Origin: a virus
Length of the DNA stretch: 64,000 nt
Virus record (IMG/VR): IMGVR_UViG_3300045988_160359
Coordinates: 53,570-117,569 of that record
Direction: 5' to 3' (one strand)
The translations under genes were made by a program, and so were the position numbers. Positions 1 to 64,000 of this stretch are shown here, piece by piece. The notes beneath the pieces are model-generated. The model was not told the DNA's origin and did no database searches. It saw only the letters and a program-made list of their open reading frames with translations. How positions within the stretch are numbered: position 1 is the stretch's first letter; each line of letters begins with the position of its first letter.

Positions 1-342
1 ATGGGGACTTTCATTAATAATAATAATAAAAAACAAGAATATGGGTTATATGCTTTTAGTGATAAAAATATTGTATTTAAAATTACAGATAATGGTGAGG
101 CTTATATTTAGTAGTCTGAAAAAGCATATTGTTTATCAAATAAAGACGAAAATAGTACTCCATATTCAGTAGGTAGCAAAACTTAGCCTGTATATTTTGA
201 TTAGGGAGTTCCTAAATAGATAGATATTAATTTAACAAATATTAATAATAAAATTTCAACATTAGAAAATACTATAAGTAATTTGCAATAGACTATTTAG
301 AGTTTAACAAATAGAATTATAGCATTGGAGAAAAAAAAATGA
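1..342 (+). CDS. 3' portion of a late gene (5' end probably outside the window); coiled-coil-like C-terminus; TAG read as sense
   Basis: Frame 1 is open from nt 1 to TGA at 340-342 if TAG is sense. It contains 11 in-frame TAG in 113 codons, including a tandem TAG-TAG at 109-114. The next gene follows with an RBS. Confidence 0.4.
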
Positions 343-362
343 GAGTAAAAGGAGAATGATGT

Positions 363-3300
363 ATGCCTACAAGATTATATCCTCCTCAAATAGCAGGAAC
401 ATTACCGGCATTTTACAAATCTTATGATAGTGCTACTGGAGTGTTAAAGGAAAGTTCAATCACTATCCCGTTTACTTCAAGTGCGCTAGTTAGTTCGGCG
501 GATTTTATAGGTTTTTATTTACGTTTGAAAACCTCTTCTACAAATACATATTTATTTCCGCCAATATATTCAAAAAATTATGATAGTAAAAATTCTACGG
601 TTACATTCACATTAACCGCTGATTAGAGTGCATTATTAAATGAAGGACAATATTACAAGGTCCAAATAGCTTATGTGTCTCAATACGTTGAGAGTGAAAC
701 TACTGATATTGACAATGATGGAAATATAATTACTAATAGTGTAATGAAAAAATTAACTGGTTATTATTCTACTATTGGAATTATAAAATGTGTCCAAGAG
801 CCTAAAGTTTCTATTTAGGGTTATTCAATAGATAGTATTAATTTATTTAATAATGAATTATTTGGTGTTTATGAGTTATCTTCAAATTTAGATTAGACTG
901 AAAAAGTTTATTCTTATAATTTTTCATTCTATTTAGAAGATGGGGATTTATATTACTCCACTGGAGAACTATTGCATAACAATGCTAATGATAATGAATA
1001 TGGTTTATCTATTGATTCAGTAGTTTTAAGTAGTTTTATAAAAACTAGTGAAATATATAAATTAATTTATACAGTTACTACAATTAATGGATTGGTAGTG
1101 TCTAGTCCGACTTATAGAGTAACTGCGGAAACATTATTAGCTCCTAGTAAAAATTTAAATATTTTACCAAGAGCGGATTCAGAAACTGGTAGTATTAAAA
1201 TTAATTTTAAAGGTTTAGAAAAAACTGTTAAAATTAAAAATACAATTAAGGAATTAAAACGCAAGGAAGTATATTATAATTATAGTAAATCATTAATTTC
1301 TTAGATTAAATAGAAAATCAATCCTGACTATGAATATTAGGGAGAATAGATAACTAATTTAGAATATTTATTAAAGATAAGTTCAAATGATGAAATGACT
1401 CGATTTTTTGTTGCATTACAAAAATTATTAAGAGATAATGCGGGATTAATAAGTGAACTTTGTGGAGTCTCTCCTGGTTTGTTAATGTCATTAGTTGATA
1501 TATCAGCAGACTATACTAAAGTGTTAAGTCAATATATTATATCAATTACAAAACCTACAATGGTTGAAAAAGATTTTTAGAAGATTAATGATCAATTTTT
1601 AAAGAATACTACAAATTACATTCTTACTACAACAGGAGACTATAAAAATTTAAATACAATATTATAGGTTCGCTTAAACTCTTATGTAGGATATTTATTT
1701 AGTAGTATTGCTACTGATGAAACAGATTTTGATGAAATAGTAACAGATTAGAATTTAATTAATTTGGCTCAAAGTGTTATTACATTAGCTGGATTATCTG
1801 AAGAATTGGCTATAGAATATATGAGTATTTTAGGGTATGCAGCTAGTATTGTTGCCACTGAAGAGAAATCTGAAGATACTTATTTTGGACAATATATTCT
1901 TGTGCGCGCAAGTGAAGAAGATGATTATCGCTCTTGGTTAGAATTAAAACGTTTTAAATTAGAAAATATACGACCTTCTACAATTAATTATGTCGATTAT
2001 ACAGTAAAACAAGGTGTTAAATATATATATGGGATTATTCAATATAATTTATTTGGTATTTATTCTGCAAGAATTGAGAGTGAACCAATTTCTGTTGATT
2101 TTGAAGATATTTTTCTATATGATGGAGAACGGGTGTTAAAAATAAAGTTTAATCCTAAGGTATCTTCATTTAAATCTACCATTTTAGAATAGAAAACAAA
2201 TACGATTGGAAATAAATATCCATTTATTTTTAGAAATGGAAACGTAAATTATAAAGAATTTCCAATTAGTGGATTAATTTCATATTAGATGGATAATGAA
2301 TTATTATTTTATAATCGTGAAATTGAAGAATATATTCGTAATTATACTCTTGATTTTAAATCGTTGGAACTAAAAGAACGTATTGAAAAACAAAAAGAAT
2401 TTCTTAATAAAATGGATTAGATTTTAATAAATCCTTGTGATTTAGTAGAAGAGAATATCCATAAAGAAAGAGATTTTAAAATTGAAGTATTAAACTGGTT
2501 AAATAATGGTAAACCTAAATTATTTAAATCAGGGCCTGAAGGCAACTTTATTGTTTGTATTATGAATGTATCATTATCTCCTACCGATAGTTTAGGCCGT
2601 ATGTTACATTCATTTACTGGTCAGTGTGCAGAAATAGCTGAGTTTAATTATAATAATTTATTACGTTATGGATTTATTAAAGCAGATATTGTTAGTAAAT
2701 ATGTTTCTTTATGGAAAACTTATTATTTAAATGAATATAAGCCTGGTAAAGATATCGAATTATTATTTGACTCAGGTATTAATTATTTTGCTGTAGAAGA
2801 TTTAAAACCTGGTAGTAGTATATTTTTAACTTATGGAGATACAATCGATCGGACTGAAGATGAAATCATAATAGGTATTACTGGAGCCTATCGATATGAA
2901 AATTCTTCACGAATTATTTCAAAAATTAGAATACCTAATAGTATATATAATCATCCAGTAGGAATATTAGAGTGCCAATATCAAGGTTTAAGATATTCTG
3001 ATTTTGATGCAATTACTTCAGTTAATTTAAAAACTATAGTAAGTAATCAATATGTTGGTGTTGATCCAATATTAGAAAATATTAAAGCATTTACTACCGA
3101 TCCCTCTGATTATGCTAAACAATTATTTATAAAAGCTTTAAAAGCTTTAAATGATCGAATTTTATTAAATGATAATTTATCCTATTCAGACTTGCGAGAA
3201 AAACTGGTTGAACGAGGATTTGAGCCAGGAGATATTGTTTAGCATATTAATTCATCATTTTATAACTATGAGAAAGACAAAGTTAAAATATTGAATTTAG

Positions 3301-6300
3301 AATAGTTAAAAATTAGAGTTAGAGAATTAATTCCTATTTATGCAGTTCCTTATGATTATATTACTCAAGAAGGATGGGATAAATTACCAGACTCTGTTGT
3401 TTATTGGAATTCTAATGGTATGACTACGAGTTGTTATAAGGATAAAAAAGAAAAAAGATTTAGTCGTAGTGATTATGAAAATTTATTTCCTAGTTAGAAT
3501 TTATTATATTCAGTAACACCTTTTGGTAAGCCTTATCCTATTGATGCATTAACTCCATTAGTCAAAGATTATTTTGATATTAATGATGAATTTTGTGTAT
3601 TTTAGATGTTTGAATATTCAAAAGAATATCAAACTTGGATGCCGACTTGTCGAAATAATGTTTTTAATATTGCTACTGGACAATATTATGATTGTTATTG
3701 GCAATCTGTTCTTAAAGAGTATGATACATCATATTATATTGGAGAAAAATATCGTTATGAATAGATAGTCGATATCCAACGGGATGAAGAAACACAACGA
3801 TATTATATTATAATTCAAAATAAAAAATATTATTTATCAGATGAATTTAATTTGTATGTTGAAATAAACGGAGAGTATAAATTATTAAAAGAAGTATATT
3901 TATTCCCAACAGATGAAGATGGATATTATACTATTATTACTAATAATGATTCTCGCATCCAAGATAATAGTTATTTAAATGAAGCTGTTCGTTGGAAAAA
4001 TAAAGATGATTATAACCCTGTTCCTGGGTATAATTTAACTACTAGAACTATTGATGAAAATAATATTGCTAAATCAATAGTAAAAGCTTCTGAAATTAAA
4101 CCATTTTATTTGAGAATAGATAATGCGATTCAATTAAATCAAGGAGATACATAGTATTATACAAATTTAGGTTCTCCAAAAGTAATAAAAATTGGGACTG
4201 GATTAATCGCTGAAGCTACATTTTAGTTAGAAGTATTAGACTATTTTACAGAAAAGAATGATGATAGTACATTTTTAGCTAAAAATAGATATTTAGAGCG
4301 ATCTGAAATCTTAAAGAATTTTTATCGAAATTATGAAATTTTAGGAGATGCTGATAATAATTTTTAGAGATTTTTAACATTGAGTCGTTTTTATAATACG
4401 TTATTAAAAGGATTAACTGATAGCAATAATACTCCTTATGAAGATAAAAATACATATTAGTCTAATTTAAATTCACCATTGAATTATCAGGATAGAACTA
4501 TTGTAAATGAAATTTTAAATACCGATAAAGACATAGATTTAAAAAATACTGAAATTGCTGATTTATGGACAGCAGATAATTCTTCAGTTGAAAAGAAAAA
4601 TAAAATCAAGAATGATATTAAAACTACGATAAATAAAATGCAAATAAATAAACGTATGAAAGAAGAATTAGTTTTACAAGATACTGAAGAAAATGATTTA
4701 TTTGATTTAATTAAAAATCCTACTAAAGAAGGTATAAATGATAAATTAGCTAAATTAAATGAACTATATGAATTATTAAGTTCTAATAAAAATACTACTA
4801 TTATGAATAACTAGAATATAGCTTCTGATTATGCTTAGAAATTAAAAAATATAGATTTTGCAGTTAATTCTTATAATAACGCAATCTATAATTATAAAGC
4901 TCATTTATGGTTGTATTGTTTAATTTATCAAAAAATTGCTAAATTAATATATATTGATACAGATAATTATGATGAAAAATTATTAACTGAAGATACATTA
5001 GATAAAATGGAAGCTAACATTTCAATTTCTAACATTTTAGCTGAAATAAAAAATCATTATAATAAAATAATAGAAAATAAAAGTGAGAATGCATCTAATG
5101 AAGCGGAATTAATAAAATAGAAAAATTATTATTTAAATGCTTACGGAAGTATTTAGAAAAATTATTCTGAAATTTTTACTTATAAATCAATTATAAATGA
5201 AAAAGAAGGAGATACTGCATTAGATGAATTATTAATAAAACAATTAATGAATTGTTTATTAGATATTTTTTATCAATATTCTGTAATGATATAGGCTCGT
5301 AAAAATATAAATGAATTATTGAATGGTAAGGCTTAGGATGAAGATACAGATATATTTAAAAAATATATTGGAATTAATGAAAATGCTGATTTGGCTCTCA
5401 GTAAAGTTAAACAAAAAATTAATACTTTAAAAATTGAAGTCATTAATAATAAAGACAATTTAACATTAGCAGATTTATTTTCATAGTATAATTTTTCTAA
5501 AGATAATGTTTCTTATTTTAATTCATTAAATTAGAAATTAATTTATTCTAAAAATAATGTTTTAGGATTTTTAGATAGTCATGCCACTCAAGTAAAAGAA
5601 TATGTCCAAAAAATTGATTATATGGAATATGTTTATAAAGGTGGTAAAGCTTTAGAATGGTAGCATTATAATTATTCTCATTTTATTGTATTTGATAGAT
5701 TGCCATATCAATTATGGGATTTAAATTCAAAAGATATAGATATAAAAAATTACACTTATGAAATTGAATTTAGATCAAGAATTTTAAAATCATTTAGTTA
5801 TTGGAAAGATAATAATTTTGGAGGAGAAGCTCCTGCTTATATATCTACTATGAGTTCAAATCAATAGAATGAAATACGCAGTCAAGTTAATCGTAAAATT
5901 ATTTTAGATATTAGTGAAGATAATATTAATACTGATGATTTAGATATTTATACAAGTTTTGAATTTGATGGATAGATGGACTCAGCTGAATAGAAAGCTA
6001 TTCAAAAAATTAAAATTCAAAAATTGTTAAGTATTATTGAGACATTTAAAGAGGCAACAGATTATCGTAGTGTATTAGATAGTTTAAGTGATTTAATTTC
6101 ATATATGAATAAAAATACGAATGGGCTTGGAGAAACTTGTTTTAAAACATTATATGGAGTTTCTGGCGATAAAGATTTAATTACAATACTTACAAATTAT
6201 AATTAGACTATAAATTCTATTCAAGATGAATTAATAAAAAGTAATGAATTAGATACTTAGTTTATTAAAATTGGACAAATTAGTAAAACTGATTTTGATT

Positions 6301-7469
6301 TTTTCAATCCTTCTAAAGTTTACTATATTTTAAAAGATGATAATTATTAGTTATAGACTGTTTATTCAAATACTGCTATTTATTATTTAAAATTAAAAGA
6401 TTATTTAGTAAAAACTCATTTTGAATATTATAATGCATTAATGGTAGCAAAAGATTATTAGAATATTACAACTGAATTGATTTATAGTGTTTTAAATTCT
6501 TAGAATACTAAAAAAGCAGAATTTGAATTAGGAAAAATGCAATTATATAATTCAAATGGTTTTGTTCCTACTGTTATCACTAAAGAAAATTATCAAGAGT
6601 GTAATAATTTTGTTTATAATAATGTTACGAAATTTGAACGACAAACATTTGATTCAGCTATTAGTTATGATAAAAAGTCCAAAGATACATTCTTAGCGAA
6701 AAATATCACTGGTGGAGATAATGCATTATCAAGTCATAATAATTCAATTAATGCAATTTTAACTAATTATAATAATTTAATAAAGAAAAATGGTATCGTA
6801 AATAAATTATATTCAACTTATTCAAAATTAGGCAATACCCCTATTGTTTTTACAGATGAGGGAAATAATGCTCTTAATGCATTAGATTTGTCTAAAATAA
6901 ATATAAGTATATTAACTGCATCAGATACAACAGCAGTAGGAAAATTTAAACATCTATTATTAATTAAATATTTATCTAAATTTATTAATTTGTTCTATTG
7001 GTGCAACACTTAGTTGTTTGTTGAATATGATTTAAATATTCGCTTAGCTGAATTATATACTAATTTACCAAAACCATGGTCTGAAGCTTCTGAGAACTAT
7101 CCTTCTATAACTGCTCATGGTATTGTATATTGGTATTTAGAATATGTTTTAAATAAAGCTATAAATGATTATAATGATGCATTGGAATAGGCGGAATTAT
7201 TAAATATTTTTTATACAAACAAATAGACAAACTATAAAGAGAAATAGGCATTATATGAGGCTAAATATAAAGAATATTTATAGATTTTTACAGCATTTAT
7301 GGCTCCTGAATATAAGGAATATTGGAAATATTATAACTCATCTGATATATTTAATAAAAATGAACAAATGAAAAAGTTAATTGAAGAAGTCAAAAATCTA
7401 TGGTATGATTTTATTTTAACTCTTGATAAAGGATTCAAAAAAGAGATAGAGGCGGGTATGTACCAATGA
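363..7469 (+). CDS. Giant virion/tail protein (2368 aa; tape-measure-like position and size); TAG-recoded
   Basis: RBS aaaggagaatgatgtATG precedes it. Ten ORF-track fragments (363, 972, 1395, 1764, 2562, 3852, 4479, 4911, 6024, 6537) are all in frame 0. Codon-by-codon reading finds only TAG (about 45) and no TAA/TGA in frame 0 until TGA at 7467-7469. The gap 3243-3851 was checked position by position and is open. The frame-1 ORF 3574..3768 is a spurious overlap. Confidence 0.75.
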
Positions 7470-10237
7470 AAAATAACCCATTGTTAGATACAAATTTTTT
7501 AAAACAGTTAGATTTAGAAAATTAGAAAGAAATATTTATTAAAATTATTAGTCTAAATCAAAATGAAGAACCTATTGAAAGTATCGAAGGCCGTGCAACA
7601 GGAGGATCCATTAATATTGATGGATCCTCCGCAGTTAGACGAACTTGTTCAATTTCATTGGTTGCTGAAGGAGTTAATATTACTGATGTATATTGGGGAT
7701 TAACTACTAAATTTTCATTACAAATTGGATTAAGCAATAATATTAATAAAGAATATGAAAAAATTATTTGGTTCCCACAAGGTATTTATCTAATTACATC
7801 ATTTAAAACAGATGTCACTACTAATGGATATAAAATTTCTATTTCAGGTAAAGATAAAATTTGTTTATTAAATGGTGAAATTAGTGGTAATTTTCCTAAT
7901 CCAATTGATTTTGCTATTGAATTAGTAGAATATAATTCTAAAACATTAACAGTTGATGCTATGATTACTAAATATAATTTAGTAGAAAATTTACATTGGA
8001 AAGAAAATGAAGGAAAACGATATTTAACTACATTAGGTATTTCTTATATAAATGAACTTACTAATGAAGAATCTGTTGCAGAAATAATTGATGTAAAAGT
8101 TGGAAATAAAGTTAGTAAATATAAAAAAGTAAAAAAATCAATTGGATATATTATTAGAGAAATGATTCATCATTATGGAAATGAACCATTCCATAATATT
8201 TTAATTAAAGATGTAGATAATAAAGGTTTAGAATTATTAAAATATTCAGAGGGTGATTTTTATGCGTTTTTAGATAAAACTGGAAAATATACTCATCTAG
8301 AATTTATTGATACATTAACTAGATATAAAGCTGATACAAATGTTCCAATTAAATTGAGCGATTTAACTGATGGAGATTTTTCTACCCCTGATAATCTACG
8401 GACAAAAATAAAAAATAATATTAGTGATACTGATTATTATTATGTGAATAAAATTAATGGCACTGACGCTGCAGGTTATCGTTCAGTCGAATTATATTGG
8501 CCTTCTAATGATGGTTTAGTTGTAAATGCAGGCGATACAATTACTTCTGTATTAGATAAAATTTGTTCAACGTTTGGTGAATATGAATATTTTTATAATG
8601 TATAGGGATAGTTTGTTTTTTAGAAAAAATAGACTTATATAAATTAGTCTTGGGATAATATTGTAAAGACAGAAAATAGTGCAAATCCAGATTTAGATTA
8701 GGATATTGATAATATTTATAAAGAAATTAAAGGAGAATATAAATATAGTCAATTATATGAAGAAGCCGCGATGCTAGCCTCTAAAAGTATTTATAATTTT
8801 TCTAATAATATTTTAATTTCATCATTTTAGAATATGCCTGATTTTTCTAAAATTAAAAATAATTTTACTATTTGGGGTAAACGTAAACCAGCATCGACTA
8901 ACAGCGAAGGTACACCAATTCGTTTGCGGTACGCGATTGATGAAAAGCCTAAGACTTATACCACTTTTGAAGGAAAAACTTATCGCACTTATGACCCTTT
9001 AGAGACGGGTGAATTTGTTAAAACTCCGAATCCACCAGATACATTGCTTGGAGAGCCTCTTGATGAAAATTGGTGGGATGTGAAAGATTGGGCGGAATTA
9101 TATCGAATGTTTATTGGAGAATATCCAAATCGAATGTTAAGTGCCTATTATTCAGACAAAGATGGTGTTTTTATTGATTTAAATTCATTATATAAATCAG
9201 CCACAAATGAAGAATTAATGCAAAAAGTCTATGGTCGTTCTATTGGAAATTATTTTGGCAGATGGATAAATAATTGGCAAGATGAAAAATTATATGTTTT
9301 TGATTTATTACCTGATAATACTATTGGTTATGTAGGACATGGTCCTTATTGCACTCACTATTGGGATGAATGGTTTGATCCTTTATACCAAAAGGGTGGT
9401 AAAGCATATGTATATAAACCATTAATGCCAGGACAAGATAAAAATACAGTATATTATGCTAAATAGAATTGGCGAGAGCTAATTTATCAAATGGCATTAG
9501 ATTATCAATTATATGGCCATAATGATAATTATGCAGTAAAATTAGCTTAGTTAAATCCAGAATATCCTAATGGCAGAACAGGTTATGAAAGTTATTATGC
9601 AGATTTTTTAGCTGAAGACGGATGGCGTAGTATATATAATCCAAAGTCAGAAGATTCTAAAAATTTTTTTGTAGGGAATATGTTGACTGATAAAGAAAAA
9701 GTTTATTACGGCTGGAATAGAAATGTTATAAATGATCCAACTCTTTTAAATTTTTGGATTGATTTTGTCGAAGATAGTGAAAGTACTATAGGTAAATATT
9801 CTGTTCGAGCAATTGGAGATAGGCCGAAAATTGTTAATAATGATGCTATTAGAGCTATTATTTATAGAGATATTCCTAATATAATTTATATTACTCCAGA
9901 AAAGTATGAACTGCAAAAATAGTAGAATTTATTACAAGATGGATATGATTATTTACCTTTACCAAATATTTATGAGAGTAAATTTTCAATTACTACCAAA
10001 GGTAAAAGTGCTTATTCTGAACTTAATGATTTATTATATTAGTATGCTTATATGAATGAAAAAATTAATATAAAAACTATTCCAATATATTATTTAGAGC
10101 CAAATAATATTATTACAGTCGATGATAATAATAGTAATATTCATGGAGAATATGTCATTAATAAAATATCATTATAGCTAACGCATAATGGTATAATGAC
10201 AATTACAGCGACAAAAGCGCCTCCAAGATTATTATAA
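7466..10237 (+). CDS. Large structural protein (923 aa), baseplate/distal-tail-like position; TAG-recoded
   Basis: ATG at 7466 overlaps the upstream TGA (caATGAaaa). The frame-2 fragments 7658, 8834 and 9680 join through TAG codons. Gaps 8606-8833 and 9467-9679 were verified open. The gene stops at TAA 10235-10237 and is followed by a strong RBS. Confidence 0.75.
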
Positions 10238-10253
10238 GAGAGGAGAAGGAGTC

Positions 10254-10598
10254 GTGGCAAAAAAAATTATTTAGTTTAGATATTTTGGCGAATTAAATGA
10301 AAAAAACTATCCACCTACAATTACTAAGACTAAATTAATGTCTGGAGTTGTATTTGATGGATATACTCCAATTATTAGATTAGGCATTCAAGCGCTTCCT
10401 GGTACTAAATTTAGATTAAATGCAAATCAAGATTATATTATGATTGGTAGTATTGGTTTATATGAATTAGATATGACTCAAGGATCAGGTTCAGTGACTT
10501 CTATTAATTTTGATGAAATGTCATTAACTAATATAGATGAGAATGAAGATGCTTATTTGTTGGTTGATATATTATATGAATAGGAGGGATCTAAATGA
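10254..10598 (+). CDS. Small structural-module protein (114 aa), GTG start
   Basis: RBS aggagaaggag lies 5 nt upstream of GTG 10254. Frame 0 contains ORF 10338..10583, reads through TAG 10581-10583 and ends at TGA 10596-10598. Confidence 0.5.
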
Positions 10599-13500
10599 GT
10601 TCTTTCTATGGAGATATTAAGGTAAATCCATAGATTTCATTAGTGTTTGATAAAACTTATCCTAATAGAAAAACTATGGAAGAGGCTATTTAGAAGAATA
10701 ATTTAGATGGTTCTTCTACTGGTAATATAAATGGCGATGGTGTTTATAATACTAGATACGTTTTTATTAATTATGGTGAACGTAGATATTCATCTTACCA
10801 TTTAGCAGAAATTTAGTCTTCTTGGTATACTGTGGAAAATGGTAAAAAATATTTTAAATCAATTTCTGAACGTCCTAGATTATTTATTTATCAAATAGGG
10901 ACAAACACTTTAACAACTAATAAATCATTGAATGTAGATCTTAAAACTCGACCCTATGGTGTATATAAAGAAATTGATAGTGGTATAGTTGAATACGAAC
11001 CAAATAATAGATATTATATCGCCACTGATAAGCTTGCTGGAGGTAATATAATATCTCCTGATGGTATTGATGAAAATTGCGAATATGCAATTAATAGAGA
11101 GATTGATGAAAATGAATATCAAAGTAGCTATGACCATACTGTTTGGCAAAAAATTTGGTGTTCTGTTGGAACAAGCTCTACAATTACTGAAAAATATATT
11201 ATGGTAGCCAGCCTTGACGCTAAGGCCCCTAGATTTGAAGTAATTATTGATGCTCCAGCTAGTGATGATGGATATGAAGTAATAAATCATATTCAGAGTG
11301 ATGGAACTCGAATTCCAATTACACCACTTGGAATATATTATACTCTAAATACAAAAACTAATAAATATGAATCATTAGATTTAAATTGTATTAATTAGTG
11401 GAATAAAGGGATTGAGAAAGAAAAAATAGATTTTCCTGCTAATTCAGATAAAAATATTTATCAAGGAGAAGCATCATTTTAGTATAAAGAAATTTTAAGT
11501 GATATTATAGAATATGTTCCATTACAAAAAAATGGAAATCAAATCATTACTGGCAAAGAAATGTTAGATATTTATTTAAATTCTGTTGGTAATATTTATA
11601 AAAAAATAGAAAGAAATAATGTTATTACTTATACCCCTGTGCCTGTTGGTTCAAAATTTGAAGAAACAGATAGTGATAATTCTGTTGTCCGGTATTGTCA
11701 TAAAACTACTAAAGATCCAGGGTATATTTCTGAAGATTTATTTGCTAGATTATTTAATACATCTTAGTCATTATATTATTATGATACACAAACTGATGCT
11801 ATAGTTTAGGTTAAATCAATAGATGAATATGATTCTGATACAAAATATTATAGAAAAGTAAGTCTTAAACATGGGCCTCATATTGATCCATTAAGAAGTA
11901 CAGATTTAAATTATAAATTACATATTCCTCGTAATTGGAAATTTAATCCAATTCCAGAATTTAAATATAATAAAAAAGGATTCTCTCCTACCGAATAGCA
12001 TGAAACGAATGGAGAAAATCAAATTCATTTATAGAAAACAAGTTCTAATTCATTATACCCAGTTCATATGGATGAATTTGGTCGTAAGTTATATACTAAA
12101 AATACAGAGTCTGGAACAATAAAAGGCGAAATTGCCACTGAAGTTAATATTCCAGAAGCTGGATATTATATTAATAATGAATTACAATATGCAGAGCAAT
12201 TAGATCAATAGACATTTTATATTGATTTACCTGAATTAGGTAATATGGCATCTCAAATATGGGATATCGTTTATCCAAGAGGTAAATTTATTAAATATCC
12301 GACAAAAGGCTCAATTACTTATGATGATAAAGAATATACCGCAGGACATTTATATTATAAAGAAGATGAAACTAAAGAACAATATACATTAATCGGCAAA
12401 AATGAGCCTTTAGATAGTAGATAGACTTATTATATTTTTGTTAGAGAAAATGAAGACGGTACTCCAGTAAAAACTCGTTATATGTTTATTGGCAATGACC
12501 GCGATCCAAAAAGTACTGCAAAATATCCTGAAGCTTATCCAGAAGGCTATCCTAAAACTTTTGGAGAAGCAATAAGATATGTATATAGATTATTAGGGTT
12601 AGAATCTGATAATGATTATTTAGATAATTTTTCTGAAAATACCATTTGGGGAATGTGGAATGGTTTAAGAGATTTATTAGGTAATTATAAAGATATTTAT
12701 GATACAGATAATTTTATACCAATAAAATCTCACCCAAGTACTGTATCTGGTTTTCCTAGTCGACCAGTTTTTAGTTATGGTAATGCTAGAGACTTAGTGT
12801 TTGGATATTTAAGTGGAGATTGGTTTAAAGAATTAAATAATGCTGCATTTGGGCCGTTATATGAAATTTGTTCAACTAAAGACTATATTATTCAAATATA
12901 GGCAAATACTGAAATAGAACCGAATTCTAGTTATCGGTATTATATTTATGATTCAAATACTAATAATTATATTTTAGCTGGTTCAGAAGGCATAATAAAT
13001 GAGTTTGAGCCAGGACAAACTTATTATTATCGAGTTAATCGTAAATGTACAAATTGGATAATAGTTGATAAATCACAAGGAGTTAAAAAAGGATTATAGT
13101 ATTATTTACAAATTAAAAATAATATCTATGAACGAATTAATGATTCATTTGAACAATTTAATCCAGAGTTAGAATATTATATTCCATAGATTGAATATAA
13201 AAAAGCGGAAATATTTAATTCTACTACTCAATACTATCGAAATATGAATAGTTTATGGGCATTATTAAATGAATTCCAAAAAAATCGTGATGAATATCAA
13301 GCAGATTGGATTAAAGATAATCCAGGCTCTCCTACTCATATAGTAAATCGTCCAAAAATTATTTTTAGTGATTTAGATTGGACAGATAAATATGGAGATT
13401 ATGATAATAAATTAGATTTTGTCTATGAAATCATTGAAGATATTAATTCAGATGAAAGTTTAGCTGAATATTTAACTGATGAAAAATTTAAAGAGATTGG

Positions 13501-13807
13501 AAATATTTATTATCAAGAGTAGATAAAAATTGATGAGACTATAAAAACTGTATATATTAAAGTATCTAAAGATAGTAAATACAATAATAAATATACATAT
13601 TTTAAAATTACTAAACCAATTGATGTTAATTTAAGTGATTACTCTATTGGAACAAGATGGTCTGGAATAAAAGTAAATCGGTAGAATACTGGAAAAATAG
13701 TTAATTATAATCCTAATTCTGGCACAACTGATACTCAAACTATTACTTTAGAAGAATTAACTCCAAAGAGATTAGCAGAATTAATTAATATTGTAGAATC
13801 TGAATAA
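10595..13807 (+). CDS. Large structural protein (1070 aa), tail-associated; TAG-recoded
   Basis: RBS taggaggg is followed by ATG 10595, which overlaps the upstream TGA. The frame-2 fragments 10832, 11561, 12482 and 13244 fuse through TAG codons. The gene stops at TAA 13805-13807. Confidence 0.7.
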
Positions 13808-13814
13808 ATAATTA

Positions 13815-13860
13815 TGCTGGTCCATAATAGATAATTATGGACTAGCATTTCTCATATTTT
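13815..13860 (+). terminator. Hairpin downstream of the 10595-13807 gene (gtccataat-agata-attatggac)
   Basis: A 9-bp perfect stem lies at 13820-13828 and 13834-13842. The T-run after it is only modest. Confidence 0.4.
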
Positions 13861-13923
13861 AGCGATAAGGAAAAAGATTTTCTTTATAATTATAAATAAA
13901 TAATTAAAAGAAAGGAGAAAATT

Positions 13924-14835
13924 ATGCCAAATATTAATTATGTTAAGTTTTAGCGTGGTACATTAAAAGCTTATAATTCACAAGTTAATAGAAACTTGAT
14001 TGATAATAATACTTTATATTTTGTTTATGAATCTGCCGCGGCAACTTCTGGCCAATTATATTTAGGTAAAAAGTTAATTAGTGGAGTTGGCTCTGGAACT
14101 TCTGTCACTAAATTATCTGAATTAAAAGATGTTATAGCTACTACTGCTGAAAATGGCTCATTTTTAGTATGTAATGCAGAGGGCAAGTGGGAAGCAACTA
14201 CATTAACTGATGTTGCCTCTTTAATCGCTAATCAATTACAAATTAATGTAAATACTAATACATTTGAATTCGTTGAAGTAAGTGGTTAGAATCCTGAATT
14301 AAATTTATTAGGATTTAATTCTGCTACAAATGGTTCTTATGCTAAAGTAGGCGATGATGGAAAACTTAAATGGATAAAACCAGATAAAGATTTTGATGTT
14401 ATTGCTTAGGAAGTTGGTAATTTACAAACTACTATTGCAGGTTTAGACACTGTAATTGCTAATAAAATTGCTCAAGCTAATCACTTAACTTATAAAAAAG
14501 TCTCTAGTTTAGATGAGATTAAAGAAACTAATACCATTTATTTAGTTCCAAAAGAAGGCTCAGAAAATGATGCATATACTGAGTATATGTTTATTGATTC
14601 TAAAGTTGAACATTTAGGGACATTCAATAATGGTGATTTAAGTGGTTATGTTACTACTGAGTAGTTGCAAGCTGTTGATGGGAAATTTTAGAATTATATT
14701 ACAAAAACTGCGTTTAATACAACAGTTGGTAATTTAGATGAATTAAATAATTACACTGAAGGTACTACTATTGTAAATGAAATTAATAACATTTATGATA
14801 GATTAGTGTGGAAAGAAATTGAAACAGTTAGTTAA
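13924..14835 (+). CDS. Tail fibre-like protein (303 aa) with the conserved phage tail-fibre N-terminal motif
   Basis: RBS aaaggagaaaattATG precedes the start. The N-terminus VKF-(TAG)-RGTLKAYNSQ...LYFVYESAAATSGQLYLG matches the R-G-T...DTGKLYIG motif seen at tail-fibre and hyaluronidase N-termini. Frame 1 is open (line-aligned, checked) through 4 TAG codons to TAA 14833-14835. Confidence 0.7.
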
Positions 14836-14862
14836 TAAAATTTTTTAGGGAGGTCTATTATA

Positions 14863-16521
14863 ATGGCTTTAAATGATAAAGTAATGTTCAAACTTGGTAC
14901 TCAAGCCAAGATTGATAAAATGATAGCTGACAAAACTGGTTATAATGTTGGTACATTTTATTTAACTAAAGATAGTGACCGTCTATATATTGGTCAAGCT
15001 ACTGGTCTAAAGTTATTAAATAAAAGCGTTCAAGTTGTTGAAACTGAAGCTGGTTTAGAATCATTAACTGCTAGTTGGGGTACTGACGCACTATCCCATA
15101 AAGATGATCTTGCTTATATCTCTGGTAAAAATATTCTTGCCTATTTTAATGGTACTGGTTGGACTCAAATTAATCCTGACCATAATGATCAATTACAGTC
15201 AGTTCTTGTTAATGTAGAAGATGCTACCAAAGGCGCAAAAGTAACAACTGAAGTTACAGTTGGTAGTATTGTTAAATCTGATGCTTTTACTGTTACTGGC
15301 GCTAATGGAGCAAAAGTTGAAAGAGTTGATGGCAATAATATTAAAGTAACTGGCGATACTTATACTATGACAGTCAATGCTGATAAAACCAATGATGTTG
15401 ACATTGACTTAACAAGTTCACTAGGACAAGCACCGAGTAAAGTACACTTAGTTGGTGGTAATAATGTTACCGTAAGTAAAGGAACTGCTGACAATACTAT
15501 TAATATTGCTGCTACAGATACTACTCTATCTGAAGGAGTAAGTTCTATTGATAATACTGGTAAATTGACCATTGAGTTCTCTGACACTGCTGGCAATAAT
15601 CCTTCTACTAATGTAACTCTTGGAGCTTATTTAGATGATGGATTCCACGCCATTGGTGGCAATACTGAAGAAACTAAATCTCAATGGCCTGTATACACCA
15701 AGAATCAAGTTGATGATAAATTTAAGACTCTAAATCCTATGCGTTATAGAGGTACATTAGGTTCTTCTGGTCAACATGACATTACTACTGATTTTAATTT
15801 AGTTGATGGCTTAACTGATGTTAGCTCTGGTGATATGTTCTTAGTCAGCGGTTCTGCTAAATACGGAACAGGTAAAACGGCAAAATCTGGCGATATTTTA
15901 ATTGCTAGCGGTACTGAAAATAATGATGGCGTATTTGATGATACTCATCCAATTACCTGGAATTTTATTCCTTCTGGTGATGAATAGGCACTAGATACTC
16001 AGTATACATTTACCGTTGATAAGAGTACCAATACTATGACTATTTATAGTAGTTTAAATGGTACTGAGAATAATGTCGGTAAGATTCAATTATTAGCAGG
16101 CTCTGATATTACACTATCTACTACTACCAATGATACTTCTACTGGTGGCGGGGATAAAAATCAACTCTTAACTACTATTGCTCACGCAGCTCTATTTGAT
16201 GCAACTAAGAATATTAGTAAGAATACTGCTAATTTAACCCAAGCTAATAATACTTTTAATGCTATTAAAAATATTACTGTTAATAAAAATGGACATGTTA
16301 CTGCCATTGAGACTGAGACTGTAAATCCAATTACTTATACACCTGGCCCTGGAGCTGTTGATGCCATCGACAAAGGGGTTAAATTTAGTTATAGTCTTAA
16401 CGCTGGCGATGAGGCAGTGACTGATGACAATGCTTACTTCAATTTAACTTCAACAACTCTATCTGTCACTGCAGCAAGTTCTGCAACAGCATCTGTTGAA
16501 TTACTATGGGGCGAGTTTTAA
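14863..16521 (+). CDS. Tail fibre protein (552 aa)
   Basis: RBS gggagg precedes the start. The N-terminus MFKLGTQAKIDKM...GTFYLTKDSDRLYIGQ carries the tail-fibre motif. ORFs 14863..15987 and 16036..16521 are joined by TAG 15985-15987. The gene stops at TAA 16519-16521. Confidence 0.75.
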
Positions 16522-16579
16522 TTTAAGGACAATCTATAATAATTATATTCGTGGTTTTTTTAAAAATCAACGAAGGAAT

Positions 16580-16615
16580 TTGGGAGAGGAAAAATTCCTC
16601 TCCCATTTTTTTTAT
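16580..16615 (+). terminator. Rho-independent terminator (gggagagga-aaaaat-tcctctccc followed by T8)
   Basis: A perfect 9-bp GC-rich stem is followed by a T-run at 16606-16613, directly downstream of the 14863-16521 gene. Confidence 0.85.
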
Positions 16616-16663
16616 ATATAATTTTGTTTTATATAAAATTTAAGATAGAAAGGAGATACTTGC

Positions 16664-19600
16664 ATGAGCAATAAACGATTCATCCCTGTTCGTGGTACTG
16701 AAGCTAAATTAGATTTAATGGGTTTTAATGATGGGTATGTTTATTTTGCAGTTGATACTGGTAAAATTTTCATAGACTATACTCAAGCTGATGGTACAAT
16801 GGTATCACGAAAGCTTTTAGGAAGCGGTAGTGGTGGTGGCTCAGGAAGTAATTCTGGTATTTATTATGCCAATTATACTCCGACTGATGCTGAAAAATTA
16901 GAAGATGAAATCAATATTCCAATCGGAGCTATTGAAGGTGGAGAGTACCCTGAAGAAGATGATTTAATTATCAATTTAGGTGATAATTGTTTTTATCGTG
17001 TAATAAAAGTTCAGCGAGCATTTCAAAATGTGCTATGTCGTCGTTTAACTGTTGCTGGTGGAGGCGGAGGAGATGACCCTAGTTCATTGGCTTCTGATAT
17101 TGAATTAACCGTAGACTCATTACCTACTGTTAATTTAATTAATGGGCGTTCTCAAGAAATAACATTTGTTGCGACATCAGCAAAAAATAAAAAGGGTAAT
17201 TCTTATGACTCTATTCTAACAATTAATTGGAAATTAGAATATACTGATGATGGCACCAATTATAATCAATACAATTCAGGAACATTCCAAGTACCTGATG
17301 GTGAGAAATATGCTTTTGAATTTGGTAAATTGGCTAAAGATGATGCTTCTTCAAGATTGGTATTAGTGGCTAGCCAAACCAATCATCCAAGTACAGTTAC
17401 TCGTTTGATAACATTTAAAACTTCTAAATTAGAGTTACAAGAATCAAGTAGTTTTTCTAATTTAAGTTATTTTGAGCCTAGTAAATTAGTATTACAATGT
17501 AATGTTAATGGTGCGATGGATAAAATTGTTGAATATTATTTTGACAATGAAGATGAACCATTTTTAAGTGTACCTTTAGCTGCTAATTCAACTACGTTAT
17601 AGACTGTTAATGTTTCACAATATATCCCTGTAGTTAATGGTTATCATAAAGTTTGGATTCGTTTATTCCAATCAATTAATGGCAAAAAAGGGATTGAAGT
17701 TAATCCTTTAATTTTTGAAATAGCTGTTTATGATGGTCTAGACCCTCAAGCTCCTCCAATTATTTGGTTAGGAGATTATAAAGATGAATATTATAATTAT
17801 GACACTATTCAAATTCCTTTCCGTGTTTTTGACCCATAGGCCGAAAACCCAGTAGTACATTTTAAACGTAATAACATTGAACTTTCTTATTCTCCTCAAA
17901 CAATTACAGATTCTAAGAAATTTGCTATTTTTGAAATCGCTAATCCTGAATTAAATGTAATTAATCACTACACTATTACTTGTGGTGATGGAACTCGTGA
18001 AACTACTCGTAAGATTGAAATTCGTGTTGTAAATGACCCAACAAGAACAGACTTTGGTATTTAGAAATAGGGATTTTTGACTTATTTATTAAATACAGTA
18101 GGTAGTGGACGTTCTAATTCTGAAACGTTAGCTAAACGTACTACTTTAATAAATTCTTCTACTGCTTTAGGGGCTGAGCCTTGCGCGGCGACGTTTACTA
18201 ATTTTAATTGGTATAATAATGGTTGGACTACGGATGAAGATAATAAAACTTGTTTACGTATTAGTAATGGTGCTAAATTATCTATTCCTATTGGTCGTAC
18301 TGTATTTTCAAATCCTAGCGGCTCTCAAGCTACTGAACAGTCTCATAGTATTGAATTAACTTTCAAAATTCGTAATGTTTAGGATTATTCAAATTTAATT
18401 CGTACTATTACTCGTTATAAAAATGATGAAAAATTATATAAAGCATTTTATGATGAAGAAACTGGTAAATTTAATACTACATACACCAACTATGATGCAT
18501 TTTTAGCTTGGTATTTAAAAACTTATGAAGTTGAATTTGTTGATAAAAAAGGTAATAAGCGTAGAATGGAATATGATGATTTAGAGTTTAGTCATATTGC
18601 CAAGCAAATTAATTTAAGTAATGTCATAGGTAGTTACTCTTCTGGTAATACTAAAGCCGTTACTGGTTTATGTTTAGGACCATAGGATGCATTTTTCTCT
18701 AATGGTACTGACACAGTAAACGTATCTTATGTAGAAAATAAAATTATTACTTTATCTGTTGTTTGTAAATATAGTAAAGAAAAAATTCAAAATCTAATTT
18801 ATATTTATTTAAATGGTGTATTAACTAGTGTTGTTAGAAACACTCAAGAAAATGGATTTGTTGTAGAAAATGATAAAATTGAATTTAACAGTAATTATTG
18901 TGATATTGATTTATATAAAGTCCGAGTATATCGCACTGATTTAAATGTTAATGATATTGTCATGAATTATGCTGCTGACTTTGAGAATGTAAATATTTAC
19001 GATCAAAATAAATTAGCAGAAGAAAATACCGCTATTGATGAATTCCAGTTTAGTTATCCTAATATGATAAAGTATAACAATGAACATCCTGATGCTCCAT
19101 TAATGCCTTATATTATTTTTGATACTACTAAATTAGAAGATAGTGAAAATAAACTTCCTTATTCTAAAAAGGTTAAATTAAACATTGGAGTTGAATTTGT
19201 TAACACTCCACTTGAAATGTATTATAATAAAGGTAAATTGGAAGAATTGGCTAAGGCTGATAAATTATTTGGTGATGGTGCGACAGCAGCTGAAAAACAA
19301 AAAGCTGTTGAAACTTATTATAAATATCATTGTCCTTCATTTATTAGTGATAGCGCATCAATGAGCGTTCAAGGAACTTCATCTGAATTCTATCCTCGTA
19401 GAAATTATAAAGTTAAAACTAAAAATAACGATGCGGTTGATGGCGAAAAGCGCGTTAATATTTTCTTAAACCGCGGTCCATTCAGAGAATAGTATAATGC
19501 TGATGTATTAGGTTCTACTCAGAAACCTTATATTTTAAGTACAACATTGGGGCCTCTAGTTGATTCTGCTACTGGTCAATTAAAAATTAAATATTATGAA

Positions 19601-22600
19601 GATGAAAATGGTGAAAAGGAAGTTACATTTAGTGAGACTAATCCTTATAAACCTAATACTTTTTATATTGAAAATACTGCTTATGTAAAACGAGGAGAAG
19701 AAAAAACTCGTCAAAAATATTGGTATTTTAATAATTATACTTGTGGAACCCATAAATTTACTATGAAGATTGACTACATGGAATCTTCTGGAACTTATAA
19801 TATGGGATTCGCAAATATGGTTAAAAATGCTTATTCTAAACATCCATTAGATGATTATAATAATGCAAAAGCATTTTAGGTTTTAGACCCTGACAAAACT
19901 GTTGAGACTGAAACAACTGAGTATGTTCCTGGAACTACTTATACTTATTATAATCATAAAGGCAATCCGAAAACAGCAAGTAATGAAGTTTTAGAAGATA
20001 ATATTGTGATTACCAGCAAAGAAGATTTTGATTTAGGCCCATACGCATTATATCAAAAATTAATGGCTGAAAATCCAACTGTTTATTCAAAATTAAAAGT
20101 AGCTGATTCAAGTAATCCTAAATATAATAAATGGTATATTATGAAACCTGGATACAGTGATTTTAAAGTTGAAAATACTGATGATTATCGCACTTCTGTA
20201 CGAGGGTTCCGTGTACTTGCATTCCATAAAAAGAAACCAGTCGATGGTAGCACAGAGCCTATTTATCAATTTATTGGTATATATAATATGCTTTTAGATA
20301 AAGGTTCTGATGAAGTATATGGATTCGCACTTGACAGTACTACTGGCAAAGATCCAAAAGCTAAATTTATAGGCGATGGTACTAAGAGTATGCCTAAAGT
20401 AGCAGAATGCTGGGAGTTTGAAAACAATAGCCGTACCTTCTGCTCATATCGTGACCCACAAGACCGCAAAGATTTGAAATTTGATGTATTTAATGCTGAT
20501 GGTTCTCGTGTATTAAATGCAGTTCAATCTGCCCCTGTGGTAGCAGACTCATTTGAATATCGTTATCATAATGACGAAGATATTCTTGATTATATTATGG
20601 CTCCTGATGGAGAATGTAAGAAAGACCCAACATTAACATTCTCTAAGGATGATATTACATTAAATCAAGAAAATCGCGCTCAGCATTTATTGAAAGATTA
20701 TTCTAATTGGGAACGTGCTGTAGCTTGGGTTTGGAGTACTTGCACTGAAAAAGTTGTATCAAATGGTACTTATAAAATCTGTGATGTTGGTGAAGAGTTA
20801 TTTGATAGTAATAAACATTATATTATGACAACTAATCCATTAACTTCTGAATAGATTTATACCTTAGCTGAAGAATATATAGAAGGCACTACTTATTATA
20901 AAAAGAATCCTGACTATAATCCTAATCAAGAAAATAGTTATGAATATATTGTTGCTTATGTTGGAACAGTATTATTTAGTGCTATTAAAACTAAATTATA
21001 TACTGGTGAAATTGATAAAAATAATAATATTACTTATGTTCCTTGCTATAGTACTGATACATTTAACCCCGATAAACGTTATTATACTTTGGAATCTTAT
21101 AGCGATGAAGAGTTAGATACAAAGGCTGATAGATTAGTTGTTTTATGTAAAGATGAAACATTTGATGCAAGTAAAACATATTATAATTATGATGGAAATG
21201 CTAAATGCGGTAAAGCAGTGACTAAAGCTACTGTAACTGCTGAAACTTATGAGCCAAATAAATATTATATTGGAACCATTATTACTTATGGTGACCGCTC
21301 TTATAAATATGATACACAAGAGTATCGTGGTGATAAATTTACTTATGAATTAAGTGACCATTTCGATAAAGAATATATGGCTACATATTTTGTTATGACA
21401 GAAATTTTTGAATGTTATGACTCTCGTGGTAAAAACTGCATGATGGCTTCTTGGGGTCCTCAAAAGAAAGGCGGAGACTATATTTGGTATCCAATTTTCT
21501 ATGATATTGATACTCAATTAGGTATTAATAATACTGGTATCCCTTCATTTGAATATAATGTTGATGCTACTGAAGATGGTAACTATTCTACTTCTGATAG
21601 TGTTTTATGGAATAATTTCTATAAATATTTTAAAACTGGCTTAATTATCCCTAAATATAGACATTTACGTGGTATTACTACTGATGTATTTGATTCTAAT
21701 TTAAAACAACCACCTTTAAAAACTGTTGATCGTATTGAGTCATATTATTTAACTGATTATAATATAACAAATAACTTAGCTGACTTGGGCACACGTCCAT
21801 TAGTAGCAGTTAACTTAGATGAATATTATAAATATATTACTATTACGAATGATGCTTCTTACTTAGATGGTACTACTGGACATATTAGTAGTGATACAAC
21901 TGGTGTATATACTGTTGATACTAATGGTACTTATTTCTATGCTTTACAAGGAAATAGAAGTCTATCTCGTCAACAGTTCCTATCTAACCGTTTAGAGTAT
22001 ATTGACTCTTGGTTAAATGAAGGTAACTATCAACGTGGTGGTGCAAACCGCATTCGTGGTCGTGTTGCTGCGAACAATAAAAATAAAACTTCAGATAAGT
22101 GGATTGAAACTGCTAGTGATCCTTATTTTAAGGATGAAAGTACTTTAACTAAAAATCATTTATTTGATGCTGAATATTGGATGACATTAACTCCAGCCCA
22201 CTCTTCTTATGTTACTCTTGGTGATGATAATGAAGCCTATCCTTCTCGTAAATACGATGGTGTTCATGCACTAAGATTTAATATTGATTCTATTGAAAAT
22301 GGTGTCCGTAAGAGTGAAAATTATCCTGAACAATTGCTATATGTTTATGGTATTAACCAAATGAAAGACCTTGGCGATATGAGTAATCTATATTGGCAAG
22401 AGTTTGAAATTTCTGGTGATGCTACTAAATTAACTAGTTTGAAATTAGGATATGATGGTTTGGATGAAAATGGAGAGCGTTGGCATAATGACAATGTTAA
22501 CCAATTCAGTATTCCTGCCAGCTCTTCTGATAGTAAAGGCATGCCCTTATTAAAAGAAGTAAATATGAGTAATATTCAATTTAATGCTGCTTCTCCTATA

Positions 22601-24838
22601 TTAGATTTAACCAGTTGTGAAAAATTAGAGAATTTCCGTGCTACTGGTTCTAATTTAATTAATGTCTAGTTTGCTAAAGGCGTCGCATTAAATACTGTAT
22701 ATTTACCTACTAGTATTACAAATCTTGAATTAGTTGAAGCTAATTTATTAAAGAATGTAATTACTGAAGATGAATATGAGAATCCTACCCGTGATGATGA
22801 AGGTAATTTACATGCTAATCCTGGTTTATATCTCCAAGGTTTCTTTGATAAAACCTCAACTGGAGATAAGGGCGATACAGTAATTGCTTCTCTAAATATT
22901 GCTGGTGGCGGCTTAGGCTATGATAGTTATAAACTATTAAAACAATATTATGCTATTCGCAGTCAATAGACTAATACTTCTCAAATTTCTATGACCGATG
23001 TTAATTGGTGTCCATATGTTTAGATGACTGTTGATGATGAACGTAATCCATCTACTACTTATTATGTGGATAATGGACATTATGGACTAGAACCTTATAC
23101 TTATACTAATTTTGATGCATGGACTATTAAAGTTGAAAATGGTGAAATTTATCGTAAGGATGAAACAATTCCAGAAGATAAAATAAATCAAATTACTGAT
23201 TTAGCTATGTTTAAAGAATTTATTAGTGATAAAAAATGGGTTAAAAATTCTAGTAAAAATATTCCTGATATCTCTGGTATTATTTATATTAATAATACAG
23301 AAGTTATTAAAGAATCTGAATTACGTAATATTATTCAAGTCGCTTATCCTAATTTAACAATTTTCTGTGCAAACGTTGAATAGGGATATACTGCTAGATT
23401 TGTAATTATGGATGAAGATGAAGGTAATGACGGTTGTTATCAGTTAATTGGCTCTATGACTTTAAAAGATGGTGAAACTTGGTTTGCTGATCCTATTGAT
23501 ACATTTGGTGATGTTAGTGAGAAAAAGCCGAATCATGATTTCTATGGTTGGGCATTGACAAATTCTGCTAGCGCTGATATCCTTATTAATATTGATAAAA
23601 GTATCAATAAATGGAATGAACAAACTCTTGATAATAATATTCATACTTATACATTCTATGCTATTTGTCCTATTCACAAATGGAGTGTTAAATATTATTA
23701 TAAAGATAGTACATTAATTGAAGAGAAAAAAATCCCTCATGGTAATTATGCTGTAATGTCTACTATTATTCCTTGGAAAGATGATAGTGATTTACCATTG
23801 GAATAGACCTATAAATTCTTAGGATATAATCGTTCTACTACTTCTAATACAGTTATGAAATTAGAAGAATATATGATTACTGAAGATACTACTTTCTATG
23901 CCGTATTTGATTCTAATCCTATAAGCGTTTATGATGATATCCATCCTGAATATTTTGAGCCTACTACTCAGGAATATAATTCACTATCTTCTCCATCTTC
24001 TTGGATATTTAGCGATCCAACAGAAGGTTTTAATAGTAAATGGTCTGTAATGAGTGATGGTATCGTTTTAGGTTTATGTAAAAAAGTTAAAGGTAAATTG
24101 ACAGTTCCTGCATTTTATGAATACAATGGTAAAAAATTAAAAGTTATTGGTATTGATGCTTCATTTAGTTCTCCTGGTGATGTTACTAATAGTAACCAAG
24201 CAACGCCAAATGCTAAAACGATTGGTGGTAATACTATTGTAGCAACTTGTTATGGAGAAGATTTAACTCATGTGTTCTTCGAGAAGTATACTGATAATGA
24301 TGGTAATTAGAAATGTAATATTAGAAAATTTAATATCGCTACATTCTCTCATTCTTATGGTTTAAAATGGGTAGAATTCCCTGAAGGCTTACGAGTAATT
24401 GATGCTTACTGTTTTGCTTTAAATGGCGATCGTGATAAAAAATTAGTTGGTTCTTTAGAAAATGCTAATATTAGTGGAACAATTACTGAAATAGGTTAGA
24501 GCGGATTTAAAAATAGTTTTAGTCCTAAAGTTGAGGCATTAATTATTGGTCCTTCTGTGAGCTATATTGATGTTCAAGGTATTGATTTCTGGTCTAATTC
24601 AGACTTGAATAAAGGATTAACTGGTGGTATTAATAAAATTATTATTGGTACTCCAGAAGAAAAATCTAAATTATATACTTAGAAAAAGCTCGATTATGGT
24701 TCAACAGGAATTAGAGGATATAGAACCAATGCTGATCGTAAGATTAATAGTATTGATTGGTATACTACATTATCTCGTGATGATACTATTTCAGTCTTTG
24801 GTAGCGGTATTGATACCAGTACGGTAAATTATTTATAA
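16664..24838 (+). CDS. Giant tail fibre / receptor-binding protein (2724 aa); TAG-recoded
   Basis: RBS gaaaggagatacttgcATG precedes the start. The N-terminus PVRGTEAKLDLM...GYVYFAVDTGKIFID carries the tail-fibre motif. Nine ORF-track fragments (16664, 18077, 18962, 19547, 20006, 21089, 23024, 23408, 23855) are all in frame 2. Gaps 17603-18076, 18383-18961, 22670-23023 and 24311-24836 were verified open codon by codon, with only TAG present. The gene stops at TAA 24836-24838. It contains Gly-rich linkers (SGSGGGSGSNSG, VAGGGGGDD). Confidence 0.75.
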
Positions 24839-24853
24839 GGAGGAGAAAAGAAA

Positions 24854-25051
24854 ATGACTAAAATTGTGATGTATGAATACTTAGGCACAAATGGAACTAT
24901 TCTTTCTCCCGTTCATTTAGAAGATATATATTATATCAGAAAACTACGTTTAATTGCTGATGTGAATAAACGTTTGACAAAAAATGATAAAGATTATTGT
25001 CAAGCAATAGTTATTCCAGAAGAAGAATTAGATTAGTGGAAAGAGGTTTAA
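24854..25051 (+). CDS. Small protein (65 aa)
   Basis: RBS aggaggagaaaagaaaATG precedes the start. It reads through TAG 25034-25036 to TAA 25049-25051. Confidence 0.5.
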
Positions 25052-25092
25052 TTGGGTAGTTCCAATTATCTAATATATAACTTTTTTGAAAA

Positions 25093-25126
25093 ATAGAGAG
25101 AAGAGATTAATTCTCTTCTCTCTATA
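25093..25126 (+). terminator. Hairpin (agagagaagag-attaatt-ctcttctctct)
   Basis: An 11-bp perfect inverted repeat sits after the small gene. The trailing T-tract is weak. Confidence 0.45.
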
Positions 25127-25163
25127 AGGGAAAATTATTTTAGAAAGGAAGGTTTTCTAGTCT

Positions 25164-27134
25164 ATGATTACAAAGTATAAAGACTCTGTTAAATTAGCTT
25201 ATTAGAAATTGTATGAAGACATTAATAAAGCTAGTAATGGGGAAATCCAAATTGATAACCTTGAGAGCTTTTTTGGTAACATACAAGAAATTAGTAAGTT
25301 AGATGAAAAGTTTTTAAGACTTCCTTTGGATGAGCCTTTATTTGAAATTGATGCTGATAGTCGTAAAATTACAGTTCCTTCAAATTTTGCTACTAATGGG
25401 TTATCAGTTCAAGGCGATCATTTAGCTGAAACTGTTTTCTTTAGTATTGATAGATATTTTGATTATAAAGATTTAAATACTTGTAATATTCGTATTAATT
25501 GGAAAATTGGTGAGGCTTCTGGCCAATCTATCAATTTCTCCAAAAGCACAGATACTGAGCCTGGTAAAATTATTTTTGGCTGGCCCGTAGCTAAGGATTT
25601 AACTGGCAAAAGTGGTACACTTAGTTTTGCTGTTGAATTTTATAATGAGCATAATGGTAATGTTACATATAGTTTAAATACTCTAATTTCTACCATTAAT
25701 ATTAAAGAAGGTTTAGCATTAATTGAGCCTACCGTAATTAATGTTAATGACGATATTCTGAATATGCTTCAAAATAGTGCATTTGGTGAGGGAGATGCAG
25801 AAGTCCCTGACTTAAAATGGTTAACTAATGGTTTAGTGTTATCCCCTGAAGATACTGTAACATTTAAAGTTATTAATTTAGCTGGTAATGCTACTGATGC
25901 TGGATTGGATACTCAAAAGTTGTCTTCTGTCCCTGTAAAATTATATGCTCGTGCGCAAGCAGGCGCAGCTGATATTAAATATAGTACTCCTGCAGAACGA
26001 GATGATCCTGTTGATGAATATATTCTTGTATCTAAAAAAGATGATGATGGAAATCGTATTAAGTTAGCAGAAGATGGAATTTATTACGTAAAAACTAGTG
26101 ATGGTACTGCTTATCAATTAGCCGAAGCAGATGATATTTTAACTTGGAATAATCCTGATATTATTTCTCCTAATAAAAGTGAAATTTATGCTCGCTATAC
26201 TACTATTATGGTAGAAAAGGCAGGAGAGTATTATGTAAATGCTCAAGGAGTAGTATTTGAAACCGAGAAAGATAAAGAAGGACATGTAATAAAACGTAAA
26301 ATCGGTCAAGGGCCATTAGAAACAACTCCATTCGTTATTTGTCCTGAGCCTGATGCTCCAGACACTATTTCTATTAGTTCTGACCATGCTGATTTAACTG
26401 GTACAGGATATTCTATTGATTTAGAATTTGCAGATTCTACAGCGTTTTTAACTGATGGGGCTGTAGTTTTAGTAGCTAAAGCTTCTGGGTATGATAATAA
26501 AGATGCTTATGAAGCGCCCGCTGAAGGTATTGAACCAAAAGCATTAATTCAATACACTTGGTATAAAGAAGGTTCTGAACAGCCTATTTCTACATCTAAG
26601 TGGGTACGTTCTAATGTAGAAGGTTCACTTGAAATTTCTGAGGAAGGTAAATATACTGTTGGTATTAAATCTTTCTTAAATGGTCATACTAGTGTGGATG
26701 AAGTAAAATCTAATCCTTATATTGTATCTCCATTAGCATCTAAAATTAATAATGATATTACATTTAGTGGATTAACTCGTAAAAATGGTCAATATTGGAT
26801 TAATTTAAATAGATATACTGGTGATTCTGATAGAAATGCTACTAAAGAATTTAATATTACATACACTCTTAATGGTAATTATAGTGATGAAGTTATTTGT
26901 ACTTTATTTGTTCGTGAAGATGGTGAAGATGAAGGTTCATCTACTATTAGCCCAGTTACTTCTGCTTCTGGAGTAAAAATCGTTGTTAAAGATATTGAAG
27001 GTGGTAAACACATTACTTTAAGTTCTGGAGCAATTGATAATAAAGAAGGAAATTATTTCATTCGTTTGACTAATAAATATAATGGAAGCGCTTATTCAGT
27101 AGATAGCGATACATTTTATATTAATATTAACTAA
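25164..27134 (+). CDS. Structural protein (656 aa); its N-terminal domain is paralogous to the next gene
   Basis: RBS gaaaggaagg is followed by ATG 25164. It reads through TAG 25203-25205 into ORF 25209..27134. The motif VPSNFATNGLSVQGDHLAETVFFSIDRYFDYKDLNTCNIRINW parallels VPKSFIIVSQDHSAETLYFTFDRYFDGMDLSNTCCIIQF in the 27164 gene. Confidence 0.7.
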
Positions 27135-27163
27135 TAAATTAAAAGAAAGGAGAATGAATAATC

Positions 27164-27772
27164 ATGATTACTAATTATCAAGATTATGAGAATAAGCTTT
27201 GGTCCATTGATAAATAGATGCGAACTTCCAAAGCCATTCTCCTTCCAACTCCACCTAAAGAAGAATTAATCCCTATCGATTTAAATGAACGTAAAATAAA
27301 AGTGCCTAAGTCCTTCATTATCGTCTCTCAGGACCATTCGGCTGAGACTTTATACTTTACATTTGATCGATATTTTGATGGCATGGATTTATCTAATACT
27401 TGCTGTATCATTCAATTCCAAAATGCAAAAGGTGAAGCTTATTATTATGTAGTACCTTATATGGATATTACTACTGATAATGTAAATCAAAAAATTATTA
27501 TGCCTTGGGTAATTCAAAATGCCGCTACTAAATATGCTGGTACTGTAAAATTTGCTATTAAATTTTTTAAATTGAATGCTGCAGGACATTTAATATATGA
27601 ATTAAATACATTAGTTGCTGAAGCTATTGTAGAACAAGGTTAGAATTGGGATTTAGATAATATCTCTCAAGAAGAATTTGTTTTTGATAAAGCATTTATT
27701 TAGGCAGTTCATGATTTAGAGCAAGCACATCAGAAAGGTACATTTGCTTTAGAGTGGATTGATAATTTTTAA
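27164..27772 (+). CDS. Structural protein (202 aa), paralogous N-terminal domain
   Basis: RBS aaaggagaa is followed by ATG 27164. The gene has 3 in-frame TAG and stops at TAA 27770-27772. Confidence 0.65.
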
Positions 27773-27784
27773 TAAAATGAAAAT

Positions 27785-27825
27785 AAAGGGAAGACTTTAA
27801 ATTAGTCTTCCCTTATTTTTTTTGG
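27785..27825 (+). terminator. Rho-independent terminator (aagggaagact-ttaaatt-agtcttccctt followed by T9)
   Basis: A perfect 11-bp stem is followed by a long T-run. Confidence 0.85.
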
Positions 27826-27901
27826 GTAAATATAAATAATATTTTGATGTAAATTTTTATAATAAATGTATATAATTTACAAAGAGGAAAGGAGTTATAA
27901 A

Positions 27902-29569
27902 ATGCTTAAAAAAGGCGATATAATTACTCTTGACTTAGGTGATGGATATGGTAATAGAAAATATCGTATTTTAAAAATAGATGGCCCTATAGCTGAAGTT
28001 TTAGGTTTATTTGATTTAAATTATGGACAAGTAATACCTTACACTAAAGATGTATCTCACACAATTACAATTGGTAATATTACTTTCCAAAATTATAATA
28101 ACAATGAAATTGATCAATTTATAAATAATGAATGGTATAATGATCATTTATCCAATAAAGCAAAATCAGCAATTTAGCCATAGTTATTTAATCAAGATGT
28201 TTGGTATTTTACTATTAACGGTTATTTACACAATGGTTCTCCTAAATATAATGGCGTTTATAGTAATGGTAGTTATCAAATTAGTAATGCTGGTATATTT
28301 TCTACTATTGGACCTAAATATATTCGCATCCCAGGAGTCCAAGATATTTTAGATTATTTTGCAGATAAAGATTTAAGAGTCGATCCTGAGGGTATATTTT
28401 CTAGTAAAAATATTTGGAAAATGTTTTGGGATCAAGATAAGGGCAACTCTGAAATGATGTGGCTGTCTTCTAGTTCTGCCAATGATTCTACAAAAGTTGG
28501 ATTTATTGATGGTTCTACTGGATTAGTAAGTATGCAAGGAACTGCTACTTATATAGGTACAGTTCATCCAATATTTACTATTGATTTAACTCAATTTTTA
28601 CCTTTAGAATTTAAACAGTATATTTCTCCTTATACAAATACAGTTATTTTACAAGATGATGCATTAAATTTATTAATGCGTATGACAAAATGTTATCCTA
28701 TTGCGGGAGATGGTACTGGTATTACTTTGGTTCCTACTCCAGATGATTAGCATATTCAAATATAGAATGCTATAAAAATTTATTCAGTCTTAAGTGATGG
28801 AACGGCTGAAGAAAAAGAAAAGCATCCAGGATGTATTTGCATTTGGGATACTTCAGCTAGCAAAAATAATAAACAATATATTTAGGCTGGTTCATTATTA
28901 GATTTTTATACAAGTGAATTATCATCTGGCCTTAAAGGAAAAGACATAAAAGCTAATCAATATGGCTCTTTTATTCTTATTAAAAATAAAGATTATAAAA
29001 ATCCTATTGTAGTTCCTATTAAAGGATTTGACAGCCAAGGAAATTTAATTTTACCAGGAAAAAAAATTCAATCTGCTATAATTGAATCTACTGGAGCTAT
29101 TACGGCCACTGGTAATATTACTTCAAGTGCTATTATCACAGGGAAAAAAGTGCGTGGTGCAGTATTTAATGATTATGCTGAGTATAGAGAATCTTATATT
29201 AAAGAGCCTGGCCGTTGTGTAATTGAAACTGGTTATGGAGATTTAGAATTGTCAACTAAACGTTTACAATTGGGCGGCAATATTATTTCAGATACATTTG
29301 GTTTCTCTATTGGCGAAACAGATAAAGCACAAACTCCTATTGCTGTTTGTGGTAGAGTATTAGCTTATCCTGATGAAAATAAAGAATTATATAAGCCAGG
29401 AGCGGCTGTGTGCAGTGGTCCAAATGGAACTGTGTCATTAATGACTCGTGAAGAAATTAAAGAATGGCCTGATGCAATAATTGGGTATGTAAGTGAAATT
29501 CCTTATTATGATACTTGGGGAACTGATAATATTAAAATAAATAATAGAATTTGGATTAAAATAAAATAA
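27902..29569 (+). CDS. Tail fibre-like protein (555 aa) with a conserved C-terminal module shared with the 33640-40170 fibre
   Basis: RBS aggaaaggag is followed by ATG 27902. The frame-2 fragments 27866, 28421 and 29150 fuse via TAG. The C-terminal 135 aa (NDYAEYRE...DTFGFSIGETDKAQTPIAVCGRVLAYP...CSGPNGTVS...RIWIKIK) is about 55% identical to 39760-40170. The gene stops at TAA 29567-29569. Confidence 0.7.
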
Positions 29570-29612
29570 AAAAAAATAGCAGATAACTGAAATGTTATCT
29601 GCTATTTTTTAT
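29570..29612. terminator. Bidirectional rho-independent terminator (A9, then atagcagataac-tgaaat-gttatctgctat, then T6)
   Basis: A perfect 12-bp stem is flanked by an A-run and a T-run. It lies at the convergence of the + gene ending at 29569 and the - gene ending at 29705. Confidence 0.85.
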
Positions 29613-29704
29613 AATTCAGTTGATATATTTTTAAAATAACTAATTTGATTATTTATATCATATACCCCTGAAACAATAATTCTTTTTAATGTAAAATTAT
29701 CATT

Positions 29705-30919
29705 TAAATTAGTATAGTCATTAGGAATAAGTGCCTCAAAATTTACATAATAATAATCAATATCTTTATCATATATATGTTGTCCTACATTAATTATTGA
29801 CCAAATTGTATCTTTAAATTTTATTTTATTAAATTTTATATTATCAAAATAATTTATTGCAATTAAATATAATAAATTTGCTGGTGTTTCACGGTGATTA
29901 ATAGTAAAAGTAGAAGTATTTACATCTCCAAAATACTAATAATTACCTGTCCAAACTTGAGGCATTGTATCCATATTAACATAAATTACTTTATTATTAT
30001 CATATTCCCATTTTGTTACTACAGTATTATGAGTATTTTCAAAATATATGGCAAAAGGTATTGTTATTGGTAGTGTTATTTTATTAAAATTTAAAAGAAA
30101 AGCATAATATAATGTTGTATTATTTTTTGCTGTCTCAAATTCTGTTGCATTTTGGATAGTATGATTGTCATCTGTAAAATAAAGAGAATAATATCCTTTA
30201 CTAAGCCAAATATAAAAAATTGAATTTATTTCTAAAGCATTTACTTCTTCTGTTGAAAGTTTAACTAATTCAGACCCAGAGCGTTTATATATTCTATCCT
30301 CATAATTTTCTTTATAATAAGTTAATTCTTCTACAGTTTTACAATTTATATCAATGAAATCAGTATCTGCTTTAGTAAAATAATAAACATTTTCATTATA
30401 ACTTTGTTTAGGGTCTACGGGATAAAAATTCGTTTCTTGACTGGTAATATAAACAATATTATCATAATTAGAATTATTAAAATACTGTTGAACTTCTTCC
30501 AAAGCTAAATAACGATATTTACCTAAATTTTCATTCTGTAAATTAAACAAAGCTGTTTTTAAATTTAAATTTAATTCTGCAATTTCTTGAGCAGTAGGTA
30601 ATGGTAATGAATCTTTTAGATTATTTTCAATTGATTCAATTTTATTGGCATTTATACCTGTTGTGGTAATAAGAGTGCCAATATCACTTTTATTAGAGTT
30701 TATTCTGTCATTTAATTTTTCTTGCTAAGTTGATAAATTATCAATAGTATTTTTAAGAGTTTCTAATGATTCAACAGTTTGCTATAAATTTGCTATTTTA
30801 TTCTATAAGTCAATAATATCCTAAGCATTGATATCATCAAAATTTAAATTATTAATTTTATTTAAAATTTCTTGCCACAAAGCTTTAATGCTTTCATCGG
30901 TCCAATAATAATTATTCAT
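29705..30919 (-). CDS. Coiled-coil protein (404 aa) on the opposite strand inside the structural block; TAG-recoded
   Basis: Reverse-strand RBS ggagg is followed by ATG (cat at 30917-30919). ORF 29936..30550 ends in TAG, not a true stop. Reading continues through 5 TAG codons in total to TAA (tta at 29705-29707). Confidence 0.6.
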
Positions 30920-31000
30920 ATTATATTTCCTCCATTCTCTTTATAAAAATAAAAAATATAAATAAAAAATTATTTATATCTGTCCAATTTTAATTATAAT

Positions 31001-31029
31001 TTGACATTTATAATTTTTTATGGTATACT
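31001..31029 (+). promoter_or_regulatory. Sigma70-like promoter (TTGACA, 17 bp, TATACT) for the radical-SAM cassette
   Basis: The -35 TTGACA is at 31001-31006, a 17-bp spacer follows, and the -10 TATACT is at 31024-31029. The RBS aaaggaga and ATG 31056 lie downstream. Confidence 0.55.
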
Positions 31030-31055
31030 TAAATTATATGAAAGGAGATTTGCGA

Positions 31056-31832
31056 ATGGCAGCAACTGATTTTTCTTCTTTATTTGCTGGAGAAAAAATA
31101 AAAAAAGCAGATTTAATTTAGTTAAAACAAGAAATACGTGAAATGATATTAAAACGTATGTATAATATTAATATTTCACAATATGGTTCTAGTTTATATG
31201 ATTATACTGATTCTTAGAAAGATTTAACACTTCAAGATGAAGAGATTATTAATGATTATTTTAATAAGATTTTAGAGCCTATGCAAGCCATTAATCCTAC
31301 TAAATTAGGATTTAACGAAAAATATGATGCCACCTCTAAAAAAACAACTCTTTTCAAATAGGATGAAGCTATTCCAAATTTAAAAGAATTAATTTCATTT
31401 TTTTAGATTTGCCAAGCTGAAAAAAATCAAAATAAATTAGATATTAGTAAGAGTAATTGTTTAAATCAATGTACTGGCATGTGCGTTAACTTATGTGCTA
31501 CTGGATGTACTGCACGTTGTGCTAGTAGTTGTTCTGGAGACTGTGAAGGTCGAACTTGCCAAAGTGGTTGTGATGCAGGTTCAGGAGGCTCCACTCCAAA
31601 CCCTGATCCTACACCACCCCCTAGTGGAGGAGGCGGCGGTGGGTGTCCTTGTACTGGAAATTGCACGGGAAGCTGTAATATTGCTTGCACAACTACTTGT
31701 CACGGTGGATGCCGTGGAGGATGCTCTGGGTATGCTTGCAGAAATGATTGTAATAACACATGCTCTGGCAACTGTGGTCGTAGCACTTGTACGGATATAT
31801 GTAATGGTGGTACATAGGGCTCTATGCATTAA
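31056..31832 (+). CDS. Cys/Gly-rich protein (258 aa): N-terminal ~150-aa domain plus a C-terminal ~110 aa with ~32 Cys in C-x3-C/CxxC repeats; candidate radical-SAM substrate/precursor
   Basis: Frame 0 was verified open from ATG 31056 through 4 TAG codons into the GC-rich segment 31466-31830 (CTGMCVNLCATGCTARCASSCSGDCEGRTCQSGCDAG...GGGGGGCPCTGNCTGSCNIACTTTCHGGCRGGCSGYACRNDCNNTCSGNCGRSTCTDICNGG). The gene stops at TAA 31830-31832. Confidence 0.7.
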
Positions 31833-31865
31833 TATAAAAAAGAGTAAAAGGAGATTTTATTATAA

Positions 31866-32144
31866 ATGATTAAAAAAGTTCAAATTCCTCAAGAAATTAT
31901 TTTAGAGGTTCAACGATTATGGTTTGAATATCAATCTAATTTAAATATTTTAGGTTATTTAATGACTTAGAATGATATTAATAAAGAATTATTAGCAGAA
32001 TATAATTAGGATACTAAAATTCGATTTACTGAATGTGAAATGTATAAACAAAAAATAGCAGATTTATATAACCCCTTTGATTTTAATTGTCAATATATTT
32101 TTGATTTTGATAATAGTTTAATTCAATATAATAAAAATGATTAA
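31866..32144 (+). CDS. Small protein (92 aa) between the Cys-rich gene and the rSAM gene; possible PqqD-like recognition/chaperone partner (speculative)
   Basis: RBS aaaggag is followed by ATG 31866. The gene has 2 TAG and its TAA at 32142-32144 overlaps the rSAM ATG 32137 by 8 nt. Confidence 0.5.
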
Positions 32145-33495
32145 AAGAAATAAAATTCAAGAACATTCAGAAATAATTCATAATTTATATAAAGAGTTAT
32201 ATCCTAACGCTAATAATATTTTATGTCCTTCAATTACATTTCAAGTAACGGACGATTGTTGTTGTAACTGTAGCTATTGTTATCAAGGAAATAAAAATAA
32301 ACATTATATGACTCCTGAAACTGCTATACAAATTGTTGATTATTTATTTGATCTATATGAGAAAAATGATATTAATAATTTGATTAATAAAAATACAGCA
32401 GGTATTATATTAGAATTTATTGGTGGAGAACCATTGATGAATATTGATGCTATTGATGCGGCTTGTACTCATTTTTTAAATTATTGTTTAATTCATAATC
32501 ATCCTTGGCTACGAACTTTTAGAATTTCAATGATCTCTAATGGAAAATATTATTTTGATTCAAAAGTTCAAGATTTTTTAAAACGTTTTCATAATTTTAT
32601 TTCTTTTGGTATTACTTTAGATGGCCCAGAAGATATACACGACAAATGTCGTAAATATTTTGATGGAACAGGTAATTTTAAAGATGCTTTTGCAGCATTA
32701 AAATACCATAATCAGCATTATAATTAGATTAGAACCACCAAAGTCACTATTGCTCCAGAAAATTTATTAGAGATAAATAAATTAATTGATTTCTTTATAA
32801 ATGAAGCTGGCGCTACTGATATTTTTATGAATCCTGTATTTGAAGCAGAGTGGACTAATGAAGAAGCTTCTATTTATTATTAGGAATTAAAAAAAATAGC
32901 AGATAAAATGTTAAATGTTAATCAATCAAATGAATTAATTAATAATATAGTATTTGCTGATAATATTGGATACCCATTAGAGGATACTGATACTTTAAAT
33001 TGGTGCGGTGGTACTGGCGCAATGATGAGTTTTGATTATAAAGGGAAAATTTACCCTTGTATTCGATATATGGAATCATCATTGGGGAAAGAAAGAGAGC
33101 CTATTATAATTGGTTCTATTAATACAAATGATAATAATGAAAAATATTTAAAGAATTTAGAAAATTTAAAAAAAATTACTCGACAATCTCAATCTACAGA
33201 AGAATGCTTAACTTGTCCAATTGCTGCTGGATGCGCTTGGTGTTCTGGGTGGAATTATTAGTTATACGGCACACCCAATAAACGCTGTACTTATATTTGC
33301 CCAATGCATAAAGCTCGTGTCTTAGCAAATGTTTATTATTGGAACAAGCTTTATAAGATTAAAAATCAAGATAAAGTATTTGAGTTAAATCTTCCAAAAG
33401 AAGAGTGTTTAAAATTTATTAATGAAAATGAATATAATATGTTGTTAGAATTAATTCAAAAATAGAAGGACAAAATAAATCAAATAGATAATTAA
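32137..33495 (+). CDS. Radical SAM / SPASM-domain enzyme, anSME (anaerobic sulfatase-maturating enzyme) family peptide-modifying maturase
   Basis: It has the CxxxCxxC motif (DDCCCNCSYCY), GGEPL, SNG, the LDGPEDIHDKCRK motif (compare anSME LSMDGPKEIHNLNRK), and a C-terminal SPASM cysteine array (CGGTGAMMSFDYKGKIYPC ... ECLTCPIAAGCAWCSGW ... CTYICPMH). ORFs 32137..32727 and 32908..33261 are joined through TAG in frame 1 (lines checked). The gene stops at TAA 33493-33495. Confidence 0.8.
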
Positions 33496-33558
33496 CTCTT
33501 TCAAAAATATATATGAAAGAGTAAGATACCTTTCAAAATATTATAATTTTATTTATTT

Positions 33559-33608
33559 TTATGGGAAAGTCTTACTATAGGCTTTCCCATTTTATTTTTT
33601 TTATTTTT
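33559..33608 (+). terminator. Rho-independent terminator (atgggaaag-12 nt loop-ctttcccat followed by T-rich tract)
   Basis: A 9-bp perfect stem at 33561-33569 and 33582-33590 is followed by tttattttttttatttt. Confidence 0.8.
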
Positions 33609-33639
33609 AAACTTTTTTTCAGAGAAGGGAGTTTAGTTA

Positions 33640-36600
33640 ATGGCTTTATTTAAAATTAATAAAGGTTTAGCAACAAACTTAGCAAAGAATATGCCTTATG
33701 CCAAAGAAGGCTTTGCATATTTTACTAAAGATGATGGTAAATTTTACATTGATATTGATGGTGATGGTACTACTACTAAAGCTGAAATTAATGTCAATCG
33801 TATACCATTAAATGCTGCTAAAGCTGATATAGCTACAATGATTCAAGCTACAGCAATGGCAACTGATGATAGTAAAGTATATCCTATTTTAGCATTTAAT
33901 ATAACTGATTCTACTAAGAATTTAGTTGAAGCTAAATATAGTCAAATTGGTATTAAAAATGGCACTCTTGTTATTCCAAGCGTTGAAGATAAAGATGAAA
34001 TCCTTATTTCTAATGAGGGTCTTGGTCGTGGTATTGTTATTGATAATAAAGGTACTAACAATGCTATTGAAATTCTTAATGGTAAAGGTATTAAAGTTGC
34101 ACAAGATCCAACTGAAAATTTAGAATTAACTACTAAATAGTATGTTGATAATAAATTAGCTAATAAATCAAATACCGGACATAATCATGATGCAACCTAT
34201 AAAAAAATTCAAACAGCAGTACCTAGTCCTAAAGCATCTAATACAGATATTTCATTTATTGATACAGTATCATAGGATACTTAGGGTAAAATTACTGCTA
34301 CTAAAAAAACAGTAAGAGATGCTTCAGCTAGTCAATCTGGTGTTGTATCTACTGGGACTCAAACATTTGCCGGAGAAAAAACATTAAATAATAAAACTCA
34401 TTTTTCTAAAGGCTTTGATCTAAAAACTGATAGCGGAAATGCTTAGTTTAACGCTAATACTGTAAGTGTTAGCAGTGGTACTGATTATGTTGATTTATAT
34501 GCCTCTACTATTGGAGGTGGAAATGGCAATAAGGCTAGACCATTAGTATTAAATGCTAATGCAAATGGTTCTGGTAATGTAGGTATTGGAATTACTTAGC
34601 CAACAGAGAAATTAGAGGTAGATGGCAATGTTAAAGCTATTTAGTTTAAAGGTAATGCTGATACAGCTGATAAATGGAAAACGATTAGAAAACTAACAAT
34701 TGGTTCCACGGGAAAAGATGTTGATGGTAGTGCTGATGTTAACTGGTCATTAGATGAAATTGGTGCAGCTGCAAAAAAACATACCCATACTAAATCAGAT
34801 ATTACAGATTTTGCTCATGCTCATGATGACAGATATTATACTGAAAATGAGATAAATGATAAATTAAAAGCGATTAATGATAAAATTGGGGCGTTATTAG
34901 GAGCTAATGATGCCTTAGTATTTAAAGGTACTATTGACGGAAAAAATCCCTTACCTACTGCTAATTATGAAGTAGGTCATACATATAGAGTTAATGAAGC
35001 TGGTACATATGCAGGTTAGAAATGTGAACAAGGCGATTTAATTATTTGTATTGCTGATGCATTATCTACAAGCACGCCTCATTGGACTGTCGCACAAACA
35101 AATATCGATGGGGCAGTAATTGGACCTGTTAATGCTACTGGTGATAATATTGTTTTATTTAATGGAGCTACTGGTAAATCAATAAAAGACAGTGGTAAAA
35201 AATTAAGTGATTTTGCTCCAAGTAAACACGATCACATTATTACAGCAACTGCTAAAAATGATGGTGTTGTAGTATTAACAGGAACAAGTGGCACTAATGC
35301 CGTTACTTATGAGGCTACTCATGCAAAGAAGGGGCCAAACACTGCTGCTAATACAGTAAAAGGTCCTGCTGAAGATGTATCAATTAGTGGAGCGGGTAAA
35401 TCAGGTTCAATTGTAATTCCAAAAGTAACTGTAGATGCATATGGTCATACTACTGGATTAACTGAATAGACATTAACAATTACTCTTCCTAATGATACTC
35501 ATCATCAAAGTAGTACAGTTATTACAGATAATACAGCAGGGACAACAAATAAAGCCTCGGAAAATGGTAAGACTTATTTAAATCATATTGAAAACGGTGT
35601 AGTTCGTAGTACTCATAAAATAGTAGGGGCTGGTAGTACAAAAGTTTCAAGTGATGATGATGGAGTTCTTACGATTACATCTAAAGACACTGTTTATAGT
35701 CATCCTACCACTCCTGGTAATATACATTTACCAGCGGGAGGAAAAGTAGGCGATGTATTATTATGTGCTGGTGATAATACTGGAGCTGGTAAATGGGGTA
35801 TCGATCCTAATATTAAAACTGCCATTGATAATTTGGACGTTGATGAAACCGGTGGCGAGGGTAAATATATTCAGGCGATTAAACAAGTTGATGGTAAAAT
35901 CGTTGCTACAGCCGAAACAATTGATACTACCTTAAGTGCTTCAAGTACCAAACCAGTTTAGAATAAAACAGTAAATGATGCTCTAAGTAAAAAAGTTAAT
36001 ACTACTACATTTAATTCTCATACAGGTAATATGACTATGCATATTACGGATGATGAGCGTATTAAGTGGGATGCTGCATATACACATTCTCAATCAACAC
36101 ATGCTCCTGCAAATGCTGAAAAGAACCAAAATGCATTTAGTAATATTCAATTAAATTCTGATACAAAAAATATTATTAAAGCAGATAATGCCACTGATAC
36201 TATGATACTAAAAAGTGGCGATAATATTTAGATTACTGGTGATATTGAGACTGATACAATTATTATTAGTGCTACAGATACGAAATATAGTAATGCCTCT
36301 ACTGAGTCTTCTGGATTAATGTCTGCGCAAGATAAGAAAAAGTTAGATGGTATTGCATTAAATGCTAATAATTATTCGCATCCAACAACTGCTAAGCATG
36401 AGGCAGCAGCAGTTAAAGTAGGAAATGATGAACATGGTCATGTAGTTTTAGGTAGTGTTCTTACTAAGAGTGATGTAGGTTTAAGTAAGGTTGGTAATTT
36501 CTTAGCTGTTTCTACTGTAGCTGATCAAAATTTAACTGAGGATTAGAAGTCTAATGCTAGAGCGAATATTGGTGCTGGCACTAGTTCTCTTACTATTGGT

Positions 36601-39600
36601 AAAGGTGAAAATGATGCAGCGGCGGGTAATCATACTCATAATTATGCTGGCTCAGCTAGGGCCGGCGGTCCAGCAAATTCAACTAAGGGTACATTAACAT
36701 TAAAAGCTGGAAAGAATACATAGACATTTAATGGTAGTGAAGATAAAATATTTACAATTACTGCTAGCGATTTAGGATTATCTACAGCAATGCATTTTAT
36801 TGGTATTGCCACTAAAGGTCCAATTGCAGATAATTTTGATCCAGGTATTGCTAATTATGGTTTTACTAATGCTCAAACTGGTGATGTTATTATTTCTAAA
36901 GATGGAGATCAAGAATATGTTTTAATTATTAAAACAGATGCTAATAATAATCCAGTATACCATTGGGAATTACTTGGTCCAAATGGAAGTTATGCAATAT
37001 CTGACCATAAACATTCTAGCGCAGATATAAATTCAATGACCGGATATGCTAAAGGCACGGCAAAGGCACCTATTACAATTAATGATACTCTTAACACAGC
37101 AATTGGAAAATTAGAGTATAAAGTAGACAATAAAGTTGATTAGACCGCTGACAAGGGTTTATCAACTAATGATTTTACTAATGCTTATAAATAGAAGTTA
37201 GATGGTATCGAAACTGGAGCTCAAAAAAATCAAAATACATTTAGTAATATAACTATTGATAAGAAAACTATTAGTGCTGATAGTGCTACTGATACATTAA
37301 CATTAGTAGCAGGAAGTAATGTAACATTAACTCCTGATGTAGATAATGATAAAATTACTATTGCTGCAACAAATACTGATACTAAAGTTACTGCGGTAGA
37401 AAATCACTATACTCCAAAAGCAGATCCAAATGCAGCTTTATCTATTGATGCTTCTAGTACTACAGCTGCCATTTGGGACACAACAAATCTAGTTACTGGT
37501 GTTAATTTACAACGTGATGCTAAAGGCCATGTAACAGGTGTTACTGTTGATTCAATTAAAATGCCTGCTAATCCTAATACTAATACTCATTATACTAGTA
37601 AAAATATAATTGGAGATTCTGCTACTGCTACAGCAAATGCGACTGCGACTAATGGCAATGTTTATTTAAATCATTTAGAAGAGAGTGTAGTAAAAAGCGC
37701 GCATAAAATTAGTGGTGCTGGTGCAACAACAGTTACATCGGATGGTTATGGTAATATTACTATTACATCTAAAAATGACAATACTTGGCAAGCAAATACT
37801 AAAGATGCTAATGGTTATGTTACTGCACCTGGTGCTGTGGCTAATAAAGTATGGAAAACTGATGAAAAAGGTAATCCTGGTTGGCGTGATGATGCAGGCA
37901 CAAATTCGGTGACCGGACCTAATTCTTCTACTGTAAATGCTGTTCCCACATTTGCTGATGCAACAGGTAAAGTCATTAAAAATAATTCAGCAGTTACTAT
38001 TAATGATACTGGATTATTTACTGCTCCTTATATTGTTACAGGCACTGATAAAACTCATTATTTTCAAAGTAGAAAATTCCGTGGTGAAGGCAATGCTGAT
38101 ACATATTATCATGCTATTGATTTTGGATATAGTGGACATAATCAAGTTGATTTTCATGAATATGGTGGAATTTGGAATTTCTATGAAAATACTAAAGGAA
38201 CTGCGGCTGATGGAAAATTAGTTGCTTCCATTAAGCCTGATGGGTTTCATGGCAATTTAAACGGTAACGCAACCAGTGCCGATAAAGTTAATAATAATTT
38301 AGTTATTAAGCTAAACAGTGGAACTACTGAAGGAACAAACCAATTTACTTATAATGGTAGTGCTACTAAAAATATTAATATAACTCCAGCTAATATTGGA
38401 GCGGCTTCAAGTTCTCATAATCATGATTCTAGTTATGTTAAAAAATCTGGAGATACCATGACTGGCGATCTTAAATTCTAGAAAACTAATAGTGATGGTA
38501 CAACTTCAATAACTGCTACTATTGGAGCTATTACAGGATATATTACTGGTACGTGGCTTCAAACAACAAATGTTGGAAATAAAGCTGGAGATTTTGCTAC
38601 TATTGATAGCTCTGGTTGGATTTATAAACGAACAGCAGCACAAGCAAGACAAGATATGGGTCTTTCAACTGCTATGCATTTTATTGGCAAAGCGACAGTT
38701 GATATTACAGACGGCAGCACAGTTGATCCTAAAATCACTGGCTATACGACTAAAACTGCCGGTGATGTAATTATTGATAAAAATAATTCATATGAATACG
38801 TTTGGACATTAGAAGGAAAATGGGAACGTTTAGGTCCAGATGGCAGCTATAGCGTAGTCGGACACACTCATGATGATAGATATTTAAAATTAACTGGCGG
38901 AACATTATCTGGTGATTTATTAATTACTGATAAAATGTATGGATTTAAAATTGGTGCTTCTTCTTCTAATATTTGGCTTGGATTAGAACGAAGTAATATG
39001 GGAGAACCCCAATATGGATTATATGACCATTTAATGGGACAATGGATTTTAGAAAGTAATGGAACTCTTGCTAAATTCCACGGCTGGTCAGATGGAGCGT
39101 TTACTGCATCAAATGATTCTGATGGCAATCCAATTTCATCTACTTATGTTAAAAAAGCCGGTGACACAATGACCGGGGATTTAACTCTTAATAAAAAATT
39201 AATAGCAAATAATCTTATAGTTTTAAAAAATGGATAGACTTATGGAACCAGCGCTCCTACCAGTGGCACAGCTGGCCAATTATTCTTTGCCCAAGATACT
39301 AGTGATTCAGATTATTTGCCATTAACAGGTGGCACATTAAGTGGTAATCTAACTCTTAATGAAAAATTATTAATTACTAATAAAATGTATGGAACTACAA
39401 AGCCTAGCAATCCAGTAGAAGGACAAATTTTCTTCCAAGAGAATGATGGTTCTTTAACATTACCTGCTGGAGGAACAGCTGGATAGTATTTAGTTAAAAA
39501 TAGTTCTAATGATAGCGATGCTAGTTGGAAGAGTTTACCTGCATTAAATTATTTACCATTATCTGGTGGTACTTTAACAGGAAATCTTACTATTTCTCGT

Positions 39601-40170
39601 TCAGATACAAATGATGCTACTGTTCGTGTTACTAATTCAAAAGGATCTATCGGATTATTATCTTCTACCAATTGTGGTCTATATGATTATACTAAGAGTA
39701 AATGGTTAATTTATACAGATGGTACAAAAGCTTCAACTTCTTACGCGCTATATGGTGCAGTGTGGAATGACTATGCTGAATTCCGTGAAGGAGATACTAT
39801 TGATGCTGGTCGTTGTGTAGTTGAAGTTGGTGATGATACTCTTATTACTTCGACTGAACGTTTGATGCCGGGTGCGAATATTACATCTGATACATTTGGT
39901 TTTGCTATTGGTGAGACTGAACAAGCTAAAACTCCAATAGCAGTAAGCGGACGTGTTTTGGCTTATCCATATGAATCTCGTGAAGAGTTTAAAAAGAATG
40001 TTGGACGTCCAGTATGTTCCGGCCCTAATGGGACAGTTTCTATTATGACTGATGAAGAATATAGAAATAAAGGTTATTGTGCGATTGGCACGATTTCAGC
40101 AGTTCCTGATTATGAAGAATGGGGAACTGGAAAAGTTAAAGTTAATGGGCGCGTATGGATTAAAGTGTGA
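33640..40170 (+). CDS. Giant tail fibre (2176 aa) with HxH motifs and repeated GGTLTGNL/GDTMTGDL fibre repeats; conserved C-terminal module
   Basis: RBS gaagggag is followed by ATG 33640. The N-terminus LFKINKGLATNL...GFAYFTKDDGKFYID carries the tail-fibre motif. Frame 1 is line-aligned, and every line from 34081 to 36060 was checked to contain only TAG. ORFs 33640, 36031, 36319, 36790, 37561, 38656 and 39760 are all in the same frame. Motifs include YVKKSGDTMTGDLKF, LPLTGGTLSGNLTLN, HTHTKSDITDFAHAHDDRYY and TAGQLFF / TAG-(TAG)-YLV. The gene stops at TGA 40168-40170. Confidence 0.8.
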
Positions 40171-40191
40171 TAAAGGAGAGTGAATTAATAT

Positions 40192-41913
40192 ATGGCAACT
40201 TATGATTTAGCAACAACATCTCCAAGTTTTACTTCTTTACGAGCCGGAGATATTATAAATTGTTCATATAGTGGAGCAAAAAAAAGTATTGATCTTCCAG
40301 CTGGTACTTATAAATTAGAAGTGTGGGGCGCTTAGGGAGGTAGTAGAAATACTAACAATCAAGGTGGTCCAGGAGGTTATTCAGTAGGTACTTTAACATT
40401 AACTACTAAAACAACGCTTTATATTTATAGTGGAGGGCAACCAACAGCAGTAAAAGTTGGAGGATTCAATGGCGGTGGAGCTGGTTATAACTCTGGATAT
40501 GGAGGAGGTGGAGCTTCTGATATCCGCATCGCTAAAGATAGTTTATATGCTAGAGTAATTGTTGCTGGCGGCGGAGGAGGAGCTTGTTATTCAGTTACTT
40601 TAAAAGGAGCTGGCGGAGGTACATAGGGCCTCGGAGGATATAATAATGAAACAACTATTGCTGGAAGTAATAGAAGTGGCGGTGGAGGCACTCAAACTCA
40701 AGGAGGCCATCCTTACTCTATAAGTGCTACTACTTATCCTGAAGCTGTTGGAACTTTTGGAAAAGGTGGAGCTGGTGGTGCAGGTAAAACTGGATATAGT
40801 TGTGGTGGAGGCGGCAGCGGCTGGTATGGCGGCGGCGGCGCTTATGATAATGATTCTGACTCTGACGGAAGAAGTGGAGGCGGAGGTAGTGGGTATATTT
40901 ATACCACTAGTACTGCTGCTAATTATCCATCTGGATGTTTATTAAATAGTAATTATTATTTAGCTAATGCTTCTACAAAAAATGGTACTGTTTCATTTGT
41001 AAAACCTGCGGGAGGAAATGAAACAGGGCATACTGGCAATGGATATGCTCGTATTACTATATTAACTACAACAGCGAAAACTACTTATACTTTCAATGCT
41101 AATGGAGGCGCTTCTACTCCCGCTTCAATTACTGTAAATTGGGGAACGACTAAAACACTACCTTCTGCTATTAATCGAGCAAGTAAGGGAGTTAATTTTA
41201 CTACTCTTTGTTACGGTGCAGGTGGTACAGATGTAACAGCTACTGGGCTAAAGACCGCTAATTATACATTTGCTGGATGGAATACTAATGCTCAAGGAAC
41301 TGGGACTAATTATAATGCAGGAGCATCTATCTCATCATCAGGATCAATTGATCCTGTTACTTTATATGCAAAATGGAATGTTAGTTATAGTTATAGTGCT
41401 AATAATCAAATTAAAACTATTCCCCATCCTACCCGAGCTAATTCTACTACTTCTTTTACTATTAAAGGAAATTGTAATGGTGGCATAAATAACACTTCAT
41501 TAACTGGCAATTAGACTATTTCTTATACTTTTACTGGATGGAATAGTTAGTATGATGGGAAGGGCACAGCTTATGATATAAATTCAACTGCTACATTTAA
41601 TGAAAGTACAATACTTTATGCCCAATGGAATTAGACAATATCTTATAATAATAATACTATTAATCTATTACCAATTCCTACTCGGTCTAAATATATTTTT
41701 ACAGGATGGAATACCGCAGCAAATGGTAGTGGAGGGACTTATCCTAAAGGCTCTACTGAATAGATTAAATCACCATAGACGTTATATGCTCAATGGTAGA
41801 GAGAAGCTTACAATTATGTCCCGTTTATTTATACAAATGGAAAATGGGTAAAAATGACTCCATTAATTTATAATAATGGAACTTGGACAAATAGACTAGT
41901 TGATTTAAAATAA
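40192..41913 (+). CDS. Glycine-rich-domain protein (573 aa) with C-terminal Listeria-Bacteroides (Flg_new-type) repeats; candidate cell-wall-binding tail protein
   Basis: RBS taaaggagag is followed by ATG 40192. Frame 1 was checked line by line from 40201 to 41911 (7 TAG). The N-terminal half has GGxGG tracts. Three C-terminal repeats of the form YTF(A/T)GWN(T/S)...G(T/S)(G/A)Y......TLYA(K/Q)W are present. The gene stops at TAA 41911-41913. Confidence 0.7.
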
Positions 41914-41962
41914 AAAAAATGGGAAGTGAATCATTTAGAATCACTTCCCATTTTATTATTTT
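41912..41962. terminator. Bidirectional terminator at the convergence of the + and - blocks (A8, then gggaagtga-loop-tcacttccc, then T-rich)
   Basis: A 9-bp inverted repeat lies at 41921-41929 and 41941-41949. It overlaps the TGA (tca 41931-41933) of the - strand gene. Confidence 0.55.
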
Positions 41963-42299
41963 CTAATCGTTGCTTAGAATTATCAATATAATGATTTATT
42001 TTTTCATTTGAGAAATATGTAATTGGTTTATCTAATTTCCTAGCATAGCAGATTTCTTGATAACCAGTCGGCCCAATATATTCATTTTCTCCAGTAATAA
42101 AATAAACGGCATCAGCCATATTAATTTTATTTTTACTAGAGTTTAACAATCTAGTTTCTGTGTCTGATGGTAATATAATATTATCTGCATGAGCAAATAC
42201 TTTAGGAGATAAAACAATATGTCCTTCGAGAGATAGGATTGCTCCTAACTTCTCGAAGGACTCTTTGAATTTAGTGCTTCCGCACAAACAAATAATCAA
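41931..42299 (-). CDS. SLOG-superfamily protein (nucleoside 2-deoxyribosyltransferase / LOG-like), 122 aa
   Basis: The motif AVYFITGENEYIGPTGYQEICYARKLDKPITYF resembles the Ndt/LOG core (GT.FELGYA...GKPV). The ORF is intact with no TAG. Confidence 0.45.
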   Translation of the reverse strand: MIICLCGSTKFKESFEKLGAILSLEGHIVLSPKVFAHADNIILPSDTETRLLNSSKNKINMADAVYFITGENEYIGPTGYQEICYARKLDKPITYFSNEKINHYIDNSKQRLENNKMGSDSK

Positions 42300-42713
42300 T
42301 TAATCTTCGACCTTTTTAGGCTGAGCTTTATTTGTATTAACCTCAGACTCGATTTTAGTGGTAATATATCCACTCAAATCACCAAGGGCTTCATTAAGAT
42401 ACTCTTTAGCATCTTCAGTCAGAATACCCATTACGGCGTCATAAGTCTTTTTGAATGCTTCCAATTGAGCATTTTTATCAAATGCATTTTGCCCCTTCAG
42501 ACTTTCAACATATGTTTGATTTGTTGCTAATACACAATCAGTAATTGTTTTATTAAGCATGTCCATATATTTTTGAAGAGTTTCATCATTGGTTTTAGCC
42601 TTCAATTCATTGGTTTTAGACTGAATAAAACGAACCAAGAATAAAGAGACAGCTGTTAGTACTGGAACAATAAGAATATTGAAAATTTGTTGTAGCATTT
42701 CTAGCCAATCCAT
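42300..42713 (-). CDS. Membrane-anchored protein (N-terminal TM helix plus a helical cytoplasmic domain), 137 aa; holin-like architecture
   Basis: Reverse-strand RBS aggagg precedes the ATG. It has the TM segment ILIVPVLTAVSLFLV. Its stop is contiguous with the next gene's start. Confidence 0.5.
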   Translation of the reverse strand: MDWLEMLQQIFNILIVPVLTAVSLFLVRFIQSKTNELKAKTNDETLQKYMDMLNKTITDCVLATNQTYVESLKGQNAFDKNAQLEAFKKTYDAVMGILTEDAKEYLNEALGDLSGYITTKIESEVNTNKAQPKKVED

Positions 42714-42884
42714 AAATTATTTCCTCCTATTCTATTTTCTGTATTATAAAATAAATTTTTGGAAAAGTCAATAAATGTCAATTCCTATTTAATATGAAAA
42801 ATATTCTAGATAGTTTTCTCGAAAATAACCAGGCAAAATCATTAATTGGTCCATCTTAATTTACATTATATAATGGAGGAGCTT

Positions 42885-42938
42885 AGTAAAATTTTTTACA
42901 CCATTGTAAAATTTTTTACTCCGCTGTAAAAAATTTGG
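42885..42938. promoter_or_regulatory. Array of three ~16-bp palindromic operator-like sites (TGTAAAA-W2-TTTTACA consensus) spaced ~20 bp apart
   Basis: The sites are gtaaaattttttaca (42885-42900), tgtaaaattttttact (42906-42921) and tgtaaaaaatttgg (42925-42938). Neighbouring half-sites are mutually reverse-complementary. The array sits in the divergent intergenic region just upstream of the gene starting at 42961. Confidence 0.5.
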
Positions 42939-42960
42939 AAAGCGAGGTATTTTCTAGAAA

Positions 42961-43401
42961 ATGTATCCAAACAGTTATAACTATTATCCTCAATCTCAAA
43001 ATCCCTACCTGAATCGTTATATGCCTACTAACCAATATACTCAACAACTTCAAGGATTAAAAGGTCGGCCGGTCTCTAGTCTTGAAGAAGTTCGAGCAAC
43101 AGGTATTGATTTTGACGGGTCGGTTTTCTATTTTCCAGACCTAGCAAATCGACGTATCTACACAAAACAAATCAATTTAGATGGAACAGCTTCATTAAAT
43201 ATGTATGAATTAAAAGCTACTCCTCCTCCAACAGCATAGCCAGAAGCAACACCATCTGACGCTTCTTATGTAAGCAAAGAAGAATTCGAGAAAACAGTCA
43301 CAATTCTAGTTAATGAAATTAATAAACTGAAAGGAGCTAACGCAGATGAATCCAAACCAAATGATGAATCCAATGGCGATGCTACAGAATTTAAATTCTA
43401 A
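42961..43401 (+). CDS. Hypothetical protein (146 aa) with a Y/N/Q-rich N-terminus
   Basis: ORF 42961..43239 continues through TAG 43237-43239 in line-aligned frame 1 to TAA 43399-43401. Confidence 0.5.
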
Positions 43402-43552
43402 TCCCTTATTCCAATAGGCACAAAGAATGGCTCAAGGAAAATCAGAAGCAGAGATTATTCAAATTGCACGTAATATCTGCCGAGAAAAGGGAATCAATTT
43501 TGATGAAGCTTATTCTATCTTCCAATCTCAATATAATTAGAAAGGAATGTAA
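43346..43552 (+). CDS. Small protein (68 aa), overlaps the 3' end of the upstream gene in another frame
   Basis: RBS gaaaggag is followed by ATG 43346. It has 2 in-frame TAG and stops at TAA 43550-43552. Confidence 0.35.
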
Positions 43553-43557
43553 AAATT

Positions 43558-44235
43558 ATGGCTTTAACTGAAAACGGATTATCTCCTGCTGATATCATGG
43601 CAATGACCCAAGGCGACAATAACAATAATGGTTTTGGCGGCACTTGGACTTGGGTATTCTTCTTATTCTTCCTACTGGCTTGGGGAGGCGGCGGATTATT
43701 TGGCGGCGGTTCTACTCAAGGCGCTTTAACTCGCGCTGAATTAGCTGATGGCCTAGGTCGTCAAGATATGTTCCGCAATCAAGATATGATCCTTACCGAA
43801 GTAAGCGCATTTGAACGTGATGCTACTAACCGTTGGGGTAATATCCAATACGAAGTAATGAAAGGGTTAAATGATAATCGTTTCGCCCAGCAAGAATGTT
43901 GTTGCACAACTAATCGCAATATTGACGCTGTGAGATATGAGAATGCTAAAAATACTTGCGATATTGTAAATACTAGCAACTTAAATACTCGTGATATTTT
44001 AACTAATCAAAATGCTGGTGTCCAGCGTATTCTTGATTATTTAACTACCGATAAAATTGAAGGTCTGCGTACTGAATTGCAGTCTGCCAACTTAACAATT
44101 CAGAACATGAATCAGACTTCTGATTTATTAAATGTCTTACGTCCATATCCTACTCCTGCATATATTACTTGCAGTCCTTATACTTCAAGTAATATTTATA
44201 ATGCATTTAGTGGATGCGGAGCTTGCGGTAATTAA
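43558..44235 (+). CDS. Membrane protein (225 aa) with a Trp/Phe-rich TM segment, a Gly tract and Cys clusters (CCC, CGACGN)
   Basis: The ORF is intact with a weak RBS aaaggaatg. The TM segment is WTWVFFLFFLLAWGGGG. Confidence 0.5.
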   Translation: MALTENGLSPADIMAMTQGDNNNNGFGGTWTWVFFLFFLLAWGGGGLFGGGSTQGALTRAELADGLGRQDMFRNQDMILTEVSAFERDATNRWGNIQYEVMKGLNDNRFAQQECCCTTNRNIDAVRYENAKNTCDIVNTSNLNTRDILTNQNAGVQRILDYLTTDKIEGLRTELQSANLTIQNMNQTSDLLNVLRPYPTPAYITCSPYTSSNIYNAFSGCGACGN

Positions 44236-44239
44236 TTTA

Positions 44240-44270
44240 TTGAGGGAGGAAATATCCTCCCTCTATTCTA
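44240..44270 (+). terminator. Hairpin (gagggagga-aatat-tcctccctc)
   Basis: A 9-bp GC-rich perfect stem lies directly after the TAA of the 43558 gene. The T-tract is weak. Confidence 0.5.
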
Positions 44271-44292
44271 ACTAAGAAAGGAGTTCATACGA

Positions 44293-44715
44293 ATGAGTAC
44301 TTGTTCAAATTGCTCTAACCCAATTTTAAAGACTACCTCTACAACTAGCTAGACTCTTGCTACGGGTAATCCCATTCCACTCCAAAATAATATATTCCAA
44401 AGTGGCTGTGGTATTTCTCATATTGCAGGCAGTACTGCGATTAGTTTAACTCGAACCGGCACTTATTTAGTTGCAATTACTGCAACTGGTGATGCTGGCT
44501 CTGGCAACACATTTTCAGTCTAGGCTTACAATAATGGAACTGCCATTCCAACCGCAATTGCAAGTCTAGTTGACACTGGCACAGTTCATTTTACTACATT
44601 AGTAAAAGTACTACCATCATGTCGTTCTATAAATAACAATGCCAATTTGACATTTGTTAACACTGGTGCAACAACCTATTCAACTGTTGAAGTCGATATC
44701 GTAAAGGTTGGGTGA
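44293..44715 (+). CDS. BclA C-terminal (C1q-like beta-sandwich) domain-like protein, 140 aa
   Basis: RBS aaaggag is followed by ATG 44293. Frame 1 was checked line by line (2 TAG). It stops at TGA 44713-44715. The pattern TGTYLVAITATGDAG...NGTAIP...TVEVDIVKV parallels the BclA CTD. Confidence 0.45.
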
Positions 44716-44720
44716 GTTGA

Positions 44721-45242
44721 ATGGATTGTCAAGAATATATGATTTCTATAATTAAACGCCAAACAGAGGGAGTAGTTTATCATGAAAATATGACTGACTA
44801 TTACCGTTTTTTATGTTTAGATGGTTTAAAAGAAATCCATTGTCATCAATCTTAGGAAGAATTAGAAACTCTTCAATGTATTAAAGATTGTTATGCAAAA
44901 ATATATTTTTCAATTCCACAATTTGAAATGGAAAACACAACATTAATTCCAGCAGAATGGTATAGTAAAACATCTATGGATGTTACCAAAGGAGCTATTA
45001 AATCATTAAGTAAAGAGAGTCTCTACCATTGGCTCGATTGGGAGAAGGAAACAGTGAGCATCTATAAAGAGGCCGCTATGCACTTCAAAGAAAATATGGC
45101 ATTCCATGAATTAAAAATAGCTAAAAAATTAATTAAAAATGTTTCCGCAGAAATTTGTGAAATTGAAGGATTAATTACAGAAGGGTTAGCTTACGATTTT
45201 AGCCCTGAATTTTTAAAATATTATTATAAAATAGAAGAATAA
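44721..45242 (+). CDS. Hypothetical protein (173 aa)
   Basis: ATG 44721 is in frame with ORF 44928..45242 through TAG at 44853-44855. It stops at TAA 45240-45242. Confidence 0.45.
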
Positions 45243-45249
45243 ATTATTA

Positions 45250-45292
45250 TAAGCCGAGAATTAAGTTTTATTTAATTCTCGGCTATTTTTTA
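45250..45292. terminator. Bidirectional rho-independent terminator (agccgagaattaa-gttttat-ttaattctcggct followed by T7)
   Basis: A 13-bp perfect stem is followed by a T-run. It lies between the convergent genes 44721-45242 (+) and 45290-45784 (-). Confidence 0.85.
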
Positions 45293-45784
45293 TTCTTTGT
45301 AGGTAGATAAACTATTTCTAAATTTCTATTCTACCATTTGGAATAGTTTATCTCCTGTATGATTTCCATTCATTTTATTATATGTCTCATGGTCGCTCTC
45401 AATTTCTTCAAATTCATCGAGAGTGATTTCATGGTCTGGATTTAATAATTTTCGACAATCATTTTTAAATTGTTTTCCCTAAATAGATAAAATACCATCT
45501 CTTACAACATCTATTTTATCATTTACATTATAAATTTCTTGTTTTAAACTATCGTTTTCTTGTTTAGATAAATTTCGCTCAGTTTGCAATAAATTAGCTG
45601 TAGTTTTATGTTCATCGCTAATTTTACTTTTTAATTCTTTAATAATTTTTTCATGAGCTTCATCTTCTAAACGCTATTTTTCTTTTTTATATAAATTATA
45701 AAAGTATTTAGCTAAACCCGTAAGTCCTAATGCGATTATACCAAATAAAAACTCAAGCCAATATTTGGCGATAAAATCAAGCAT
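45290..45784 (-). CDS. Membrane-anchored coiled-coil protein (164 aa)
   Basis: Reverse-strand RBS aaggag precedes ATG (cat 45782-45784). The TM segment is YWLEFLFGIIALGLTGLAKYF. It has 3 in-frame TAG and stops at TAA (tta 45290-45292). It was missed by the ORF track because TAG fragments it. Confidence 0.5.
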
Positions 45785-45862
45785 TTAAAAAACTCCTTTC
45801 CGTAAGAATCTCTATCCATTTGTTCTTACAAATAAGGAGTTATTTTTTTTTGTATTTTGGCC

Positions 45863-46372
45863 TTATTCCCAATTATACTCTTCTTGAGATTTAGTGAAAT
45901 ATGCAGTATATAAACATATAGCATCACATACATCATCATTAGCCACTATACCATATTTATTTTTTACAAACTCAATATCTGCTTGTTTAAGTGCTACTCG
46001 TTTTACTTTTGGACCAAGTTTCATTCCAAGTAATTTTCGCCATGATGATGAATTCATAAATTCAATAAAATCATAATCAATGCTAGTATCAATACTATGA
46101 GCACCTAATGCCACAGATCCTTGAAGCCACATTAAAACACGTTCAGTATGAGACTTATTCCCATATGCTTCTGGATGCACATCTTCTGCGACTATTTTAC
46201 CAACACTATTTTCTTTTATCAAATCTACAATTTTATCAGTCATTTGTTTAATACGTTCAAGAGTATTATCTCCTGAAATAGGAATTAATCCCCATTTGAG
46301 CATTTCCCCTTTTTCAGAAGATAAGCACCATCCAGTAGATTTAGATGATAAATCTAAAAATAATATATTCAT
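45863..46372 (-). CDS. ruvC: RuvC-like Holliday junction resolvase
   Basis: Motifs ILFLDLSSKSTGW, VAEDVH and DVCDAICL indicate the RuvC fold with its acidic residues. Its ATG overlaps the dUTPase stop (TAATG). Confidence 0.7.
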   Translation of the reverse strand: MNILFLDLSSKSTGWCLSSEKGEMLKWGLIPISGDNTLERIKQMTDKIVDLIKENSVGKIVAEDVHPEAYGNKSHTERVLMWLQGSVALGAHSIDTSIDYDFIEFMNSSSWRKLLGMKLGPKVKRVALKQADIEFVKNKYGIVANDDVCDAICLYTAYFTKSQEEYNWE

Positions 46373-46929
46373 TAAGTTAGACTAGCTTGATTAGCTTCTG
46401 GACTACTTGTAGTAGAACCAAACCCACCAAGCCGTTGGCCAAAAGCATTATCATCATCTGCTGTTAGATAAGGTTTAATAATACCTTGGCCAATTTTATC
46501 TCCCTTTTTAAGTTGAATATCAAATGGAGTAAGATTAATTACTTGAAAATAAATATGTCCTTCATTATCGGGATTATTATAATAATCAGCATCAATAATA
46601 CCCACTCCATTAGCAAGAATAATCCAATGCTTTAGTGGAGTAGAACTACGTACTGATAATTCAAGATATGTATCCGCATCAAGACAACATTTAATTCCAG
46701 TAGGAATAAGAGTAGGTTTTATTTTTAATTCTTTGGTAAAACTAGCCATTTCAGTTAGAGTATAAGTATGGCCTGTTCTACCCCATCGGACCATTTCGCT
46801 CATTTGGTTAGAATAAGATGGGATTACAATATCATTAGCCACAGTAAAATCGTATCCAGCGGAATTCACTGTACTACGAGTGGGAATTACTGCATCAGGG
46901 TATTTAGAAACTTTTTCAAATTTAATCAT
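46372..46929 (-). CDS. dut: dUTP diphosphatase (dUTPase)
   Basis: dUTPase motifs are present: SAGYDF, GVGIIDADYYNNPDNEGHI and the C-terminal QRLGGFGSTTSS. Confidence 0.85.
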   Translation of the reverse strand: MIKFEKVSKYPDAVIPTRSTVNSAGYDFTVANDIVIPSYSNQMSEMVRWGRTGHTYTLTEMASFTKELKIKPTLIPTGIKCCLDADTYLELSVRSSTPLKHWIILANGVGIIDADYYNNPDNEGHIYFQVINLTPFDIQLKKGDKIGQGIIKPYLTADDDNAFGQRLGGFGSTTSSPEANQASLT

Positions 46930-47180
46930 TAGAAATCAATTTGCTCCCCATATTTAATATTAACAACAGAAATAGGATCTTTTTCATCATTGAATTTCTT
47001 GGTCAATGAAACTTGATACCATTCATCAATGATTTCTCCCTTCTATTTCTTTTCCTTTTTTACAGAACTATACTTAGCTAATTCATACATACTATCATGC
47101 TTAGCCTTCTCAATTAAAGAAGCAGCACTAGCTTCATCATCAACTCTATATACTTCAGTTGTACTTACTAGGTATTCCAT
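46929..47180 (-). CDS. Small acidic protein (83 aa)
   Basis: Reverse-strand RBS ggagaagga precedes ATG (cat 47178-47180). It has 1 TAG and its TAA overlaps the dut ATG (TAATG). It is not in the ORF track because TAG fragments it. Confidence 0.45.
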
Positions 47181-47422
47181 TATTTTCCTTCTCCACAATC
47201 AATAATTAGATTTAAATTTTCATATGCATAATTAGTTTTACAAAATTCCATCATTCTTTGTTTCATTTCAAATGTGTAATCAGTAATACCTAACAAATGA
47301 ATTACATTAATATTATTATTTTTGCAGTAGGATGGAACAGCTTCAATCATATCATCGAACGTACAACTAAATGTATCTATGATATTGCCATTATTATCTA
47401 CTGCATAAATTTGTTGAACCAT
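47180..47422 (-). CDS. Small hypothetical protein (80 aa)
   Basis: The ORF is in the operon context. No clear SD is present, and an upstream GTG alternative start (47458) is possible. Confidence 0.35.
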   Translation of the reverse strand: MVQQIYAVDNNGNIIDTFSCTFDDMIEAVPSYCKNNNINVIHLLGITDYTFEMKQRMMEFCKTNYAYENLNLIIDCGEGK

Positions 47423-47454
47423 ATCAAATGGCTATAAGCTACAAAATAAACGAT

Positions 47455-48000
47455 TCACGAAAAATCCACCACCCCTGCATCATATCCAAATAAATAGAAC
47501 ATATAAATATTATCATCAATAGACATCCAAATTTCAATAGCGCCTTGTTCTTCATTCCAATCTAATGTTTTAATTTTACCAACATCAGCGAGGCAATCTA
47601 ATACAGATTTACCGAATGAATCAGCAATAATTGTTGGTTCATAATGGAATACAGTATAATAATTATAATCTCTACATAACATAAGATAATAATTATTATT
47701 CACTTTTCGATGATAACTATTAATTTTTTGTTGATAATCTCCTAATGTATCTGTATCGGGGTCTGGTAATGAACGCACTAAAGATTTATTTAAATCATAT
47801 AAATTTAAGTTTAAATTAGCTTTAGTATCATCAATTTTGTCGACAGTACCATAATTTGATACTTCTTCCCATTTATTATCTATATAACAATATACTTTTT
47901 TATCATCAGTATATGCTACTGCCCCATTTTCAAATACTTGAGGAGAATATTTTAATTCATCAATGGTTTTTACACCAATACATTTTAATCCATTAGTCAT
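47455..48000 (-). CDS. Hypothetical protein (181 aa)
   Basis: The ORF is intact with reverse-strand RBS tggaggataataaATG. Confidence 0.55.
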   Translation of the reverse strand: MTNGLKCIGVKTIDELKYSPQVFENGAVAYTDDKKVYCYIDNKWEEVSNYGTVDKIDDTKANLNLNLYDLNKSLVRSLPDPDTDTLGDYQQKINSYHRKVNNNYYLMLCRDYNYYTVFHYEPTIIADSFGKSVLDCLADVGKIKTLDWNEEQGAIEIWMSIDDNIYMFYLFGYDAGVVDFS

Positions 48001-48027
48001 TTATTATCCTCCATTTTCTATATTATA

Positions 48028-48522
48028 TCACATTTTTTCCCATAAGTCAAATGGAGCATAATAAACTTTTTGATTGCGTGAGCCGCGCATAGGTAAAGTA
48101 ATATCTCGTTGTTCAATTTTAAATGGGCCATCAATAATACAGTCAATATTATCAACAATATTTTTTAGATGTGGCTCTCTGCGCGTAGCCAATTCATCCA
48201 TTGTATATCCAGTCCATAAAAAAATTTTTGTTTTGGGAAGAGCTTCTTTAATATGTTCAATAATTAAATCTACAAGGAATAGATTTTCTGGGGCGAGAGG
48301 CTCTCCGCCCATAATACAAAAATCACGATGTATACCATTAGCAGTAAGAGCATTTACTATATCATCTAATGTATCTGTAGTAAATTCTTTTCCGCCATTA
48401 AAATCCCAAGTTTCTGGATTCTAACAACCTTCGCAATGTCTGGCGCATCCTTGAGTGAAAAATGAGACACACACTCCAGGAGCTCCAGCAATATCATTTT
48501 TAATTATTCCTGCGTATCTCAT
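48028..48522 (-). CDS. nrdG: Anaerobic ribonucleotide reductase activating protein NrdG (radical SAM), with one in-frame TAG
   Basis: Reverse-strand RBS aggag precedes ATG (cat 48520-48522). The N-terminus MRYAGIIKNDIAGAPGVCVSFFTQGCARHCEGC-(TAG)-NPETW matches the NrdG CxxxCxxC-x-N..TW motif. TAG at 48421-48423 joins the N-terminus in frame to ORF 48028..48312 (GGEPL, DGPF). Its ATG overlaps the nrdD TGA (ATGA). Confidence 0.8.
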
Positions 48523-50768
48523 TCCATCACTCCTACGTGTTTGACTCGATGTTCAACTTCATCTTGCTTTCCTAAATTAAATGCAGTTTTATAATTACCA
48601 GTTAAATAGCCAGTCACACGACGAAGTTGCTGGATTTCTTTACTACCACATTCTGGACATTTATCATTAAATTCACCAGTATATCCACACTTGAGACAAG
48701 TATCATTAGGAACATTTACAGCAAAATAAGGAATATCTTTGTCCATAGCATAATTTACAATTTGTTCAAGAGCAGTTAAATTATTAGATACTGTAGAGTC
48801 TAACTCAACATAAGTAATACAACCGGCATTACTATATCCAGTTAATTGACTCTCAATATCAATTTTGTCAAATGGGCTCATTTCTTTCCATACAGGAACA
48901 TGAATTGAATTAGTAAAAAATTCTTTATCACTTACATTAGGAATTTCGCCATACTTAGCCTTAAATTTCTTCATTGCAGTATAGCAGAGATTTTCCGCGG
49001 GAGTGTAATAAACACCGAAGTTTAATTTATATTGTTCCTTAAATTCCGCACAACGCTGTTTAAATAAGGATTCAATTTTTTTTGCTAATTCCATTCCCTC
49101 TGAAGTAGTATGGTCAACGCCAATAAGAATTTGTAGAGTTTCTGCTAGTCCTAACTGACCTAGAGCCAGTGTTCCATGTTTAAGCGCGCTTCTAATTCCT
49201 TCTTCTGGGATATAGCCTGCCATCAAATTATTTTCATACATGAATTTGGCTGAAGCCGGGCTTTGAGAGCAAATCCAATTAAAACGTTCAATTAATTGAT
49301 CTTTTGCTTCATGAATTTTTTCATCAAGTAAAGTCATAAAACTTCTAATTCTAGCAGCTTTTGGAGTTAATTGGAAATCACTGTTTTCAGCGGCTTCTTT
49401 TGCCAGCATAGCTAATGTAGGCATAATAATGGTTACTGGACAAATATTTCCACGGCCATCTTTTAATTGACCTAAGCCGTTAATATCATATCCATTAGCG
49501 GTTCGGCATCCCATTGTGCTAAAATAGGTGCGTGGGTCATTAATATCATAGCCAGCATTTCCAGACCAATCAACATTCGCATAATTAGGATATAATCTTT
49601 TAGCAGTAGATTTTAACGCAAGTTTAAATAAATCATAATTCGGGTCACCTGGTTCTCTATTAACACCCTTCATGCATTGGAAAATTCCACAAGGGAAAAT
49701 AGAAGTTTTATGTAATTTACCTAATCCTTCAAGAGACACTTCTAATAGGGCTTTTGTAATCATTCTTCCTTCTGGAAGAGTACAAGTTCCATAGTTAATA
49801 GAAGTAAATGGAAGTTGGTTACCACTACGACTTTGAAGAGTATTTAAATTATGATACATACCTTCAACTGCTTGATGGATTTCTTTTTCTGTCTGTTTTA
49901 GAGCATAATTATAAGCATTTTGATGACCAAATTGACTTTGCAATTCTTTATTAGAAATTTCAATAGGCTCACAATCACTCATAATTTGTAGAGCCATACC
50001 TTCACTATAATCATCAACATCAGTTAAATAGGCTTTAAAATGTTTTCTAAAACTCTTTTTAACATAAGGAACCATAGTCCAATCAAGATGAGTAGCACTA
50101 ACTCCACCAAACTGTTGAAGAGATTGTAATTGAAAAATAACTGCAACTAATTGGAATGCCGTATTTACTGAACCCGCTGGACGCACATCTGTTTGACGAG
50201 TATTAAATCCATTAGCAAGTAAATCATCAAATGGAATTGATAAACAGTTATGGTCGCCCACAGCATAATGGTCAAGGTCGTGAGTGTAAATCATATTCTC
50301 TTCATGATTACGTTTTGTGCGAGGAGATACGATATAATCAAGGGCATATTGTTTCATTAAGAGACTATTGGCTTCCCCCATACGCCCACCAAATGATGCT
50401 TCATCAACATTAGCATTTTGATTTTGAATATTAGCTCCACGAATTTTTTCACCAATCGCAGTAATAAATTCAGTTGAATGAGTGCGAGCGACTTCTTTTT
50501 TATATCTATAGCGAATATAAGCACGAGCAATATCAGGACGCTCTGATGCCATTAACGCTTCTTCAATCCAATTTTGGATGTCTTCAACATTAACACTTCC
50601 ATCGGGGAAATGACTCGCTCTATATTCTACTTCATCAGCGATGCTATTAATACTATCTGATTCAAAAATATTTTTATCTACAGCAATAAATGCTTTAGTA
50701 ATAGCATCAATAATTTTTTGTTTGTTAAATGGCATTACATCGCCATTACGTTTAATTATATAAAACAT
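48519..50768 (-). CDS. nrdD: Anaerobic ribonucleoside-triphosphate reductase NrdD (class III RNR)
   Basis: The 749-aa protein has an ATP-cone-like N-terminus. The C-terminus has a Zn-ribbon (CLKCGYTGEFNDKCPECGS) and the glycyl-radical motif RVTGYL. There is no in-frame TAG. Confidence 0.85.
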   Translation of the reverse strand: MFYIIKRNGDVMPFNKQKIIDAITKAFIAVDKNIFESDSINSIADEVEYRASHFPDGSVNVEDIQNWIEEALMASERPDIARAYIRYRYKKEVARTHSTEFITAIGEKIRGANIQNQNANVDEASFGGRMGEANSLLMKQYALDYIVSPRTKRNHEENMIYTHDLDHYAVGDHNCLSIPFDDLLANGFNTRQTDVRPAGSVNTAFQLVAVIFQLQSLQQFGGVSATHLDWTMVPYVKKSFRKHFKAYLTDVDDYSEGMALQIMSDCEPIEISNKELQSQFGHQNAYNYALKQTEKEIHQAVEGMYHNLNTLQSRSGNQLPFTSINYGTCTLPEGRMITKALLEVSLEGLGKLHKTSIFPCGIFQCMKGVNREPGDPNYDLFKLALKSTAKRLYPNYANVDWSGNAGYDINDPRTYFSTMGCRTANGYDINGLGQLKDGRGNICPVTIIMPTLAMLAKEAAENSDFQLTPKAARIRSFMTLLDEKIHEAKDQLIERFNWICSQSPASAKFMYENNLMAGYIPEEGIRSALKHGTLALGQLGLAETLQILIGVDHTTSEGMELAKKIESLFKQRCAEFKEQYKLNFGVYYTPAENLCYTAMKKFKAKYGEIPNVSDKEFFTNSIHVPVWKEMSPFDKIDIESQLTGYSNAGCITYVELDSTVSNNLTALEQIVNYAMDKDIPYFAVNVPNDTCLKCGYTGEFNDKCPECGSKEIQQLRRVTGYLTGNYKTAFNLGKQDEVEHRVKHVGVME

Positions 50769-50780
50769 TTATAACCTCCG

Positions 50781-50826
50781 CACTAAATATAGTGGAAAAA
50801 ATTAGGATATCCACTATATTTAGTGT
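50781..50826. promoter_or_regulatory. Two NrdR-box-like 16-bp palindromes spaced 31 bp centre to centre, upstream of nrdDG
   Basis: The boxes are gCACTAAATATAGTGg (50780-50795) and cCACTATATTTAGTGt (50811-50826), against the NrdR consensus acaCwAtATaTwGtgt. The two arms also form a 15-bp perfect inverted repeat. They sit between the RBS (50771-50779) and the probable promoter. Confidence 0.6.
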
Positions 50827-50840
50827 TTGTTGTAAATAAA

Positions 50841-51437
50841 TTAATAAGTTATGTCCAGATGCTCCGGCCACCGAGACAGGAATAATGCTAAATCTTTATA
50901 TATACATTCTAATTCCGCAGGAGTATTATTTATATATAACCAATTACATAAATCATCAGCATCTTCAAAATCAAGTTTATCTGTTTTATATCGACGAATA
51001 ATTTCATCAATATCCGGGTTAGCCTCTCGATTTAGCTATCTAATTAATCGAATTTTATCATCTGCGTGAATATAAACGATAATTAAATTTACTCGTTTAT
51101 CATGTAATAAAATCTCTGCGCCTTCTGGATTAAATACTCCTACATTGATAGCGCCTTCTTTGACTGATTCAATTCCTGTGCCATAGCACCATTCATTAAA
51201 AACAGTAGCTTCAAACATTTGATTCTATAAAATCATTTCAGCAAATTTTTCTGCTGAGATAAAATGGTAGTTAATACCATCCACTTCTTTTTCTCTTGGA
51301 GGTCTTGAAGTATAACTTATAATTTCATGTAGAGGTAATTTACCATTATAATAATGTTTTGTATCATCAATTAGTTTACGGAGAATGGTATCTTTACCAC
51401 TCCCCGCTTCACCAATTAATGCTAATATATTATACAT
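50841..51437 (-). CDS. gmk: Guanylate kinase-like nucleoside monophosphate kinase (198 aa), with 2 in-frame TAG
   Basis: It has Walker A GEAGSGKDT and the guanylate kinase signature TSRPPREKEVDGINYHFIS...CYGT. ORFs 51225..51437 and 51036..51218 are joined through TAG 51225-51227, and a second TAG lies at 51036-51038. It stops at TAA (tta 50841-50843). Its ATG overlaps the dnaE TAA (TAATG). Confidence 0.7.
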
Positions 51438-54400
51438 TAATTAGCTCCTCCATTGTATCTTTCATCTTTTAATTCAATATCACCATTATCTAAAATTTTA
51501 TCAATTTTATACAACTGGTGACCGCCAGAACTAGCATACTTTTTTGCTATAAAATTATCGCCTTGACGAATGCCTTGAACAGCAATCATATTACCACGAT
51601 TAAACCAACTTTTTTCCATTACTTTTTTAGTGCCATCAATTTGTTTTTCTGAAATCTGTTTATCAAATAATGAGAAATATTCTTTTCTAAATTTAACTTC
51701 GACAACTCCAGAAGTAGTAAGTAATGTAACTGTAGATTTAGTTTTATTTTTAGCAATACAAGTTCCGCAAATCTTATGTAATTTATACATAGTAATTGTT
51801 TTATTGCCTTTAGAAAATGTTTTATCAATAATGGGCTCTTCTGGCAGATGGAAGAAATCAACAAATCCATATTTACTATTATTTACATGGGCTAATTCAT
51901 GCTCATGATAATAGAAACATAAGACTTCCATTTCCCACGCTGAAATAGATTTAGATGCATATTTATCCCAATCTTCTTTAAATATTTTATTATTTAATTT
52001 ATTTAAAATAATATCTTTATTTTCTGCAATCCAAGTTCGGAATATATCCATATATTTTTGATATACTTTATCCCAAGCTTTAGAATCTAATAAATAACAA
52101 CTACCAATTAAATCATCGCAACCAATTTCAATTAAAAAATTAATCGCTCGTTCATCAACTTTATAGATATTACCATCTTTACAAACAGCTTTTAAATATC
52201 TATTAAATTCATAAACTCGTCTTGCCATTACATATTCATCTTTATCTTCTGGTAATAAATTATAACGAATTAGAGTTGCTAAATTTTGTAATGTTAAACG
52301 AGATTTTTTATCACACGTTTCCCAAATATACCAAATCATTAAATCTTTACGGTCCATCATTTCATCAAATGCACCGCTTTTAATCAATGAAATCATTGCT
52401 TGCTTACTTGGTTTAATACGATAATAAAAATCTTTCACTGATATATACGGACGATTTGCAATAATATTATTAATCAAATCATCGCCAACGTTCAACAATC
52501 CTTTTAAGCCAAATAAAATTTGGTTATTTTCAACATCAGGCGCAAATCCAAATCTAGCTTTATTAATATCAGCCAAACTTACTTTAATACCAGCTGACTG
52601 TATATCTCCAATAGCTTTTGCGATTTTACCATAATCAGTGCTAGCTACTTTTTTATTTTTTGATTTATTCTCCATTATATCTTCTGGAGACGCACCACAA
52701 TATTCTTCACCGGAATAATCATAATCTTCATCAGTTATTTCTTCTGGTTTATTTTCTAACGCTCCACTGTTTACAATTAAACAAGCGCAATTCCAATAAA
52801 TAGGATTGAAATTAATTGCCAAATAAATCATTTGAATTGCAACAAATGAATAAGGAAGAGAGTGATTTAAGCTAAACGCATATCCTAACTGAGGAGCGAT
52901 CGCATTTTCCCAAAAATATTCAGCATTATGTTCATTAGTAAATTTACTAAATACTTGCTCTTTTAATTGAGGAATTTTTGCCATTTGCTTTTTAGCAACA
53001 ACTTTACGCGCGCTATTTGCTTCGCCTAATGTAAATCCAGCGACATCCATAAGGATTTCCATCATTTGCTCTTGAAGTGGACAACATCCATAATATCTAT
53101 CACAATGCTTGTGCATTTTTTCAATCATTTCTTCTGGCAAATGATTATCTTTCATTTCTTTATCAAAAACTTGAATACCAGCTTTTTGGATTCGATAATA
53201 TCTATCTTGCTGACTTTCTTTGCCCTTTTCACTCATTAGACGCATCATAGCGTTTGCAGCGGTCATTTCCATAGGATCTTTTGGTTTCAATTTTTTAGCA
53301 ATAGCTAAACCTACACCAGTAGAGAATTGGAATACGTCAAGAATATCTCCCGCCGCCAAGTGTTCCCAAATGCGTTTATCAGAAGTATCTATTACTTCTG
53401 GATGAAGATATTTATTATAAAAATCACGTAGACCAATATCAGGGATTTGATTATCTTCTTTTAATAAATTATAGCATTGAATAATTTTATCGCAAGCTTC
53501 TGTTACCAGGAAGTCATATTTAGTATCTCCGGCGGCTTCGGCTTTATGTAAGTCCCAACAAGTAATTAAATCACCACTAGGAGTTTTCATAAATGATGCA
53601 GTTTCAAATGGGTCTTCACCATATAAAATAACACCAGAAGCATGAGAAGAACGTTTATTAATAATTCCTTCAATATATACAATAATATCCAATAAACCAG
53701 GATATTGATTTACCTTTTGGATAAATGTAGTAACTGGCTTTCTATCTTTATCAGGATTACCATTTACCACATCTTTCATCGGCCATAAAATTCCACGTTC
53801 CTGCGGGATTAATGAAGACATAAATTGAGCTTCATCTACATCAATACCATTGGGATAATCATCACTTCTATAGCCACGACAAGCAGTTAAGATTGCTTGC
53901 TTTGTTCCTTCAGTTCCAAATGTTGCAACTTGAATTAAACCTAATGTTCCACGTTCTTTACGAATAGCACTAAAAATTGCAGGGCGTTTACTTGGCGCAA
54001 GATCGATATCAATATCAGGCAATTCCGCGCGCTCTAAATTTAAGAAACGCCAATATGGTAATCCCCAACGAATTGGATCTAGCTGAGTAATTCCTAATAA
54101 ATAATTAGATAAGAAACCAGTTGCTGAACCTCGACCAGGACCAACAATACTCCCGCACTCCCAAAACAAATCAATATAATGTTTAAATGTATTAAAATAA
54201 GCAAACAAACAGTCTTCAAGTTTTTCGCCAATATTTTTAATTACATTAGCTTCAGTTTCAAGACGAGATATATATATTTCATTCTCATATAATTGTTTTT
54301 CTTGCAAGGCTTTAATACATTCATTTATCCAATATCGTTCTTGAATATCATCACTATTAATTAATGAACAAATAACAGGATATTTCTCAAGCCAATCTGC

Positions 54401-55390
54401 TGGAATAAATCCTTTTTTATAATCAATTACTTCTACTCTTGGAATTTGTTGTTTACGTTCCAGAGAATAAAATTTTATTTTCTTTTGAATTTCTAATGTA
54501 TTGTCAAAAATCCAATTCATAATCTCTTGAGGAGTTTTATCTTTATCCCAAGTATCCATATATGGTAGCATTAATTCTTCTACTTCATCACTATCCATTA
54601 CATAAGCAAACTCATAGAATGAATCAACTTCACGCTCGCCATCTTTAGAATTTAAATAAGCTTTATGAATTGGTCTATCTTTCTTTGTTAAATAATGAGC
54701 ATCGGTTCCAATTACCATTTTTAAATCATATGCTTTTGCTACTTGATAAATCTTTTGATTTACTACAAGTTGGTCTTTCATGGTAGATGGAGCGCACTCC
54801 AAATAAAAATCATCTTTACCAAAAACATTTATACAAAATTCAATGAATTTAACAACATTATTATAATAAATGCTTTTAGTTTGCATATCGCCTACTACTT
54901 CAGCCTCATACATTGGATATAAATTAGAACCTAATTCTCCACCAATGCAAGCTGTTGTTGCGATAATATGTCCTTTGTATTGTGCCATTACATTTTTTAA
55001 TTCAGACTTTAATGTTGGCACACGTTCCATTTTTCTATCAGTATAAGAATTAATCCAAGCAATTGAACTTAATTCTTTTAATGCTTTATAACCAATTTCA
55101 TCTTTTGCCAATAGAATAAAATGATAATACTTTTGACCACAATCTCTTGTATCAGTTAAATAAATTTCATTACCTAGCGCAATAGTAAAATCAGGATGCT
55201 CTTTTAAAAAATCTTTTGCAAATTGATTAACTTCCATATGAGCAGATAAACAGTCATGGTCAGTAATTGCTATACCACTTAATCCTAATTTTTCTGCTGT
55301 TTTAATCAACTCTTCTGGTCTATTAATAGAATCTAATAAACGCAGATTTGAATAGTGAGTATGGTTGTGTACGCCAAAATATGGTCGCAT
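51437..55390 (-). CDS. dnaE: DNA polymerase III alpha subunit (DnaE-type C-family polymerase) with N-terminal PHP domain
   Basis: The 1317-aa protein has a PHP domain (HNHTHYSNLRLLDSI...ITDHD) and the polymerase core motif GSIVGPGRGSATGF. The start was chosen at the second ATG (55388-55390), which has the strong RBS aaagaggtgga. The first ATG at 55408 lacks an SD. There is no in-frame TAG. Confidence 0.85.
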   Translation of the reverse strand: MRPYFGVHNHTHYSNLRLLDSINRPEELIKTAEKLGLSGIAITDHDCLSAHMEVNQFAKDFLKEHPDFTIALGNEIYLTDTRDCGQKYYHFILLAKDEIGYKALKELSSIAWINSYTDRKMERVPTLKSELKNVMAQYKGHIIATTACIGGELGSNLYPMYEAEVVGDMQTKSIYYNNVVKFIEFCINVFGKDDFYLECAPSTMKDQLVVNQKIYQVAKAYDLKMVIGTDAHYLTKKDRPIHKAYLNSKDGEREVDSFYEFAYVMDSDEVEELMLPYMDTWDKDKTPQEIMNWIFDNTLEIQKKIKFYSLERKQQIPRVEVIDYKKGFIPADWLEKYPVICSLINSDDIQERYWINECIKALQEKQLYENEIYISRLETEANVIKNIGEKLEDCLFAYFNTFKHYIDLFWECGSIVGPGRGSATGFLSNYLLGITQLDPIRWGLPYWRFLNLERAELPDIDIDLAPSKRPAIFSAIRKERGTLGLIQVATFGTEGTKQAILTACRGYRSDDYPNGIDVDEAQFMSSLIPQERGILWPMKDVVNGNPDKDRKPVTTFIQKVNQYPGLLDIIVYIEGIINKRSSHASGVILYGEDPFETASFMKTPSGDLITCWDLHKAEAAGDTKYDFLVTEACDKIIQCYNLLKEDNQIPDIGLRDFYNKYLHPEVIDTSDKRIWEHLAAGDILDVFQFSTGVGLAIAKKLKPKDPMEMTAANAMMRLMSEKGKESQQDRYYRIQKAGIQVFDKEMKDNHLPEEMIEKMHKHCDRYYGCCPLQEQMMEILMDVAGFTLGEANSARKVVAKKQMAKIPQLKEQVFSKFTNEHNAEYFWENAIAPQLGYAFSLNHSLPYSFVAIQMIYLAINFNPIYWNCACLIVNSGALENKPEEITDEDYDYSGEEYCGASPEDIMENKSKNKKVASTDYGKIAKAIGDIQSAGIKVSLADINKARFGFAPDVENNQILFGLKGLLNVGDDLINNIIANRPYISVKDFYYRIKPSKQAMISLIKSGAFDEMMDRKDLMIWYIWETCDKKSRLTLQNLATLIRYNLLPEDKDEYVMARRVYEFNRYLKAVCKDGNIYKVDERAINFLIEIGCDDLIGSCYLLDSKAWDKVYQKYMDIFRTWIAENKDIILNKLNNKIFKEDWDKYASKSISAWEMEVLCFYYHEHELAHVNNSKYGFVDFFHLPEEPIIDKTFSKGNKTITMYKLHKICGTCIAKNKTKSTVTLLTTSGVVEVKFRKEYFSLFDKQISEKQIDGTKKVMEKSWFNRGNMIAVQGIRQGDNFIAKKYASSGGHQLYKIDKILDNGDIELKDERYNGGAN

Positions 55391-55461
55391 AATCCACCTC
55401 TTTCTCATTTATTTTATTTATAATAATATTATATCATATAATTTATTATAAATCAATTGAA

Positions 55462-56658
55462 TTATTTTCTAATAAGAACTAAACGCTCTTTAGCTCTTGT
55501 GGCTAAAGTATATAGATATTTTTTATGAGTTTCTCTATCATAGGGAGGAGCTTCTTCAAATCCTAATACTTTATTATATTCACTACCTTGGGCCTTCCAA
55601 CAAGTAATAGCATAGGCATATGAAAAATCAAATGGAGGGTCAGGACAATTTTTATTCTTTTTAATTTGATAAATTTGTTTTCCTTCAAATGTTTTTTTGC
55701 CAGTTAATAATTGATTATAATCAATAGGGACTCCACAAAATGTATCATCATCATCAAGTCTTAATTGAGCATACATAAATGGTACAGGATTTTTATAAAT
55801 CCAATATGGAAATCGTATATCTTCGACATAAAAATCTTCTAATGTTCCAATAGTCCCATTAGTTAACGCCCATGTATGATTAGAAGACATAAAATCCCAT
55901 TGGTTATGTAATCCAATTAATTTATCTCCAATACAAGGCCGGTCTGGGTCATATCCTTTTTGAGTTCGGACTATACGATTAATATCATTTCGTTTTTCAT
56001 TTGTTGAGCAAATAATTTGGTCTGCCCAATTATACATCTAAGGAAGCATTTCATCCCATTTAAATCGAATTAAAACTTGTTCCTCAGTACCCTTATATGA
56101 AGAGATTGGTTTGTTATCACGAATCCACATTGAAAATCTAATAATTTCACTATCTTGAGCTTGACGCATAATTTCATCAAGGAAAACATGCGGATTGTCG
56201 AGCACATGATTATTATCTTCATCGACTATTGGCGGTAATTGACCTGGGTCTCCAGTAGCTAAAATATAGATGCCATGAGATAAAAGCAATTCCCACATAG
56301 CTTTAGGGAGCATTGAAACTTCGTCTACTACAATTACTTTATAGTGTACTATTTCTTCTCTTGGTCTTGGGAAAAATTTATATGTTCCATTCGGCGTAAT
56401 CCGTGCTTTATATAATAACTAATGAGCAGTAGTCGCATTTGGACAACCTTTAGTCTAGAGAACTGTAGCTGCTTTACCAGTAAATGCCACATAACAAACT
56501 TCTTCTTCTGGATTTACTCCCAAAGCAGAGATAATAAATTTAATTAGAGTTGATTTACCACTTCCAGCATAACCTGCTATTACTGTATATCGTTCTTTAT
56601 TTTTATATCGTTCTACTGCTATTTTTAATCCTTGTTCTTGTTTATTCGTTAAAATCAT
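55462..56658 (-). CDS. Dda/RecD-like SF1 DNA helicase (398 aa), with 3 in-frame TAG
   Basis: ORFs 56455..56658, 56038..56313 and 55462..56037 are in one frame, separated by TAG at 56455-56457, 56419-56421 and 56038-56040. Read-through restores Walker A GYAGSGKST, motif Ia TAH-(TAG)-LL, Walker B VIVVDEVSML, GDPGQLPP and motif VI WKAQGSEYNKV. Confidence 0.8.
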
Positions 56659-56686
56659 TTATATCACCATTTTGGTATAAAAATTT

Positions 56687-56889
56687 TTAAATCACTTTTT
56701 CATTTTGGATTTCGGTTCTCAGAGCCATAAACGACTGAGCGAAATCTTCTGGCGTTGTAAGGAATGTCTCTGCGAAAATTTTACTAATTTCAAATACTTC
56801 ATTATATATCTCATTATTAGATTTTTCTGTATTATATAGTAAATTATGTAAGTCTTGAGTGATATCCCAAGCTGATTTAAATTCTGTCA
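56687..56889 (-). CDS. Small protein (67 aa)
   Basis: The internal ATG (cat 56887-56889) has the RBS atggagataat. The N-terminal extension in the ORF track begins at a TTG and overlaps the upstream gene. Confidence 0.4.
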
Positions 56890-56954
56890 TATTATCTCCA
56901 TAAATGAAAATAAGGGTTATATGGAGAAATACCTCTCCATATAACCATATATAA

Positions 56955-57785
56955 TTAAGATGTAAAATATTCAAAAGCGATTAAAGCATTTGATTGTCTC
57001 ACATCATAAGAACCTGATCCACAGCGTTCATAACATTTAGCAAATGCTAATGCAATTTCTTCAATATCAGTCATTTCAATAAAATCATCATAATCAAATC
57101 CTGATTTATATTCACTACCGAATGAATTAAATTCATTTTCAATAGTTTCAACTAAATATTGACATTGTTCAGATAAATTCATACCTTTAGTATTACTATA
57201 TTTTAAACTCCATTGGCATATGCCGTAATATCCTGGATGGGTATTGGTAGTATGTTCAATATCTAAAGTATGCCCACCAACTTCAGCCATTATATTACCA
57301 AGGATACCAGCGCATATTTCATCGCTATATCCTTGATCACTTAAATATAGCCAAATACTAGAAGCAGTTGGGTATTTCTCAATTCGAATTTCCCAACGTT
57401 TTTGTTCTAACCGATTTTCATAAATTGTAATCAATTTATTTAATTGATCAATTTCAGCAGTTGTTGTTTTAACTACTGGATGTTTGTCAGTATATCCTAA
57501 ATTATCAGCCAATACTAGCATTTGTTCAGCGGATTCTTTTAATGTTTTACACTCTTGGATTAGTGTTCTTAATTCTTGTGTATCTTCTGTTTTAGATATA
57601 TTTCTAATTTGTTTATACTCAATAGTAGTAGTAAGATCTACCACAGAAGACATTTCAGAAGGGATGTAAGCTTCCGAAAGTGCATTTCGAGTAATAGCTG
57701 ACGCTTCAACGATTTTAACGCTGCATCCAATAATTAATACACAGCTTAATGCAATCAGCCATTTATTCAAAATAGTATTTTTCAT
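56955..57785 (-). CDS. Secreted lipoprotein with a phage-tail-lysozyme-like (tape-measure lysozyme-type) C-terminal domain, 276 aa
   Basis: Reverse-strand RBS aggagg precedes the ATG. It has a signal peptide with the lipobox LIIGCS. The C-terminal motif CAGILGNIMAEVGG...YGICQW resembles the AGILGN...ESG...G(I/L)AQW lysozyme-like domain of tape measure proteins. Confidence 0.5.
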   Translation of the reverse strand: MKNTILNKWLIALSCVLIIGCSVKIVEASAITRNALSEAYIPSEMSSVVDLTTTIEYKQIRNISKTEDTQELRTLIQECKTLKESAEQMLVLADNLGYTDKHPVVKTTTAEIDQLNKLITIYENRLEQKRWEIRIEKYPTASSIWLYLSDQGYSDEICAGILGNIMAEVGGHTLDIEHTTNTHPGYYGICQWSLKYSNTKGMNLSEQCQYLVETIENEFNSFGSEYKSGFDYDDFIEMTDIEEIALAFAKCYERCGSGSYDVRQSNALIAFEYFTS

Positions 57786-57838
57786 AATTGTAATTCCTCC
57801 TAATAGGTTTTTGGTCTATTAGTCGTAAGTGTCAATTA

Positions 57839-59584
57839 TTAAAAATAATAATTTGCCCTATCTACAATTTCGTAATCTTTAATCATAACTTGAGGACTAA
57901 TTTTATTATTCCAAATATTTCGTTCGCATTCACCAACGATATTAATTGTCACATAACCTAATTCAGAATATAGTTTATCATATTCCTCTTCAGACGACCT
58001 AAACTTCATAAAATTGATGCCGTTAGGCAACATTATCTTTAGAGTAGGATTTTTATCTGGCGATAGAATACGTATATTATCCTTGTGGACTTTAATACCT
58101 TCTACAGCAATTTCAGCTTCTTCTACTCCTTGGCCCCATAAGCTTTTCATTCCTGCGATGTCAATAACTTCATCAGGAGTCAGCTCATCTGATTTGTAGA
58201 TAAAATCTACATTATAGATTGGGGTGAAATCAAAACCATCTAGAGCAGAATTTGTAGATGCAATAAATGCGCTAATATCTTCATCTTTAATACCAATACC
58301 AAATGCATTAGCATGACCTTCAGCATATATAACGTATTTATTATTTTCTAAAAATCCTCTAAAATCTTTCAATCGAGATTTGTCGTATCCTCTACCAGAC
58401 CCTTCCCAAGTTATTGTACCATCTTCATTTTCAATTTTATTTAAGATTAAAACAGGTCTTTGATATTCACTCATTAATTGATTTGCTATTAATCCAGTTA
58501 GGTTGCGGTCAGTAATCAAATCATCTAATTGAACGATTAAGATTTTATTACTCAATAAATTTTGATTTACGATTATCTATTCAATTCTTTCCAAGCTATT
58601 GTCTCGAATTTTGGTTTGTCTACTTTTAATATTGGTACAATTTCGACAAGCTTGTTCTACTCTCGTCTCTGCTTGACCTTTACATCCACGTTTCGTTGAT
58701 GGGACAAGTTCGTATCCCCGAAAATCAAGCATTGATTCAAATAGCATGAGCTTTTCTTCTTGCGTTCCGACGCGAGTTGTCGCGTTAATTAATGGAGCAA
58801 TATAAAAAGCTACTCCAATAGGTGTAATCTCATTTGTAAAATGAAATTGGTCTTTATCAATCGCACCTCTGAAGTAAGGATTGCGGATTTGTTGAAGTCC
58901 TTTATCTATTAATCTTCTTGTTTCAAAATCTCGCACATCCATCATGTCGGCCACCAATCCAAGAGCCACTAAATCTAAAAACTTCTATGCATGGTCAGTT
59001 TTTAATAACATATCAATATAGCAACAAAATTTCCAGACCATTGCTACACCAGATAATGATTTAGTAGGATAATCACATAACTAATTATTAATTATACAAG
59101 CATATTCAGAAATGTGATCAGCTTCATGGTGGTCTATTACCAGCACGTCAACTCCGCTCAAATTTAAATATTCATGGGCTTCATAATCATTTGAACTTGA
59201 ATCTGGAGCGATTACTAATTTAACATCTTCCGGAATTGTATCTGGAATGATGCCGTGCTGTTTTCCCATATGGACACGATAAGAAATGTTATTATTCACA
59301 AAACTGGGAAATAGACAATATAGATAATTCATTAGTAATGCAGCAGAAGTATATCCATCGCAATCACTATCTACCTATATCAGAACTTTGTCATTTTGTG
59401 AAATATGTTTAATAAGCATTTTAGCACCTTCATCCAAGTGCGGTATTAACCGAGGGTCTAAAATGTCATTATCAGTAGTGTTTAAATAATGATTAATCTA
59501 ATCGTAGGGTATTCCACGATTTACTAGCACTTGTTCTACCGGTGTATATATCGGGAACTCGGGTGCTCTTAGGCGGTATTCCAT
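57839..59584 (-). CDS. recJ: RecJ-like DHH-family single-strand DNA exonuclease (581 aa), with 5 in-frame TAG
   Basis: Reverse-strand RBS aaggaggg precedes ATG (cat 59582-59584). ORFs 59081..59332, 58577..58969 and 57839..58555 are in one frame. They are joined by TAG at 59513-59515, 59375-59377, 59081-59083, 58985-58987 and 58556-58558. Motifs present are VDSDCDG (DHH motif I), VIDHHEADH (DHH) and ALGLVADMMDV (RecJ motif). It stops at TAA (tta 57839-57841). Confidence 0.75.
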
Positions 59585-59656
59585 AGAATAGTCACCCTCC
59601 TTTCATTAAATCACTACCTATATATTTTAATTTTTTTATTAAATTTATTATTTATA

Positions 59657-59968
59657 TCAGTCCTTTTCTGGATAATAATACTCAAACCCATGATAAGGAA
59701 AATCAGTGGTACAAGGTTTAATAATAGTATCAACAATATCATCAGCAATTTCACAATCAATATAAGAAATATTACATTTATATCCTCGACTATTAGTATT
59801 ACCTCGTATAGCTCGCCAATTATCTCCATTTTCATAAGTAATTATATATTCATTTTTAGTTTTAACTATTTGAATAGGGCTAATATGGAGATATTCGTAT
59901 TTTAGTGCTATCTAATCTAATTTATTTACTGCTGAAATCCAACGATTACCCCAAACGATACCTTTCAT
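59657..59968 (-). CDS. Small hypothetical protein (103 aa)
   Basis: Reverse-strand RBS aaaggagaa precedes ATG (cat 59966-59968). It has 1 TAG and stops at TGA (tca 59657-59659). It overlaps the 3' end of the Zn-ribbon gene by 26 nt in another frame. It is preferred over the low-complexity ORF 59614..59835. Confidence 0.4.
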
Positions 59969-60122
59969 ATTGTGATTCTCCTTTTATTACTTTTCCACAG
60001 TTGGGACATTTATCATATTCTTCTTTAAAACTTTTATAACATAATGGACATTGATATCTTATATCTGGAAATGGATCTAAATCTGCGGCTGCATTATATT
60101 TATTCCAATGTAATTCGCTCAT
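59946..60122 (-). CDS. Small Zn-ribbon protein (58 aa; CPLC...CPNC)
   Basis: Its ATG (cat 60120-60122) overlaps the primase TAA (TAATG), and the RBS aaagga lies upstream. Two CxxC pairs are present. It stops at TAA (tta 59946-59948). Confidence 0.5.
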   Translation of the reverse strand: MSELHWNKYNAAADLDPFPDIRYQCPLCYKSFKEEYDKCPNCGKVIKGESQYERYRLG

Positions 60123-61225
60123 TATATTATAATCCTTTCTTTAAATAATTTCAAGAAAATATCTTTACCATCATCGATTGGTGAATCCTTATAGCCAAGT
60201 AATCCTGTTTTATCAAACATAAATGATATTGTAGCATAATTTTTAAATTTACTTCTTGCTTTTAATAAATTTAATTTAAGATGTTTAAATTCATCATCAC
60301 CGAGTTCTTTAAACTGCCTATCGAATGCAATAATAATTTCTTCAACTCCACAATCTAATAATAATTGAACTTGATGACTAGATAAATTACTACCGCAACA
60401 GGCCACAGATATATCATTATTAAGACCAAAATAAGTTTTATACTTTAAAACAGATTTTTCCCCTTCAAATACTATTGCTTTTTTAAATGTCTTTATAGCA
60501 TTTTTACTCAGATTTAAGTTATATAAATTCATACCAAGAGGATGGCTATACCATTGATTATTTAAATGAATGGGTCGATATTTTCCATATAATTCACACT
60601 CTTCTTTACATAATGATCGCCCACGCAAACCAATAAATCGTCCATCAATATCATAATGTGGAATTGTTATTTGATCGCCTCCTGGATAAAAACCAATTTT
60701 AGCAGCATTTAATGCTTCTTGTGAGATACCTTCATCTAACCAAGGTGTTAATTGAACTTTATAATTGAATCTTGTTAAAATTTTTTCATCATAAGTTTTT
60801 AATGTTATTTGATTGGTTTTCTTCTCAATACTTTGAATACGACTATATTCATTAAAAATTTTCCAATCTTCAAGAGTTTTGGCTTCATCTAATTCTTGAA
60901 TTGTTCCACCTAAACCAAAACGATGAGCTACCCATAAAACTGCTGAATTTAAATCAAATTCTCGCTCATGTTGAATACGCATTACTTTCGTGCATAATTC
61001 AAATACATCAAATGTGGCGTCGCATCCGGTATAACATTTAAACAATCCCGTATTTTCATAATAGTAAAGTTTTTTACTACCTTCGCCAGGCATATTATGA
61101 CAAATAGTTGAAGAGACGATCCCAGTTTCATTATACTCAGGATCGCCTCCCCATTCTAACAACAAGTCATAAATATTATCGGTAGTAAGTTTTTCCCGGA
61201 TTTCTGACTTGTCGAATACAACCAT
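60122..61225 (-). CDS. dnaG: DnaG-like DNA primase (CHC2 zinc finger plus TOPRIM)
   Basis: It has the CHC2 zinc-finger pattern STICHNMPGEGSKKLYYYENTGLFKCYTGCDATFDVFELC and the TOPRIM-like segment VFEGEKSVLKY. The 367-aa ORF is intact with no TAG. Confidence 0.75.
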   Translation of the reverse strand: MVVFDKSEIREKLTTDNIYDLLLEWGGDPEYNETGIVSSTICHNMPGEGSKKLYYYENTGLFKCYTGCDATFDVFELCTKVMRIQHEREFDLNSAVLWVAHRFGLGGTIQELDEAKTLEDWKIFNEYSRIQSIEKKTNQITLKTYDEKILTRFNYKVQLTPWLDEGISQEALNAAKIGFYPGGDQITIPHYDIDGRFIGLRGRSLCKEECELYGKYRPIHLNNQWYSHPLGMNLYNLNLSKNAIKTFKKAIVFEGEKSVLKYKTYFGLNNDISVACCGSNLSSHQVQLLLDCGVEEIIIAFDRQFKELGDDEFKHLKLNLLKARSKFKNYATISFMFDKTGLLGYKDSPIDDGKDIFLKLFKERIII

Positions 61226-61389
61226 TAATCAACAATCACTTTCACGCATTTACGCAGAAGATTTAGATTAGTATTTACATATTCAATCAGAATATCCTGT
61301 GGATTCTTACGAGGTCCCTTGTAATTTTTAATCAGCTCTGTAGCTTGACGCTTAGACATTTTATACTCGATCTGACCAGCTTTTTCCAT
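61225..61389 (-). CDS. Small basic protein (54 aa) translationally coupled to the primase
   Basis: Reverse-strand RBS aaggaga precedes ATG (cat 61387-61389), and its TAA overlaps the primase ATG (TAATG). Local GC (~37%) and codon choice (CAG, CTG, CGT) differ from the window average. Confidence 0.45.
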   Translation of the reverse strand: MEKAGQIEYKMSKRQATELIKNYKGPRKNPQDILIEYVNTNLNLLRKCVKVIVD

Positions 61390-61400
61390 AATTATTCTCC

Positions 61401-62096
61401 TTATAGAATTAATTTTTCTAATTCATTGCTTTTATTTAAATATGAAACTCTAATTAATGGGATATTATGAGTATCACAATAATTATCTTTTAATGTATCA
61501 CATAACTATTGATATTTAATTTTTTCTTTTGTATTCCATCCACCCATATAATTTATTGAATGTGTTTCTCCATCATACTCAATTAATTTTTTTACATTAT
61601 CCTAATCATCTAAAATAGCAAAATCAAATCTTAAGTATCCATTTTTAGGAGATAATAAATCAAGAAAAACATATTCTTTTTTATATTTAATATTATTTGT
61701 TTTAAGAATAGTCTCAATAAGATATTCGCCGTGAGATTGCTTCATACAACCGCAAGACATAGTATTATTCTATTTTAAATTATTTGTAGATACTTCAGTT
61801 ATTTTTCCACAATCACATTGGCATTCCCAAATAATACCTCTATTATTGGTTCGTTTTCCAGTATCTTTTATAACTGTTAATTTACCAAATTTCTAACCAA
61901 TTAAGGTATGTGAAATTTTTTCTTTATGTAAACATCCACAAGACTGAGTTAATCCTGATATTAAATTACTATGCTAAATACTTTTAATATTTCCACAAGA
62001 GCATTGACAAATCCAATATTTATTTTTTGATTTTCGTTCTGTGTCTAATTTTAATACAGTTAATTTATTAAAAACTTGACCTGTTAAATCAACCAT
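61401..62096 (-). CDS. Homing-endonuclease-like zinc-finger protein (231 aa), with 5 in-frame TAG
   Basis: Reverse-strand RBS aaggaga precedes ATG (cat 62094-62096). Two repeats of the form YW-C-C-CGN...L-SG-T-SCGC are present (YWICQCSCGNIKSI-(TAG)-HSNLISGLTQSCGC and WECQCDCGKITEVSTNNLK-(TAG)-NNTMSCGC). A C-terminal nuclease-like segment (YLRFDFAILDD...IEYDGETH) follows. It stops at TAA (tta 61401-61403). It is invisible in the ORF track because of the TAG codons. Confidence 0.55.
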
Positions 62097-62160
62097 CTTT
62101 TTTCATCTCCTTCTCTTATTTTTAAGAGAAATAGAGAGCATTTTAATGAATTTTGTCCGC

Positions 62161-63693
62161 TCAAAACGCGCTCTCTTCATCAAAATTAATTTTTATATCA
62201 TCTATTGGAACTAACTCATATCCATAAGTAGTACAAAACATAGGTTTAATTCTACAAGTTCCTAAATCTGCTTTGCACCACAAATATACACCTTTATATC
62301 TTCCACGTCTATTTTTATAGACCGACATTTTTATTGTTGGAATTTCAAAAATATTTGTTTGCAAAATATCATTTAATGCTACTAAATCATCATCTTTTAC
62401 TGGTAATAAAATTGAACCATAGTCAATTTTATCAGCGATAGCTTTTGCTCCTCGTAATAGATTTTGGTCTGGTGTTTCAGCATCTTGATATGCACCATTT
62501 AACTGAGTAGCAGACATAATAAATACGCCATATTGATTACAAATATCTTTTAATTTAGTTGATAACATAAATAAGATATTATCTTCGCGTAATTTAACAC
62601 CACCACTACGACGAGTAATTTCTTCAAGAATTTTTAAACTTGTATGAATATAATCATGAAATACATATTTTACTTCATGGTCGCGAATACCTTTTTTAAT
62701 TTCATTCTCAACATCCATCAGAGAAAAATCAGGTAATTCACGAATGTAAATAGGACTAGAAGCAATAATTTTACCAGCCTCTAATACTCGCTCCTCTTCA
62801 TCGCCAACATATAATTTTGTATTCAAAATATGTTCTTCATTAACATTTGATAAAAATGCTAACATCATAGTTTGAATTTCACTAATTTCTTGCTCTGTGG
62901 TAATATATAAAACTGGTTCACAAATACCATTTTTAATCCAACCAAATGTTTCATCATAAATTTTATTACACCCAAGATTACAAGCATCGGCAATCATTGA
63001 ACGAGTTTTTCCAATACCAGAAGGGGCTGAACGCAAATAAAATTTCTTTAATCTGGCTCCACGCGTCACTATATTAACAAGTGGCCCGTATAATGGTGAA
63101 CCAATTTCTGGATGTTCCTTTAGAGAATCGAGCAAATCAAAAATTCCATGACCTGCTTGAACTGCTACACCTTCTATATTATTTACATATTCATATTTAA
63201 TCGTTTCAATTCTATCATCAACTAATTTTGCGATATTTTCTAATGATGAATTATCTAAATTATCTTCTTGTAATTGTTTTTTCTCGACATCTAAAATATT
63301 ATCAGGGTCATAAATAAATGATACATCTATACCATAATTATCATATGCTCTTAATAGAGACATTTTCTTTAAACGGCTATAATAGTAATCAAATGATAAT
63401 GGTTTTGCTGTATCTGTAATATTTAAAAGCCATTCTTCGCCTTTATTTGCTTTATATATACCTTGATATTTTGGACGAGAGGCTAAGAAATCATTAATAT
63501 TTTCTAAGGTAACCTTTTCAGCACCTAATTCATGAATTTTATAAATAGCCCCAAACACAACTCTGTGGAATGGGTCTGGAAAATCTTCTTCGGTTATTGA
63601 ATACTTATCAGTAAAATCAAGTAATTGTGGCGAATTATAAACACACCCAATCACTTGCATTATTGCAGTTGGGTCGACATATTTAGATGCCAT
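62161..63693 (-). CDS. dnaB: DnaB-family replicative DNA helicase
   Basis: The 510-aa protein has a DnaB-like N-domain and a RecA-like core with Walker A SAPSGIGKT. Reverse-strand RBS gaggaggg precedes the ATG. There is no TAG. Confidence 0.75.
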   Translation of the reverse strand: MASKYVDPTAIMQVIGCVYNSPQLLDFTDKYSITEEDFPDPFHRVVFGAIYKIHELGAEKVTLENINDFLASRPKYQGIYKANKGEEWLLNITDTAKPLSFDYYYSRLKKMSLLRAYDNYGIDVSFIYDPDNILDVEKKQLQEDNLDNSSLENIAKLVDDRIETIKYEYVNNIEGVAVQAGHGIFDLLDSLKEHPEIGSPLYGPLVNIVTRGARLKKFYLRSAPSGIGKTRSMIADACNLGCNKIYDETFGWIKNGICEPVLYITTEQEISEIQTMMLAFLSNVNEEHILNTKLYVGDEEERVLEAGKIIASSPIYIRELPDFSLMDVENEIKKGIRDHEVKYVFHDYIHTSLKILEEITRRSGGVKLREDNILFMLSTKLKDICNQYGVFIMSATQLNGAYQDAETPDQNLLRGAKAIADKIDYGSILLPVKDDDLVALNDILQTNIFEIPTIKMSVYKNRRGRYKGVYLWCKADLGTCRIKPMFCTTYGYELVPIDDIKINFDEESAF

Positions 63694-64000
63694 TCACACC
63701 CTCCTCTTCGTCTAAAAATGAAAATAAATTTTTCTTATAGGGTTTCCGTTGAGGTATTGGTATAGTTATTTCTTGAACTTGTGGAACATATAATGAGATA
63801 TTTTTATCTTCATTTCTTTGTTTTATCATCCATAAGTTATAGTAATAATTATAAGCATCTTTATATATCCAAGGAATTATACCAACTCCACCATTTGCTT
63901 TTTCGACAGAATTTCCTTTAACTTCATAAAAATATATAAGGGCTTTTAACATACCTGAATAAGTATAATTGTATTCCTCTACATATTGATTTAATTGTTT
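63683..64000 (-). CDS. Hypothetical protein, 5' end outside the window (frame open to nt 64000)
   Basis: ORF 63683..63952 stays open upstream to the window edge. Its TAA (tta 63683-63685) overlaps dnaB by 11 nt. Confidence 0.4.
   Translation of the reverse strand, partial: KQLNQYVEEYNYTYSGMLKALIYFYEVKGNSVEKANGGVGIIPWIYKDAYNYYYNLWMIKQRNEDKNISLYVPQVQEITIPIPQRKPYKKNLFSFLDEEEGVNGI

Follow-up and report, generated by a model that had tools for sequence, protein, structure and literature searches.

The DNA analyzed here, a stretch of 64,000 nt (the window) comprising positions 53,570 to 117,569 of the IMG/VR record IMGVR_UViG_3300045988_160359, raises the question of whether TAG terminates translation in this phage or encodes an amino acid and, if the latter, which one and how it is decoded. 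TAG recoding in gut phages has been described since 2014–2022, and a preliminary description of the window, made from the letters alone, had proposed a genome-wide reassignment of TAG, most likely to Gln.

TAG is a sense codon

Using the standard code, ORFs of ≥300 nt, measured from stop to stop, amounted to 47 kb in total, the longest being 3972 nt, while treating TAG as sense raised the total to 71 kb and gave ORFs of up to 8202, 7110, and 6624 nt; the ORF totals showed no gain when TGA was made a sense codon instead. With TAG read through, the window contains 35 genes at a coding density of 92.7%, 26 of them ending with TAA and 9 with TGA. A check of the proposed frames for TAA and TGA at noncoding frequency revealed none in 19,737 codons, versus 9.8% per codon in the two other frames, and TAG itself occurred at 0.86% per codon in-frame versus 2.15% off-frame. 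For the 2724-codon ORF, the probability of being free of TAA and TGA by chance was ~3 × 10−123. The lengths reported previously for six fused genes (7107, 2772, 3213, 8175, 6531, and 1722 nt) were reproduced exactly from ATG to stop, and all six carry a Shine-Dalgarno motif, in line with the good ribosome-binding sites ascribed to them; the motif was found at 25 of the 35 genes overall.

The + strand block begins with a giant tail-module gene (363..7469; 2368 aa, 45 in-frame TAGs, ending with TGA), which aligned end to end with a 2368-aa relative at 89.7% identity and with ~2470-aa relatives at 50%, with all 45 TAGs having alignment on both sides. The next gene (7466..10237; 923 aa, 14 TAGs) encodes a tail protein (PHROG 32343 and 1887, "tail protein") and overlaps the preceding gene by ATGA, and all 14 of its TAGs were spanned by the alignments of relatives. 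The same strand carries a structural gene (10595..13807; 1070 aa, 16 TAGs), a 303-aa gene (13924..14835; 5 TAGs), a 2724-aa gene (16664..24838; 17 TAGs) in the longest frame without stops (8202 nt from stop to stop), a tail-fibre-like gene (27866..29569; 567 aa, 5 TAGs), a gene for a 270-aa protein with a CxxxC-repeat C terminus (31020..31832; 5 TAGs) that weakly matches TIGR04118, a Cys-rich RiPP family, and a gene for a radical SAM/SPASM maturase of the CXXX-repeat target family (32137..33495; 4 TAGs; TIGR04115 and Pfam Radical_SAM), whose TIGR04115 match (E = 8e-101, residues 32-401) crosses three TAGs. The block also contains a tail fibre gene (33640..40170; 2176 aa, 17 TAGs) and a gene for a glycine-rich protein (40192..41913; 573 aa, 8 TAGs; PHROG 1589 and 5811). 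Compared by eye, the C-terminal region encoded by 27866..29569 is similar to that encoded by 33640..40170.

On the − strand, the preliminary description had stated that read-through restores the motifs of four enzymes, and each was found. The NrdG-like activase (48028..48522, 1 TAG; Pfam Fer4_12, residues 15-153, E = 4.7e-36) has the CxxxCxxC N terminus with the TAG directly after the motif, and it aligned to PflA (3c8f) through that TAG. For guanylate kinase (50841..51437, 2 TAGs), the Pfam Guanylate_kin domain (residues 4-160) spans both TAGs. The Dda/RecD-like SF1 helicase (55462..56658, 3 TAGs; Pfam AAA_30, residues 14-188) carries Walker B (VIVVDEVSML) downstream of two TAGs situated between Walker A and Walker B, and Dda (3upu), RecD2 (3e1s), and 9kwf aligned through both. 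The RecJ-like exonuclease (57839..59584, 5 TAGs; Pfam DHH, residues 66-209, and RecJ_OB) has the DHH motifs, and alignments to relatives span all five TAGs; the public protein collection already contains a 581-aa RecJ in which each of the five positions is Gln. An HNH homing endonuclease gene (61401..62096, −, 5 TAGs; PHROG 374 and 559) is lacking in the closest contigs, with window positions 61404-62159 missing from L005, L055, and L022.

Thus, matches from Pfam, NCBIfam, and PDB extend across TAG positions, and the RecJ, helicase, NrdG, and guanylate kinase genes align contiguously with homologs through them. Where TAG aligned with solved structures, these had M, S, G, S, S, R, and H, a comparison so distant that it shows contiguity only. 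Overall, 85 of the 170 in-frame TAGs had alignment on both flanks with relatives of <95% identity, and the others mostly lie outside the related DNA that was fetched.

Were TAG still a stop codon, the fragmented genes would be pseudogenes, assembly errors, or products of rare read-through. Standard-code ORFs do break at every TAG, and neither ARAGORN nor Rfam detected a tRNA in the window, just as the preliminary description had said, but this explanation is extremely improbable: frames run without TAA or TGA for up to 8.2 kb, catalytic motifs are encoded downstream of TAGs, relatives likewise have TAG at 63 of the TAG positions of the first tail genes, and four contigs assembled from other sample accessions contain the right-hand 2.1-11.8 kb of the window at 100% identity. 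Leaky read-through of 45 TAGs in one gene would yield essentially zero full-length product, and same-species contigs carry a dedicated tRNA(CUA) (see below). Together, the ORF statistics, the domain matches across TAGs, and the end-to-end alignments of TAG-rich genes bear out the claim that TAG is a sense codon in the window, where the terminators are TAA and TGA only.

TAG aligns with glutamine codons

Partners of TAG were counted after codon-wise alignment with related phage contigs from IMG/VR, and Gln codons were the most frequent in both gene blocks. In the replication block, Gln accounted for 73 of 276 TAG-versus-sense events (26%) versus a background of 4.1% and was the best-fitting amino acid, ahead of Lys by 74 log-likelihood units (nats); the corresponding values for the tail block were 57 of 201 events (28%; background, ~4%) and 103 nats. 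With relatives at 90-99.5% identity, 14 of 15 replication block events were Gln, and 4 of 5 TAG swaps in near-identical relatives of the tail block were Gln codons. The most frequent partner codon was CAA, two mutations from TAG. Furthermore, CAA and CAG together account for 2.1% of tail block codons and 3.1% of replication block codons, and adding TAG brings these shares to 3.2% and 3.5%, respectively; the shortage of Gln codons in the tail block is made up exactly by TAG, which supports a Gln meaning.

The Gln assignment had previously been based on one repeat pair, SGTAGQLFF and GGTAG(TAG)YLV, both of which we located in the tail fibre gene 33640..40170 (residues 1875 and 1944). Two independent codon-substitution tests now agree with it and indicate that TAG is read as Gln. 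It is very unlikely that TAG encodes another amino acid, for example, Lys, Glu, Tyr, Trp, or pyrrolysine. Lys was the second most frequent partner of TAG (32/276 and 36/201 events), but AAA is the most frequent codon of this AT-rich genome, and the preference for Gln in two independent gene sets, the swaps for Gln codons in near-identical relatives, and the filled Gln deficit all stand against a non-Gln meaning.

The window is part of a ~197-kb gut phage

The window belongs to a tailed phage of ~197 kb, which comes from a human gut metagenome and has an AT-rich genome (30% GC). Related IMG/VR contigs measure 150-200 kb, and a 402-kb related contig holds two copies at a spacing of ~193 kb. Contigs that encode the exact DnaB and RecJ proteins reach 197,589 bp, and contig 140174 (197.7 kb) is apparently circularly permuted. 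Contig 147738 shares 98.6-99.2% nucleotide identity with the window and belongs to the same species. Searches with the family's proteins retrieved >100 IMG/VR contigs, a figure that counts protein matches and not recoding tallied per contig. The host of the family is probably a member of the Firmicutes; two distant polymerase relatives, found in metagenome-assembled genomes labelled uncultured Tenericutes and Clostridium, give a weak hint of the host.

A suppressor tRNA in same-species contigs

A search within 10 kb on either side of the polymerase and 10 kb left of the window revealed no tRNA. In the rest of the genome, a tRNA(CUA) was found in same-species contigs ~44 kb past the right edge of the window (L282, 5499-5572; Rfam tRNA score, 55 bits), within a dispersed tRNA array and sharing its strand with the replication genes. 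Contig 147738 and four further close contigs have an identical tRNA body, contig 140174 being among the carriers; the evidence for the gene thus comes from contigs of the same species as the window.

The tRNA body showed 54-64% identity to every tRNA type compared, with a U1.U72 mismatch, G73, and a short variable loop. It is not clearly tRNA-Gln-like, and therefore its amino acid is deduced from the codon data alone. By eye, the D-arm is Trp-like in appearance. ARAGORN labelled the tRNA "Pyl" because its anticodon is CUA and for no other reason. This label and the body could be taken in favor of an amino acid other than Gln, but the short variable loop rules out bacterial Tyr, Ser, and Leu tRNA architecture. 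Genes for a release factor or an aminoacyl-tRNA synthetase were not noticed near the tRNA array or elsewhere in the ~120 kb explored, the ORFs outside the window being mostly read by eye. We propose that the phage-encoded tRNA(CUA) decodes TAG, presumably after being charged with Gln by a host enzyme, and that it would do so in competition with host release factor 1.

TAG use differs between genes

TAG use is strongly gene-specific and not uniform. Although TAG is a sense codon, as had been claimed, "genome-wide" proved to be an overstatement: the 170 TAGs are spread over 24 of the 35 genes, and the core replisome genes have none. Of the Gln-equivalent codons, TAG contributes 34% in the tail block versus 10% in the replication block, and its frequency is 11.0 versus 3.5 per 1000 codons. 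On the − strand, genes free of TAG encode the anaerobic ribonucleotide reductase NrdD (48519..50768; identified with Pfam; 0 TAGs versus 33 CAA/CAG Gln codons), a DnaE-type DNA polymerase III alpha (51437..55408; 0 versus 45), a putative primase of 367 aa (60122..61225; zinc-ribbon and TOPRIM-like motifs by eye), the DnaB replicative helicase (62161..63693; Pfam DnaB_C), and the holin (42300..42713; PHROG 13712, "holin," E = 5.7e-33). TAG is essentially missing family-wide from the polymerase, the putative primase, and DnaB: it represents 0.5% of TAG+CAA+CAG codons in the polymerase at 47 related loci and 1.1% in the putative primase at 34 loci. For RecJ, NrdG, guanylate kinase, and RuvC, the share across the family is 19-33%.

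An early-standard/late-recoded pattern and model has been published (10.1101/2021.08.26.457843), and the uneven TAG use fits it, with two misfits: the holin is TAG-free, and RecJ, the helicase, NrdG, and guanylate kinase carry TAG in the replication block. Since the polymerase, putative primase, DnaB, and NrdD avoid TAG, they should be translatable in a naive standard-code cell. Tail genes, with up to 45 TAGs each, would be completed only after the suppressor tRNA accumulates, and the code change may thus double as a timing lock on late genes, as has been proposed before in the literature.

Such a scheme implies that host RF1 reads TAG until the tRNA accumulates, and TAG could then be dual, a stop early or in some contexts and Gln later, with some genes ending at a 3′-proximal TAG; indeed, TAG occurs 5-12 codons before TAA or TGA in several genes (e.g., 10338-10598, 31020-31832, and 45290-45784). 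The C-terminal TAGs are compatible with either reading, but we regard a dual meaning as improbable, as no gene in the window requires a TAG terminator and gene ends at TAA or TGA abut the next start (e.g., the ATGA overlaps at 7466-7469 and 10595-10598). The account as a whole, in which TAG means Gln, a phage tRNA(CUA) decodes it, the replisome genes avoid it, and the code change acts as a late-gene timing lock, is very likely correct.

Comparison with known recoded phages

The TAG-recoded gut phage clades surveyed by Borges et al. are Lak, crAss-like, Garnet, Amethyst, Jade, Sapphire, and Agate (10.1101/2021.08.26.457843). The window phage shares with the surveyed code-15 gut phages the alignment of TAG to Gln, an AT-rich genome, a phage-encoded suppressor tRNA(CUA), and heavily recoded structural genes alongside variably recoded replication genes (10.1101/2021.08.26.457843). 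Compared by size alone, its ~197 kb falls within the ranges of Jade (210 ± 35 kb) and Sapphire (201 ± 22 kb) (10.1101/2021.08.26.457843). On the other hand, its holin is TAG-free, whereas lysis genes are stressed as recoded in that survey (10.1101/2021.08.26.457843), and unlike the surveyed clades, it displays a gene-by-gene TAG split inside the replication module.

The earlier placement in a code-15-like lineage as in crAss-like and Lak phages holds for the code (code 15, TAG to Gln), but the phage is neither crAss-like nor Lak. Proteomic proof of TAG as Gln in crAss-like phages is reported in PMC9523058. The crAss-like phages have in common with the window phage the reassignment of TAG to Gln, a source in the human gut, and late genes enriched in TAG, but their genomes measure ~100 kb. 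The replicase is also different from that of crAss-like phages, being DnaE-type; a protein search of GenBank phages gave Bacillus SPbeta-like and Enterococcus phages as the best matches at 39% identity, with none >40%. Membership in Crassvirales was rejected on this replicase and on family contigs of 150-200 kb. Lak megaphages likewise combine TAG recoding, low GC, and a gut habitat, but their genomes are ~560 kb (10.1101/2021.08.26.457843); membership, implying a genome of >500 kb, was rejected, with contigs of the exact DnaB and RecJ reaching 197,589 bp. Finally, phAss-1 of the proposed Phassvirus resembles the window phage in its human gut source, in-frame TAG in hallmark genes, and suppressor tRNA genes but has a genome of 136 kb (PMC10607447). 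GenBank includes its relatives BK046881 and BK025033 (PMC10607447), whereas megablast of window positions 48519-55408 (6.9 kb, the NrdD-polymerase region) against the GenBank phage collection gave no match.

Significance

The phage is a further member of an already known TAG = Gln type, and public gene calls already read through its TAGs. It is conceivable, though rather doubtful, that it represents an undescribed family-level lineage of ~197-kb human gut phages with a DnaE/YorL-type replicase. Two features would set such a lineage apart: a TAG-free polymerase, putative primase, and DnaB next to recoded RecJ, helicase, NrdG, guanylate kinase, and RuvC genes, and a suppressor tRNA that, judged by U1.U72, G73, and the D-arm that looks Trp-like by eye, would not be derived from tRNA-Gln. 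If the tRNA had such a non-Gln origin, Gln insertion would require a host enzyme that charges the tRNA on the strength of its anticodon, as happens with the classical suppressor su7 tRNA-Trp(CUA). Since every tail gene is lost when the genome is annotated under the standard code, table 15 is needed for gene calling. The finding is real and striking, yet the recoding here does not open a new question; it adds to the known TAG = Gln phages a large family whose clean and family-wide gene-specific avoidance of TAG could serve as a test case for the idea that the code switch times late genes.

TAG as a sense codon in the window

Using a stop-to-stop test, we compared the reading frames of the window (30% GC) under different genetic codes. 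With the standard code, ORFs of at least 300 nt summed to 47 kb, the longest being 3972 nt; with TAG as a sense codon the sum rose to 71 kb and included ORFs of 8202, 7110, and 6624 nt, while reading TGA as sense instead of TAG left the totals unchanged. Under the TAG-sense code, 35 genes covered 92.7% of the window, 26 of them ending at TAA and 9 at TGA, and a GGAG/GAGG/AGGA motif lay upstream of 25, including all six giant genes. The ATG-to-stop lengths given in the preliminary description (7107, 2772, 3213, 8175, 6531, and 1722 nt) were matched exactly. The chosen frames contained 170 TAGs, spread over 24 genes, and not a single TAA or TGA in 19,737 codons. These two codons occurred at 9.8% per codon in the other two frames, a rate at which an open frame of 2724 codons would arise by chance with a probability of about 3e-123.

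The sign of the GC skew flipped exactly at the boundary (41900 to 42300) between the tail block on the + strand and the replication block on the − strand, with the cumulative skew peaking at ~42 kb, which is consistent with transcription-linked or replication-linked strand asymmetry alike.

TAG-joined ORFs as contiguous proteins

Four Pfam domains were matched across TAGs, namely, AAA_30 in the helicase (residues 14 to 188), DHH in RecJ (residues 66 to 209), Fer4_12 in NrdG (residues 15 to 153), and Guanylate_kin in the guanylate kinase (residues 4 to 160). The motifs previously said to be restored by read-through were all found: the helicase Walker B, downstream of two TAGs; the DHH motifs of RecJ; the CxxxCxxC of NrdG, with a TAG directly after it; and the guanylate kinase domain. 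In addition, the helicase could be aligned with the Dda, RecD2, and 9kwf structures over the whole stretch between Walker A and Walker B, which contains both TAGs.

Searching IMG/VR with six phage proteins yielded well over 100 related contigs of 100 to 200 kb. The 2368-aa gene product, with 45 TAGs, aligned end to end with relatives at 90% and 50% identity, and alignment with relatives of <95% identity extended on both flanks of 85 of the 170 TAGs, the others lying mostly in the 11- to 41-kb stretch, outside the coverage of the fetched related DNA. Four contigs assembled under other sample accessions, one accession being the human gut metagenome ERR209496 (PRJEB1220), contained 100% identical copies of the right-hand 2.1 to 11.8 kb of the window, and this argues against an assembly error. 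A public protein collection already contained this very RecJ (581 aa), with Gln at each of the five TAG positions, and public gene calls already read through these phage TAGs.

Within the tail-fibre module, a gene pair (31020 to 33495, +) encodes a 270-aa protein ending in a long CxxxC-repeat region and, after it, a radical SAM/SPASM maturase, the latter matching TIGR04115 ("CXXX-repeat target" family; E = 8e-101) over residues 32 to 401, across three TAGs. A second set, with a Cys/Gly-rich protein and two radical SAM genes, was seen in the tRNA array of a relative (L282, 7032 to 10711). The pair looks like a putative thioether system of the RiPP type whose target would be a structural protein of the phage.

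Assignment of TAG to Gln

To assign the amino acid, window genes were compared with six-frame ORFs of related loci with TAG masked, and codons were taken at aligned positions, so that the test rests on DNA alone, independent of any annotation; likelihoods used an empirical substitution table from the same alignments. Among 276 distinct TAG-versus-sense events in the replication block, Gln accounted for 73 (26%; background, 4.1%), the next best residue, Lys, being 74 nats worse, and among the closest relatives (90 to 99.5% identity) for 14 of 15. The tail block gave 57 Gln in 201 events (28%), with Lys again next but 103 nats worse, and 4 of 5 in the closest relatives. The top partner codon of TAG was CAA, and since it is two mutations distant from TAG, the pairing cannot be due to mutational proximity. 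Codon composition agrees with this assignment: CAA plus CAG made up 2.1% of codons in the tail block versus 3.1% in the replication block, and adding TAG brought these shares to 3.2% and 3.5%, respectively. The repeat pair SGTAGQLFF/GGTAG(TAG)YLV, noted earlier, was located in gene 33640 to 40170. Thus, the proposal that TAG encodes Gln is supported by codon alignments in two gene blocks and by codon composition.

A suppressor tRNA beyond the window in same-species contigs

The window, already described as lacking a suppressor tRNA, contains no tRNA at all, nor any other Rfam RNA, and no tRNA was found within 10 kb on either side of the polymerase or 10 kb left of the window. A stepwise walk along relatives revealed a dispersed tRNA array to the right, past topoisomerase, lysis, flotillin-like, and RNA-repair-like genes. 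Here, the proposed search for a tRNA with anticodon CUA succeeded (L282, 5499 to 5572, in the same-species contig IMGVR_UViG_3300045988_140174 of 197.7 kb; ARAGORN; Rfam tRNA model, 55 bits), ~52.6 kb from the polymerase and ~44 kb past the right edge of the window. Its body is identical in contig 147738, which shares 98.6 to 99.2% nucleotide identity with the window, and in three other close contigs. The tRNA has a U1.U72 mismatch, G73, and a short variable loop; at 54 to 64% identity to every type compared, it has no clear nearest type, so that the codon data, and not the tRNA sequence, are the basis for inferring that it carries Gln. Exploring ~120 kb, by eye only for ORFs outside the window, turned up neither a release factor gene nor a synthetase gene.

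Ten unrelated IMG/VR contigs (L283 to L297) carry tRNA(CUA) genes, one adjoining a tRNA-Gln(UUG) (L289), that differ in their bodies but have in common the anticodon arm CTGACTCTAAATCAG, an arm therefore shared by suppressor tRNAs of several origins. On another contig stretch (L262, 330 to 513), an Rfam tRNA match (51.8 bits) with no ARAGORN call extends over 184 nt, the tRNA thus containing an insertion of ~110 nt; at the equivalent site in a relative (L263) there is a normal tRNA-Lys. Right of the window (L201, 4686 to 9829), ORFs read by eye resemble SHMT, a P-loop kinase, and a metallophosphatase, and a further ORF, possibly an RNA ligase, has a tRNA-binding-domain-like N terminus. Taken together, they suggest a putative gene set for tRNA/RNA repair close to the array.

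Gene-specific use of TAG

The preliminary description held TAG to be reassigned genome-wide; reassignment to sense, as Gln, stood, and uniform use did not. TAG made up 34% of Gln-equivalent codons (TAG, CAA, and CAG) in the tail block (11.0 per 1000 codons) and 10% in the replication block (3.5 per 1000). Inside the latter, TAG-free and TAG-bearing genes are sharply divided. DnaE polymerase, NrdD, DnaB, and a putative primase (60122 to 61225, −) have no TAG versus 45, 33, 13, and 11 CAA/CAG codons, respectively, and RecJ, helicase, guanylate kinase, and NrdG have 5, 3, 2, and 1 TAGs. The division holds family-wide: TAG accounted for 0.5% of TAG, CAA, and CAG in DnaE at 47 family loci, 1.1% in the putative primase, and 19 to 33% in RecJ, NrdG, guanylate kinase, and RuvC. 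This distribution fits a published model whereby an uninfected host can read the early genes but the late ones need the suppressor (10.1101/2021.08.26.457843). An exception is the holin (42300 to 42713, −; PHROG 13712), which sits where the two convergent gene blocks meet and is TAG free, although its 8 Gln codons are too few to make the absence statistically compelling.

TAGs do occur in another putative lysis cassette, located outside the window (L120, 5188 to 7400), with a cell-wall-hydrolase-like ORF of 612 aa and a membrane ORF of 126 aa. An HNH homing endonuclease (61401 to 62096, −) has 5 TAGs, 45% of its Gln-equivalent codons; segment 61404 to 62159 is absent from the closest contigs (L005, L055, and L022), so this looks like a mobile insertion, one that uses the recoded codon itself.

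Relation to known TAG-recoded phages

Phages with TAG=Gln, together with suppressor tRNAs and a late-gene bias, have already been described (10.1101/2021.08.26.457843), and metaproteomics validated TAG=Gln in crAss-like phages (PMC9523058). The phage is neither crAss-like nor Lak, the two groups to which the preliminary description had likened it: its replicase is of the DnaE type, the closest matches among GenBank phages being in SPbeta-like Bacillus phages and Enterococcus phages (39% identity), and its genome spans ~197 kb, with contigs as long as 197,589 bp carrying identical DnaB and RecJ proteins. This size lies inside the ranges of the Jade and Sapphire clades, a likeness in size alone. 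The original observation is thus confirmed and its interpretation supported, with lineage and gene-specific use corrected, and the phage adds to the known TAG=Gln kind, a solid but, to the specialist, unsurprising case.

Follow-up and report, generated by a model that had tools for sequence, protein, structure and literature searches.

Gut phage clades with a recoded stop codon include Lak, crAss-like, Jade, Sapphire, Agate, Garnet, Amethyst and Topaz (Borges et al., bioRxiv 10.1101/2021.08.26.457843; Nat Microbiol 2022). Borges et al. applied the per-family comparison of TAG with CAA/CAG that is used here and proposed that recoding serves timing; under their model the heaviest recoding should fall on lysis genes (10.1101/2021.08.26.457843). 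In crAss-like phages with TAG or TGA reassignment, suppressor tRNAs are often, not always, present, and the code switches at short phylogenetic distance (Yutin et al., 2021, PMC7886860); metaproteomics has confirmed that TAG is read as glutamine there (PMC7886860; Peters et al., 2022, PMC9523058). A further human-gut phage with genetic code 15, phAss-1 (OQ749652, proposed Phassvirus group), has recoded TerL and tape-measure genes, and the major capsid protein and DnaE are absent from its recoded list (Babkin et al., 2023, PMC10607447). Both the pattern discussed below and the timing hypothesis are already published (Yutin et al., 2021; Borges et al., 2021/22; Babkin et al., 2023).

Placement of the window phage and its genetic code

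The window, by which I mean the whole 64,000-nucleotide stretch analysed, belongs to a phage genome of about 197 kb and 30% GC from human-gut metagenomes. The phage belongs to a phAss-1 / Enterococcus EF1 / SPbeta-YorL-like assemblage, which makes a host among the Bacillota or Clostridia probable. Its modules are shared with phAss-1, including homologues of the major-capsid-like protein (50% identical), NrdD (41%), DnaE (39%), tape-measure protein, RecJ, YorF, AAA_24 and GyrA/B, but the proteins are only 25-50% identical and phAss-1 is smaller (136 kb) and richer in GC (44.5%). The closest annotated DnaE homologues are those of SPbeta-like and Enterococcus EF1/VRE9-type large siphoviruses (YorL, 39%), and Pfam families named for SPbeta genes (YorF, YonB, YonD_N and YonG_N) match the same module. 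The EF1/VRE9 phages also have homologues of the putative capsid protein (41%) and of a 360-aa virion protein (39%), neither of which occurs in SPbeta itself. Unlike the window phage, these SPbeta-like and EF1/VRE9 phages use the standard code without in-frame TAG, in genomes of 125-142 kb. The crAss-like phages are an unrelated order with Bacteroidota hosts, and the evidence for their recoding is in-frame stops in the major capsid, TerL and portal genes (PMC7886860), whereas here the major capsid gene is free of TAG.

TAG is decoded as glutamine in the window phage (code 15). With the standard code, open reading frames of 150 aa or more account for 52% of the whole window; the figure is 91% when TAG is sense and 53% when TGA is sense. 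Across 11 gene families glutamine is enriched 10-fold in the alignment columns opposite TAG, and in codon alignments of NrdD and RecJ, TAG falls in invariant CAA/CAG columns. The positions change from lineage to lineage, chiefly by CAG-to-TAG substitution. The window phage has in common with the clades of Borges et al. the assignment of TAG to Gln, the concentration of in-frame stops in structural genes and a code that differs between close relatives; it differs from them in that the sequence examined yielded no code-change module.

TAG share in the tail/fibre and replication blocks

The window holds a plus-strand tail/fibre block and a minus-strand replication block (Table 1), and searches of Pfam and PHROGs upheld the gene identities proposed in an earlier sequence-only reading.

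Table 1. Features of the window, with TAG as a fraction of all Gln codons (TAG, CAA and CAG)
Feature	Position	Strand	Match or remark	TAG/Gln codons
936-aa tail-module gene, 3' end	1..342	+	7 in-frame TAG/113 codons	
Giant tail-module protein, 2368 aa	363..7469	+		45/94 (48%)
Tail protein, 923 aa	7466..10237	+	phrog_32343, phrog_1887 'tail protein'	14/27
Large structural-block protein, 1070 aa	10595..13807	+		16/40
Fibre-like protein, 303 aa	13924..14835	+		5/12
Thr/Ala/Gly-rich fibre-like protein, 552 aa	14863..16521	+	TAG-poor	1/15
Giant fibre, 2724 aa	16664..24838	+	phrog_14959	17/74
Structural-block protein, 656 aa	25164..27134	+	TAG-poor	1/14
Fibre-like protein, 567 aa	27866..29569	+		5/23
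436-aa protein, opposite strand within fibre block	29609..30919	-		5/18
Cys-rich protein, 270 aa	31020..31832	+		5/13
Radical SAM protein	32137..33495	+	phrog_1802, E = 2e-50	4/16
Giant fibre, 2176 aa	33640..40170	+		17/52
Glycine-rich-domain + Listeria-Bacteroides-repeat protein	40192..41913	+	Pfam PF12810, PF09479	8/16
Holin	42300..42713	-	phrog_13712 'holin', E = 6e-33	0/8
Terminator-like hairpin, 15-bp stem	45252..45284	.	between convergent plus- and minus-strand blocks	
164-aa protein, last gene of minus-strand block	45290..45784	-		3/8
RuvC-like resolvase	45863..46372	-	phrog_159	0/4, not significant
dUTPase	46372..46929	-	Pfam PF00692	0/6, alone not significant
NrdG activase	48028..48522	-	Pfam PF13353	1/4
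NrdD anaerobic ribonucleotide reductase	48519..50768	-	Pfam PF13597	0/33
Guanylate kinase (gmk)	50841..51437	-	Pfam PF00625	2/3
DnaE-type polymerase (SPbeta YorL-like)	51437..55408	-	Pfam; 39% identity to YorL	0/45
RecD/PIF1-like helicase	55462..56658	-	Pfam	3/17
Terminator-like hairpin, 14-bp stem	56915..56946	-	divides replication block into at least 2 transcription units	
Lipoprotein-signal + Phage_lysozyme2 protein	56955..57785	-	Pfam PF18013	0/11
RecJ-like DHH exonuclease	57839..59584	-	Pfam	5/21
DNA primase	60122..61225	-	phrog_47, E = 2e-35	0/11
HNH homing endonuclease	61401..62096	-	phrog_374	5/11
DnaB helicase	62161..63693	-	Pfam	0/13

Taking the TAG share as TAG/(TAG+CAA+CAG), per gene or per block, I found 157/451 (35%) in the tail/fibre block (1-41913) and 21/213 (10%) in the replication block (45290-64000), a difference that bears out the asymmetry claimed earlier (Fisher odds ratio 4.9, p = 9e-13). 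Each block is also significantly heterogeneous within itself (permutation p = 8e-4 and 1e-4, respectively), and the per-gene share is graded continuously from 0 to 0.61. Out of frame, TAG is equally dense in both blocks (0.045 vs 0.040 per codon), and composition therefore fails to account for the difference. As a neutral expectation, and as a rough proxy only, the Leu analogue TTG/(TTG+CTA+CTG), with values of 0.55 for the late block and 0.43 for the replication block, predicts a TAG share of about 0.43-0.55; the observed values are 0.35, 0.10 and, in the TAG-free replication genes, 0. The late genes had been described as saturated, but tolerant genes, at about 0.3-0.6, lie near or below this compositional equilibrium, and the signal is therefore depletion in a subset of genes, with no enrichment.

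Most individual counts given earlier were reproduced: the 2368 codons of the largest tail-module gene include 45 TAG (1.9%), the intermediate genes carry exactly the numbers stated, and DnaE, NrdD, DnaB, primase, dUTPase and RuvC have none. The 5' fragment of the window does contain the tandem TAG-TAG (109-114), but only 7 of the 11 in-frame TAG attributed to it; in the near-identical strain L064 the full-length gene (7173-9980) has TAG at 30/49 Gln codons. Nor do the giant fibres carry dozens each: both have 17, and other large tail genes have 14-16. The 'late' block has its exceptions in the two large genes at 14863-16521, with neither a Pfam nor a PHROG match, and 25164-27134, which are nearly without TAG. 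Elsewhere in this block, the 2368-aa protein found no match in the PHROGs search and has an N-terminus that is hypervariable from strain to strain, the 567-aa fibre-like protein and the 2176-aa giant fibre share a C-terminal domain when their translations are compared, and the radical SAM gene, whose Pfam match to Radical_SAM is weak, sits within the fibre module.

Not every zero carries meaning. At the replication-block rate the probability of no TAG is 0.54-0.66 for dUTPase, RuvC and other small genes, which have only 4-6 Gln codons each, and the zeros of dUTPase and RuvC say nothing alone. For DnaE, the most robust TAG-free gene, the probability is 0.009 even at this low rate.

The sequence-only reading matched the asymmetry to a timing switch, while remarking that the boundary is not simply early versus late. 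In the pure form of that reading, TAG would mark genes for translation once the phage suppressor is on, TAG-free genes would be early, and nothing else would matter. The contrast between blocks fits this, as does the reach of the published hypothesis over many phage clades (Borges et al.; Yutin et al.). However, the holin is TAG-free where the model predicts that lysis genes should be the most recoded (in its relatives 0-2 of 8-10 Gln codons are TAG, in L044 4/9). Furthermore, genes with and without TAG overlap within single apparent operons: the start of the TAG-bearing gmk overlaps the stop of the TAG-free dnaE, and nrdG, which bears TAG, overlaps the end of the TAG-free nrdD. The one TAG of NrdG sits immediately after the CxxxCxxC iron-sulfur cluster motif, where relatives have Q or H.

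Conservation among relatives and codon-optimised genes

To these counts I added family totals over 10 diverged TAG-recoded lineages, with phAss-1 as a distant relative. DnaE has TAG at 5/384 Gln codons (phAss-1, 0/59), primase at 3/113 (phAss-1, 0/16) and the lysozyme-like gene at 1/42, and only these three are consistently TAG-poor across the 10 relatives and phAss-1. The claim that the core replication enzymes are TAG-free therefore holds across relatives for DnaE and primase, a point in favour of timing, but not for NrdD, DnaB and RuvC. In relatives RuvC has 28/73, DnaB 9/99 and dUTPase 5/53, and NrdD has 1-9 TAG, with 5 in strains whose NrdD is 95% identical to that of the window; the TAG-free state of these four is confined to the window strain or clade. 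RecJ totals 53/201 in the 10 representative lineages, and most relatives that recode TAG have a TAG-rich copy of it. In phAss-1 the gene-by-gene pattern is as here (tape-measure 110/249, RecJ 4/22, major-capsid-like protein 0/15).

The TAG-free genes might instead reflect history, either recent acquisition from standard-code sources or chance zeros while TAG is still accumulating. The strain-to-strain flips of NrdD and the uninformative zeros of dUTPase, RuvC and similar small genes are compatible with this, and four family members (L023, L047, L049 and L055) have an entire replication block without in-frame stops. Nevertheless, DnaE and primase are depleted of TAG over lineages 41-100% identical, and in phAss-1 too, their GC3 and codon usage are like those of the rest of the genome, the DnaE zero is improbable by chance, and TAG is frequent in the mobile homing endonucleases (13/41). 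The HNH gene of the window is missing in some near-identical strains. I consider history a very improbable explanation.

Codon usage reveals a second kind of TAG-free gene (flank genes were read from near-identical strains rather than from the window's contig). Genes with a strong bias towards G-ending codons have TAG at 0/51 Gln codons against 329/1140 in the remainder (p = 6e-8). The five most biased encode the major capsid protein, a 312-aa head protein, the 360-aa virion protein, a YorF-like protein and AAA_24, and they are presumably highly expressed, judging from the codon bias and from one source's name, 'major capsid protein'. Within one head module the TAG-free genes for the major capsid and 312-aa proteins adjoin TerL-like (8/24) and portal-like (8/25) genes, each with about 33% TAG. 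Such TAG-free late virion genes, and the holin, depart from the model of Borges et al. and mean that early versus late is one axis among others; with them, the mixed operons and the unconserved zeros of NrdD, DnaB and RuvC, timing as the sole cause is unlikely, although the avoidance in DnaE and primase in all lineages speaks for it.

Decoding efficiency might be thought sufficient by itself, if the decoding of TAG were slower or less complete than that of CAA/CAG and counter-selection scaled with expression or the cost of truncation, with no temporal gating. The fall of TAG share with rising G-ending codon bias (Spearman rho = -0.34, p = 0.013), the absence of TAG from the five most biased genes and the graded shares all agree with this. 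Yet DnaE, primase, DnaB, GyrB and NrdD lack TAG although their codon usage is AT-rich and unexceptional (G-index 0.14-0.17), and genes with 45 TAG or, in the tape-measure gene, 63 TAG demand near-complete suppression when they are made. Efficiency alone is thus quite unlikely, somewhat more so than timing alone.

Proposed selection on TAG and the suppressor tRNA

The explanation I favour, with a probability of roughly 0.6, is that TAG is an ordinary Gln codon in most genes, where its share would approach the prediction from AT-rich mutation bias, and that selection purges it from the replisome core and from the most codon-optimised genes. The asymmetry would then be the product of purifying selection on these two kinds of gene. 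One component would be timing: the replisome core, in which every lineage has little TAG in DnaE and primase, and DnaB and gyrase are mostly TAG-poor, is presumably needed full-length at a stage when little phage suppressor tRNA-Gln(CUA) is available. The other would be efficiency, whereby the most codon-optimised and presumably most heavily translated genes would avoid TAG whether early or late. Selection would act, in other words, through both the timing and the level of the suppressor tRNA. The NrdD/NrdG and DnaE/gmk pairings, in which the TAG-free NrdD relies on a TAG-bearing activase and the TAG-free DnaE gene has a TAG-bearing neighbour, are awkward for both components.

Neither a suppressor tRNA nor any other tRNA gene turned up in the window or in the roughly 50 kb of flanking sequence taken from strains of its clade, and so a phage suppressor in this clade is something I infer. 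Of the three tRNA-Sup(CTA) genes of phAss-1, two stand directly upstream of nrdD, a position that in the window is taken by gmk with no tRNA. A sister clade, whose DnaE is 76% identical, has exactly one tRNA(CUA) in an array of 15-22 tRNAs, which lies upstream of the replication genes and on the same strand.

Glutamine as the reading of TAG

The window has a GC content of 30%, and 46 genes were called in it with TAG read through. Its replication module (table of coordinates) runs in the order DnaB, HNH endonuclease, primase, RecJ-like exonuclease, a lipoprotein-like lysozyme-domain protein and RecD-like helicase in the first half, followed by DnaE, guanylate kinase (gmk), NrdD, NrdG, dUTPase and RuvC. 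A near-identity DNA search of annotated phage genomes found no close phage; among annotated DnaE homologues the best matches are SPbeta YorL and those of Enterococcus phages, at 39% identity. Thousands of human-gut metagenome contigs, some up to ~198 kb long, carry near-identical proteins, and IMG/VR holds strains with DnaE 97-100% identical to that of the window on contigs of up to 197,697 bp (hereafter the window clade). The relatives point to Bacillota or Clostridia as hosts.

Coordinates of features in the window and in loci of related contigs (L-numbers)
Feature	Position	Strand	Remarks
Tail/fibre module	1 to ~41.9 kb	+	phrog_1887 tail protein, three 2200-2700-aa proteins, several fibre-like paralogues
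Radical SAM enzyme and glycine-rich repeat protein	inside tail/fibre module	+	radical SAM enzyme (phrog_1802) at 32137-33495
2368-aa tail protein gene	363-7469		variable N-terminus at 363-1300
Cys-rich 270-aa protein	31020-31832
Holin	42300-42713	-	phrog_13712; in short mixed region after tail/fibre module
Terminator-like hairpin	45252-45284
Replication and nucleotide-metabolism module	64.0 down to 45.3 kb	-
Sole TAG of NrdG	48421-48423	-	codon 34
Terminator-like hairpin	56946-56915		14-bp stem; after lysozyme-like gene
Lysozyme-like gene	56955-57785	-	mid replication block
HNH homing endonuclease	61401-62096		between dnaB and primase gene
YorF-like and AAA_24 genes	L072 7268-8206 and 8358-9368		just past window 64000
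Major capsid, 312-aa and 360-aa genes	L158 624-1730, 5839-6918; L345 9048-9983
~90-nt tRNA(CUA)	L220 7965-8054
~90-nt tRNA(CUA)	L229 9078-9167	-
~90-nt tRNA(CUA)	L203 7777-7866
~90-nt tRNA(CUA)	L166 12442-12532		phAss-1

ORFs of at least 150 aa cover 91% of the window when TAG is read as sense; the figure is 52% for the standard code and 53% when TGA is the codon read as sense. Alignments of 11 gene families, drawn from 49 related loci, show a 10-fold enrichment of Gln at the columns opposite TAG and no more than 1.5-fold for any other residue, and at invariant Gln columns in NrdD, NrdG and RecJ the TAG of one lineage stands opposite CAA or CAG of others. TAG is therefore read as glutamine, as in genetic code 15. 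Tyr, Ser and Leu, which the long variable arm of a tRNA described below might suggest, were rejected (Tyr, at 1.05-fold, shows no enrichment, and neither Ser nor Leu ranks among the enriched residues). Once TAG is counted as Gln, the Gln content of TAG-rich genes is 2-5%, the same range as in other genes, and the window totals are 184 TAG, 481 CAA and 49 CAG. All 46 called genes terminate in TAA (36) or TGA (10), a circular result because gene calling assumed that TAG is not a stop.

Multiple genetic codes appear to coexist within the phage family. The replication modules of several relatives (L023, L047, L049 and L055, also L133 and L147; DnaE 47-69% identical) lack any in-frame TAG or TGA, and in L023 and L049 reading through TGA still raises ORF coverage elsewhere in the locus. 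In L319 and L329, both of the sister clade (DnaE 76% identical), a tRNA(UCA) adjoins the tRNA(CUA). The seemingly TGA-recoded relatives were uninformative as to a gene-specific pattern with TGA, since their replication blocks contain zero in-frame TGA or TAG.

Depletion of TAG in particular genes

A sequence-only reading had described late structural genes saturated with TAG beside core replication enzymes free of it, and had matched this to the proposed timing switch in which genes needed before the suppressor system is active avoid TAG, with a boundary not simply between early and late. The asymmetry between blocks is real: TAG accounts for 157 of the 451 Gln codons (TAG+CAA+CAG) of the tail/fibre block, a TAG share of 0.35, and for 21 of 213 (0.10) in the replication block (Fisher odds ratio 4.9, p = 9e-13), and because off-frame TAG per codon is equal between them (0.045 and 0.040), the difference is not caused by composition. 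Recounting returned the same 45 TAG in the 2368 codons of the gene at 363-7469, none in DnaE, NrdD, DnaB, primase, dUTPase and RuvC, three in the RecD-like helicase, five in the RecJ-like gene, two in gmk, one in NrdG and five in the HNH endonuclease, and located the tandem TAG-TAG of the 1-342 fragment at 109-114. That fragment, however, has seven in-frame TAG rather than 11, and the giant fibres have 17 each rather than dozens.

Nor are the late genes saturated. The compositional analogue of {TAG, CAA, CAG} is the Leu set {TTG, CTA, CTG}, in which TTG takes a share of 0.55 in late genes and 0.43 in replication genes; a TAG share of 0.3-0.6 thus roughly matches the expectation from mutation bias alone, and late genes stand near or somewhat below that equilibrium. 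The G-ending shares of Lys and Glu are ~0.12-0.17 in both blocks. The informative signal is that some genes lack TAG entirely: depletion and not saturation. Heterogeneity among genes is significant inside each block (permutation p = 8e-4 and 1e-4). For DnaE (0/45, in-frame TAG over Gln codons) zero TAG has P = 0.009 even at the replication-block rate; NrdD (0/33) is marginal, at P = 0.03, and in dUTPase, RuvC and other small genes zero TAG is uninformative taken alone.

Recent acquisition of the TAG-free genes, or chance, does not account for the pattern, because depletion is conserved across lineages. I compiled orthologues from 49 loci (DnaE plus 10 kb on each side; DnaE identity 41-100%) and summed counts over 10 diverged lineages, nine of which have in-frame TAG within the replication block. 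TAG exclusion is a conserved property of DnaE, primase and the lysozyme-like gene only. The TAG-free state of NrdD, DnaB, RuvC and dUTPase is strain- or clade-specific; the NrdD of strains 95% identical to that of the window contains five TAG, three of them opposite CAG codons in the window.

In-frame TAG and Gln codons (TAG counted as Gln) summed over 10 diverged lineages
Gene	TAG/Gln codons	TAG share
DnaE	5/384	0.013
Lysozyme-like gene	1/42	0.02
Primase	3/113	0.03
DnaB	9/99	0.09
dUTPase	5/53	0.09
RecD	15/142	0.11
NrdD	35/270	0.13
NrdG	9/53	0.17
RecJ	53/201	0.26
gmk	11/35	0.31
RuvC	28/73	0.38

The positions of TAG within genes do not reveal a conserved "gate" codon: 27 of 39 TAG columns in RecJ belong to a single lineage, and NrdG has about one TAG in most TAG-recoded lineages, at a site that varies. 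The sole TAG of the window's NrdG lies immediately after the CxxxCxxC iron-sulfur cluster motif. The lysozyme-like protein combines a lipoprotein-type signal (…LIIGC) with a Phage_lysozyme2 domain.

Genes flanking the window were taken from near-identical strains of the window clade. The left flank is the rest of the tail module, including a 2766-aa tape-measure protein (63/170) and the full-length copy (30/49) of the gene that ends at window 1-342. In the head module, farther left, TerL-like (8/24) and portal-like (8/25) genes adjoin genes for a 312-aa protein (0/13) and a putative major capsid protein (0/11), the latter 87% identical to an nr entry named "major capsid protein" and falling in the Pfam family YonB. 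The putative capsid and tail identities rest on the nr name, on that Pfam family and on the phAss-1 paper (PMC10607447); PDB sequence and Pfam searches with these proteins gave nothing useful. A 360-aa virion structural protein (phrog_2729) is also TAG-free (0/8), so that the three pooled give 0/32. These three genes favour codons that end in G, CAG among them (G-ending index 0.57-0.80 versus ~0.12 elsewhere), and in the right flank YorF-like and AAA_24 genes share this bias and are likewise TAG-free. CAG occupies 5-10 of the 8-13 Gln codons in each of the five genes, AAG is at least as frequent as AAA in the two checked, and GC is 38-41% in the two measured versus 30% for the genome. The right flank also carries GyrB (0/11), GyrA (2/21), a ligase (1/18) and two GIY-YIG endonucleases (5/20 and 3/10).

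In a composite of window and flanks (89 genes, 35,831 codons) the five G-ending-codon genes total 0/51, and the remaining genes 329/1140 (p = 6e-8). Small head-tail genes have a TAG share of 0.44 and tail and fibre genes one of 0.34-0.42, and DnaE, primase and DnaB together give 0/69. Translation efficiency alone does not account for the pattern: DnaE and primase have ordinary codon usage, yet lack TAG.

A pure timing switch does not explain the whole pattern. It expects structural and lysis genes to carry TAG, as tail, fibre, tape-measure, TerL-like and portal-like genes do (share 0.27-0.44 in the composite), and DnaE and primase fit its early side in all lineages. However, the major capsid, 312-aa and 360-aa proteins and the holin are TAG-free (holin 0/8, with 0-2 of 8-10 Gln codons in relatives and 4/9 in one of them), the TAG state of NrdD, DnaB and RuvC differs by lineage, and TAG-free and TAG-containing genes are interleaved within operons. 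RecJ, RecD, gmk and NrdG all carry TAG in the same operons as TAG-free replication genes; the dnaE stop overlaps the gmk start, nrdG begins within the end of nrdD, and NrdD, without TAG, relies on NrdG with its one TAG. The search for terminator-like hairpins left two strong ones, and a promoter scan returned sites no more frequent than in shuffled sequence. Since TAG-free and TAG-containing genes share transcription units, any gating must act at translation.

Two proposed selective components and the published recoded phages

The best-supported reading is of two selective components over a neutral background. In most genes TAG would behave as a plain Gln codon near mutational equilibrium. The first component would purge TAG from the replisome core, which fits translation of these genes before suppressor tRNA builds up; the second would purge it from the most codon-optimised genes, early or late, which is consistent with TAG decoding being costly where translational flux is high. 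Given that only DnaE and primase (with the lysozyme-like gene) are consistently protected, that tolerant genes sit near equilibrium and that codon-optimised late genes are TAG-free, models of phage recoding need an expression-level term beside the timing term.

The human-gut phage phAss-1 (136 kb, code 15), described by Babkin et al. 2023, is distantly related to the window phage, with proteins 50% (major-capsid-like), 41% (NrdD), 39% (DnaE) and 35% (tape-measure) identical and ~25 further homologues in common across both modules. The window phage thus falls within the phAss-1-like assemblage ("Caudoviricetes code 15 clade"), but the low identity keeps it out of the proposed genus Phassvirus. 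A whole-genome code-15 table of phAss-1 matches the gene-specific pattern of the window clade: the tape-measure (110/249), fibre, RecJ (4/22) and GIY-YIG-like (8/24) genes are TAG-rich, and the major-capsid-like (0/15), major-tail-like (0/14), DnaE (0/59), primase (0/16), NrdD (0/29) and GyrA/GyrB (0) genes are TAG-free. The authors of that genome reported TerL and tape-measure as recoded, and the major capsid protein and DnaE are not in their list (PMC10607447).

In crAss-like phages reassignment is mostly in late genes (Yutin et al. 2021, PMC7886860), and in eight clades structural and lysis genes are recoded with "variable" use in replication machinery (Borges et al., 10.1101/2021.08.26.457843). 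The latter authors also performed a per-family test of TAG versus CAA/CAG and proposed the timing hypothesis (10.1101/2021.08.26.457843); their idea has lysis genes as the most strongly recoded, unlike the TAG-free holin of the window. The present finding correctly re-observes, in a clade without a close annotated relative, a phenomenon that was already known; recoding and its proposed timing role are in the literature, and no new question is opened. The refinements are incremental: TAG is depleted in some genes rather than saturating others, the consistently protected genes are identified, and codon bias is added as an axis. The window and its many sequenced relatives provide a sharper test bed, in which orthologues from TAG-recoded and in-frame-stop-free replication modules can be compared, and gene-calling programs that assign codes per block should be prepared for TAG-free genes interleaved with TAG-containing ones in one operon.

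Suppressor tRNAs and other observations

ARAGORN found no tRNA gene in the window, and an Rfam search of it gave no match. I searched for a suppressor with ARAGORN on the window and all loci, walking left and right through related loci, and scanned IMG/VR with two patterns from the phAss-1 Sup-tRNAs and with one protein of the sister-clade tRNA array. No tRNA(CUA) was found in the window and ~50 kb of flanks of the window clade, with ~90 kb of the genome lying outside this search; the scans retrieved tRNA(CUA) in the sister clade and 54 other contigs and in no window-clade contig. Every sister-clade genome examined has an array of 15-22 tRNAs that includes a single tRNA(CUA); the array lies ~50-75 kb upstream of dnaB and, where determinable, in the orientation of the replication genes. 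Of the three tRNA-Sup(CTA) in phAss-1, two lie immediately upstream of nrdD.

A family of ~90-nt tRNA(CUA), present in 54 IMG/VR contigs including the sister clade and phAss-1, is distinguished by an additional hairpin within the variable region (consensus GGTCTCTAAAACC...CCYTYTGAAGG...GGGTTCGAATCCC), and some of its genes have tRNA-Gln-like acceptor and D arms. Other sister-clade genomes carry an ordinary 72-73-nt tRNA(CUA) in its place. A literature search for phage suppressor tRNAs with a variable arm did not find this form described. One could imagine TAG as a graded, gene-by-gene translational throttle set by the level of suppressor tRNA, rather than an on/off late switch. It would adjust output within operons (DnaE against gmk, NrdD against NrdG, major capsid against TerL and portal) and exempt the replisome core and high-copy virion proteins, and the decoder in relatives would be the tRNA-Gln-like tRNA(CUA) with the extra hairpin; I consider this unlikely.

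Within the tail-fibre module, the C-terminal half of the 270-aa protein is Cys-rich, with many CxxxC-type repeats around a Gly/Pro linker, and only a 92-aa ORF separates it from the radical SAM enzyme; the two could be a maturase and substrate pair. Strains with DnaE 97-99% identical (L065-L069) share only 61-66% identity in the N-terminus of the 2368-aa tail protein. The gene is hypervariable, probably recombining and possibly tied to host range. Several strains lack the HNH homing endonuclease while the genes next to its site are 97-100% identical, and in several more distant relatives the DnaE match is 4.9-5.1 kb long versus 4.0 kb, which suggests an intein or intron-endonuclease insertion (loci listed for these two observations: L035, L036, L039, L043, L055, L062 and L063).

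Follow-up and report, generated by a model that had tools for sequence, protein, structure and literature searches.

The locus examined here raises the question of whether three long plus-strand regions of a 64,000-nucleotide stretch of viral DNA (the window; positions 53,570 to 117,569 of IMG/VR record IMGVR_UViG_3300045988_160359) encode many short proteins or three giant late ones, and, in the latter case, what the giants would do. The window comes from a large TAG-to-Gln recoded, siphovirus-like gut-metagenome phage, a distant relative of the phAss-1 group, and covers its tail and replication region.

Three giant reading frames

As shown in Table 1, the three frames were designated gA, gB, and gC. 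None contained an internal TAA or TGA codon; on the opposite strand of the same three intervals, the corresponding frame carried 121–241 of them. With a chance of TAA or TGA of p = 0.062 per codon at the window composition (30% GC), the log10 probability of the frame was calculated to be −66 for gA, −76 for gB, and −61 for gC (P ~1e-61 to 1e-76), and the longest TAA/TGA-free run obtained in 20 shuffles of the sequence was 186 codons. A chance origin of the frames was excluded. A Shine–Dalgarno motif (AAGGAG or AGGGAG) was located ahead of all three starts, and the N-termini agreed with the family consensus. With TAG as a sense codon, the plus-strand block 1–41913 became a tight gene array. Judging from the TAG positions, the standard code leaves unbroken pieces of only ~274 (gA), ~605 (gB), and ~429 (gC) codons at most, and the three genes were therefore hidden by fragmentation.

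TAG as a glutamine codon

To assign the amino acid, codon alignments were inspected, of which that of gA and six relatives comprised 139 TAG-bearing columns. In gA and these relatives, TAG stood opposite CAA 256 times and CAG 31 times, versus 124 times for AAA; TAG was mixed with CAA or CAG in 17 of the 20 invariant-Gln columns; and the best correlation of its substitution spectrum was obtained with Gln (r = 0.94). In gB, TAG was likewise found opposite mainly Gln codons, and the alignments of gC continued through the TAG positions, with Q as the commonest aligned residue. These comparisons showed that TAG serves as a glutamine sense codon in these genes.

The alternative of several shorter genes strung together in each frame, with TAG as a true stop followed by restarts or independent ORFs, agrees with the many short ORFs of the region under the standard code and with the fragmented annotation of this kind in the phAss-1 GenBank entry OQ749652, but it can practically be dismissed, given that none of the 139 TAG-bearing columns was conserved across seven relatives and the sites swapped with CAA/CAG, that restart signals followed TAG in 0 of 45 (gA), 0 of 17 (gB), and 1 of 17 (gC) cases, that the homology continued without a break past the TAGs in homologues that came from different samples and assemblies, and that no gene in the window terminates with TAG. 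The sequence-only reading, according to which each gene is one uninterrupted frame once TAG is sense, was thus borne out by the frames, the homologues, the TAG exchange, and the restart test, which that reading had itself named as a possible refutation.

Table 1. Features of the three giant genes and their context in the window.
Feature	Position	Strand	Remarks
3' end of ~935-aa gene (context)	1..342	+	near-identical to C-terminus of the 935-aa product of relative L004
gA	363..7469	+	2368 codons, ATG start, 45 in-frame TAG, TGA stop
gA N-terminal conserved domain, aa 1-285	363..1217	+	Ig/FN3-like beta-sandwiches
gA lineage-specific helical insert, aa 286-503	1218..1871	+	missing in shorter family members
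gA conserved core, aa 504-1350	1872..4412	+	kept in all homologues; invariant block ~aa 580-760
gA variable helix-rich extension, aa 1351-2240	4413..7082	+	poorly conserved
gA conserved C-terminal helical segment, aa 2241-2368, and TGA	7083..7469	+	kept in many giant homologues
923-aa partner gene (context)	7466..10237	+	always follows gA-family genes
gB	16664..24838	+	2724 codons, 17 in-frame TAG, TAA stop
gB N-terminal fibre-anchor-like motif, aa 1-50	16664..16813	+	aligns with N-termini of gC and of 303-aa and 552-aa neighbours
gB phrog_24896 region, aa 269-585	17468..18418	+	E 4.8e-20
gB conserved domain, function unassigned, aa 1550-1809	21311..22090	+	phrog_14959, E 8.9e-43
gB C-terminal BspA-type leucine-rich repeats, aa 2554-2635	24323..24568	+	LRR_5 (Pfam)
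gC	33640..40170	+	2176 codons, 17 in-frame TAG, TGA stop
gC internal repeat copy, aa 602-705	35443..35754	+	paired with aa 1296-1402
gC internal repeat copy, aa 1296-1402	37525..37845	+	paired with aa 602-705
gC conserved C-terminal cap, ~138 aa, aa 2039-2176	39754..40167	+	shared with a second fibre gene

TAG load and timing of expression

TAG accounted for 48% of the Gln codons in gA and was frequent in the plus-strand late genes, while 11 of the 17 minus-strand genes, including those for Pol III alpha and NrdD, were devoid of it. By simple arithmetic, decoding of each TAG at 95% would leave ~10% full-length gA, a yield extremely sensitive to decoding efficiency, and with 45 TAGs the expression of gA would therefore have to wait for the recoded late state. 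The concentration of reassigned stops in structural and lysis genes has been described earlier (bioRxiv 10.1101/2021.08.26.457843), and the window resembles the recoded clades of that kind both in this clustering of in-frame reassigned stops and in replication genes that partly or wholly keep the standard code. The high TAG load might accordingly act as a timing gate that blocks synthesis until the cell decodes TAG, as has been hypothesized from the same pattern in those clades; such a gate would be complementary to the single-gene reading and not exclusive of it. TAG is, however, also present in some replication-side genes, and neither a suppressor tRNA (window and retrieved loci) nor a release-factor gene (window) was found, so that, as far as can be read from sequence, the case for the gate appears evenly balanced.

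gA is an apparently enlarged member of a widespread family

Homologues of 2262–2429 aa matched gA with 100% query coverage and 42–98% identity, and remoter ones of 1615–3139 aa were in every case encoded by one ORF. All 14 family members tested matched phrog_30026, the match spanning aa 513–778 in gA. The family comprised at least 3400 protein clusters (3445 representative clusters), with a typical length of ~850–1100 aa and a median of ~990 aa among 140 newly listed best matches; its members came exclusively from metagenome-assembled bins, most of them labelled Bacillota. These matches indicated that gA most probably belongs, as an enlarged member, to a large and widespread family of uncharacterised phage proteins.

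An 849-aa homologue, encoded by another TAG-recoded phage whose gene order is the same, was modelled by AF2 (pLDDT 89, pTM 0.82) as an all-beta protein with a terminal helical hairpin, and the fold matches listed for this model were of the Ig/FN3 type only. The model of gA residues 1–1200 agreed with it where confident. Typical members are thus predicted to consist of an N-terminal Ig/FN3-like block, a highly conserved core, further beta-sandwiches, and a C-terminal helical hairpin, and in gA this family scaffold is extended by a helical insert of ~220 aa, by an enlargement of the middle of ~320 aa, and by a helix-rich tail of ~1050 aa. The N-terminal domain of gA (~38–50% identity across the family; AF2 pLDDT ~80, beta-rich, with FN3 fold matches) aligned with residues 1–267 of P0315 in HMM–HMM comparison (E 3e-80), and the core with residues 268–626 (E 4e-134). 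In the insert, helices were predicted with pLDDT mostly ~80–88 from aa 350, and aa 936–1255 were extra relative to the 849-aa homologue; the most conserved segment, aa 580–700, was poorly modelled. The variable extension, which stands in place of the ~55-aa helical hairpin of P0315, showed ~1% Pro, low Gly, and only coiled-coil-type matches in the PDB sequence search.

The stop codon of gA overlaps the start of the next gene (ATGA). The product of this partner gene, ~740–1025 aa in size across gA-family loci, was homologous to VRE9_4 CDS0034, phAss-1 ORF22, and the product of the gene after the 849-aa homologue, and matched phrog_1887 'tail protein' (E 1e-8) and, weakly, DUF5047/DUF5048.

Gene order and the role of gA

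The window begins inside the ~930-aa gene, and in four relatives the order was tape measure, ~930-aa gene, gA homologue. PF10145 was detected on the tape measure in two of the four (L003 and L007), and the other two shared the order without a Pfam match. On a 97%-identical contig, the tape measure gene (~2766 aa) lies upstream of the window's start, two genes before gA, and is preceded by major-tail-like and chaperone-sized genes. The ~935-aa gene is homologous to phAss-1 ORF14, which likewise comes after the tape measure. Downstream of gA are large tail genes and the fibres. In siphoviruses, Dit and Tal (gp19.1 and gp21 in SPP1) are expected right behind the tape measure, where this phage has the 935-aa gene, gA, and the 923-aa partner gene. 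The three families showed no profile-to-sequence similarity to SPP1 gp19.1 or gp21 (hhalign probability <1%), and the fold matches returned for the gA and 849-aa models were generic Ig/FN3 ones, with no solved phage tail-tip protein among the lists returned. We infer that gA belongs to the distal tail complex.

The corresponding gene pair of phAss-1 (gA-like gene plus partner) is found between the portal and major capsid genes, away from the tape measure, and in Enterococcus phage VRE9_4 the pair follows the lysis genes. Since these pairs sit elsewhere, gene order backs a tail role in this clade only.

The position of the phAss-1 homologue next to the portal gene, which is typical for packaged minor head proteins, would also suit a multifunctional internal protein that is packaged and injected into the host, as in crAss-like, N4-like, and MuF-polyvalent systems and as the sequence-only reading had envisaged. 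The giant size, the lineage-specific expansions, and the helix-rich extension of gA, to which no function is assigned, point the same way. Against this, searches of Pfam, PHROGs, NCBIfam, and PDB sequences revealed no polymerase, peptidase, lysin, toxin, or MuF domain in gA and no lytic, RNA-polymerase-like, depolymerase, or tape-measure domain in any of the giants, and no membrane-like segment was found. Moreover, Ig/FN3-like domains arranged in a chain form the scaffold and are typical of exposed virion proteins, and the tail-tip block of this clade includes the gene together with a constant partner matching a 'tail protein' PHROG. The idea of an injected protein was thus left unsupported, and an ejection role for gA appeared unlikely.

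That gA itself is the tape measure, as its size, its place ahead of large, baseplate-sized tail genes and fibres, and its helix-rich C-terminal ~1000 aa with low Pro and Gly had suggested, was very improbable: the tape-measure position is taken by the separate ~2766-aa gene after the chaperone-sized genes, whose homologues in L003 and L007 carry PF10145, whereas gA has no tape-measure match in Pfam or PHROGs and no hydrophobic segment, beta-sandwich domains fill its first ~1300 aa except for a single helical insert, and its family members usually reach just ~850–1100 aa. This assignment was accordingly rejected by gene order.

gB and gC are predicted tail fibres

A fibre-anchor-like N-terminal motif was common to gB, gC, and two smaller neighbours of 303 and 552 aa; a homologue of the 552-aa neighbour gave Mtd_N only as a 'faint' match. 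The homologues of gB, full-length ones included, formed 169 clusters, the best 120 of which were ~2040–2870 aa. Its phrog_14959 domain also occurred in gp353 of Bacillus phage G and in Bacteroides phage p00 proteins annotated as hypothetical. On gB itself, LRR_5 scored below the Pfam cut-off (E 6e-4, 20.1 bits versus 27.7), and it was detected in 16 of 18 homologues (best E 8.6e-17). Furthermore, the family profile matched the leucine-rich repeats of a solved structure, PDB 4gt6, at profile positions ~2404–2575 (E 7.6e-15). The C-terminus of the gB family thus matches the repeats of BspA-type surface proteins (LRR_5; PDB 4gt6, 4fs7, and PcpA 4cp6), but in gB these repeats end a 2724-aa phage fibre. 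gB would be arranged as the anchor motif, Ig-like modules, the large conserved central domain, and the terminal repeats, which most likely bind the host surface, and it is best regarded as a putative adhesin-like tail fibre or receptor-binding protein.

In gC, the repeat pair listed in Table 1 was 47–48% identical (E 1e-15), and further pairs were located at aa 825–881/1193–1246 and 1044–1125/1672–1744, with short repeats at aa 1587–1987. Its relatives were mosaics of 1200–2500 aa, and the PTR repeat PF12789 occurred in some of them. The C-terminal cap shared 57% identity with the C-terminal end of the protein encoded at 27866–29569 and had no match in Pfam or PDB sequence searches; the last ~190 aa were at least 83% conserved behind unrelated distal domains. 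These features argue that gC is a modular (mosaic) repeat tail fibre that would evolve by module exchange. The proposal that both proteins combine a fibre motif with fibre repeats therefore held for the shared motif and for gC, while gB was found to carry Ig-like and leucine-rich-repeat modules instead.

Relationship to known phages

TAG-recoded late genes and giant structural proteins have already been described for the related phAss-1 group. phAss-1 and the proposed Phassvirus group (OQ749652; Babkin et al., 2023, PMC10607447) from the human gut decode TAG as Gln, chiefly in their structural genes, and carry tRNA-Sup-CTA genes, three of which were reported in phAss-1, together with a 3149-aa tape measure. 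This >3000-aa tape measure, Pol III alpha, and an anaerobic ribonucleotide reductase are points of likeness to the present phage. ORF21 of phAss-1 ('Ig domain containing protein', annotated at 27524–33163) is a gA homologue (core E 1e-40), and ORF22 corresponds to the 923-aa partner (E 2e-100); gA is larger, however, and shares just ~29% identity in the core. The sole cultured phages with a detectable gA-core homologue were the Enterococcus phages VRE9_1-4, EF1, EF5, and H1 (134–142 kb), in which a 617-aa gA-core homologue (CDS0033, phrog_30026; matching only gA aa 525–777) is followed by a 921-aa partner homologue (CDS0034, phrog_32343). They likewise encode Pol III alpha, and a gene of >2500 aa occupies the tape-measure position, but they are annotated in the standard code, with both proteins of the pair as hypothetical.

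Taken together, it is likely that the window holds three genuine single late genes, of which gA is an enlarged family member and not the tape measure, gB an adhesin-like fibre, and gC a repeat fibre. With TAG decoded as Gln, each would be translated into a single polypeptide, and full-length gA would need near-complete decoding. gA would then be a structural component of the tail-tip or baseplate complex, from which its helical extension would form an elongated, probably coiled-coil projection.

Reading Frames and Codon Assignment

When TAG was taken as a sense codon, each of the three giant genes, designated gA, gB and gC, was covered by one frame, and the intervals that the sequence-only reading had proposed as single frames were confirmed: their boundaries were exact, and no internal TAA or TGA was present in any of them (Table). 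At the GC content of the window (30%), the probability of TAA or TGA at a random codon is 0.062, and thus frames as long as these have log10 probabilities of −66 (gA), −76 (gB) and −61 (gC). In shuffled sequence (n = 20), the longest run free of TAA and TGA was 186 codons. With TAG as sense, the plus strand from 1 to 41913 formed a compact gene array, and the terminators of all 34 listed window genes were TAA or TGA, with no case of TAG. No tandem DNA repeats of note were found in this late block. At approximately 42 kb, strand and GC skew changed over to a minus-strand replication block.

Coordinates of the features discussed (gA blocks are from comparison with 45 homologues)
Feature	Position (nt)	Residues (aa)	Strand	Remarks
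gA	363-7469		+	2368 codons; 45 in-frame TAG; stop TGA
gA N-terminal domain		1-285		conserved
gA insert		286-503		variable; shorter members without it
gA core		504-1350		conserved
gA helix-rich part		1351-2240		variable; Pro ~1%
gA C-terminus		2241-2368		conserved
923-aa partner gene	7466-10237
~114-aa ORF	10254-10598			GTG start
gB	16664-24838		+	2724 codons; 17 in-frame TAG; stop TAA
gB N-terminal motif				putatively common to gC and the 303-aa and 552-aa neighbours; N-termini of all four align
gB linkers				Gly-rich
gB phrog_24896 match		269-585
gB phrog_14959 domain	21311-22090	1550-1809		in strongly conserved central part
gB C-terminal repeats				BspA-type leucine-rich; LRR_5 in 16 of 18 homologues; profile vs PDB 4gt6, E 7.6e-15
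65-aa ORF	24854-25051
567-aa fibre-like protein	27866-29569			end similar to gC cap, 29156-29566
436-aa protein	29609-30919		minus	5 TAG
270-aa Cys-rich protein	31020-31832
452-aa radical SAM protein	32137-33495
gC	33640-40170		+	2176 codons; 17 in-frame TAG; stop TGA
gC C-terminal cap	39754-40167			138 aa
573-aa protein	40192-41913
NrdD-like reductase	48519-50768		minus	replication block
Pol III alpha	51437-55408		minus	replication block

In the plus-strand late genes, the share of TAG among Gln codons was 7–78%, with 48% for gA. Eleven minus-strand genes, Pol III alpha and NrdD among them, contained no TAG. Meanwhile, six minus-strand genes that adjoin the TAG-free ones between 42000 and 64000 carry 1–5 TAGs each, so that recoding within the early region is a mosaic. 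That TAG-to-Gln recoding concentrates in late genes has been established before (bioRxiv 10.1101/2021.08.26.457843).

In a codon alignment of gA with the DNA of six relatives (seven sequences), the codons facing TAG were CAA in 256 and CAG in 31 cases (287 together), as compared with 124 for AAA. TAG occurred in at least one sequence at 139 columns and in all seven at none of these, and 17 of the 20 invariant-Gln columns mixed TAG with CAA or CAG. The substitution spectrum of TAG was closest to that of Gln (r = 0.94), followed by Arg (0.85). The codon comparison of gB showed the same trend, with TAG mainly opposite Gln codons. gC had 15 of its 17 TAGs in common with its counterpart at a relative's locus, L012, a pair too close for an informative codon test; protein alignments with more distant fibres spanned every TAG position of gC, and the residue most commonly aligned there was Q.

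The protein database searched, which contains code-15 translations of relatives, yielded eleven full-length homologues of gA (2262–2429 aa, 42–98% identity), and the distant gA relatives (1615–3139 aa) were a single ORF in every case. For gB, 169 homologous clusters were retrieved, the best 120 of which measured ~2040–2870 aa, and for gC 250 mosaic relatives, the best 120 of which measured 1200–2500 aa.

A Shine-Dalgarno sequence (AAGGAG or AGGGAG) was located upstream of all three true starts. The earlier reading had named restart signals after TAG codons as the sign that several shorter genes are present; when these were sought, an in-frame ATG with a Shine-Dalgarno sequence followed 0 of 45 TAGs in gA, 0 of 17 in gB and 1 of 17 in gC, and the single-gene reading withstood the test. 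As judged from these comparisons of sequence, TAG encodes glutamine, and gA, gB and gC are each one gene. A search of the window and 13 related loci found no tRNA, and hence none with the suppressor anticodon CTA. phAss-1 (OQ749652) carries three tRNA-Sup-CTA genes, and its group is described as having suppressor tRNAs and a 3149-aa tape measure (PMC10607447).

Gene Order and Position of gA

The order conserved in the relatives was tape measure, a ~925–935-aa gene, the gA homologue and a ~880–925-aa gene, followed by genes for ~113, 1056–1755, ~302 and ~551 aa and the gB homologue. At two loci (L003 and L007), PF10145 matched the tape-measure gene upstream of the gA homologue. In a 97%-identical contig, IMGVR_UViG_3300045988_147738, 359-aa major-tail-like, 363-aa and 174-aa chaperone-sized proteins precede a ~2766-aa gene, which occupies the tape-measure position right after the chaperone-sized gene. 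The start of the window falls within the ~935-aa gene, so that gA is the second gene after the tape measure. In addition, a tape-measure domain in gA was matched in none of Pfam, PHROGs and NCBIfam, and gA is not helical over its full length, since aa 1–1300 are mainly beta-sandwich domains with the exception of one helical insert. The proposal that gA sits where a tape measure would be was accordingly not borne out, and its identity as the tape measure was ruled out by gene order and domain content.

No sheath-like gene was recognized within the ~6 kb of upstream sequence read from the 97%-identical contig, in agreement with the proposal (PMC10607447) that the related phAss-1 group is siphovirus-like. 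The annotations conflict for the family of the 359-aa major-tail-like protein of this contig (2870-3949 of its locus, L014): it matches phrog_2729 ("head and packaging / virion structural protein"), and its N-terminus resembles, by eye only, phAss-1 ORF32 ("tail fiber protein").

The phAss-1 ORF at 27524-33163 (~1880 aa) has been annotated as an "Ig domain containing protein" (PMC10607447). The present comparison showed this ORF21 to be a gA homologue. Whereas gA lies two genes after the tape measure here, ORF21 and its partner stand between the portal and capsid genes in phAss-1, and in the Enterococcus phages the corresponding pair (VRE9_4 CDS0033/CDS0034) follows the lysis genes; the literature on the latter phages provided nothing useful. 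As annotated, the phAss-1 gene after the tape measure (14730-21197) comprises 6468 bases (~2155 aa); similarity to the ~935-aa gene of this clade was seen over its N-terminal ~100 aa and in two further short segments. The enlarged gene is thus the tape-measure neighbour in phAss-1 and gA here, indicating that the lineages enlarged different members of the same set.

The gA Family and Its Partner Gene

Searches of full-length gA against Pfam, PHROGs, NCBIfam and PDB sequences gave coiled-coil noise only; the PDB sequence and profile matches were of coiled-coil type, such as haemagglutinin HA2 and designed coiled coils, and were taken as noise. When gA-family members were scanned as shorter pieces, 14 of 14 matched phrog_30026 (function unknown), the cultured representatives of which are 617-aa proteins of Enterococcus phages VRE9, EF1 and H1. 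When 1.84 billion representative proteins were searched with a profile, 3445 clusters fell into the family (2158 with E below 1e-30), most of which are complete proteins of ~850–1100 aa. They have in common the motif M..KLYPP.I.GT.PAF at the N-terminus, as well as the N-domain, the core and a C-terminus that is short and helical. The sources carried no names for the short members. Similarity of the gA DNA to GenBank phages was not found, nor was a membrane-like segment in gA. Among species-representative genomes, the family occurred in metagenome bins only, which were mostly labelled Bacillota, some labels being inconsistent.

In another TAG-recoded phage, the position of gA is taken by an 849-aa member (P0315), to which gA was aligned by HMM-HMM comparison over the N-terminal domain (E 3e-80) and the core (E 4e-134). 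The AlphaFold model of this short protein (100 sequences; pLDDT 89, pTM 0.82) consisted of beta-sandwich domains in a chain with a two-helix hairpin at the end. A model of gA 1–1200 (pLDDT 68) was consistent with it in the N-domain and predicted the insert as helices; aa 580–700, the most conserved segment of gA, were yet poorly modelled. Relative to the 849-aa scaffold, gA has additions at aa 286–503 and ~aa 936–1255 as well as ~1050 aa that replace the ~55-aa hairpin, which most family members have at that place.

The 923-aa gene was revealed to be the constant neighbour 3′ of gA-family genes. Its homologues follow the Enterococcus homologue in VRE9_4 and the 849-aa member, and phAss-1 ORF22 is also homologous (E 2e-100). 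It matches phrog_1887 ("tail protein") and, weakly, DUF5047/DUF5048; its Enterococcus homologue, VRE9_4 CDS0034, had no match among PDB sequences. Between the 923-aa and 1070-aa genes lies an ORF of ~114 aa with a strong Shine-Dalgarno sequence, the counterpart of which is 113–114 aa in four relatives and 86 aa in L003.

A Dit- or Tal-like identity of the gA, 935-aa and 923-aa families was rejected, as hhalign against SPP1 gp19.1 and gp21 gave probabilities below 1%; likewise, a by-eye likeness of gA aa 580–760 to a Dit tube-like domain was unsupported by hhalign against the SPP1 proteins.

By homology, gA belongs to a conserved, uncharacterised family of the virion module, in which it is an enlarged member; both membership and expansions were directly demonstrated. 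It most probably forms part of the distal tail structure, a virion location inferred from gene order in this clade. This placing is weakened by the situation of ORF21 and its partner between portal and capsid genes in phAss-1, and by that of the Enterococcus pair after the lysis genes.

Fibre Proteins and Their Neighbours

gC, by its repeats and mosaic relatives, and gB, by its leucine-rich repeats, were both of the fibre type. For the N-terminal anchor motif that they may have in common, no Pfam model was significant; Mtd_N matched a homologue of the 552-aa neighbour, and there it was no more than "faint". gB reads as an adhesin-like receptor-binding fibre. The phrog_14959 domain of its centre was also found in gp353 of Bacillus phage G and in hypothetical proteins from relatives of Bacteroides phage p00 ("Hankyphage"). 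In the plasmid collection gB had one match, unannotated and the sole match from that collection. An enzymatic domain was not detected in gB. The ~1100 aa around the phrog_14959 domain contain many invariant Cys, His, Asp and Trp residues, a hint that this part serves as more than a spacer. A CotH-like centre was unsupported by HMMER: Pfam scans gave no CotH match in any of 18 homologues (E limit 1) or in the central segment (E limit 10), and none to solved CotH appeared among PDB sequences. Directly 3′ of gB, a 65-aa ORF, with one of equal length at the same place in three relatives' loci (L010, L011 and L012), may encode a fibre assembly factor.

gC contains several internal repeat pairs, and the phage tail repeat PF12789 is present in some of its mosaic relatives; full-length gC had no match to PDB sequences or profiles. 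Its C-terminal cap and the end of the 567-aa fibre-like protein share 57% identity, and across fibres the last ~190 aa of gC keep at least 83% identity even behind distal domains that are unrelated. As a conserved cap behind variable domains, it resembles intramolecular chaperone caps in behaviour only. An identity as Peptidase_S74 or Peptidase_G2 was unsupported by HMMER, with no Pfam match for the cap at an E limit of 10 and none among PDB sequences. The cap shared by gC and the 567-aa protein is a candidate chaperone-like or attachment module.

The C-terminal ~140 aa of the 270-aa protein form a dense array of Cys/Gly-rich, CxxxC-type motifs, and the gene after it encodes the radical SAM protein (PF04055, 3e-6; Fer4_12); L012 has similar-sized genes at the same positions, and its 452-aa product matches Radical_SAM. 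The fibre module may thus include a Cys-rich protein modified by a radical SAM enzyme. The 573-aa protein directly after gC has an ALK/LTK-type glycine-rich domain (PF12810, E 2e-45) and three Listeria-Bacteroides repeats (Flg_new), a pairing unusual for a phage tail gene. The 436-aa gene is the lone minus-strand gene within the plus-strand late block; its product has a helix-rich N-terminal part with a weak leucine-zipper match, and L010 and L012 have a minus-strand gene of similar size in its place.

Functional Implications and Significance

It had also been suggested that proteins of this size in crAss-like and other recoded phages include injected multifunctional ones. At HMMER sensitivity, no catalytic domain was found in gA, gB or gC in Pfam, PHROGs, NCBIfam or PDB sequences, and the suggestion of RNA-polymerase-like, lytic or polyvalent proteins gained no support from the three giants. 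We regard it as unlikely that the ~1050-aa helix-rich extension and the 220-aa helical insert of gA are a working module rather than padding, and, separately, that the invariant Cys/His/Asp-rich centre of gB is an unrecognised enzyme. As such a module, the helical part of gA could act as a long coiled-coil probe, a second ruler-like or a cell-envelope-penetrating element, at the tip of a very long tail of ~400 nm.

TAG recoding and giant recoded structural proteins are already known, so that what is gained concerns annotation and the delimitation of the family rather than any principle. Annotation with the standard code breaks up the largest structural genes that phages of this clade possess: the three proteins take up ~20 kb of the window, about half of the late block, and standard-code pipelines would turn them into dozens of fragments. 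The main value lies in correct gene models and in having delimited a large dark-matter family whose fold is predicted. With at least 3400 clusters at 50% identity, a fold predicted with confidence and a constant partner gene, the gA family gives structural studies of tail tips in uncultivated gut phages a concrete target.

Follow-up and report, generated by a model that had tools for sequence, protein, structure and literature searches.

The closest described counterpart of the locus analysed here is the CXXX-repeat system, a family defined by comparative genomics whose kind is already named in NCBIfam. Its enzyme (TIGR04115, 'radical SAM peptide maturase, CXXX-repeat target family', curated cut-off 350 bits) is accompanied by a partner of roughly 90 aa (TIGR04116, CXXX_rpt_assoc, cut-off 50 bits) and by target peptides (TIGR04114, TIGR04117 and TIGR04118, cut-offs 20, 50 and 35 bits). 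The TIGR04115-type family comprises at least 4,568 proteins at E below 1e-30, and a full-text literature search returned no experiment on any TIGR04115 member and nothing on phage cassettes of this type. Among related radical SAM enzymes, PapB forms the six Cys-X3-Asp S-C-beta links of freyrasin, CteB forms the Cys-Thr S-C-gamma link of thermocellin/SCIFF, and QhpD, a radical SAM/SPASM enzyme, equips the gamma subunit of quinohemoprotein amine dehydrogenase with Cys-Asp/Glu thioethers (PMC11002830).

In a 64,000-nt stretch of DNA from a gut phage (the window; positions 53,570 to 117,569 of IMG/VR record IMGVR_UViG_3300045988_160359), we confirmed a three-gene cassette between a promoter and a terminator, with all of its features on the + strand. 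The predicted sigma-70-like promoter (31001-31029) carries the TTGACA-17-TATACT sequence described in the initial annotation together with a TG extension; it matches the consensus at 11 of 12 positions, is the top-scoring site within 29.4-34 kb, and is the only intergenic + strand site in the whole window to score at least 11/12. The large structural genes of the window are without comparable sigma-70-like promoters. Downstream lie g1 (31056-31832), encoding the 258-aa substrate protein, with a GGAG ribosome-binding site 8 nt upstream; g2 (31866-32144), encoding a 92-aa partner protein as had been noted, also preceded by GGAG; and g3 (32137-33495), encoding a 452-aa radical SAM/SPASM maturase. 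The last 8 nt of g2 also belong to g3, and g1 sits 305 nt 5´ of g3, in agreement with the earlier description of three co-directional, coupled genes. That description also placed the cassette between two terminators. An intrinsic-terminator-like hairpin of 12 pairs followed by a T run (33561-33600) does flank it directly downstream, but the other terminator (29571-29610) is 1.4 kb upstream, past a divergent gene on the - strand (29609-30919).

All three genes require that TAG be decoded as Gln. Reading through TAG raised the summed ORF length from 47 kb to 71 kb, and in-frame TAG codons were found in g1 (five, the earliest at codon 22), g2 (two) and g3 (four). Those of g3, at codons 197, 249, 375 and 445, line up with Gln in relatives, upholding the original view of a genome that reads TAG as sense. 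There were 161 TAG codons per 14,087 aa for the late strand compared with 25 per 6,450 aa for the other, and a search of the window for a suppressor tRNA found none. Because g1, g2 and g3 all contain TAG, their full-length products would appear only after phage TAG-to-Gln decoding starts, so that this dependence would time their expression with that of the structural genes.

The g3 product matched TIGR04115 over profile positions 3-359 of 359 (338.1 bits, E 8e-101), 12 bits under the curated cut-off and 185 bits over the next family. Relatives score on both sides of 350 bits: 521 (L036), 463 (L006), 386 (L014) and 377 bits (L002) above it, and 331 (P0180), 312 (L042) and 301 bits (L004) below it; L002, L014 and L006 are phage or prophage relatives with the same type of substrate as g1. 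The other profile scores were 152.6 bits for PapB (cut-off 340), 80 for QhpD, 68.6 for the SCIFF maturase (cut-off 425) and 51.8 for anSME (TIGR03942, cut-off 349). With the PapB and SCIFF maturase scores below their cut-offs, membership among the ranthipeptide maturases was not found for g3, and the anSME family to which the enzyme had been assigned at the outset (52 bits) gives way to TIGR04115 (338 bits), with PapB (153 bits) also ahead of it. A match to phrog_1802 was obtained as well. The CX3CX2C radical SAM motif (32257-32280; C41, C45 and C48 in CCCNCSYC) and the SPASM region (33004-33300; C290, C308, C357, C360, C366, C369 and C388) are invariant in the alignment. The full SPASM cysteine array that had been claimed is thus present, with all seven Cys kept, and the SAM-cluster cysteines, examined as a possible refutation, are intact. 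Over residues 290-384 the TIGR04085 SPASM domain scored 26.2 bits (cut-off 27). The sole PDB sequence relative of g3 is CteB (5wgg, E 2e-13). Since this alignment begins at residue 94 of CteB, and g3 has its SAM motif as early as residue 41, g3 is without a fused RRE; neither an RRE (PqqD-like) domain on g3 nor a discrete RRE protein was found. A search for cultured-phage relatives returned as close ones only two unannotated faecal contigs. Jumbo-phage radical SAM enzymes (from SPN3US and from Erwinia and Campylobacter phages) were considered as relatives and set aside, being ~22% identical and of a different family.

The g1 protein consists of a conserved, Cys-poor, helical N-terminal domain (residues 1-134, 31056-31457) followed by two Cys blocks. 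Block 1 (residues 135-172, 31458-31571) has 10 Cys at a spacing of 4, save one of 5, and opens with an entry motif, C-x3-C-x-G-[LM]-C, that is invariant throughout the g1 family. A lineage-specific Gly/Pro-rich linker of 24 residues (173-196, 31572-31643) leads to block 2 (residues 197-249, 31644-31802), which has 14 Cys and begins CPCTGNC. This CPC-x-G-x-C start resembles the RWCPCQGTC found in the small precursors of L036 and L038. The reported length of 258 aa and the Cys-rich C-terminal part were borne out by the ORF and the residue count, but the ~32 Cys ascribed to the last ~110 residues were not: 20 Cys fall within the last 110 residues, 24 within the last 124 and 25 in the whole protein. 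Similarly, of the reported C-x3-C/CxxC repeats, the CxxxC units are there (18, with 3 Cx4C and 1 CxC), but CxxC units in g1 number zero. At 24 Cys per 124 residues versus 1.2% Cys across the other genes, the stretch is far above chance and is the sole Cys-rich one in any frame. Its local GC content is 48% versus 30% for the window, and tandem DNA repeats, looked for as an origin of the Cys periodicity, were not detected. The repeat domain is of low complexity, C-[S/T/G]-G-[S/G/T], with S/T/G/N mixtures at positions +1 to +3 and no conserved acceptor residue comparable to the Asp of PapB's CX3D. A scan of g1 for the C/S-x-P-x-R sulfatase motif was empty, as had been stated, and by eye no signal peptide was obvious at its start.

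Against the target-peptide profiles, g1 scored 20.9 bits with TIGR04118 and 10.5 bits with TIGR04117, both below cut-off. Its homologues numbered 164 proteins, many of them tagged PF27846; one carries the NR name 'nematocyst outer wall antigen'. Residues 8-84 aligned with the phage CxxxC-protein family at 98.1% hhalign probability (E 7e-14), and g1 has the organisation that defines that family, a conserved non-Cys domain and then the entry motif. Substrates of the g1 family range from 143 to 371 aa and from 11 to 78 Cys, the leader-like N-domain being conserved and the Cys core hypervariable. At the domain junction, neither a double-glycine nor any other conserved cleavage motif was found, and the N-domain matched no known virion protein in fold or sequence (fold modelling for the family used member P0115).

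For g2 itself, no NCBIfam match was obtained at E below 1. The g2 family adjoins the radical SAM gene in 29 loci, and TIGR04116 is the sole family that its members match recurrently (19 of 146 representatives, best E 6e-6; the L006 orthologue, E 0.005). By these profile matches g2 is distantly related to TIGR04116 and falls outside membership by the cut-off. The model of P0123, which is 93% identical to g2, has a beta-alpha-alpha-beta-beta order (pLDDT 94), and the PqqD/RRE-like fold for which the 92-aa protein was checked is not what g2 has.

Four viral contigs and about 34 prophages of Clostridia, or about 38 independent loci, have conserved the trio with g2 and the radical SAM gene coupled, and the radical SAM gene adjoins a CXXX-repeat protein in 34/38 genome loci and 4/4 viral loci. 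Candidate carriers of a trio-bearing prophage include Desnuesiella massiliensis mt10, Neglectibacter timonensis SN17, Anaerolentibacter hominis CSJ-1 and F. prausnitzii strain 2. In the genome loci, genes matching baseplate, tail-fibre and virion structural PHROGs lie upstream and holin and endolysin genes downstream; the cassette borders lysis genes in most prophages, and tail-fibre-like genes are on both sides of it in the window, L004/L085 and L020. The phage structural setting, at first taken to be unusual, is therefore typical of the clade, because the same trio recurs in these viral contigs and prophages. Where the 38 genome records name an organism, it is always one of the Bacillota, sampled as a MAG or an isolate from the gut or another anoxic source, and these organisms are obligate anaerobes. 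In most loci a protein of ~175-200 aa with no family match lies between substrate and partner; it is absent in this phage. The conserved trio itself includes neither an exporter nor a protease gene. As exceptions, L002 and L003 have a possible papain-like (Cys/His) peptidase directly upstream of the substrate gene. The same radical SAM clade also works on small peptides encoded beside ABC transporters: in L036 and L038 it adjoins precursors of 42-52 aa with CPC/CxxxC motifs, and across the survey three downstream neighbours, their loci not identified, matched ABC-transporter PHROGs. Radical SAM enzyme, partner and CXXX protein occur together in three gene orders with the substrate domains swapped, which argues for a functional link between enzyme and substrate. 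Public pipelines already name the phage homologues as a CXXX-repeat system. Collectively, these loci show that a major branch of the CXXX-repeat radical SAM family is a regular constituent of phages and prophages of Clostridia, situated between tail-fibre and lysis genes, and from sequence this branch is predicted to act on a protein-sized substrate.

On the basis of these comparisons, the cassette is very probably a phage-borne form of the CXXX-repeat radical SAM/SPASM maturation system, with a TIGR04115 enzyme and a TIGR04116-like partner. The profile searches and the occurrence of the trio in about 38 loci support the original proposal of a self-contained set of maturase, Cys-rich substrate and small partner. 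In the mechanism that we propose, g1 would be made in two parts, a helical recognition or anchor domain and then the Cys-repeat domain. We infer that g2, translationally coupled to the radical SAM enzyme, would stand in for the missing RRE domain and present g1 to g3, which would use reductive SAM cleavage and two auxiliary clusters to form many intramolecular sulfur-to-carbon thioether links in the repeats. The characterised families nearest to g3 by profile score (PapB, QhpD and the SCIFF maturase) are all Cys-thioether formers, and by homology we lean slightly towards thioether cross-linking of the g1 cysteines, although the repeat offers no conserved acceptor residue. A floppy repeat region would thereby become a covalently stapled module resisting reduction and proteases, standing in covalently for disulfides in phages whose hosts are strict anaerobes. 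Matured g1 would most likely be a low-copy tail- or fibre-associated virion component, and a virion-associated role is put forward tentatively. In favour of this role are the baseplate and tail-fibre genes around the cassette, the protein size of the substrates, the start of g1 without an obvious signal peptide and the absence of an exporter or protease from the conserved trio; against it, the g1 N-domain resembles no known virion protein and the cassette has a promoter and terminator of its own. That matured g1 is built into the tail or fibre apparatus, its repeats stapled by dozens of radical SAM-installed thioethers, we consider doubtful. For the explanation as a whole, a CXXX-repeat system yielding a thioether-stapled g1 that serves as a virion component, we regard the case as evenly balanced.

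An alternative fate for the modified protein is release as a RiPP-like product, in which the N-domain would serve as an oversized leader or follower to recruit g2 together with the radical SAM enzyme, and the cross-linked core, freed at lysis, would act as a bacteriocin, signal or metal binder on bacteria, the host population or the gut environment. The g3 family consists of RiPP maturases, TIGR04118 bears the NCBI name 'rSAM-modified Cys-rich RiPP', and the small CPC/CxxxC precursors next to the same radical SAM clade (L036, 521 bits; L038), like the three downstream neighbours matching ABC-transporter PHROGs (loci not identified), are in line with such a product. So are the conserved leader-like domain and hypervariable core of g1, as in RiPP precursors; the moron-like possession of its own promoter and terminator, where the large structural genes are without such promoters; the lysis genes next to the cassette in most prophages; and the possible peptidase upstream in L002 and L003. 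However, TAG from g1 codon 22 on blocks expression in a lysogen using the standard code, the trio comes with no conserved protease or exporter, the junction of the g1 domains shows no conserved cleavage motif, substrate sizes, which reach 371 aa and 78 Cys, are far beyond those of RiPPs, and tail genes occupy both flanks of the cassette in several lineages. We view release as rather unlikely.

It is improbable that g1 is a metal-binding, Fe-S-binding or disulfide-forming protein without enzymatic cross-linking while the radical SAM enzyme acts elsewhere, for example on phage DNA or a cofactor, in the manner of phage thymidine hypermodification clusters. Periodic CxxxC arrays are known in metal-binding and disulfide-polymerising proteins (the NR name of one g1 homologue refers to nematocyst outer wall antigen), and phage radical SAM enzymes with non-peptide substrates exist (PMC8989533). 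Yet the co-occurrence of enzyme, partner and CXXX protein in three gene orders with swapped substrate domains ties the enzyme to the protein, the best matches of g3 are all peptide maturases, and no DNA-modification genes adjoin the cassette. Formylglycine formation by g3 as an anSME, for which the SPASM architecture and the weak TIGR03942 match (51.8 bits) might speak, we judge to be exceedingly improbable and have rejected: that score compares with a cut-off of 349 bits and with 338 bits for TIGR04115, g1 has no C/S-x-P-x-R, and the genes inspected around the cassette are tail-fibre-like, with no sulfatase among them. The initial annotation had likewise called formylglycine generation unlikely, naming sulfatase/anSME pairs in homologous cassettes as the finding that would count against a peptide maturase; no sulfatase was paired with the enzyme in any homologous locus inspected.

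The CXXX-repeat family is large, and the three-gene system offers a concrete route to its chemistry. The cassette also raises the idea that phages of anaerobes may harden a virion protein or a lysis-released one with enzyme-made thioethers. If g1 is indeed matured in this way for the virion, it would be the first radical SAM-matured virion protein, and a reduction-proof substitute for disulfides would be widespread in phages of strictly anaerobic gut Clostridia. Possible pay-offs are a new enzyme for stapling proteins by cross-links at multiple sites and a set of marker genes for one widespread gut-phage group.

Compared with the CXXX-repeat system as described, g3 matches the whole TIGR04115 profile, a partner of ~90 aa with a weak relationship to TIGR04116 adjoins the enzyme, and the target has C-x-x-x repeats. 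The differences are that g1, at 258 aa, has a conserved folded domain of ~105-134 aa, whereas the known targets are peptides of 42-98 aa; that the cassette is in a phage tail module, has no transporter and has TAG sense codons in all three genes; and that g1, g2 and g3 all score under the curated cut-offs. PapB and CteB, the next-best profile (153 bits) and the sole PDB relative of g3, likewise pair radical SAM and SPASM domains with substrates that have repeated, regularly spaced Cys donors. Unlike them, g3 carries no RRE fused to its N-terminus, no Asp, Glu or Thr acceptor is conserved in the g1 repeat, and substrates of the g1 type are 5-10 times larger, with up to 78 Cys. QhpD (80 bits) is a precedent in which the target cross-linked by a radical SAM/SPASM enzyme is a subunit of a functional protein and not a released peptide; it differs in belonging to a periplasmic dehydrogenase pathway with no phage link, in making three or four links, not dozens, and in a fused N-terminal extension (the g3 alignment starts at profile position 95). 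The anSME enzymes have the SPASM fold and auxiliary clusters in common with g3, but the profile score is 52 bits versus a cut-off of 349 and neither a sulfatase nor a CxPxR motif is present. Further afield, the minicollagens and NOWA of cnidarian nematocysts have CxxxC arrays that polymerise through disulfides. They share with g1 the CxxxC periodicity, a Gly/Ser-rich structural context and the idea of a tough cross-linked material, but use disulfide exchange, not radical SAM chemistry, and the resemblance is probably convergent.

With TAG read as sense, three co-directional genes lie on the + strand: g1, encoding the predicted Cys-repeat substrate (31056-31832, 258 aa), g2, encoding a small partner (31866-32144, 92 aa), and g3, encoding the radical SAM/SPASM enzyme (32137-33495, 452 aa). 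Both g1 and g2 have a GGAG ribosome-binding site, and the start of g3 lies 8 nt ahead of the g2 stop. The promoter-like sequence TTGACA-17-TATACT, with a TG extension (31001-31029, + strand), is the best match in the region and, among intergenic sites on the + strand across the whole window, the only one to reach 11/12; the tight coupling of three genes behind such a site, described in the initial annotation, was borne out. A 12-bp hairpin followed by a T run is found 3´ of g3 (33561-33590). A divergent gene (29609-30919, - strand) lies between the cassette and the terminator at 29571-29610, which had been taken as the direct upstream flank; the cassette consequently needs its own promoter. 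This 436-aa gene, with a coiled-coil N-terminus and five TAG codons, is the only - strand gene within the + strand structural block, and a family search gave no match for it.

The enzyme g3 matched along the full length of the TIGR04115 profile ("radical SAM peptide maturase, CXXX-repeat target family") and scored 338.1 bits (E 8e-101), where 350 bits is the cut-off. Lower-ranking families were PapB (153 bits), QhpD (80), HxsB, the SCIFF maturase (69), CcpM and CefB. The anSME family, to which the enzyme had originally been assigned, reached only 52 bits, and an anSME system was rejected as the identity of the cassette. The cluster cysteines reported earlier are intact: in an alignment with phage homologues, both the CX3CX2C motif (C41/45/48) and the full SPASM array (C290, C308, C357, C360, C366, C369 and C388) are invariant. 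Public pipelines already name homologous phage enzymes TIGR04115. A sequence comparison with the PDB found a single relative, the ranthipeptide maturase CteB; since the alignment begins at CteB residue 94, g3 lacks CteB's N-terminal peptide-recognition domain. Several phage homologues (P0166, P0189, P0197, P0213, P0219, P0258, P0275 and P0280) are 770-786 aa long with Hint/intein and LAGLIDADG Pfam domains; the maturase gene is split by an intein in some phages.

We counted 25 Cys in g1, rather than the ~32 first claimed, 24 of them in the last 124 residues. They fall into two blocks (135-172 and 197-249) joined by a Gly/Pro linker, with 18 spacings of four, three of five and one of two. This is the sole Cys-dense stretch in any frame of the window, where the remaining genes have 1.2% Cys; its GC content is 48% versus 30%, and a repeat check rejected a DNA tandem repeat as its basis. 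By its Cys-free N-terminal part, g1 falls into a family of 164 proteins, each ~190-225 aa long (hhalign 98.1%), no obvious signal peptide was seen by eye at the start, and NCBIfam profiles for the CXXX targets, TIGR04118 and TIGR04117, matched g1 weakly. Homologous substrates are 143-371 aa long and contain 11-78 Cys, and their repeat domains (24% Cys, 20% Gly, 18% Ser, 10% Thr) follow the consensus C-[S/T/G]-G-[S/G/T], spaced mostly by 4 and at times by 3. Across the family, the units that open the repeat, C-x3-C-x-G-[LM]-C, do not vary. In locus L034 (7014-8003) the order is reversed, with 59 Cys of repeats first and the conserved domain C-terminal. Tandem 42-52-aa precursors (…RWCPCQGTCGFTCAKQC…) lie beside the same radical SAM clade in L036 and L038, showing the classical RiPP form of this clade; on the TIGR04115 profile the enzyme of L036 reaches 521 bits, and the second Cys block of g1 starts with CPCTGNC, resembling these small precursors.

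For g2 itself, the NCBIfam search gave no direct family match. Within its family (365 representatives), the only recurrent match was TIGR04116 ("CXXX repeat peptide modification system protein"), found for 19 of 146 members (best E 6e-6). In most cassettes the substrate and partner genes are separated by a fourth one of ~175-200 aa (L006 5072-5629, L014 5086-5664, L002 7172-7696, L004 7086-7694 and others), for which a family search found no match; neither the window nor five other lineages (L008, L020, L021, L033 and L037) have it. Directly upstream of the Cys-rich gene, L002 (5975-6466) and L003 (5916-6401) encode a 161-163-aa protein of papain-like appearance (…EHGCGMIAAYNA…WHYVAFY…), without a Pfam match, which may act as a peptidase in substrate processing. 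This gene is absent from the window.

The trio is present in a near-identical 166-kb viral contig (L001), in 150-170-kb viral contigs without TAG recoding (L002 and L003, 57-59% identity), in an abundant human-faecal phage (L004 and L085-87, 36% identity) and in a second TAG-recoded lineage (L005). One-genome-per-species assemblies yielded 38 bacterial loci with an enzyme 35-48% identical, all of them belonging to Bacillota sampled from the gut or from other anoxic sources (Lachnospiraceae, Oscillospiraceae, Faecalibacterium, Blautia, Desnuesiella, Neglectibacter and others). A protein with the N-terminal domain and CxxxC repeats was found in 34 of the 38, and a recognisable g2 homologue in 26 (29 loci counting viral contigs L002-L004). 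The usual order is substrate, ~175-200-aa protein, partner, enzyme; two others also occur. Neighbours on the 5´ side are baseplate, tail-fibre, tail-collar and virion structural PHROGs, and on the 3´ side holins, endolysins, amidases or more tail genes; in the survey as a whole, three downstream neighbours matched ABC-transporter PHROGs. We conclude that the bacterial loci are prophages and that this clade normally resides where the tail genes of phages meet the lysis genes; the structural-module setting, initially regarded as unusual, is typical.

Tail-fibre-like proteins of the window (27866-29569 and 33640-40170, + strand), L004 (5412-6488) and L042 (2962-3996) have in common a C-terminal module, GAV[FWY]NDYAE…PIAV.GRV…W[IV]K, which is reminiscent of the self-cleaving intramolecular chaperone ends of S74 type; the 567-aa protein among them had no Pfam match at E < 0.1. 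Right after the giant tail fibre, a 573-aa protein (40192-41913, + strand) bears an ALK/LTK glycine-rich domain (PF12810, E 2e-45), unusual for a phage tail module, and three Listeria-Bacteroides repeats (Flg_new).

With TAG read through, the long ORFs of the window add up to 71 kb, compared with 47 kb otherwise. In two relatives, of 98% and 78% identity, Gln stands at the positions of the four TAG codons of g3, which also align with a conserved Gln (WNYQLYG) of non-recoded phages. The + strand structural genes are TAG-rich (161 in 14,087 codons), and the genes for the polymerase and NrdD, like several more on the - strand, contain no TAG. Decoding of TAG as Gln mainly concerns the + strand structural block. 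No tRNA genes were found within the window. As TAG occurs from g1 codon 22 onward, the cassette proteins would be completed only with phage TAG-to-Gln decoding on, alongside the structural genes; such decoding would gate their completion whatever the promoter does. The second recoded lineage, L005 (48% identity), is binned in an Erysipelotrichaceae MAG, and its enzyme gene has 13 TAG codons. The 1323-aa PolIII-alpha-type polymerase (51437-55408, - strand) shares ~39% identity with YorL of SPbeta-like Bacillus phages and with Enterococcus phage polymerases, a relatedness that points to a large phage infecting Bacillota.

PapB, CteB and QhpD each form a link between the sulfur of a Cys and a carbon in a different residue (PMC11002830). 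Because these nearest characterised relatives all make such links, multiple intramolecular thioethers most likely form along the g1 repeat. No conserved acceptor residue, which could have hinted at the type of linkage, was found within the repeat across the substrate family. Given that g2 always adjoins the enzyme gene, is translationally coupled to it in the window, and accompanies an enzyme without a recognition domain, g2 is the best candidate for an adaptor, which would bind the conserved domain of g1.

That the modified protein is virion- or tail-associated is our tentative reading, held at somewhat below even odds. It draws on the cassette being placed consistently within the tail module or at its end, on the protein-sized substrate, which by eye shows no obvious signal peptide, and on the conservation of the trio without a protease or exporter; we also count for it that the hosts are apparently strict anaerobes, in which we take disulfides not to be an option. 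A RiPP-like product set free at lysis seems somewhat less likely to us. Pointing towards release are the cassette's own promoter-like site and terminator, the conserved-leader, variable-core pattern of g1, the small-peptide cousins within the same enzyme clade and the possible peptidase upstream of the substrate gene in L002 and L003.

As compared by sequence, g1, g2 and g3 all map to one system defined by comparative genomics: by best hit, architecture and neighbourhood the cassette is assigned to the TIGR04115-04118 CXXX-repeat system, with each of the three proteins under the curated cut-offs of its families. This kind of system is already known and named in databases, and our literature search found no paper on the chemistry or phage association of the family. 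What is newly recognised is a large, phage-borne and tail-module-linked branch predicted to act on a protein-sized substrate. Although the cassette has no family membership in them, the ranthipeptide and QhpD-type thioether systems are the ones that it is predicted to resemble in its working.

Follow-up and report, generated by a model that had tools for sequence, protein, structure and literature searches.

A Cys-repeat protein encoded with a radical SAM/SPASM enzyme in the tail module of a TAG-recoded phage is a candidate cross-linked virion component

A GC-rich patch at 31466-31832 of the window (the whole 64-kb stretch of DNA analyzed here) forms the C-terminal half of the first gene in a three-gene operon. 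The operon runs in the order promoter, Cys-repeat protein, 92-aa accessory protein, radical SAM/SPASM enzyme, and terminator, with the following features:

31001..31029, + strand: sigma-70-type promoter-like site (TTGACA-17 nt-TATACT with a TG extended -10; 11/12 consensus matches, the best of the region)
31041..31048, + strand: Shine-Dalgarno sequence AAAGGAGA, 7 nt 5' of ATG 31056
31056..31832, + strand: Cys-repeat protein gene (258 aa; TAG-sense ORF; stop TAA 31830-31832)
31056..31457, + strand: AT-rich, non-Cys N-terminal domain (aa 1-134), in-frame TAGs at 31119, 31215, 31359, and 31404
31458..31571, + strand: Cxxx repeat block 1, aa 135-172, 10 Cys, starting with the family-invariant C..xC(T/S)G(L/M)C
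31572..31643, + strand: Pro/Gly-rich linker DAGSGGSTPNPDPTPPPSGGGGGG, aa 173-196, confined to the window lineage and the recoded relatives L010-L015
31644..31814, + strand: Cxxx repeat block 2, aa 197-253, 14 Cys
31815..31829, + strand: in-frame TAG (31815-31817) and 4-codon C-terminal tail GSMH; relatives read on with sense codons (…NTGTKGSSK, then stop)
31866..32144, + strand: 92-aa accessory protein gene, two in-frame TAGs; its stop overlaps the start of the radical SAM gene (ATGATTAA)
32137..33495, + strand: radical SAM/SPASM enzyme gene (452 aa, four in-frame TAGs)
33561..33600, + strand: intrinsic-terminator-like hairpin (12-bp stem) and T-run, closing the operon

The promoter-like site is kept almost base for base in L010, even though substitutions at synonymous sites in the genes have almost reached saturation there. 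The Shine-Dalgarno sequence and the terminator-like hairpin are kept in L010 as well.

The Cys-repeat gene contains five in-frame TAGs (31119, 31215, 31359, 31404, and 31815) because the phage reads TAG as a sense codon. Translating TAG as sense raised long-ORF coverage from 47 kb to 71 kb, late genes were enriched for in-frame TAGs, and TAG paired with Gln in standard-code homologues (GWNYqLYGTP versus GWNYQLYGTP; YLMTqND versus YLMSQDD). The start at ATG 31056 was confirmed by relatives, which begin MSDFSSLFAGEK, and the gene matched the family HMM at E = 1e-24. Compared with a relative at ~65% identity, dN/dS was 0.21 to 0.23, selection was purifying in frame 0 only, and 23/28 Cys columns were conserved. 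L010-L015 have the same frame, the linker, and one TAG in common with the window gene, and homologues lacking any in-frame TAG occur in standard-code phages. A preliminary description of this DNA had listed four frames open across the patch (31466..31690-, 31479..31817+, 31495..31869+, and 31581..31829-); we reproduced these coordinates exactly, and the peptides that it quoted were correct. The extra frames are open because GC-rich sequence is poor in stops, and the alternative-frame and antisense ORFs were rejected, frame 0 alone being conserved. The joining of frame 0 to ATG 31056 also holds, but only with TAG as sense. Judged from the sequence, frame 0 is translated and constrained: the possibility that it might go untranslated is contradicted by a dN/dS of ~0.2 and by retention of the frame in relatives.

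The ~370-bp stretch of elevated GC content is real. In 367-nt windows, GC at 31466-31832 was 0.488 against a 64-kb mean of 0.301 (SD 0.048; z = 3.8), the joint maximum of the 64-kb window, and the 200-nt flanks ranged from 0.18 to 0.26. Gly-rich coding segments of other genes account for two further peaks of equal or near-equal height in the same 64 kb. Within the patch, GC2 was 0.77 and GC3 only 0.25 (genome, 0.16). The GC content predicted from the amino acids and window codon usage was 0.460 ± 0.011, and that observed was 0.484. The patch thus exists because codons for Cys, Gly, Ala, Pro, and Thr sit in an AT-rich genome. Searches of the patch for a DNA-level tandem repeat and for structured RNA found none. 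We rejected a foreign GC island or horizontal transfer, since GC2 drives the signal while GC3 and codon choice are phage-like. The sharp island of the preliminary description need not mean that the DNA has an unusual source, and a dN/dS of ~0.2 in frame 0 is at odds with a GC-rich insertion free of coding constraint. The same patch would not stand out in relatives with genome GC of 55-61%.

The N-terminal domain of the window protein is homologous, by alignment, to a conserved ~107-aa N-domain of the family. An AlphaFold model of the homologue P0112 gave three helices in the N-domain (pLDDT 70-88), and a Foldseek search of this fold against PDB found nothing. The P0112 repeats had a pLDDT of 30-40, which suggests disorder before modification. 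Block 1 carries the invariant family columns C135, C139, G141, and C143. Residues 128-160 weakly matched TIGR04118 (20.9 bits; cutoff, 35), the sole match of the window protein among TIGR04114/04117/04118, and residues 193-253, in block 2, weakly matched phrog_6085. The linker had a dN/dS of 0.25. Cysteine content, earlier put at ~30%, was overstated: Cys makes up 24/119 of residues 135-253 (20%) and ~26% within each repeat block. The description of the repeats as CxxxC/CxxC stands in its first half, with 18/23 spacings being C-x3-C; three are C-x4-C and one is C-x1-C, and C-x2-C is absent. Family-wide, C-x3-C accounts for 2081 of ~2500 Cys spacings. The residues between cysteines are Gly, Ser, Thr, and Asn, with almost no His, and no regular C-x3-D/E acceptor pattern was seen in the repeats.

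The best family of the enzyme was TIGR04115 ("radical SAM peptide maturase, CXXX-repeat target family"), matched at E = 8e-101 over profile positions 3-359 of 359. The score of 338.1 bits lies below the curated cutoff of 350 and leads all other models by >180 bits, the next NCBIfam matches being PapB (153 bits), QhpD (third, 80 bits), and then the SCIFF maturase. This near miss, together with the wide margin, places the enzyme in a sister branch rather than among core TIGR04115 members. Elsewhere, the phage homologue L004 scored 300.6 bits and the bacterial-type L005 scored 630.4. The radical SAM motif is present (C41-x3-C45-x2-C48), as are SPASM cysteines (C290..G-x4-C308; C357-x2-C360-x5-C366-x2-C369; C384 and C388), with 26.2 bits against the TIGR04085 SPASM model (cutoff, 27). 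Alignment to CteB (PDB 5WGG; E = 4e-14) begins only at CteB residue 94, past its RRE; the enzyme therefore has no fused RRE. By sequence, the enzyme is assigned to the thioether-forming SPASM clade, nearest to the CXXX-repeat-target maturases and then to PapB, QhpD, and CteB. L005 also has a protein of the second-maturase type TIGR04119 (235 bits), of which no homologue was found in any window frame at E <= 10. In cultured phages we found only distant jumbo-phage radical SAM proteins, at 22-24% identity.

The 92-aa protein belongs to a family with 45 database hits and was present in almost every phage-type locus fetched (not detected in L023). AlphaFold predicted a beta-alpha-alpha-beta-beta topology at a pLDDT of 94.8; structural comparison returned no specific relative, and the fold is not RRE-like. 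In L025, the 92-aa protein is fused in frame to the Cys-repeat protein, which points to an interaction with the substrate. The 92-aa protein probably aids recognition, standing in for the missing RRE of the enzyme.

An exhaustive HMMER search placed 528 clusters (at 50% identity) in the phage branch of this family, and the N-domain gave 131 word-index hits. Among 33-39 family members, the Cys columns showed little or no variation. The triad of Cys-repeat, 92-aa, and radical SAM genes occurred in essentially all of the phage-type loci fetched (23, plus the window region), spanning a GC content of 0.29 to 0.61. In relatives, the repeat region carries Pfam PF27846 (tSAM_targ_Cxxx_rpt; precomputed matches, some weak). 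TIGR04114/04117/04118 models match family targets, the target in L004 scoring 21.3 bits against TIGR04114 (cutoff, 20). Repeat regions ranged from ~70 to >230 aa, a length more in keeping with a stalk than with a peptide natural product. The bacterial-type target of L005 bears a TAT-like signal. Some relatives have optional extra genes, namely, X170 and one for a ~165-aa protein whose cysteines and histidines form a pattern visible by eye. The ~165-aa protein, encoded upstream in L002/L003, was considered as a leader peptidase and dropped, having no Pfam or PDB support and being absent from the window. By sequence comparison, the phage systems make up a large branch of their own, set apart by an added helical N-domain of ~110-135 aa, by a new 92-aa partner that takes the place of the TIGR04119 second maturase, and by a fixed location in the tail-fiber modules of phages of gut Clostridia. 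We found no cultured-phage carrier of the family, no published work on CXXX-repeat or TIGR0411x chemistry or biology, and nothing in the literature on a phage CXXX or radical SAM tail system or on ranthipeptides and phage.

In the window, the cassette lies between two paralogous giant fiber-like genes, for which Pfam and PHROGs gave no annotated match, and upstream of a holin gene. A 41-kb contig (L009) has it after tape-measure and tail-tip genes and before an endolysin; in the 43-kb temperate contig L025 it directly follows Baseplate_J, Mu gp48, and a PF12571-like fiber N-terminus; and in a 156-kb contig (L006) it adjoins a DUF285/LRR protein ahead of an amidase and a holin. Siphovirus-like, myovirus-like, and 150-200 kb phages all keep the cassette in this tail-module position. 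In the family member P0312, an insert between N-domain and repeats matches host-range/adsorption, tail-fiber, Tal, and PblB PHROGs (to 2.5e-14), and in P0240 the N-domain is joined to a tail-fiber-like repeat without Cys repeats. Such adsorption-type fusions are few (1-2/112 representatives), and the window protein itself gave no match to known tail or receptor-binding domains. The contrast that had been drawn with phage structural domains is doubtful, given a tail-fiber module in every relative examined and adsorption-type domains in some members.

The closest known counterpart is the CXXX-repeat system defined by models for targets (TIGR04114/04117/04118 and PF27846), a radical SAM enzyme (TIGR04115), and a second maturase (TIGR04119). 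The phage target shares its long C-x3-C runs with small residues between cysteines, and a radical SAM/SPASM enzyme with TIGR04115 as best family, aligned end to end, is encoded close by. In contrast, the phage enzymes score 300-338 bits (cutoff, 350) where the canonical bacterial-type L005 reaches 630, the phage cassette has a 92-aa partner and no TIGR04119 protein, its target carries a folded N-domain (~107-135 aa), not a TAT-like signal or a short leader, and the phage branch is located in tail modules. PapB/freyrasin and CteB/SCIFF likewise combine a SPASM radical SAM enzyme with Cys-rich substrates of C-x3 spacing; freyrasin has six Cys-Asp thioethers, and CteB has an N-terminal RRE (PMC8326336). 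Unlike these systems, the window system is phage-borne and late-expressed, with a substrate of 258 aa instead of ~45, no regular C-x3-D/E acceptors, and an enzyme that lacks the N-terminal RRE of CteB. The earlier suggestion of a SCIFF/ranthipeptide-like core is in essence right: the domain is a radical SAM target of that kind and not an ordinary folded domain, with a TIGR04115-type enzyme two genes downstream and PF27846 in relatives. It differs from ranthipeptides proper, which have a precursor of ~45 aa and an RRE fused to the maturase, in having 258 aa and an enzyme without a fused RRE. QhpD, a SPASM radical SAM enzyme, makes several Cys-to-carbon thioethers in a subunit that is kept within a larger assembly (PMC8326336). 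The likeness is that the cross-linked protein stays in an assembly and is not freed as a peptide; however, QhpC has three cross-links to Asp/Glu plus a quinone cofactor and no repeat array, Qhp has no phage context, and sequence similarity is low. The cnidarian minicollagens and NOWA, which show C-x3-C periodicity in structural, cross-linked extracellular material, resemble the phage repeats in this periodicity and in composition, whereas they are ~20-residue, disulfide-linked eukaryotic domains and the phage of an anaerobe has extended arrays, served by a radical SAM enzyme of their own. One family member is auto-named after NOWA in GenBank.

Taking the locus, the family, and the genomic context together, we consider it probable that the patch codes for the C-terminal half of a late protein, 258 aa long, that is cross-linked by the radical SAM enzyme and most probably stays whole, as a fiber or adhesin component in or on the tail-fiber/adsorption apparatus. 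The TAG-recoded phage, ~166 kb in size, probably infects gut Clostridia. Late in infection, TAG would be decoded (as Gln) and the Cys-repeat protein made. The enzyme would recognize two features, the N-domain with its helices and the invariant motif C..xC(T/S)G(L/M)C that opens the repeats, probably with help from the 92-aa protein, and SAM-derived radicals would join many of the 24 cysteines in the repeats to carbon atoms close by, in the backbone or in side chains. The two disordered C-x3-C blocks, with the Pro/Gly hinge, would become compact, redox-insensitive, protease-resistant cross-linked segments, and the finished protein would remain whole as part of, or attached to, the tail-fiber/adsorption apparatus. 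Thioether staples could replace disulfides, which would be unreliable in an anaerobic host and in the gut; the thioether chemistry is an extrapolation from the PapB, QhpD, and CteB enzymes, all of which score far below TIGR04115. That the protein is a thioether-stapled stalk built into the adsorption apparatus by the radical SAM enzyme and a chaperone-like partner, and the first RiPP-type radical-made virion element, is a more tentative proposal, to which we give somewhat less than an even chance.

The principal alternative, a serious one that we nevertheless regard as rather unlikely, is a RiPP-like product: the N-domain would be a leader that is cleaved, and the cross-linked core would be freed at lysis as a bacteriocin, signal, or superinfection inhibitor and not as a virion part. 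The enzyme does fall in RiPP-maturase families, the leader-like conserved N-part and hypervariable Cys-rich C-part follow the RiPP leader/core pattern, relatives have the optional extra genes X170 and the ~165-aa Cys/His protein, in the bacterial-type system of L005 the target is exported by way of a TAT-like signal, and Clostridia often carry SCIFF-type ranthipeptides, for which a link to quorum sensing has been described (PMC8326336). The autonomous, host-type promoter and terminator framing the cassette at the tail-fiber/lysis junction is moreover the textbook hallmark of a moron (accessory cargo), which, like the leader/core pattern, speaks against a virion part. However, no protease, transporter, or immunity gene was found in the 64-kb window, and no peptidase homology could be detected for the ~165-aa protein. 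A folded helical "leader" of 107-135 aa and a "core" of 70 to >230 aa would be far beyond known RiPPs. The fixed tail-module position across siphovirus-like, myovirus-like, and 150-200 kb phages, the fusions with adsorption-type and fiber-type modules, and a TAG recoding that ties expression to the late, structural gene set also argue against release.

Two further readings fit the data less well than release of a peptide. A metal- or iron-sulfur-binding protein (metallothionein-like or a cluster scaffold), with the radical SAM enzyme unrelated or using the protein as a cluster donor, would accord with 20-26% Cys at regular spacing, with the several Fe-S clusters needed by SPASM enzymes, and with the TAT-like signal on the bacterial-type target, such signals being typical of exported cofactor-bound proteins. 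We consider it improbable: the Cys-repeat, 92-aa, and radical SAM genes co-occur at nearly every phage-type locus in very divergent phages, a substrate-accessory fusion exists (L025), curated models label such repeats radical SAM targets, the residues between cysteines are Gly/Ser/Thr/Asn with almost no His, and the C-x3-C spacing is unlike the C-x-C or C-x2-C of metallothioneins. A non-functional feature, such as an assembly error, an inserted GC-rich stretch, or an ORF cut short by TAGs and yielding fragments only, is hardly credible. Under the standard code the gene does break at five TAGs, and the patch is open in four frames; this reading is nonetheless refuted by the evidence for TAG as sense across the window, purifying selection in frame 0 only, a frame shared by relatives, TAG-free homologues in standard-code phages, phage-like codon usage, and a family of 528 clusters.

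For annotation, the locus illustrates how a GC spike and TAG-broken ORFs, which look like artifacts, are resolved through recoding and amino acid composition. CXXX-repeat radical SAM systems are known as a bioinformatic family, to which the phage branch gives a concrete setting; this branch comprises hundreds of 50%-identity clusters, is encoded by three-gene cassettes, and invariably occupies the tail-fiber module, which makes it tractable. Were the product released instead, the phage would encode a RiPP of unusual size and make it only during lytic growth. Cassettes of this type are widespread in gut phages yet unstudied, and they may serve to make chemically stapled parts of the virion. If they do, post-translational radical cross-linking would be a principle of virion assembly new to phages, and it would join HK97-type isopeptide chainmail as a second way of reinforcing particles covalently. 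The segments would offer a protease- and reductant-resistant protein scaffold for engineering, and as a redox-proof substitute for disulfides they would explain fiber stability in phages of strict anaerobes.

The GC-rich island reported at 31466-31832, which encodes the C-terminal Cys region of a 258-residue Cys-repeat protein, was confirmed: its GC content of 0.488 is the joint maximum among equal-size windows across the 64 kb (mean 0.301, standard deviation 0.048), and its immediate flanks fall to 0.18 to 0.26. The four open frames listed in the preliminary description (31466-31690 and 31581-31829 on the minus strand, 31479-31817 and 31495-31869 on the plus strand) were recovered at identical coordinates, and its peptide strings are correct; the extra frames are an expected by-product of stop-poor sequence. 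Its estimate of ~30% cysteine was too high, the actual content being 24 of 119 residues (20%), or about 26% within each repeat block. As for the CxxxC/CxxC repeats that it described, C-x3-C spacing holds throughout except for three C-x4-C and one C-x1-C. No DNA-level tandem repeat and no Rfam match were found in the island.

We compared GC content and codon usage of the Cys region with those of other genes. GC1/GC2/GC3 were 0.44/0.77/0.25 in the Cys region versus 0.41/0.35/0.16 in the window's other genes. With the amino acid sequence fixed and synonymous codons drawn from the window's own usage, predicted GC was 0.460 ± 0.011 and observed GC 0.484, and the codons are those habitual to the phage (TGT, GGT/GGA, ACT). 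Codon choice is thus phage-typical and GC is set by the amino acids: the island is the outcome of protein sequence, not of DNA origin. In relatives with genomes of 55 to 61% GC, the Cys domain would be inconspicuous. The remaining GC peaks of the window are Gly-rich coding segments, at 40312-41002 (GC 0.488, in a 573-residue protein, phrog_1589) and at 43519-43983 (GC 0.45, in a 225-residue protein, phrog_16490, with the C terminus CCC…SGCGACGN).

The open reading frame starting at ATG 31056 contains in-frame TAG codons at 31119, 31215, 31359, 31404, and 31815. When TAG was treated as sense across the whole window, open reading frames of at least 100 residues spanned 71 kb instead of 47 kb, and the maximum frame length grew from 1324 to 2734 residues. 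In-frame TAGs number 148 (1.08 per 100 codons) in plus-strand late genes versus 24 (0.40) in minus-strand replication genes, and actual stops are TAA (26) and TGA (7) only. In both the radical SAM enzyme and the 92-residue protein encoded downstream, a TAG at a conserved position aligns with Gln of standard-code phage homologs (GWNYqLYGTP versus GWNYQLYGTP; YLMTqND versus YLMSQDD). TAG is therefore a sense codon, probably for Gln, across the whole window. No tRNA gene was found within these 64 kb, so the suppressor must be encoded outside them, on the rest of the ~166-kb genome. IMGVR_UViG_3300045988_147738 shows ~99% identity to the window. Three giant late frames (363-7469, 16664-24838, and 33640-40170; 2368, 2724, and 2176 residues with TAG as sense), with 17 to 45 in-frame TAGs each, presumably encode fibre or structural proteins.

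Six recoded relatives (L010 to L015, contigs of 78 to 196 kb) carry a 263-residue ortholog whose start (MSDFSSLFAGEK) and frame are those of the window gene, and which likewise has both Cys blocks and the Pro/Gly linker. They have in common with it the TAG at LIqLK and contain another within the repeats (CqSSC). Against L010, the N-domain has a Nei-Gojobori dN/dS of 0.23, the Cys region one of 0.21, and the adjoining genes 0.26 and 0.14; synonymous sites are near saturation, making these ratios rough, and pN is well under pS everywhere. Of the 28 Cys columns, 23 are kept. Sequence comparison thus indicates that the Cys-repeat frame is a real gene under constraint. It belongs to a three-gene set with the following elements:

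31001-31029, plus strand: near-consensus promoter with extended -10, 5' boundary of the set, conserved in L010
31866-32144, plus strand: 92-residue protein, beginning 34 bases 3' of the Cys-repeat gene, its stop overlapping the start of the 452-residue frame
32137-33495, plus strand: 452-residue radical SAM/SPASM enzyme, with CxxxCxxC at residues 41-48 and a complete SPASM cysteine set
33561-33600, plus strand: terminator with a 12-bp stem, 3' boundary of the set, conserved in L010

Promoter and terminator are retained in L010 despite synonymous-site saturation. A lone minus-strand gene of 436 residues (29609-30919) lies within the plus-strand late block, divergent from this promoter; it has a coiled-coil-like N terminus, five TAGs, and no family match, and is kept as a 422-residue gene in L010 to L015.

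The central idea of the preliminary description, a Cys-rich core modified by a radical SAM enzyme, is supported, and the partner of the core has been identified as a TIGR04115-like enzyme. TIGR04115 ("radical SAM peptide maturase, CXXX-repeat target family") is the top NCBIfam model (E = 8e-101), aligned over positions 3-359 of 359 at 338 bits, below the cutoff of 350. Lower matches are PapB (153 bits), QhpD (80), HxsB (72), the geopeptide maturase (71), and the SCIFF maturase (69). CteB (5WGG), which carries an RRE domain (PMC8326336), is the enzyme's sole PDB relative by sequence, and the alignment opens at CteB residue 94, past that domain. The Cys-rich protein itself weakly matches TIGR04118, and PF27846 ("tSAM_targ_Cxxx_rpt") is found on its homologs. 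Elsewhere on the minus strand, 48028-48522 and 48519-50768 resemble by eye NrdG and NrdD (anaerobic ribonucleotide reductase activase and catalytic subunit); if true, the window would encode two radical SAM enzymes, consistent with an anaerobic host.

The Cys-repeat protein belongs to a large family specific to phages. When its N-terminal non-Cys domain was used as a profile query, a word-index search returned 131 proteins; an exhaustive search recovered 528 clusters at 50% identity, and for 275 of these E was <= 1e-10. In 107 of the 112 representatives with a length of 150 residues or more, the N-domain is followed by six or more C-x3-C units, and this spacing accounts for 2081 of ~2500 Cys spacings family-wide; the residues between cysteines are chiefly Ser/Thr, Gly, and Ser/Gly/Thr/Asn. 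Conservation is strongest in the N-domain (…LKARVKAE.xRR…YDYTVTP…EH.NKI.VPMNAI…) and first repeats (C..xC[TS]G[LM]C), while in later repeats only the cysteines are kept, with array length and sequence otherwise free to vary. The triad occurs in essentially all fetched phage-type loci (GC 0.29 to 0.61); the 92-residue homolog was undetected in one, gene order is inverted in three, and three have two Cys-repeat paralogs. In one such arrangement (L006, 6900-7478 and 8001-8633; also L007 and L008), paralogs of 192 and 210 residues flank a 168-residue frame and accompany one 92-residue/radical SAM pair. Genes of ~170 and ~165 residues are optional among loci, and neither is in the window. The ~165-residue protein (L002, 3975-4466; L003, 3916-4401), encoded immediately 5' of the Cys-repeat gene, has a GCG…WHY Cys/His pattern and is a possible protease or amidase; neither Pfam nor the PDB gave a homolog. 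MAG-binned copies suggest hosts among Oscillospiraceae, Flavonifractor, and other Clostridia, and no cultured phage with the family was found.

In the AlphaFold model of one family protein (P0112), the N-domain comprises three helices (pLDDT 70 to 88) and the repeat region is unpredictable (pLDDT 30 to 40); Foldseek found no PDB relative of the N-domain model. A second protein (P0312) has an insert between the N-domain and ~230 residues of repeats that matches PHROGs for host-range/adsorption (2.5e-14), tail protein (8e-12), tail fibre, Tal, and PblB-type receptor binding; P0312 also weakly matches CBM_4_9. In a third (P0240), the N-domain is joined to a fibre-type repeat without a Cys array. 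In a 43-kb temperate myovirus-like contig (L025, 6001-7005), the Cys-repeat protein and, at its C terminus, the 92-residue protein form a single fused reading frame of 334 residues, a Rosetta-stone hint which suggests that the two interact.

The cassette of L025 follows genes for tape measure, LysM, YQBQ, sheath initiator, Baseplate_J, Mu gp48, and a 216-residue protein with a weak end-to-end match to the PF12571 tail-collar-fibre N terminus, and precedes a 110-residue gene and a GH25 lysin. In Mu/P2-type phages, this slot holds the genes for the tail fibre and for the factor that assembles it. A 41-kb siphovirus-like contig (L009) has the order tape measure, 759, 60, 421, and 146 residues, the cassette (Cys-repeat, 98 residues, radical SAM), 786 residues and, further on, an NlpC/P60 lysin; on a 156-kb contig (L006), the cassette lies between a DUF285/LRR protein and amidase and holin genes. 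In the window, it lies upstream of a holin between genes for 567 (27866-29569) and 2176 (33640-40170) residues. These flanking proteins, for which no Pfam or annotated PHROG match was found, end in a common C-terminal domain of ~140 residues (57% identity, E = 7e-55) and are probably paralogous fibre proteins sharing a tip or chaperone domain.

The target/enzyme pair belongs to an already catalogued kind (TIGR04114-04119, PF27846); our literature search turned up neither experimental work on this pair nor any account of the phage branch, which differs from catalogued CXXX systems in target architecture, accessory protein, genomic setting, and the missing second maturase. In a canonical bacterial-type system (MT837480.1, 2222-4919), a TAT-like signal sits directly on the repeats, unlike the phage type, the enzyme scores 630 bits against TIGR04115 versus 338 in the window, and a TIGR04119 second maturase is present (235 bits), whereas the window has none. 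That "phage" record shows no obvious phage genes near the system, so it may represent virome DNA of bacterial origin.

Because the closest characterized relatives of the window enzyme all make Cys-to-carbon thioethers, with PapB forming six Cys-Asp links in freyrasin, CteB one Cys-Thr link, and QhpD Cys-Asp/Glu links within a protein subunit (PMC8326336), the modification of the Cys-repeat protein would most likely be multiple thioether staples. The acceptor atoms are unpredictable, since the repeats lack regular Asp/Glu. The main alternative is a RiPP-like product that is released, in keeping with the moron-like framing by promoter and terminator, a distribution of conserved residues that resembles leader and core, and an enzyme that descends from RiPP maturation. 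We favor a whole cross-linked protein tied to the tail-fibre/adsorption apparatus, because modular position is fixed across three phage architectures, adsorption-type and fibre-type fusions occur, the folded N-domain far exceeds leader size, arrays span 70 to >230 residues, and expression is late and TAG-gated.

Radical SAM enzymes require anoxia. Thioethers differ from disulfides in that they form under the reducing conditions of the cytoplasm and persist in the reducing, protease-rich gut. Strictly anaerobic hosts would permit such chemistry and thioethers would suit the gut, which fits the tail-fibre role. There is a substantial chance that the phage branch will reveal a new principle in how virions are built.
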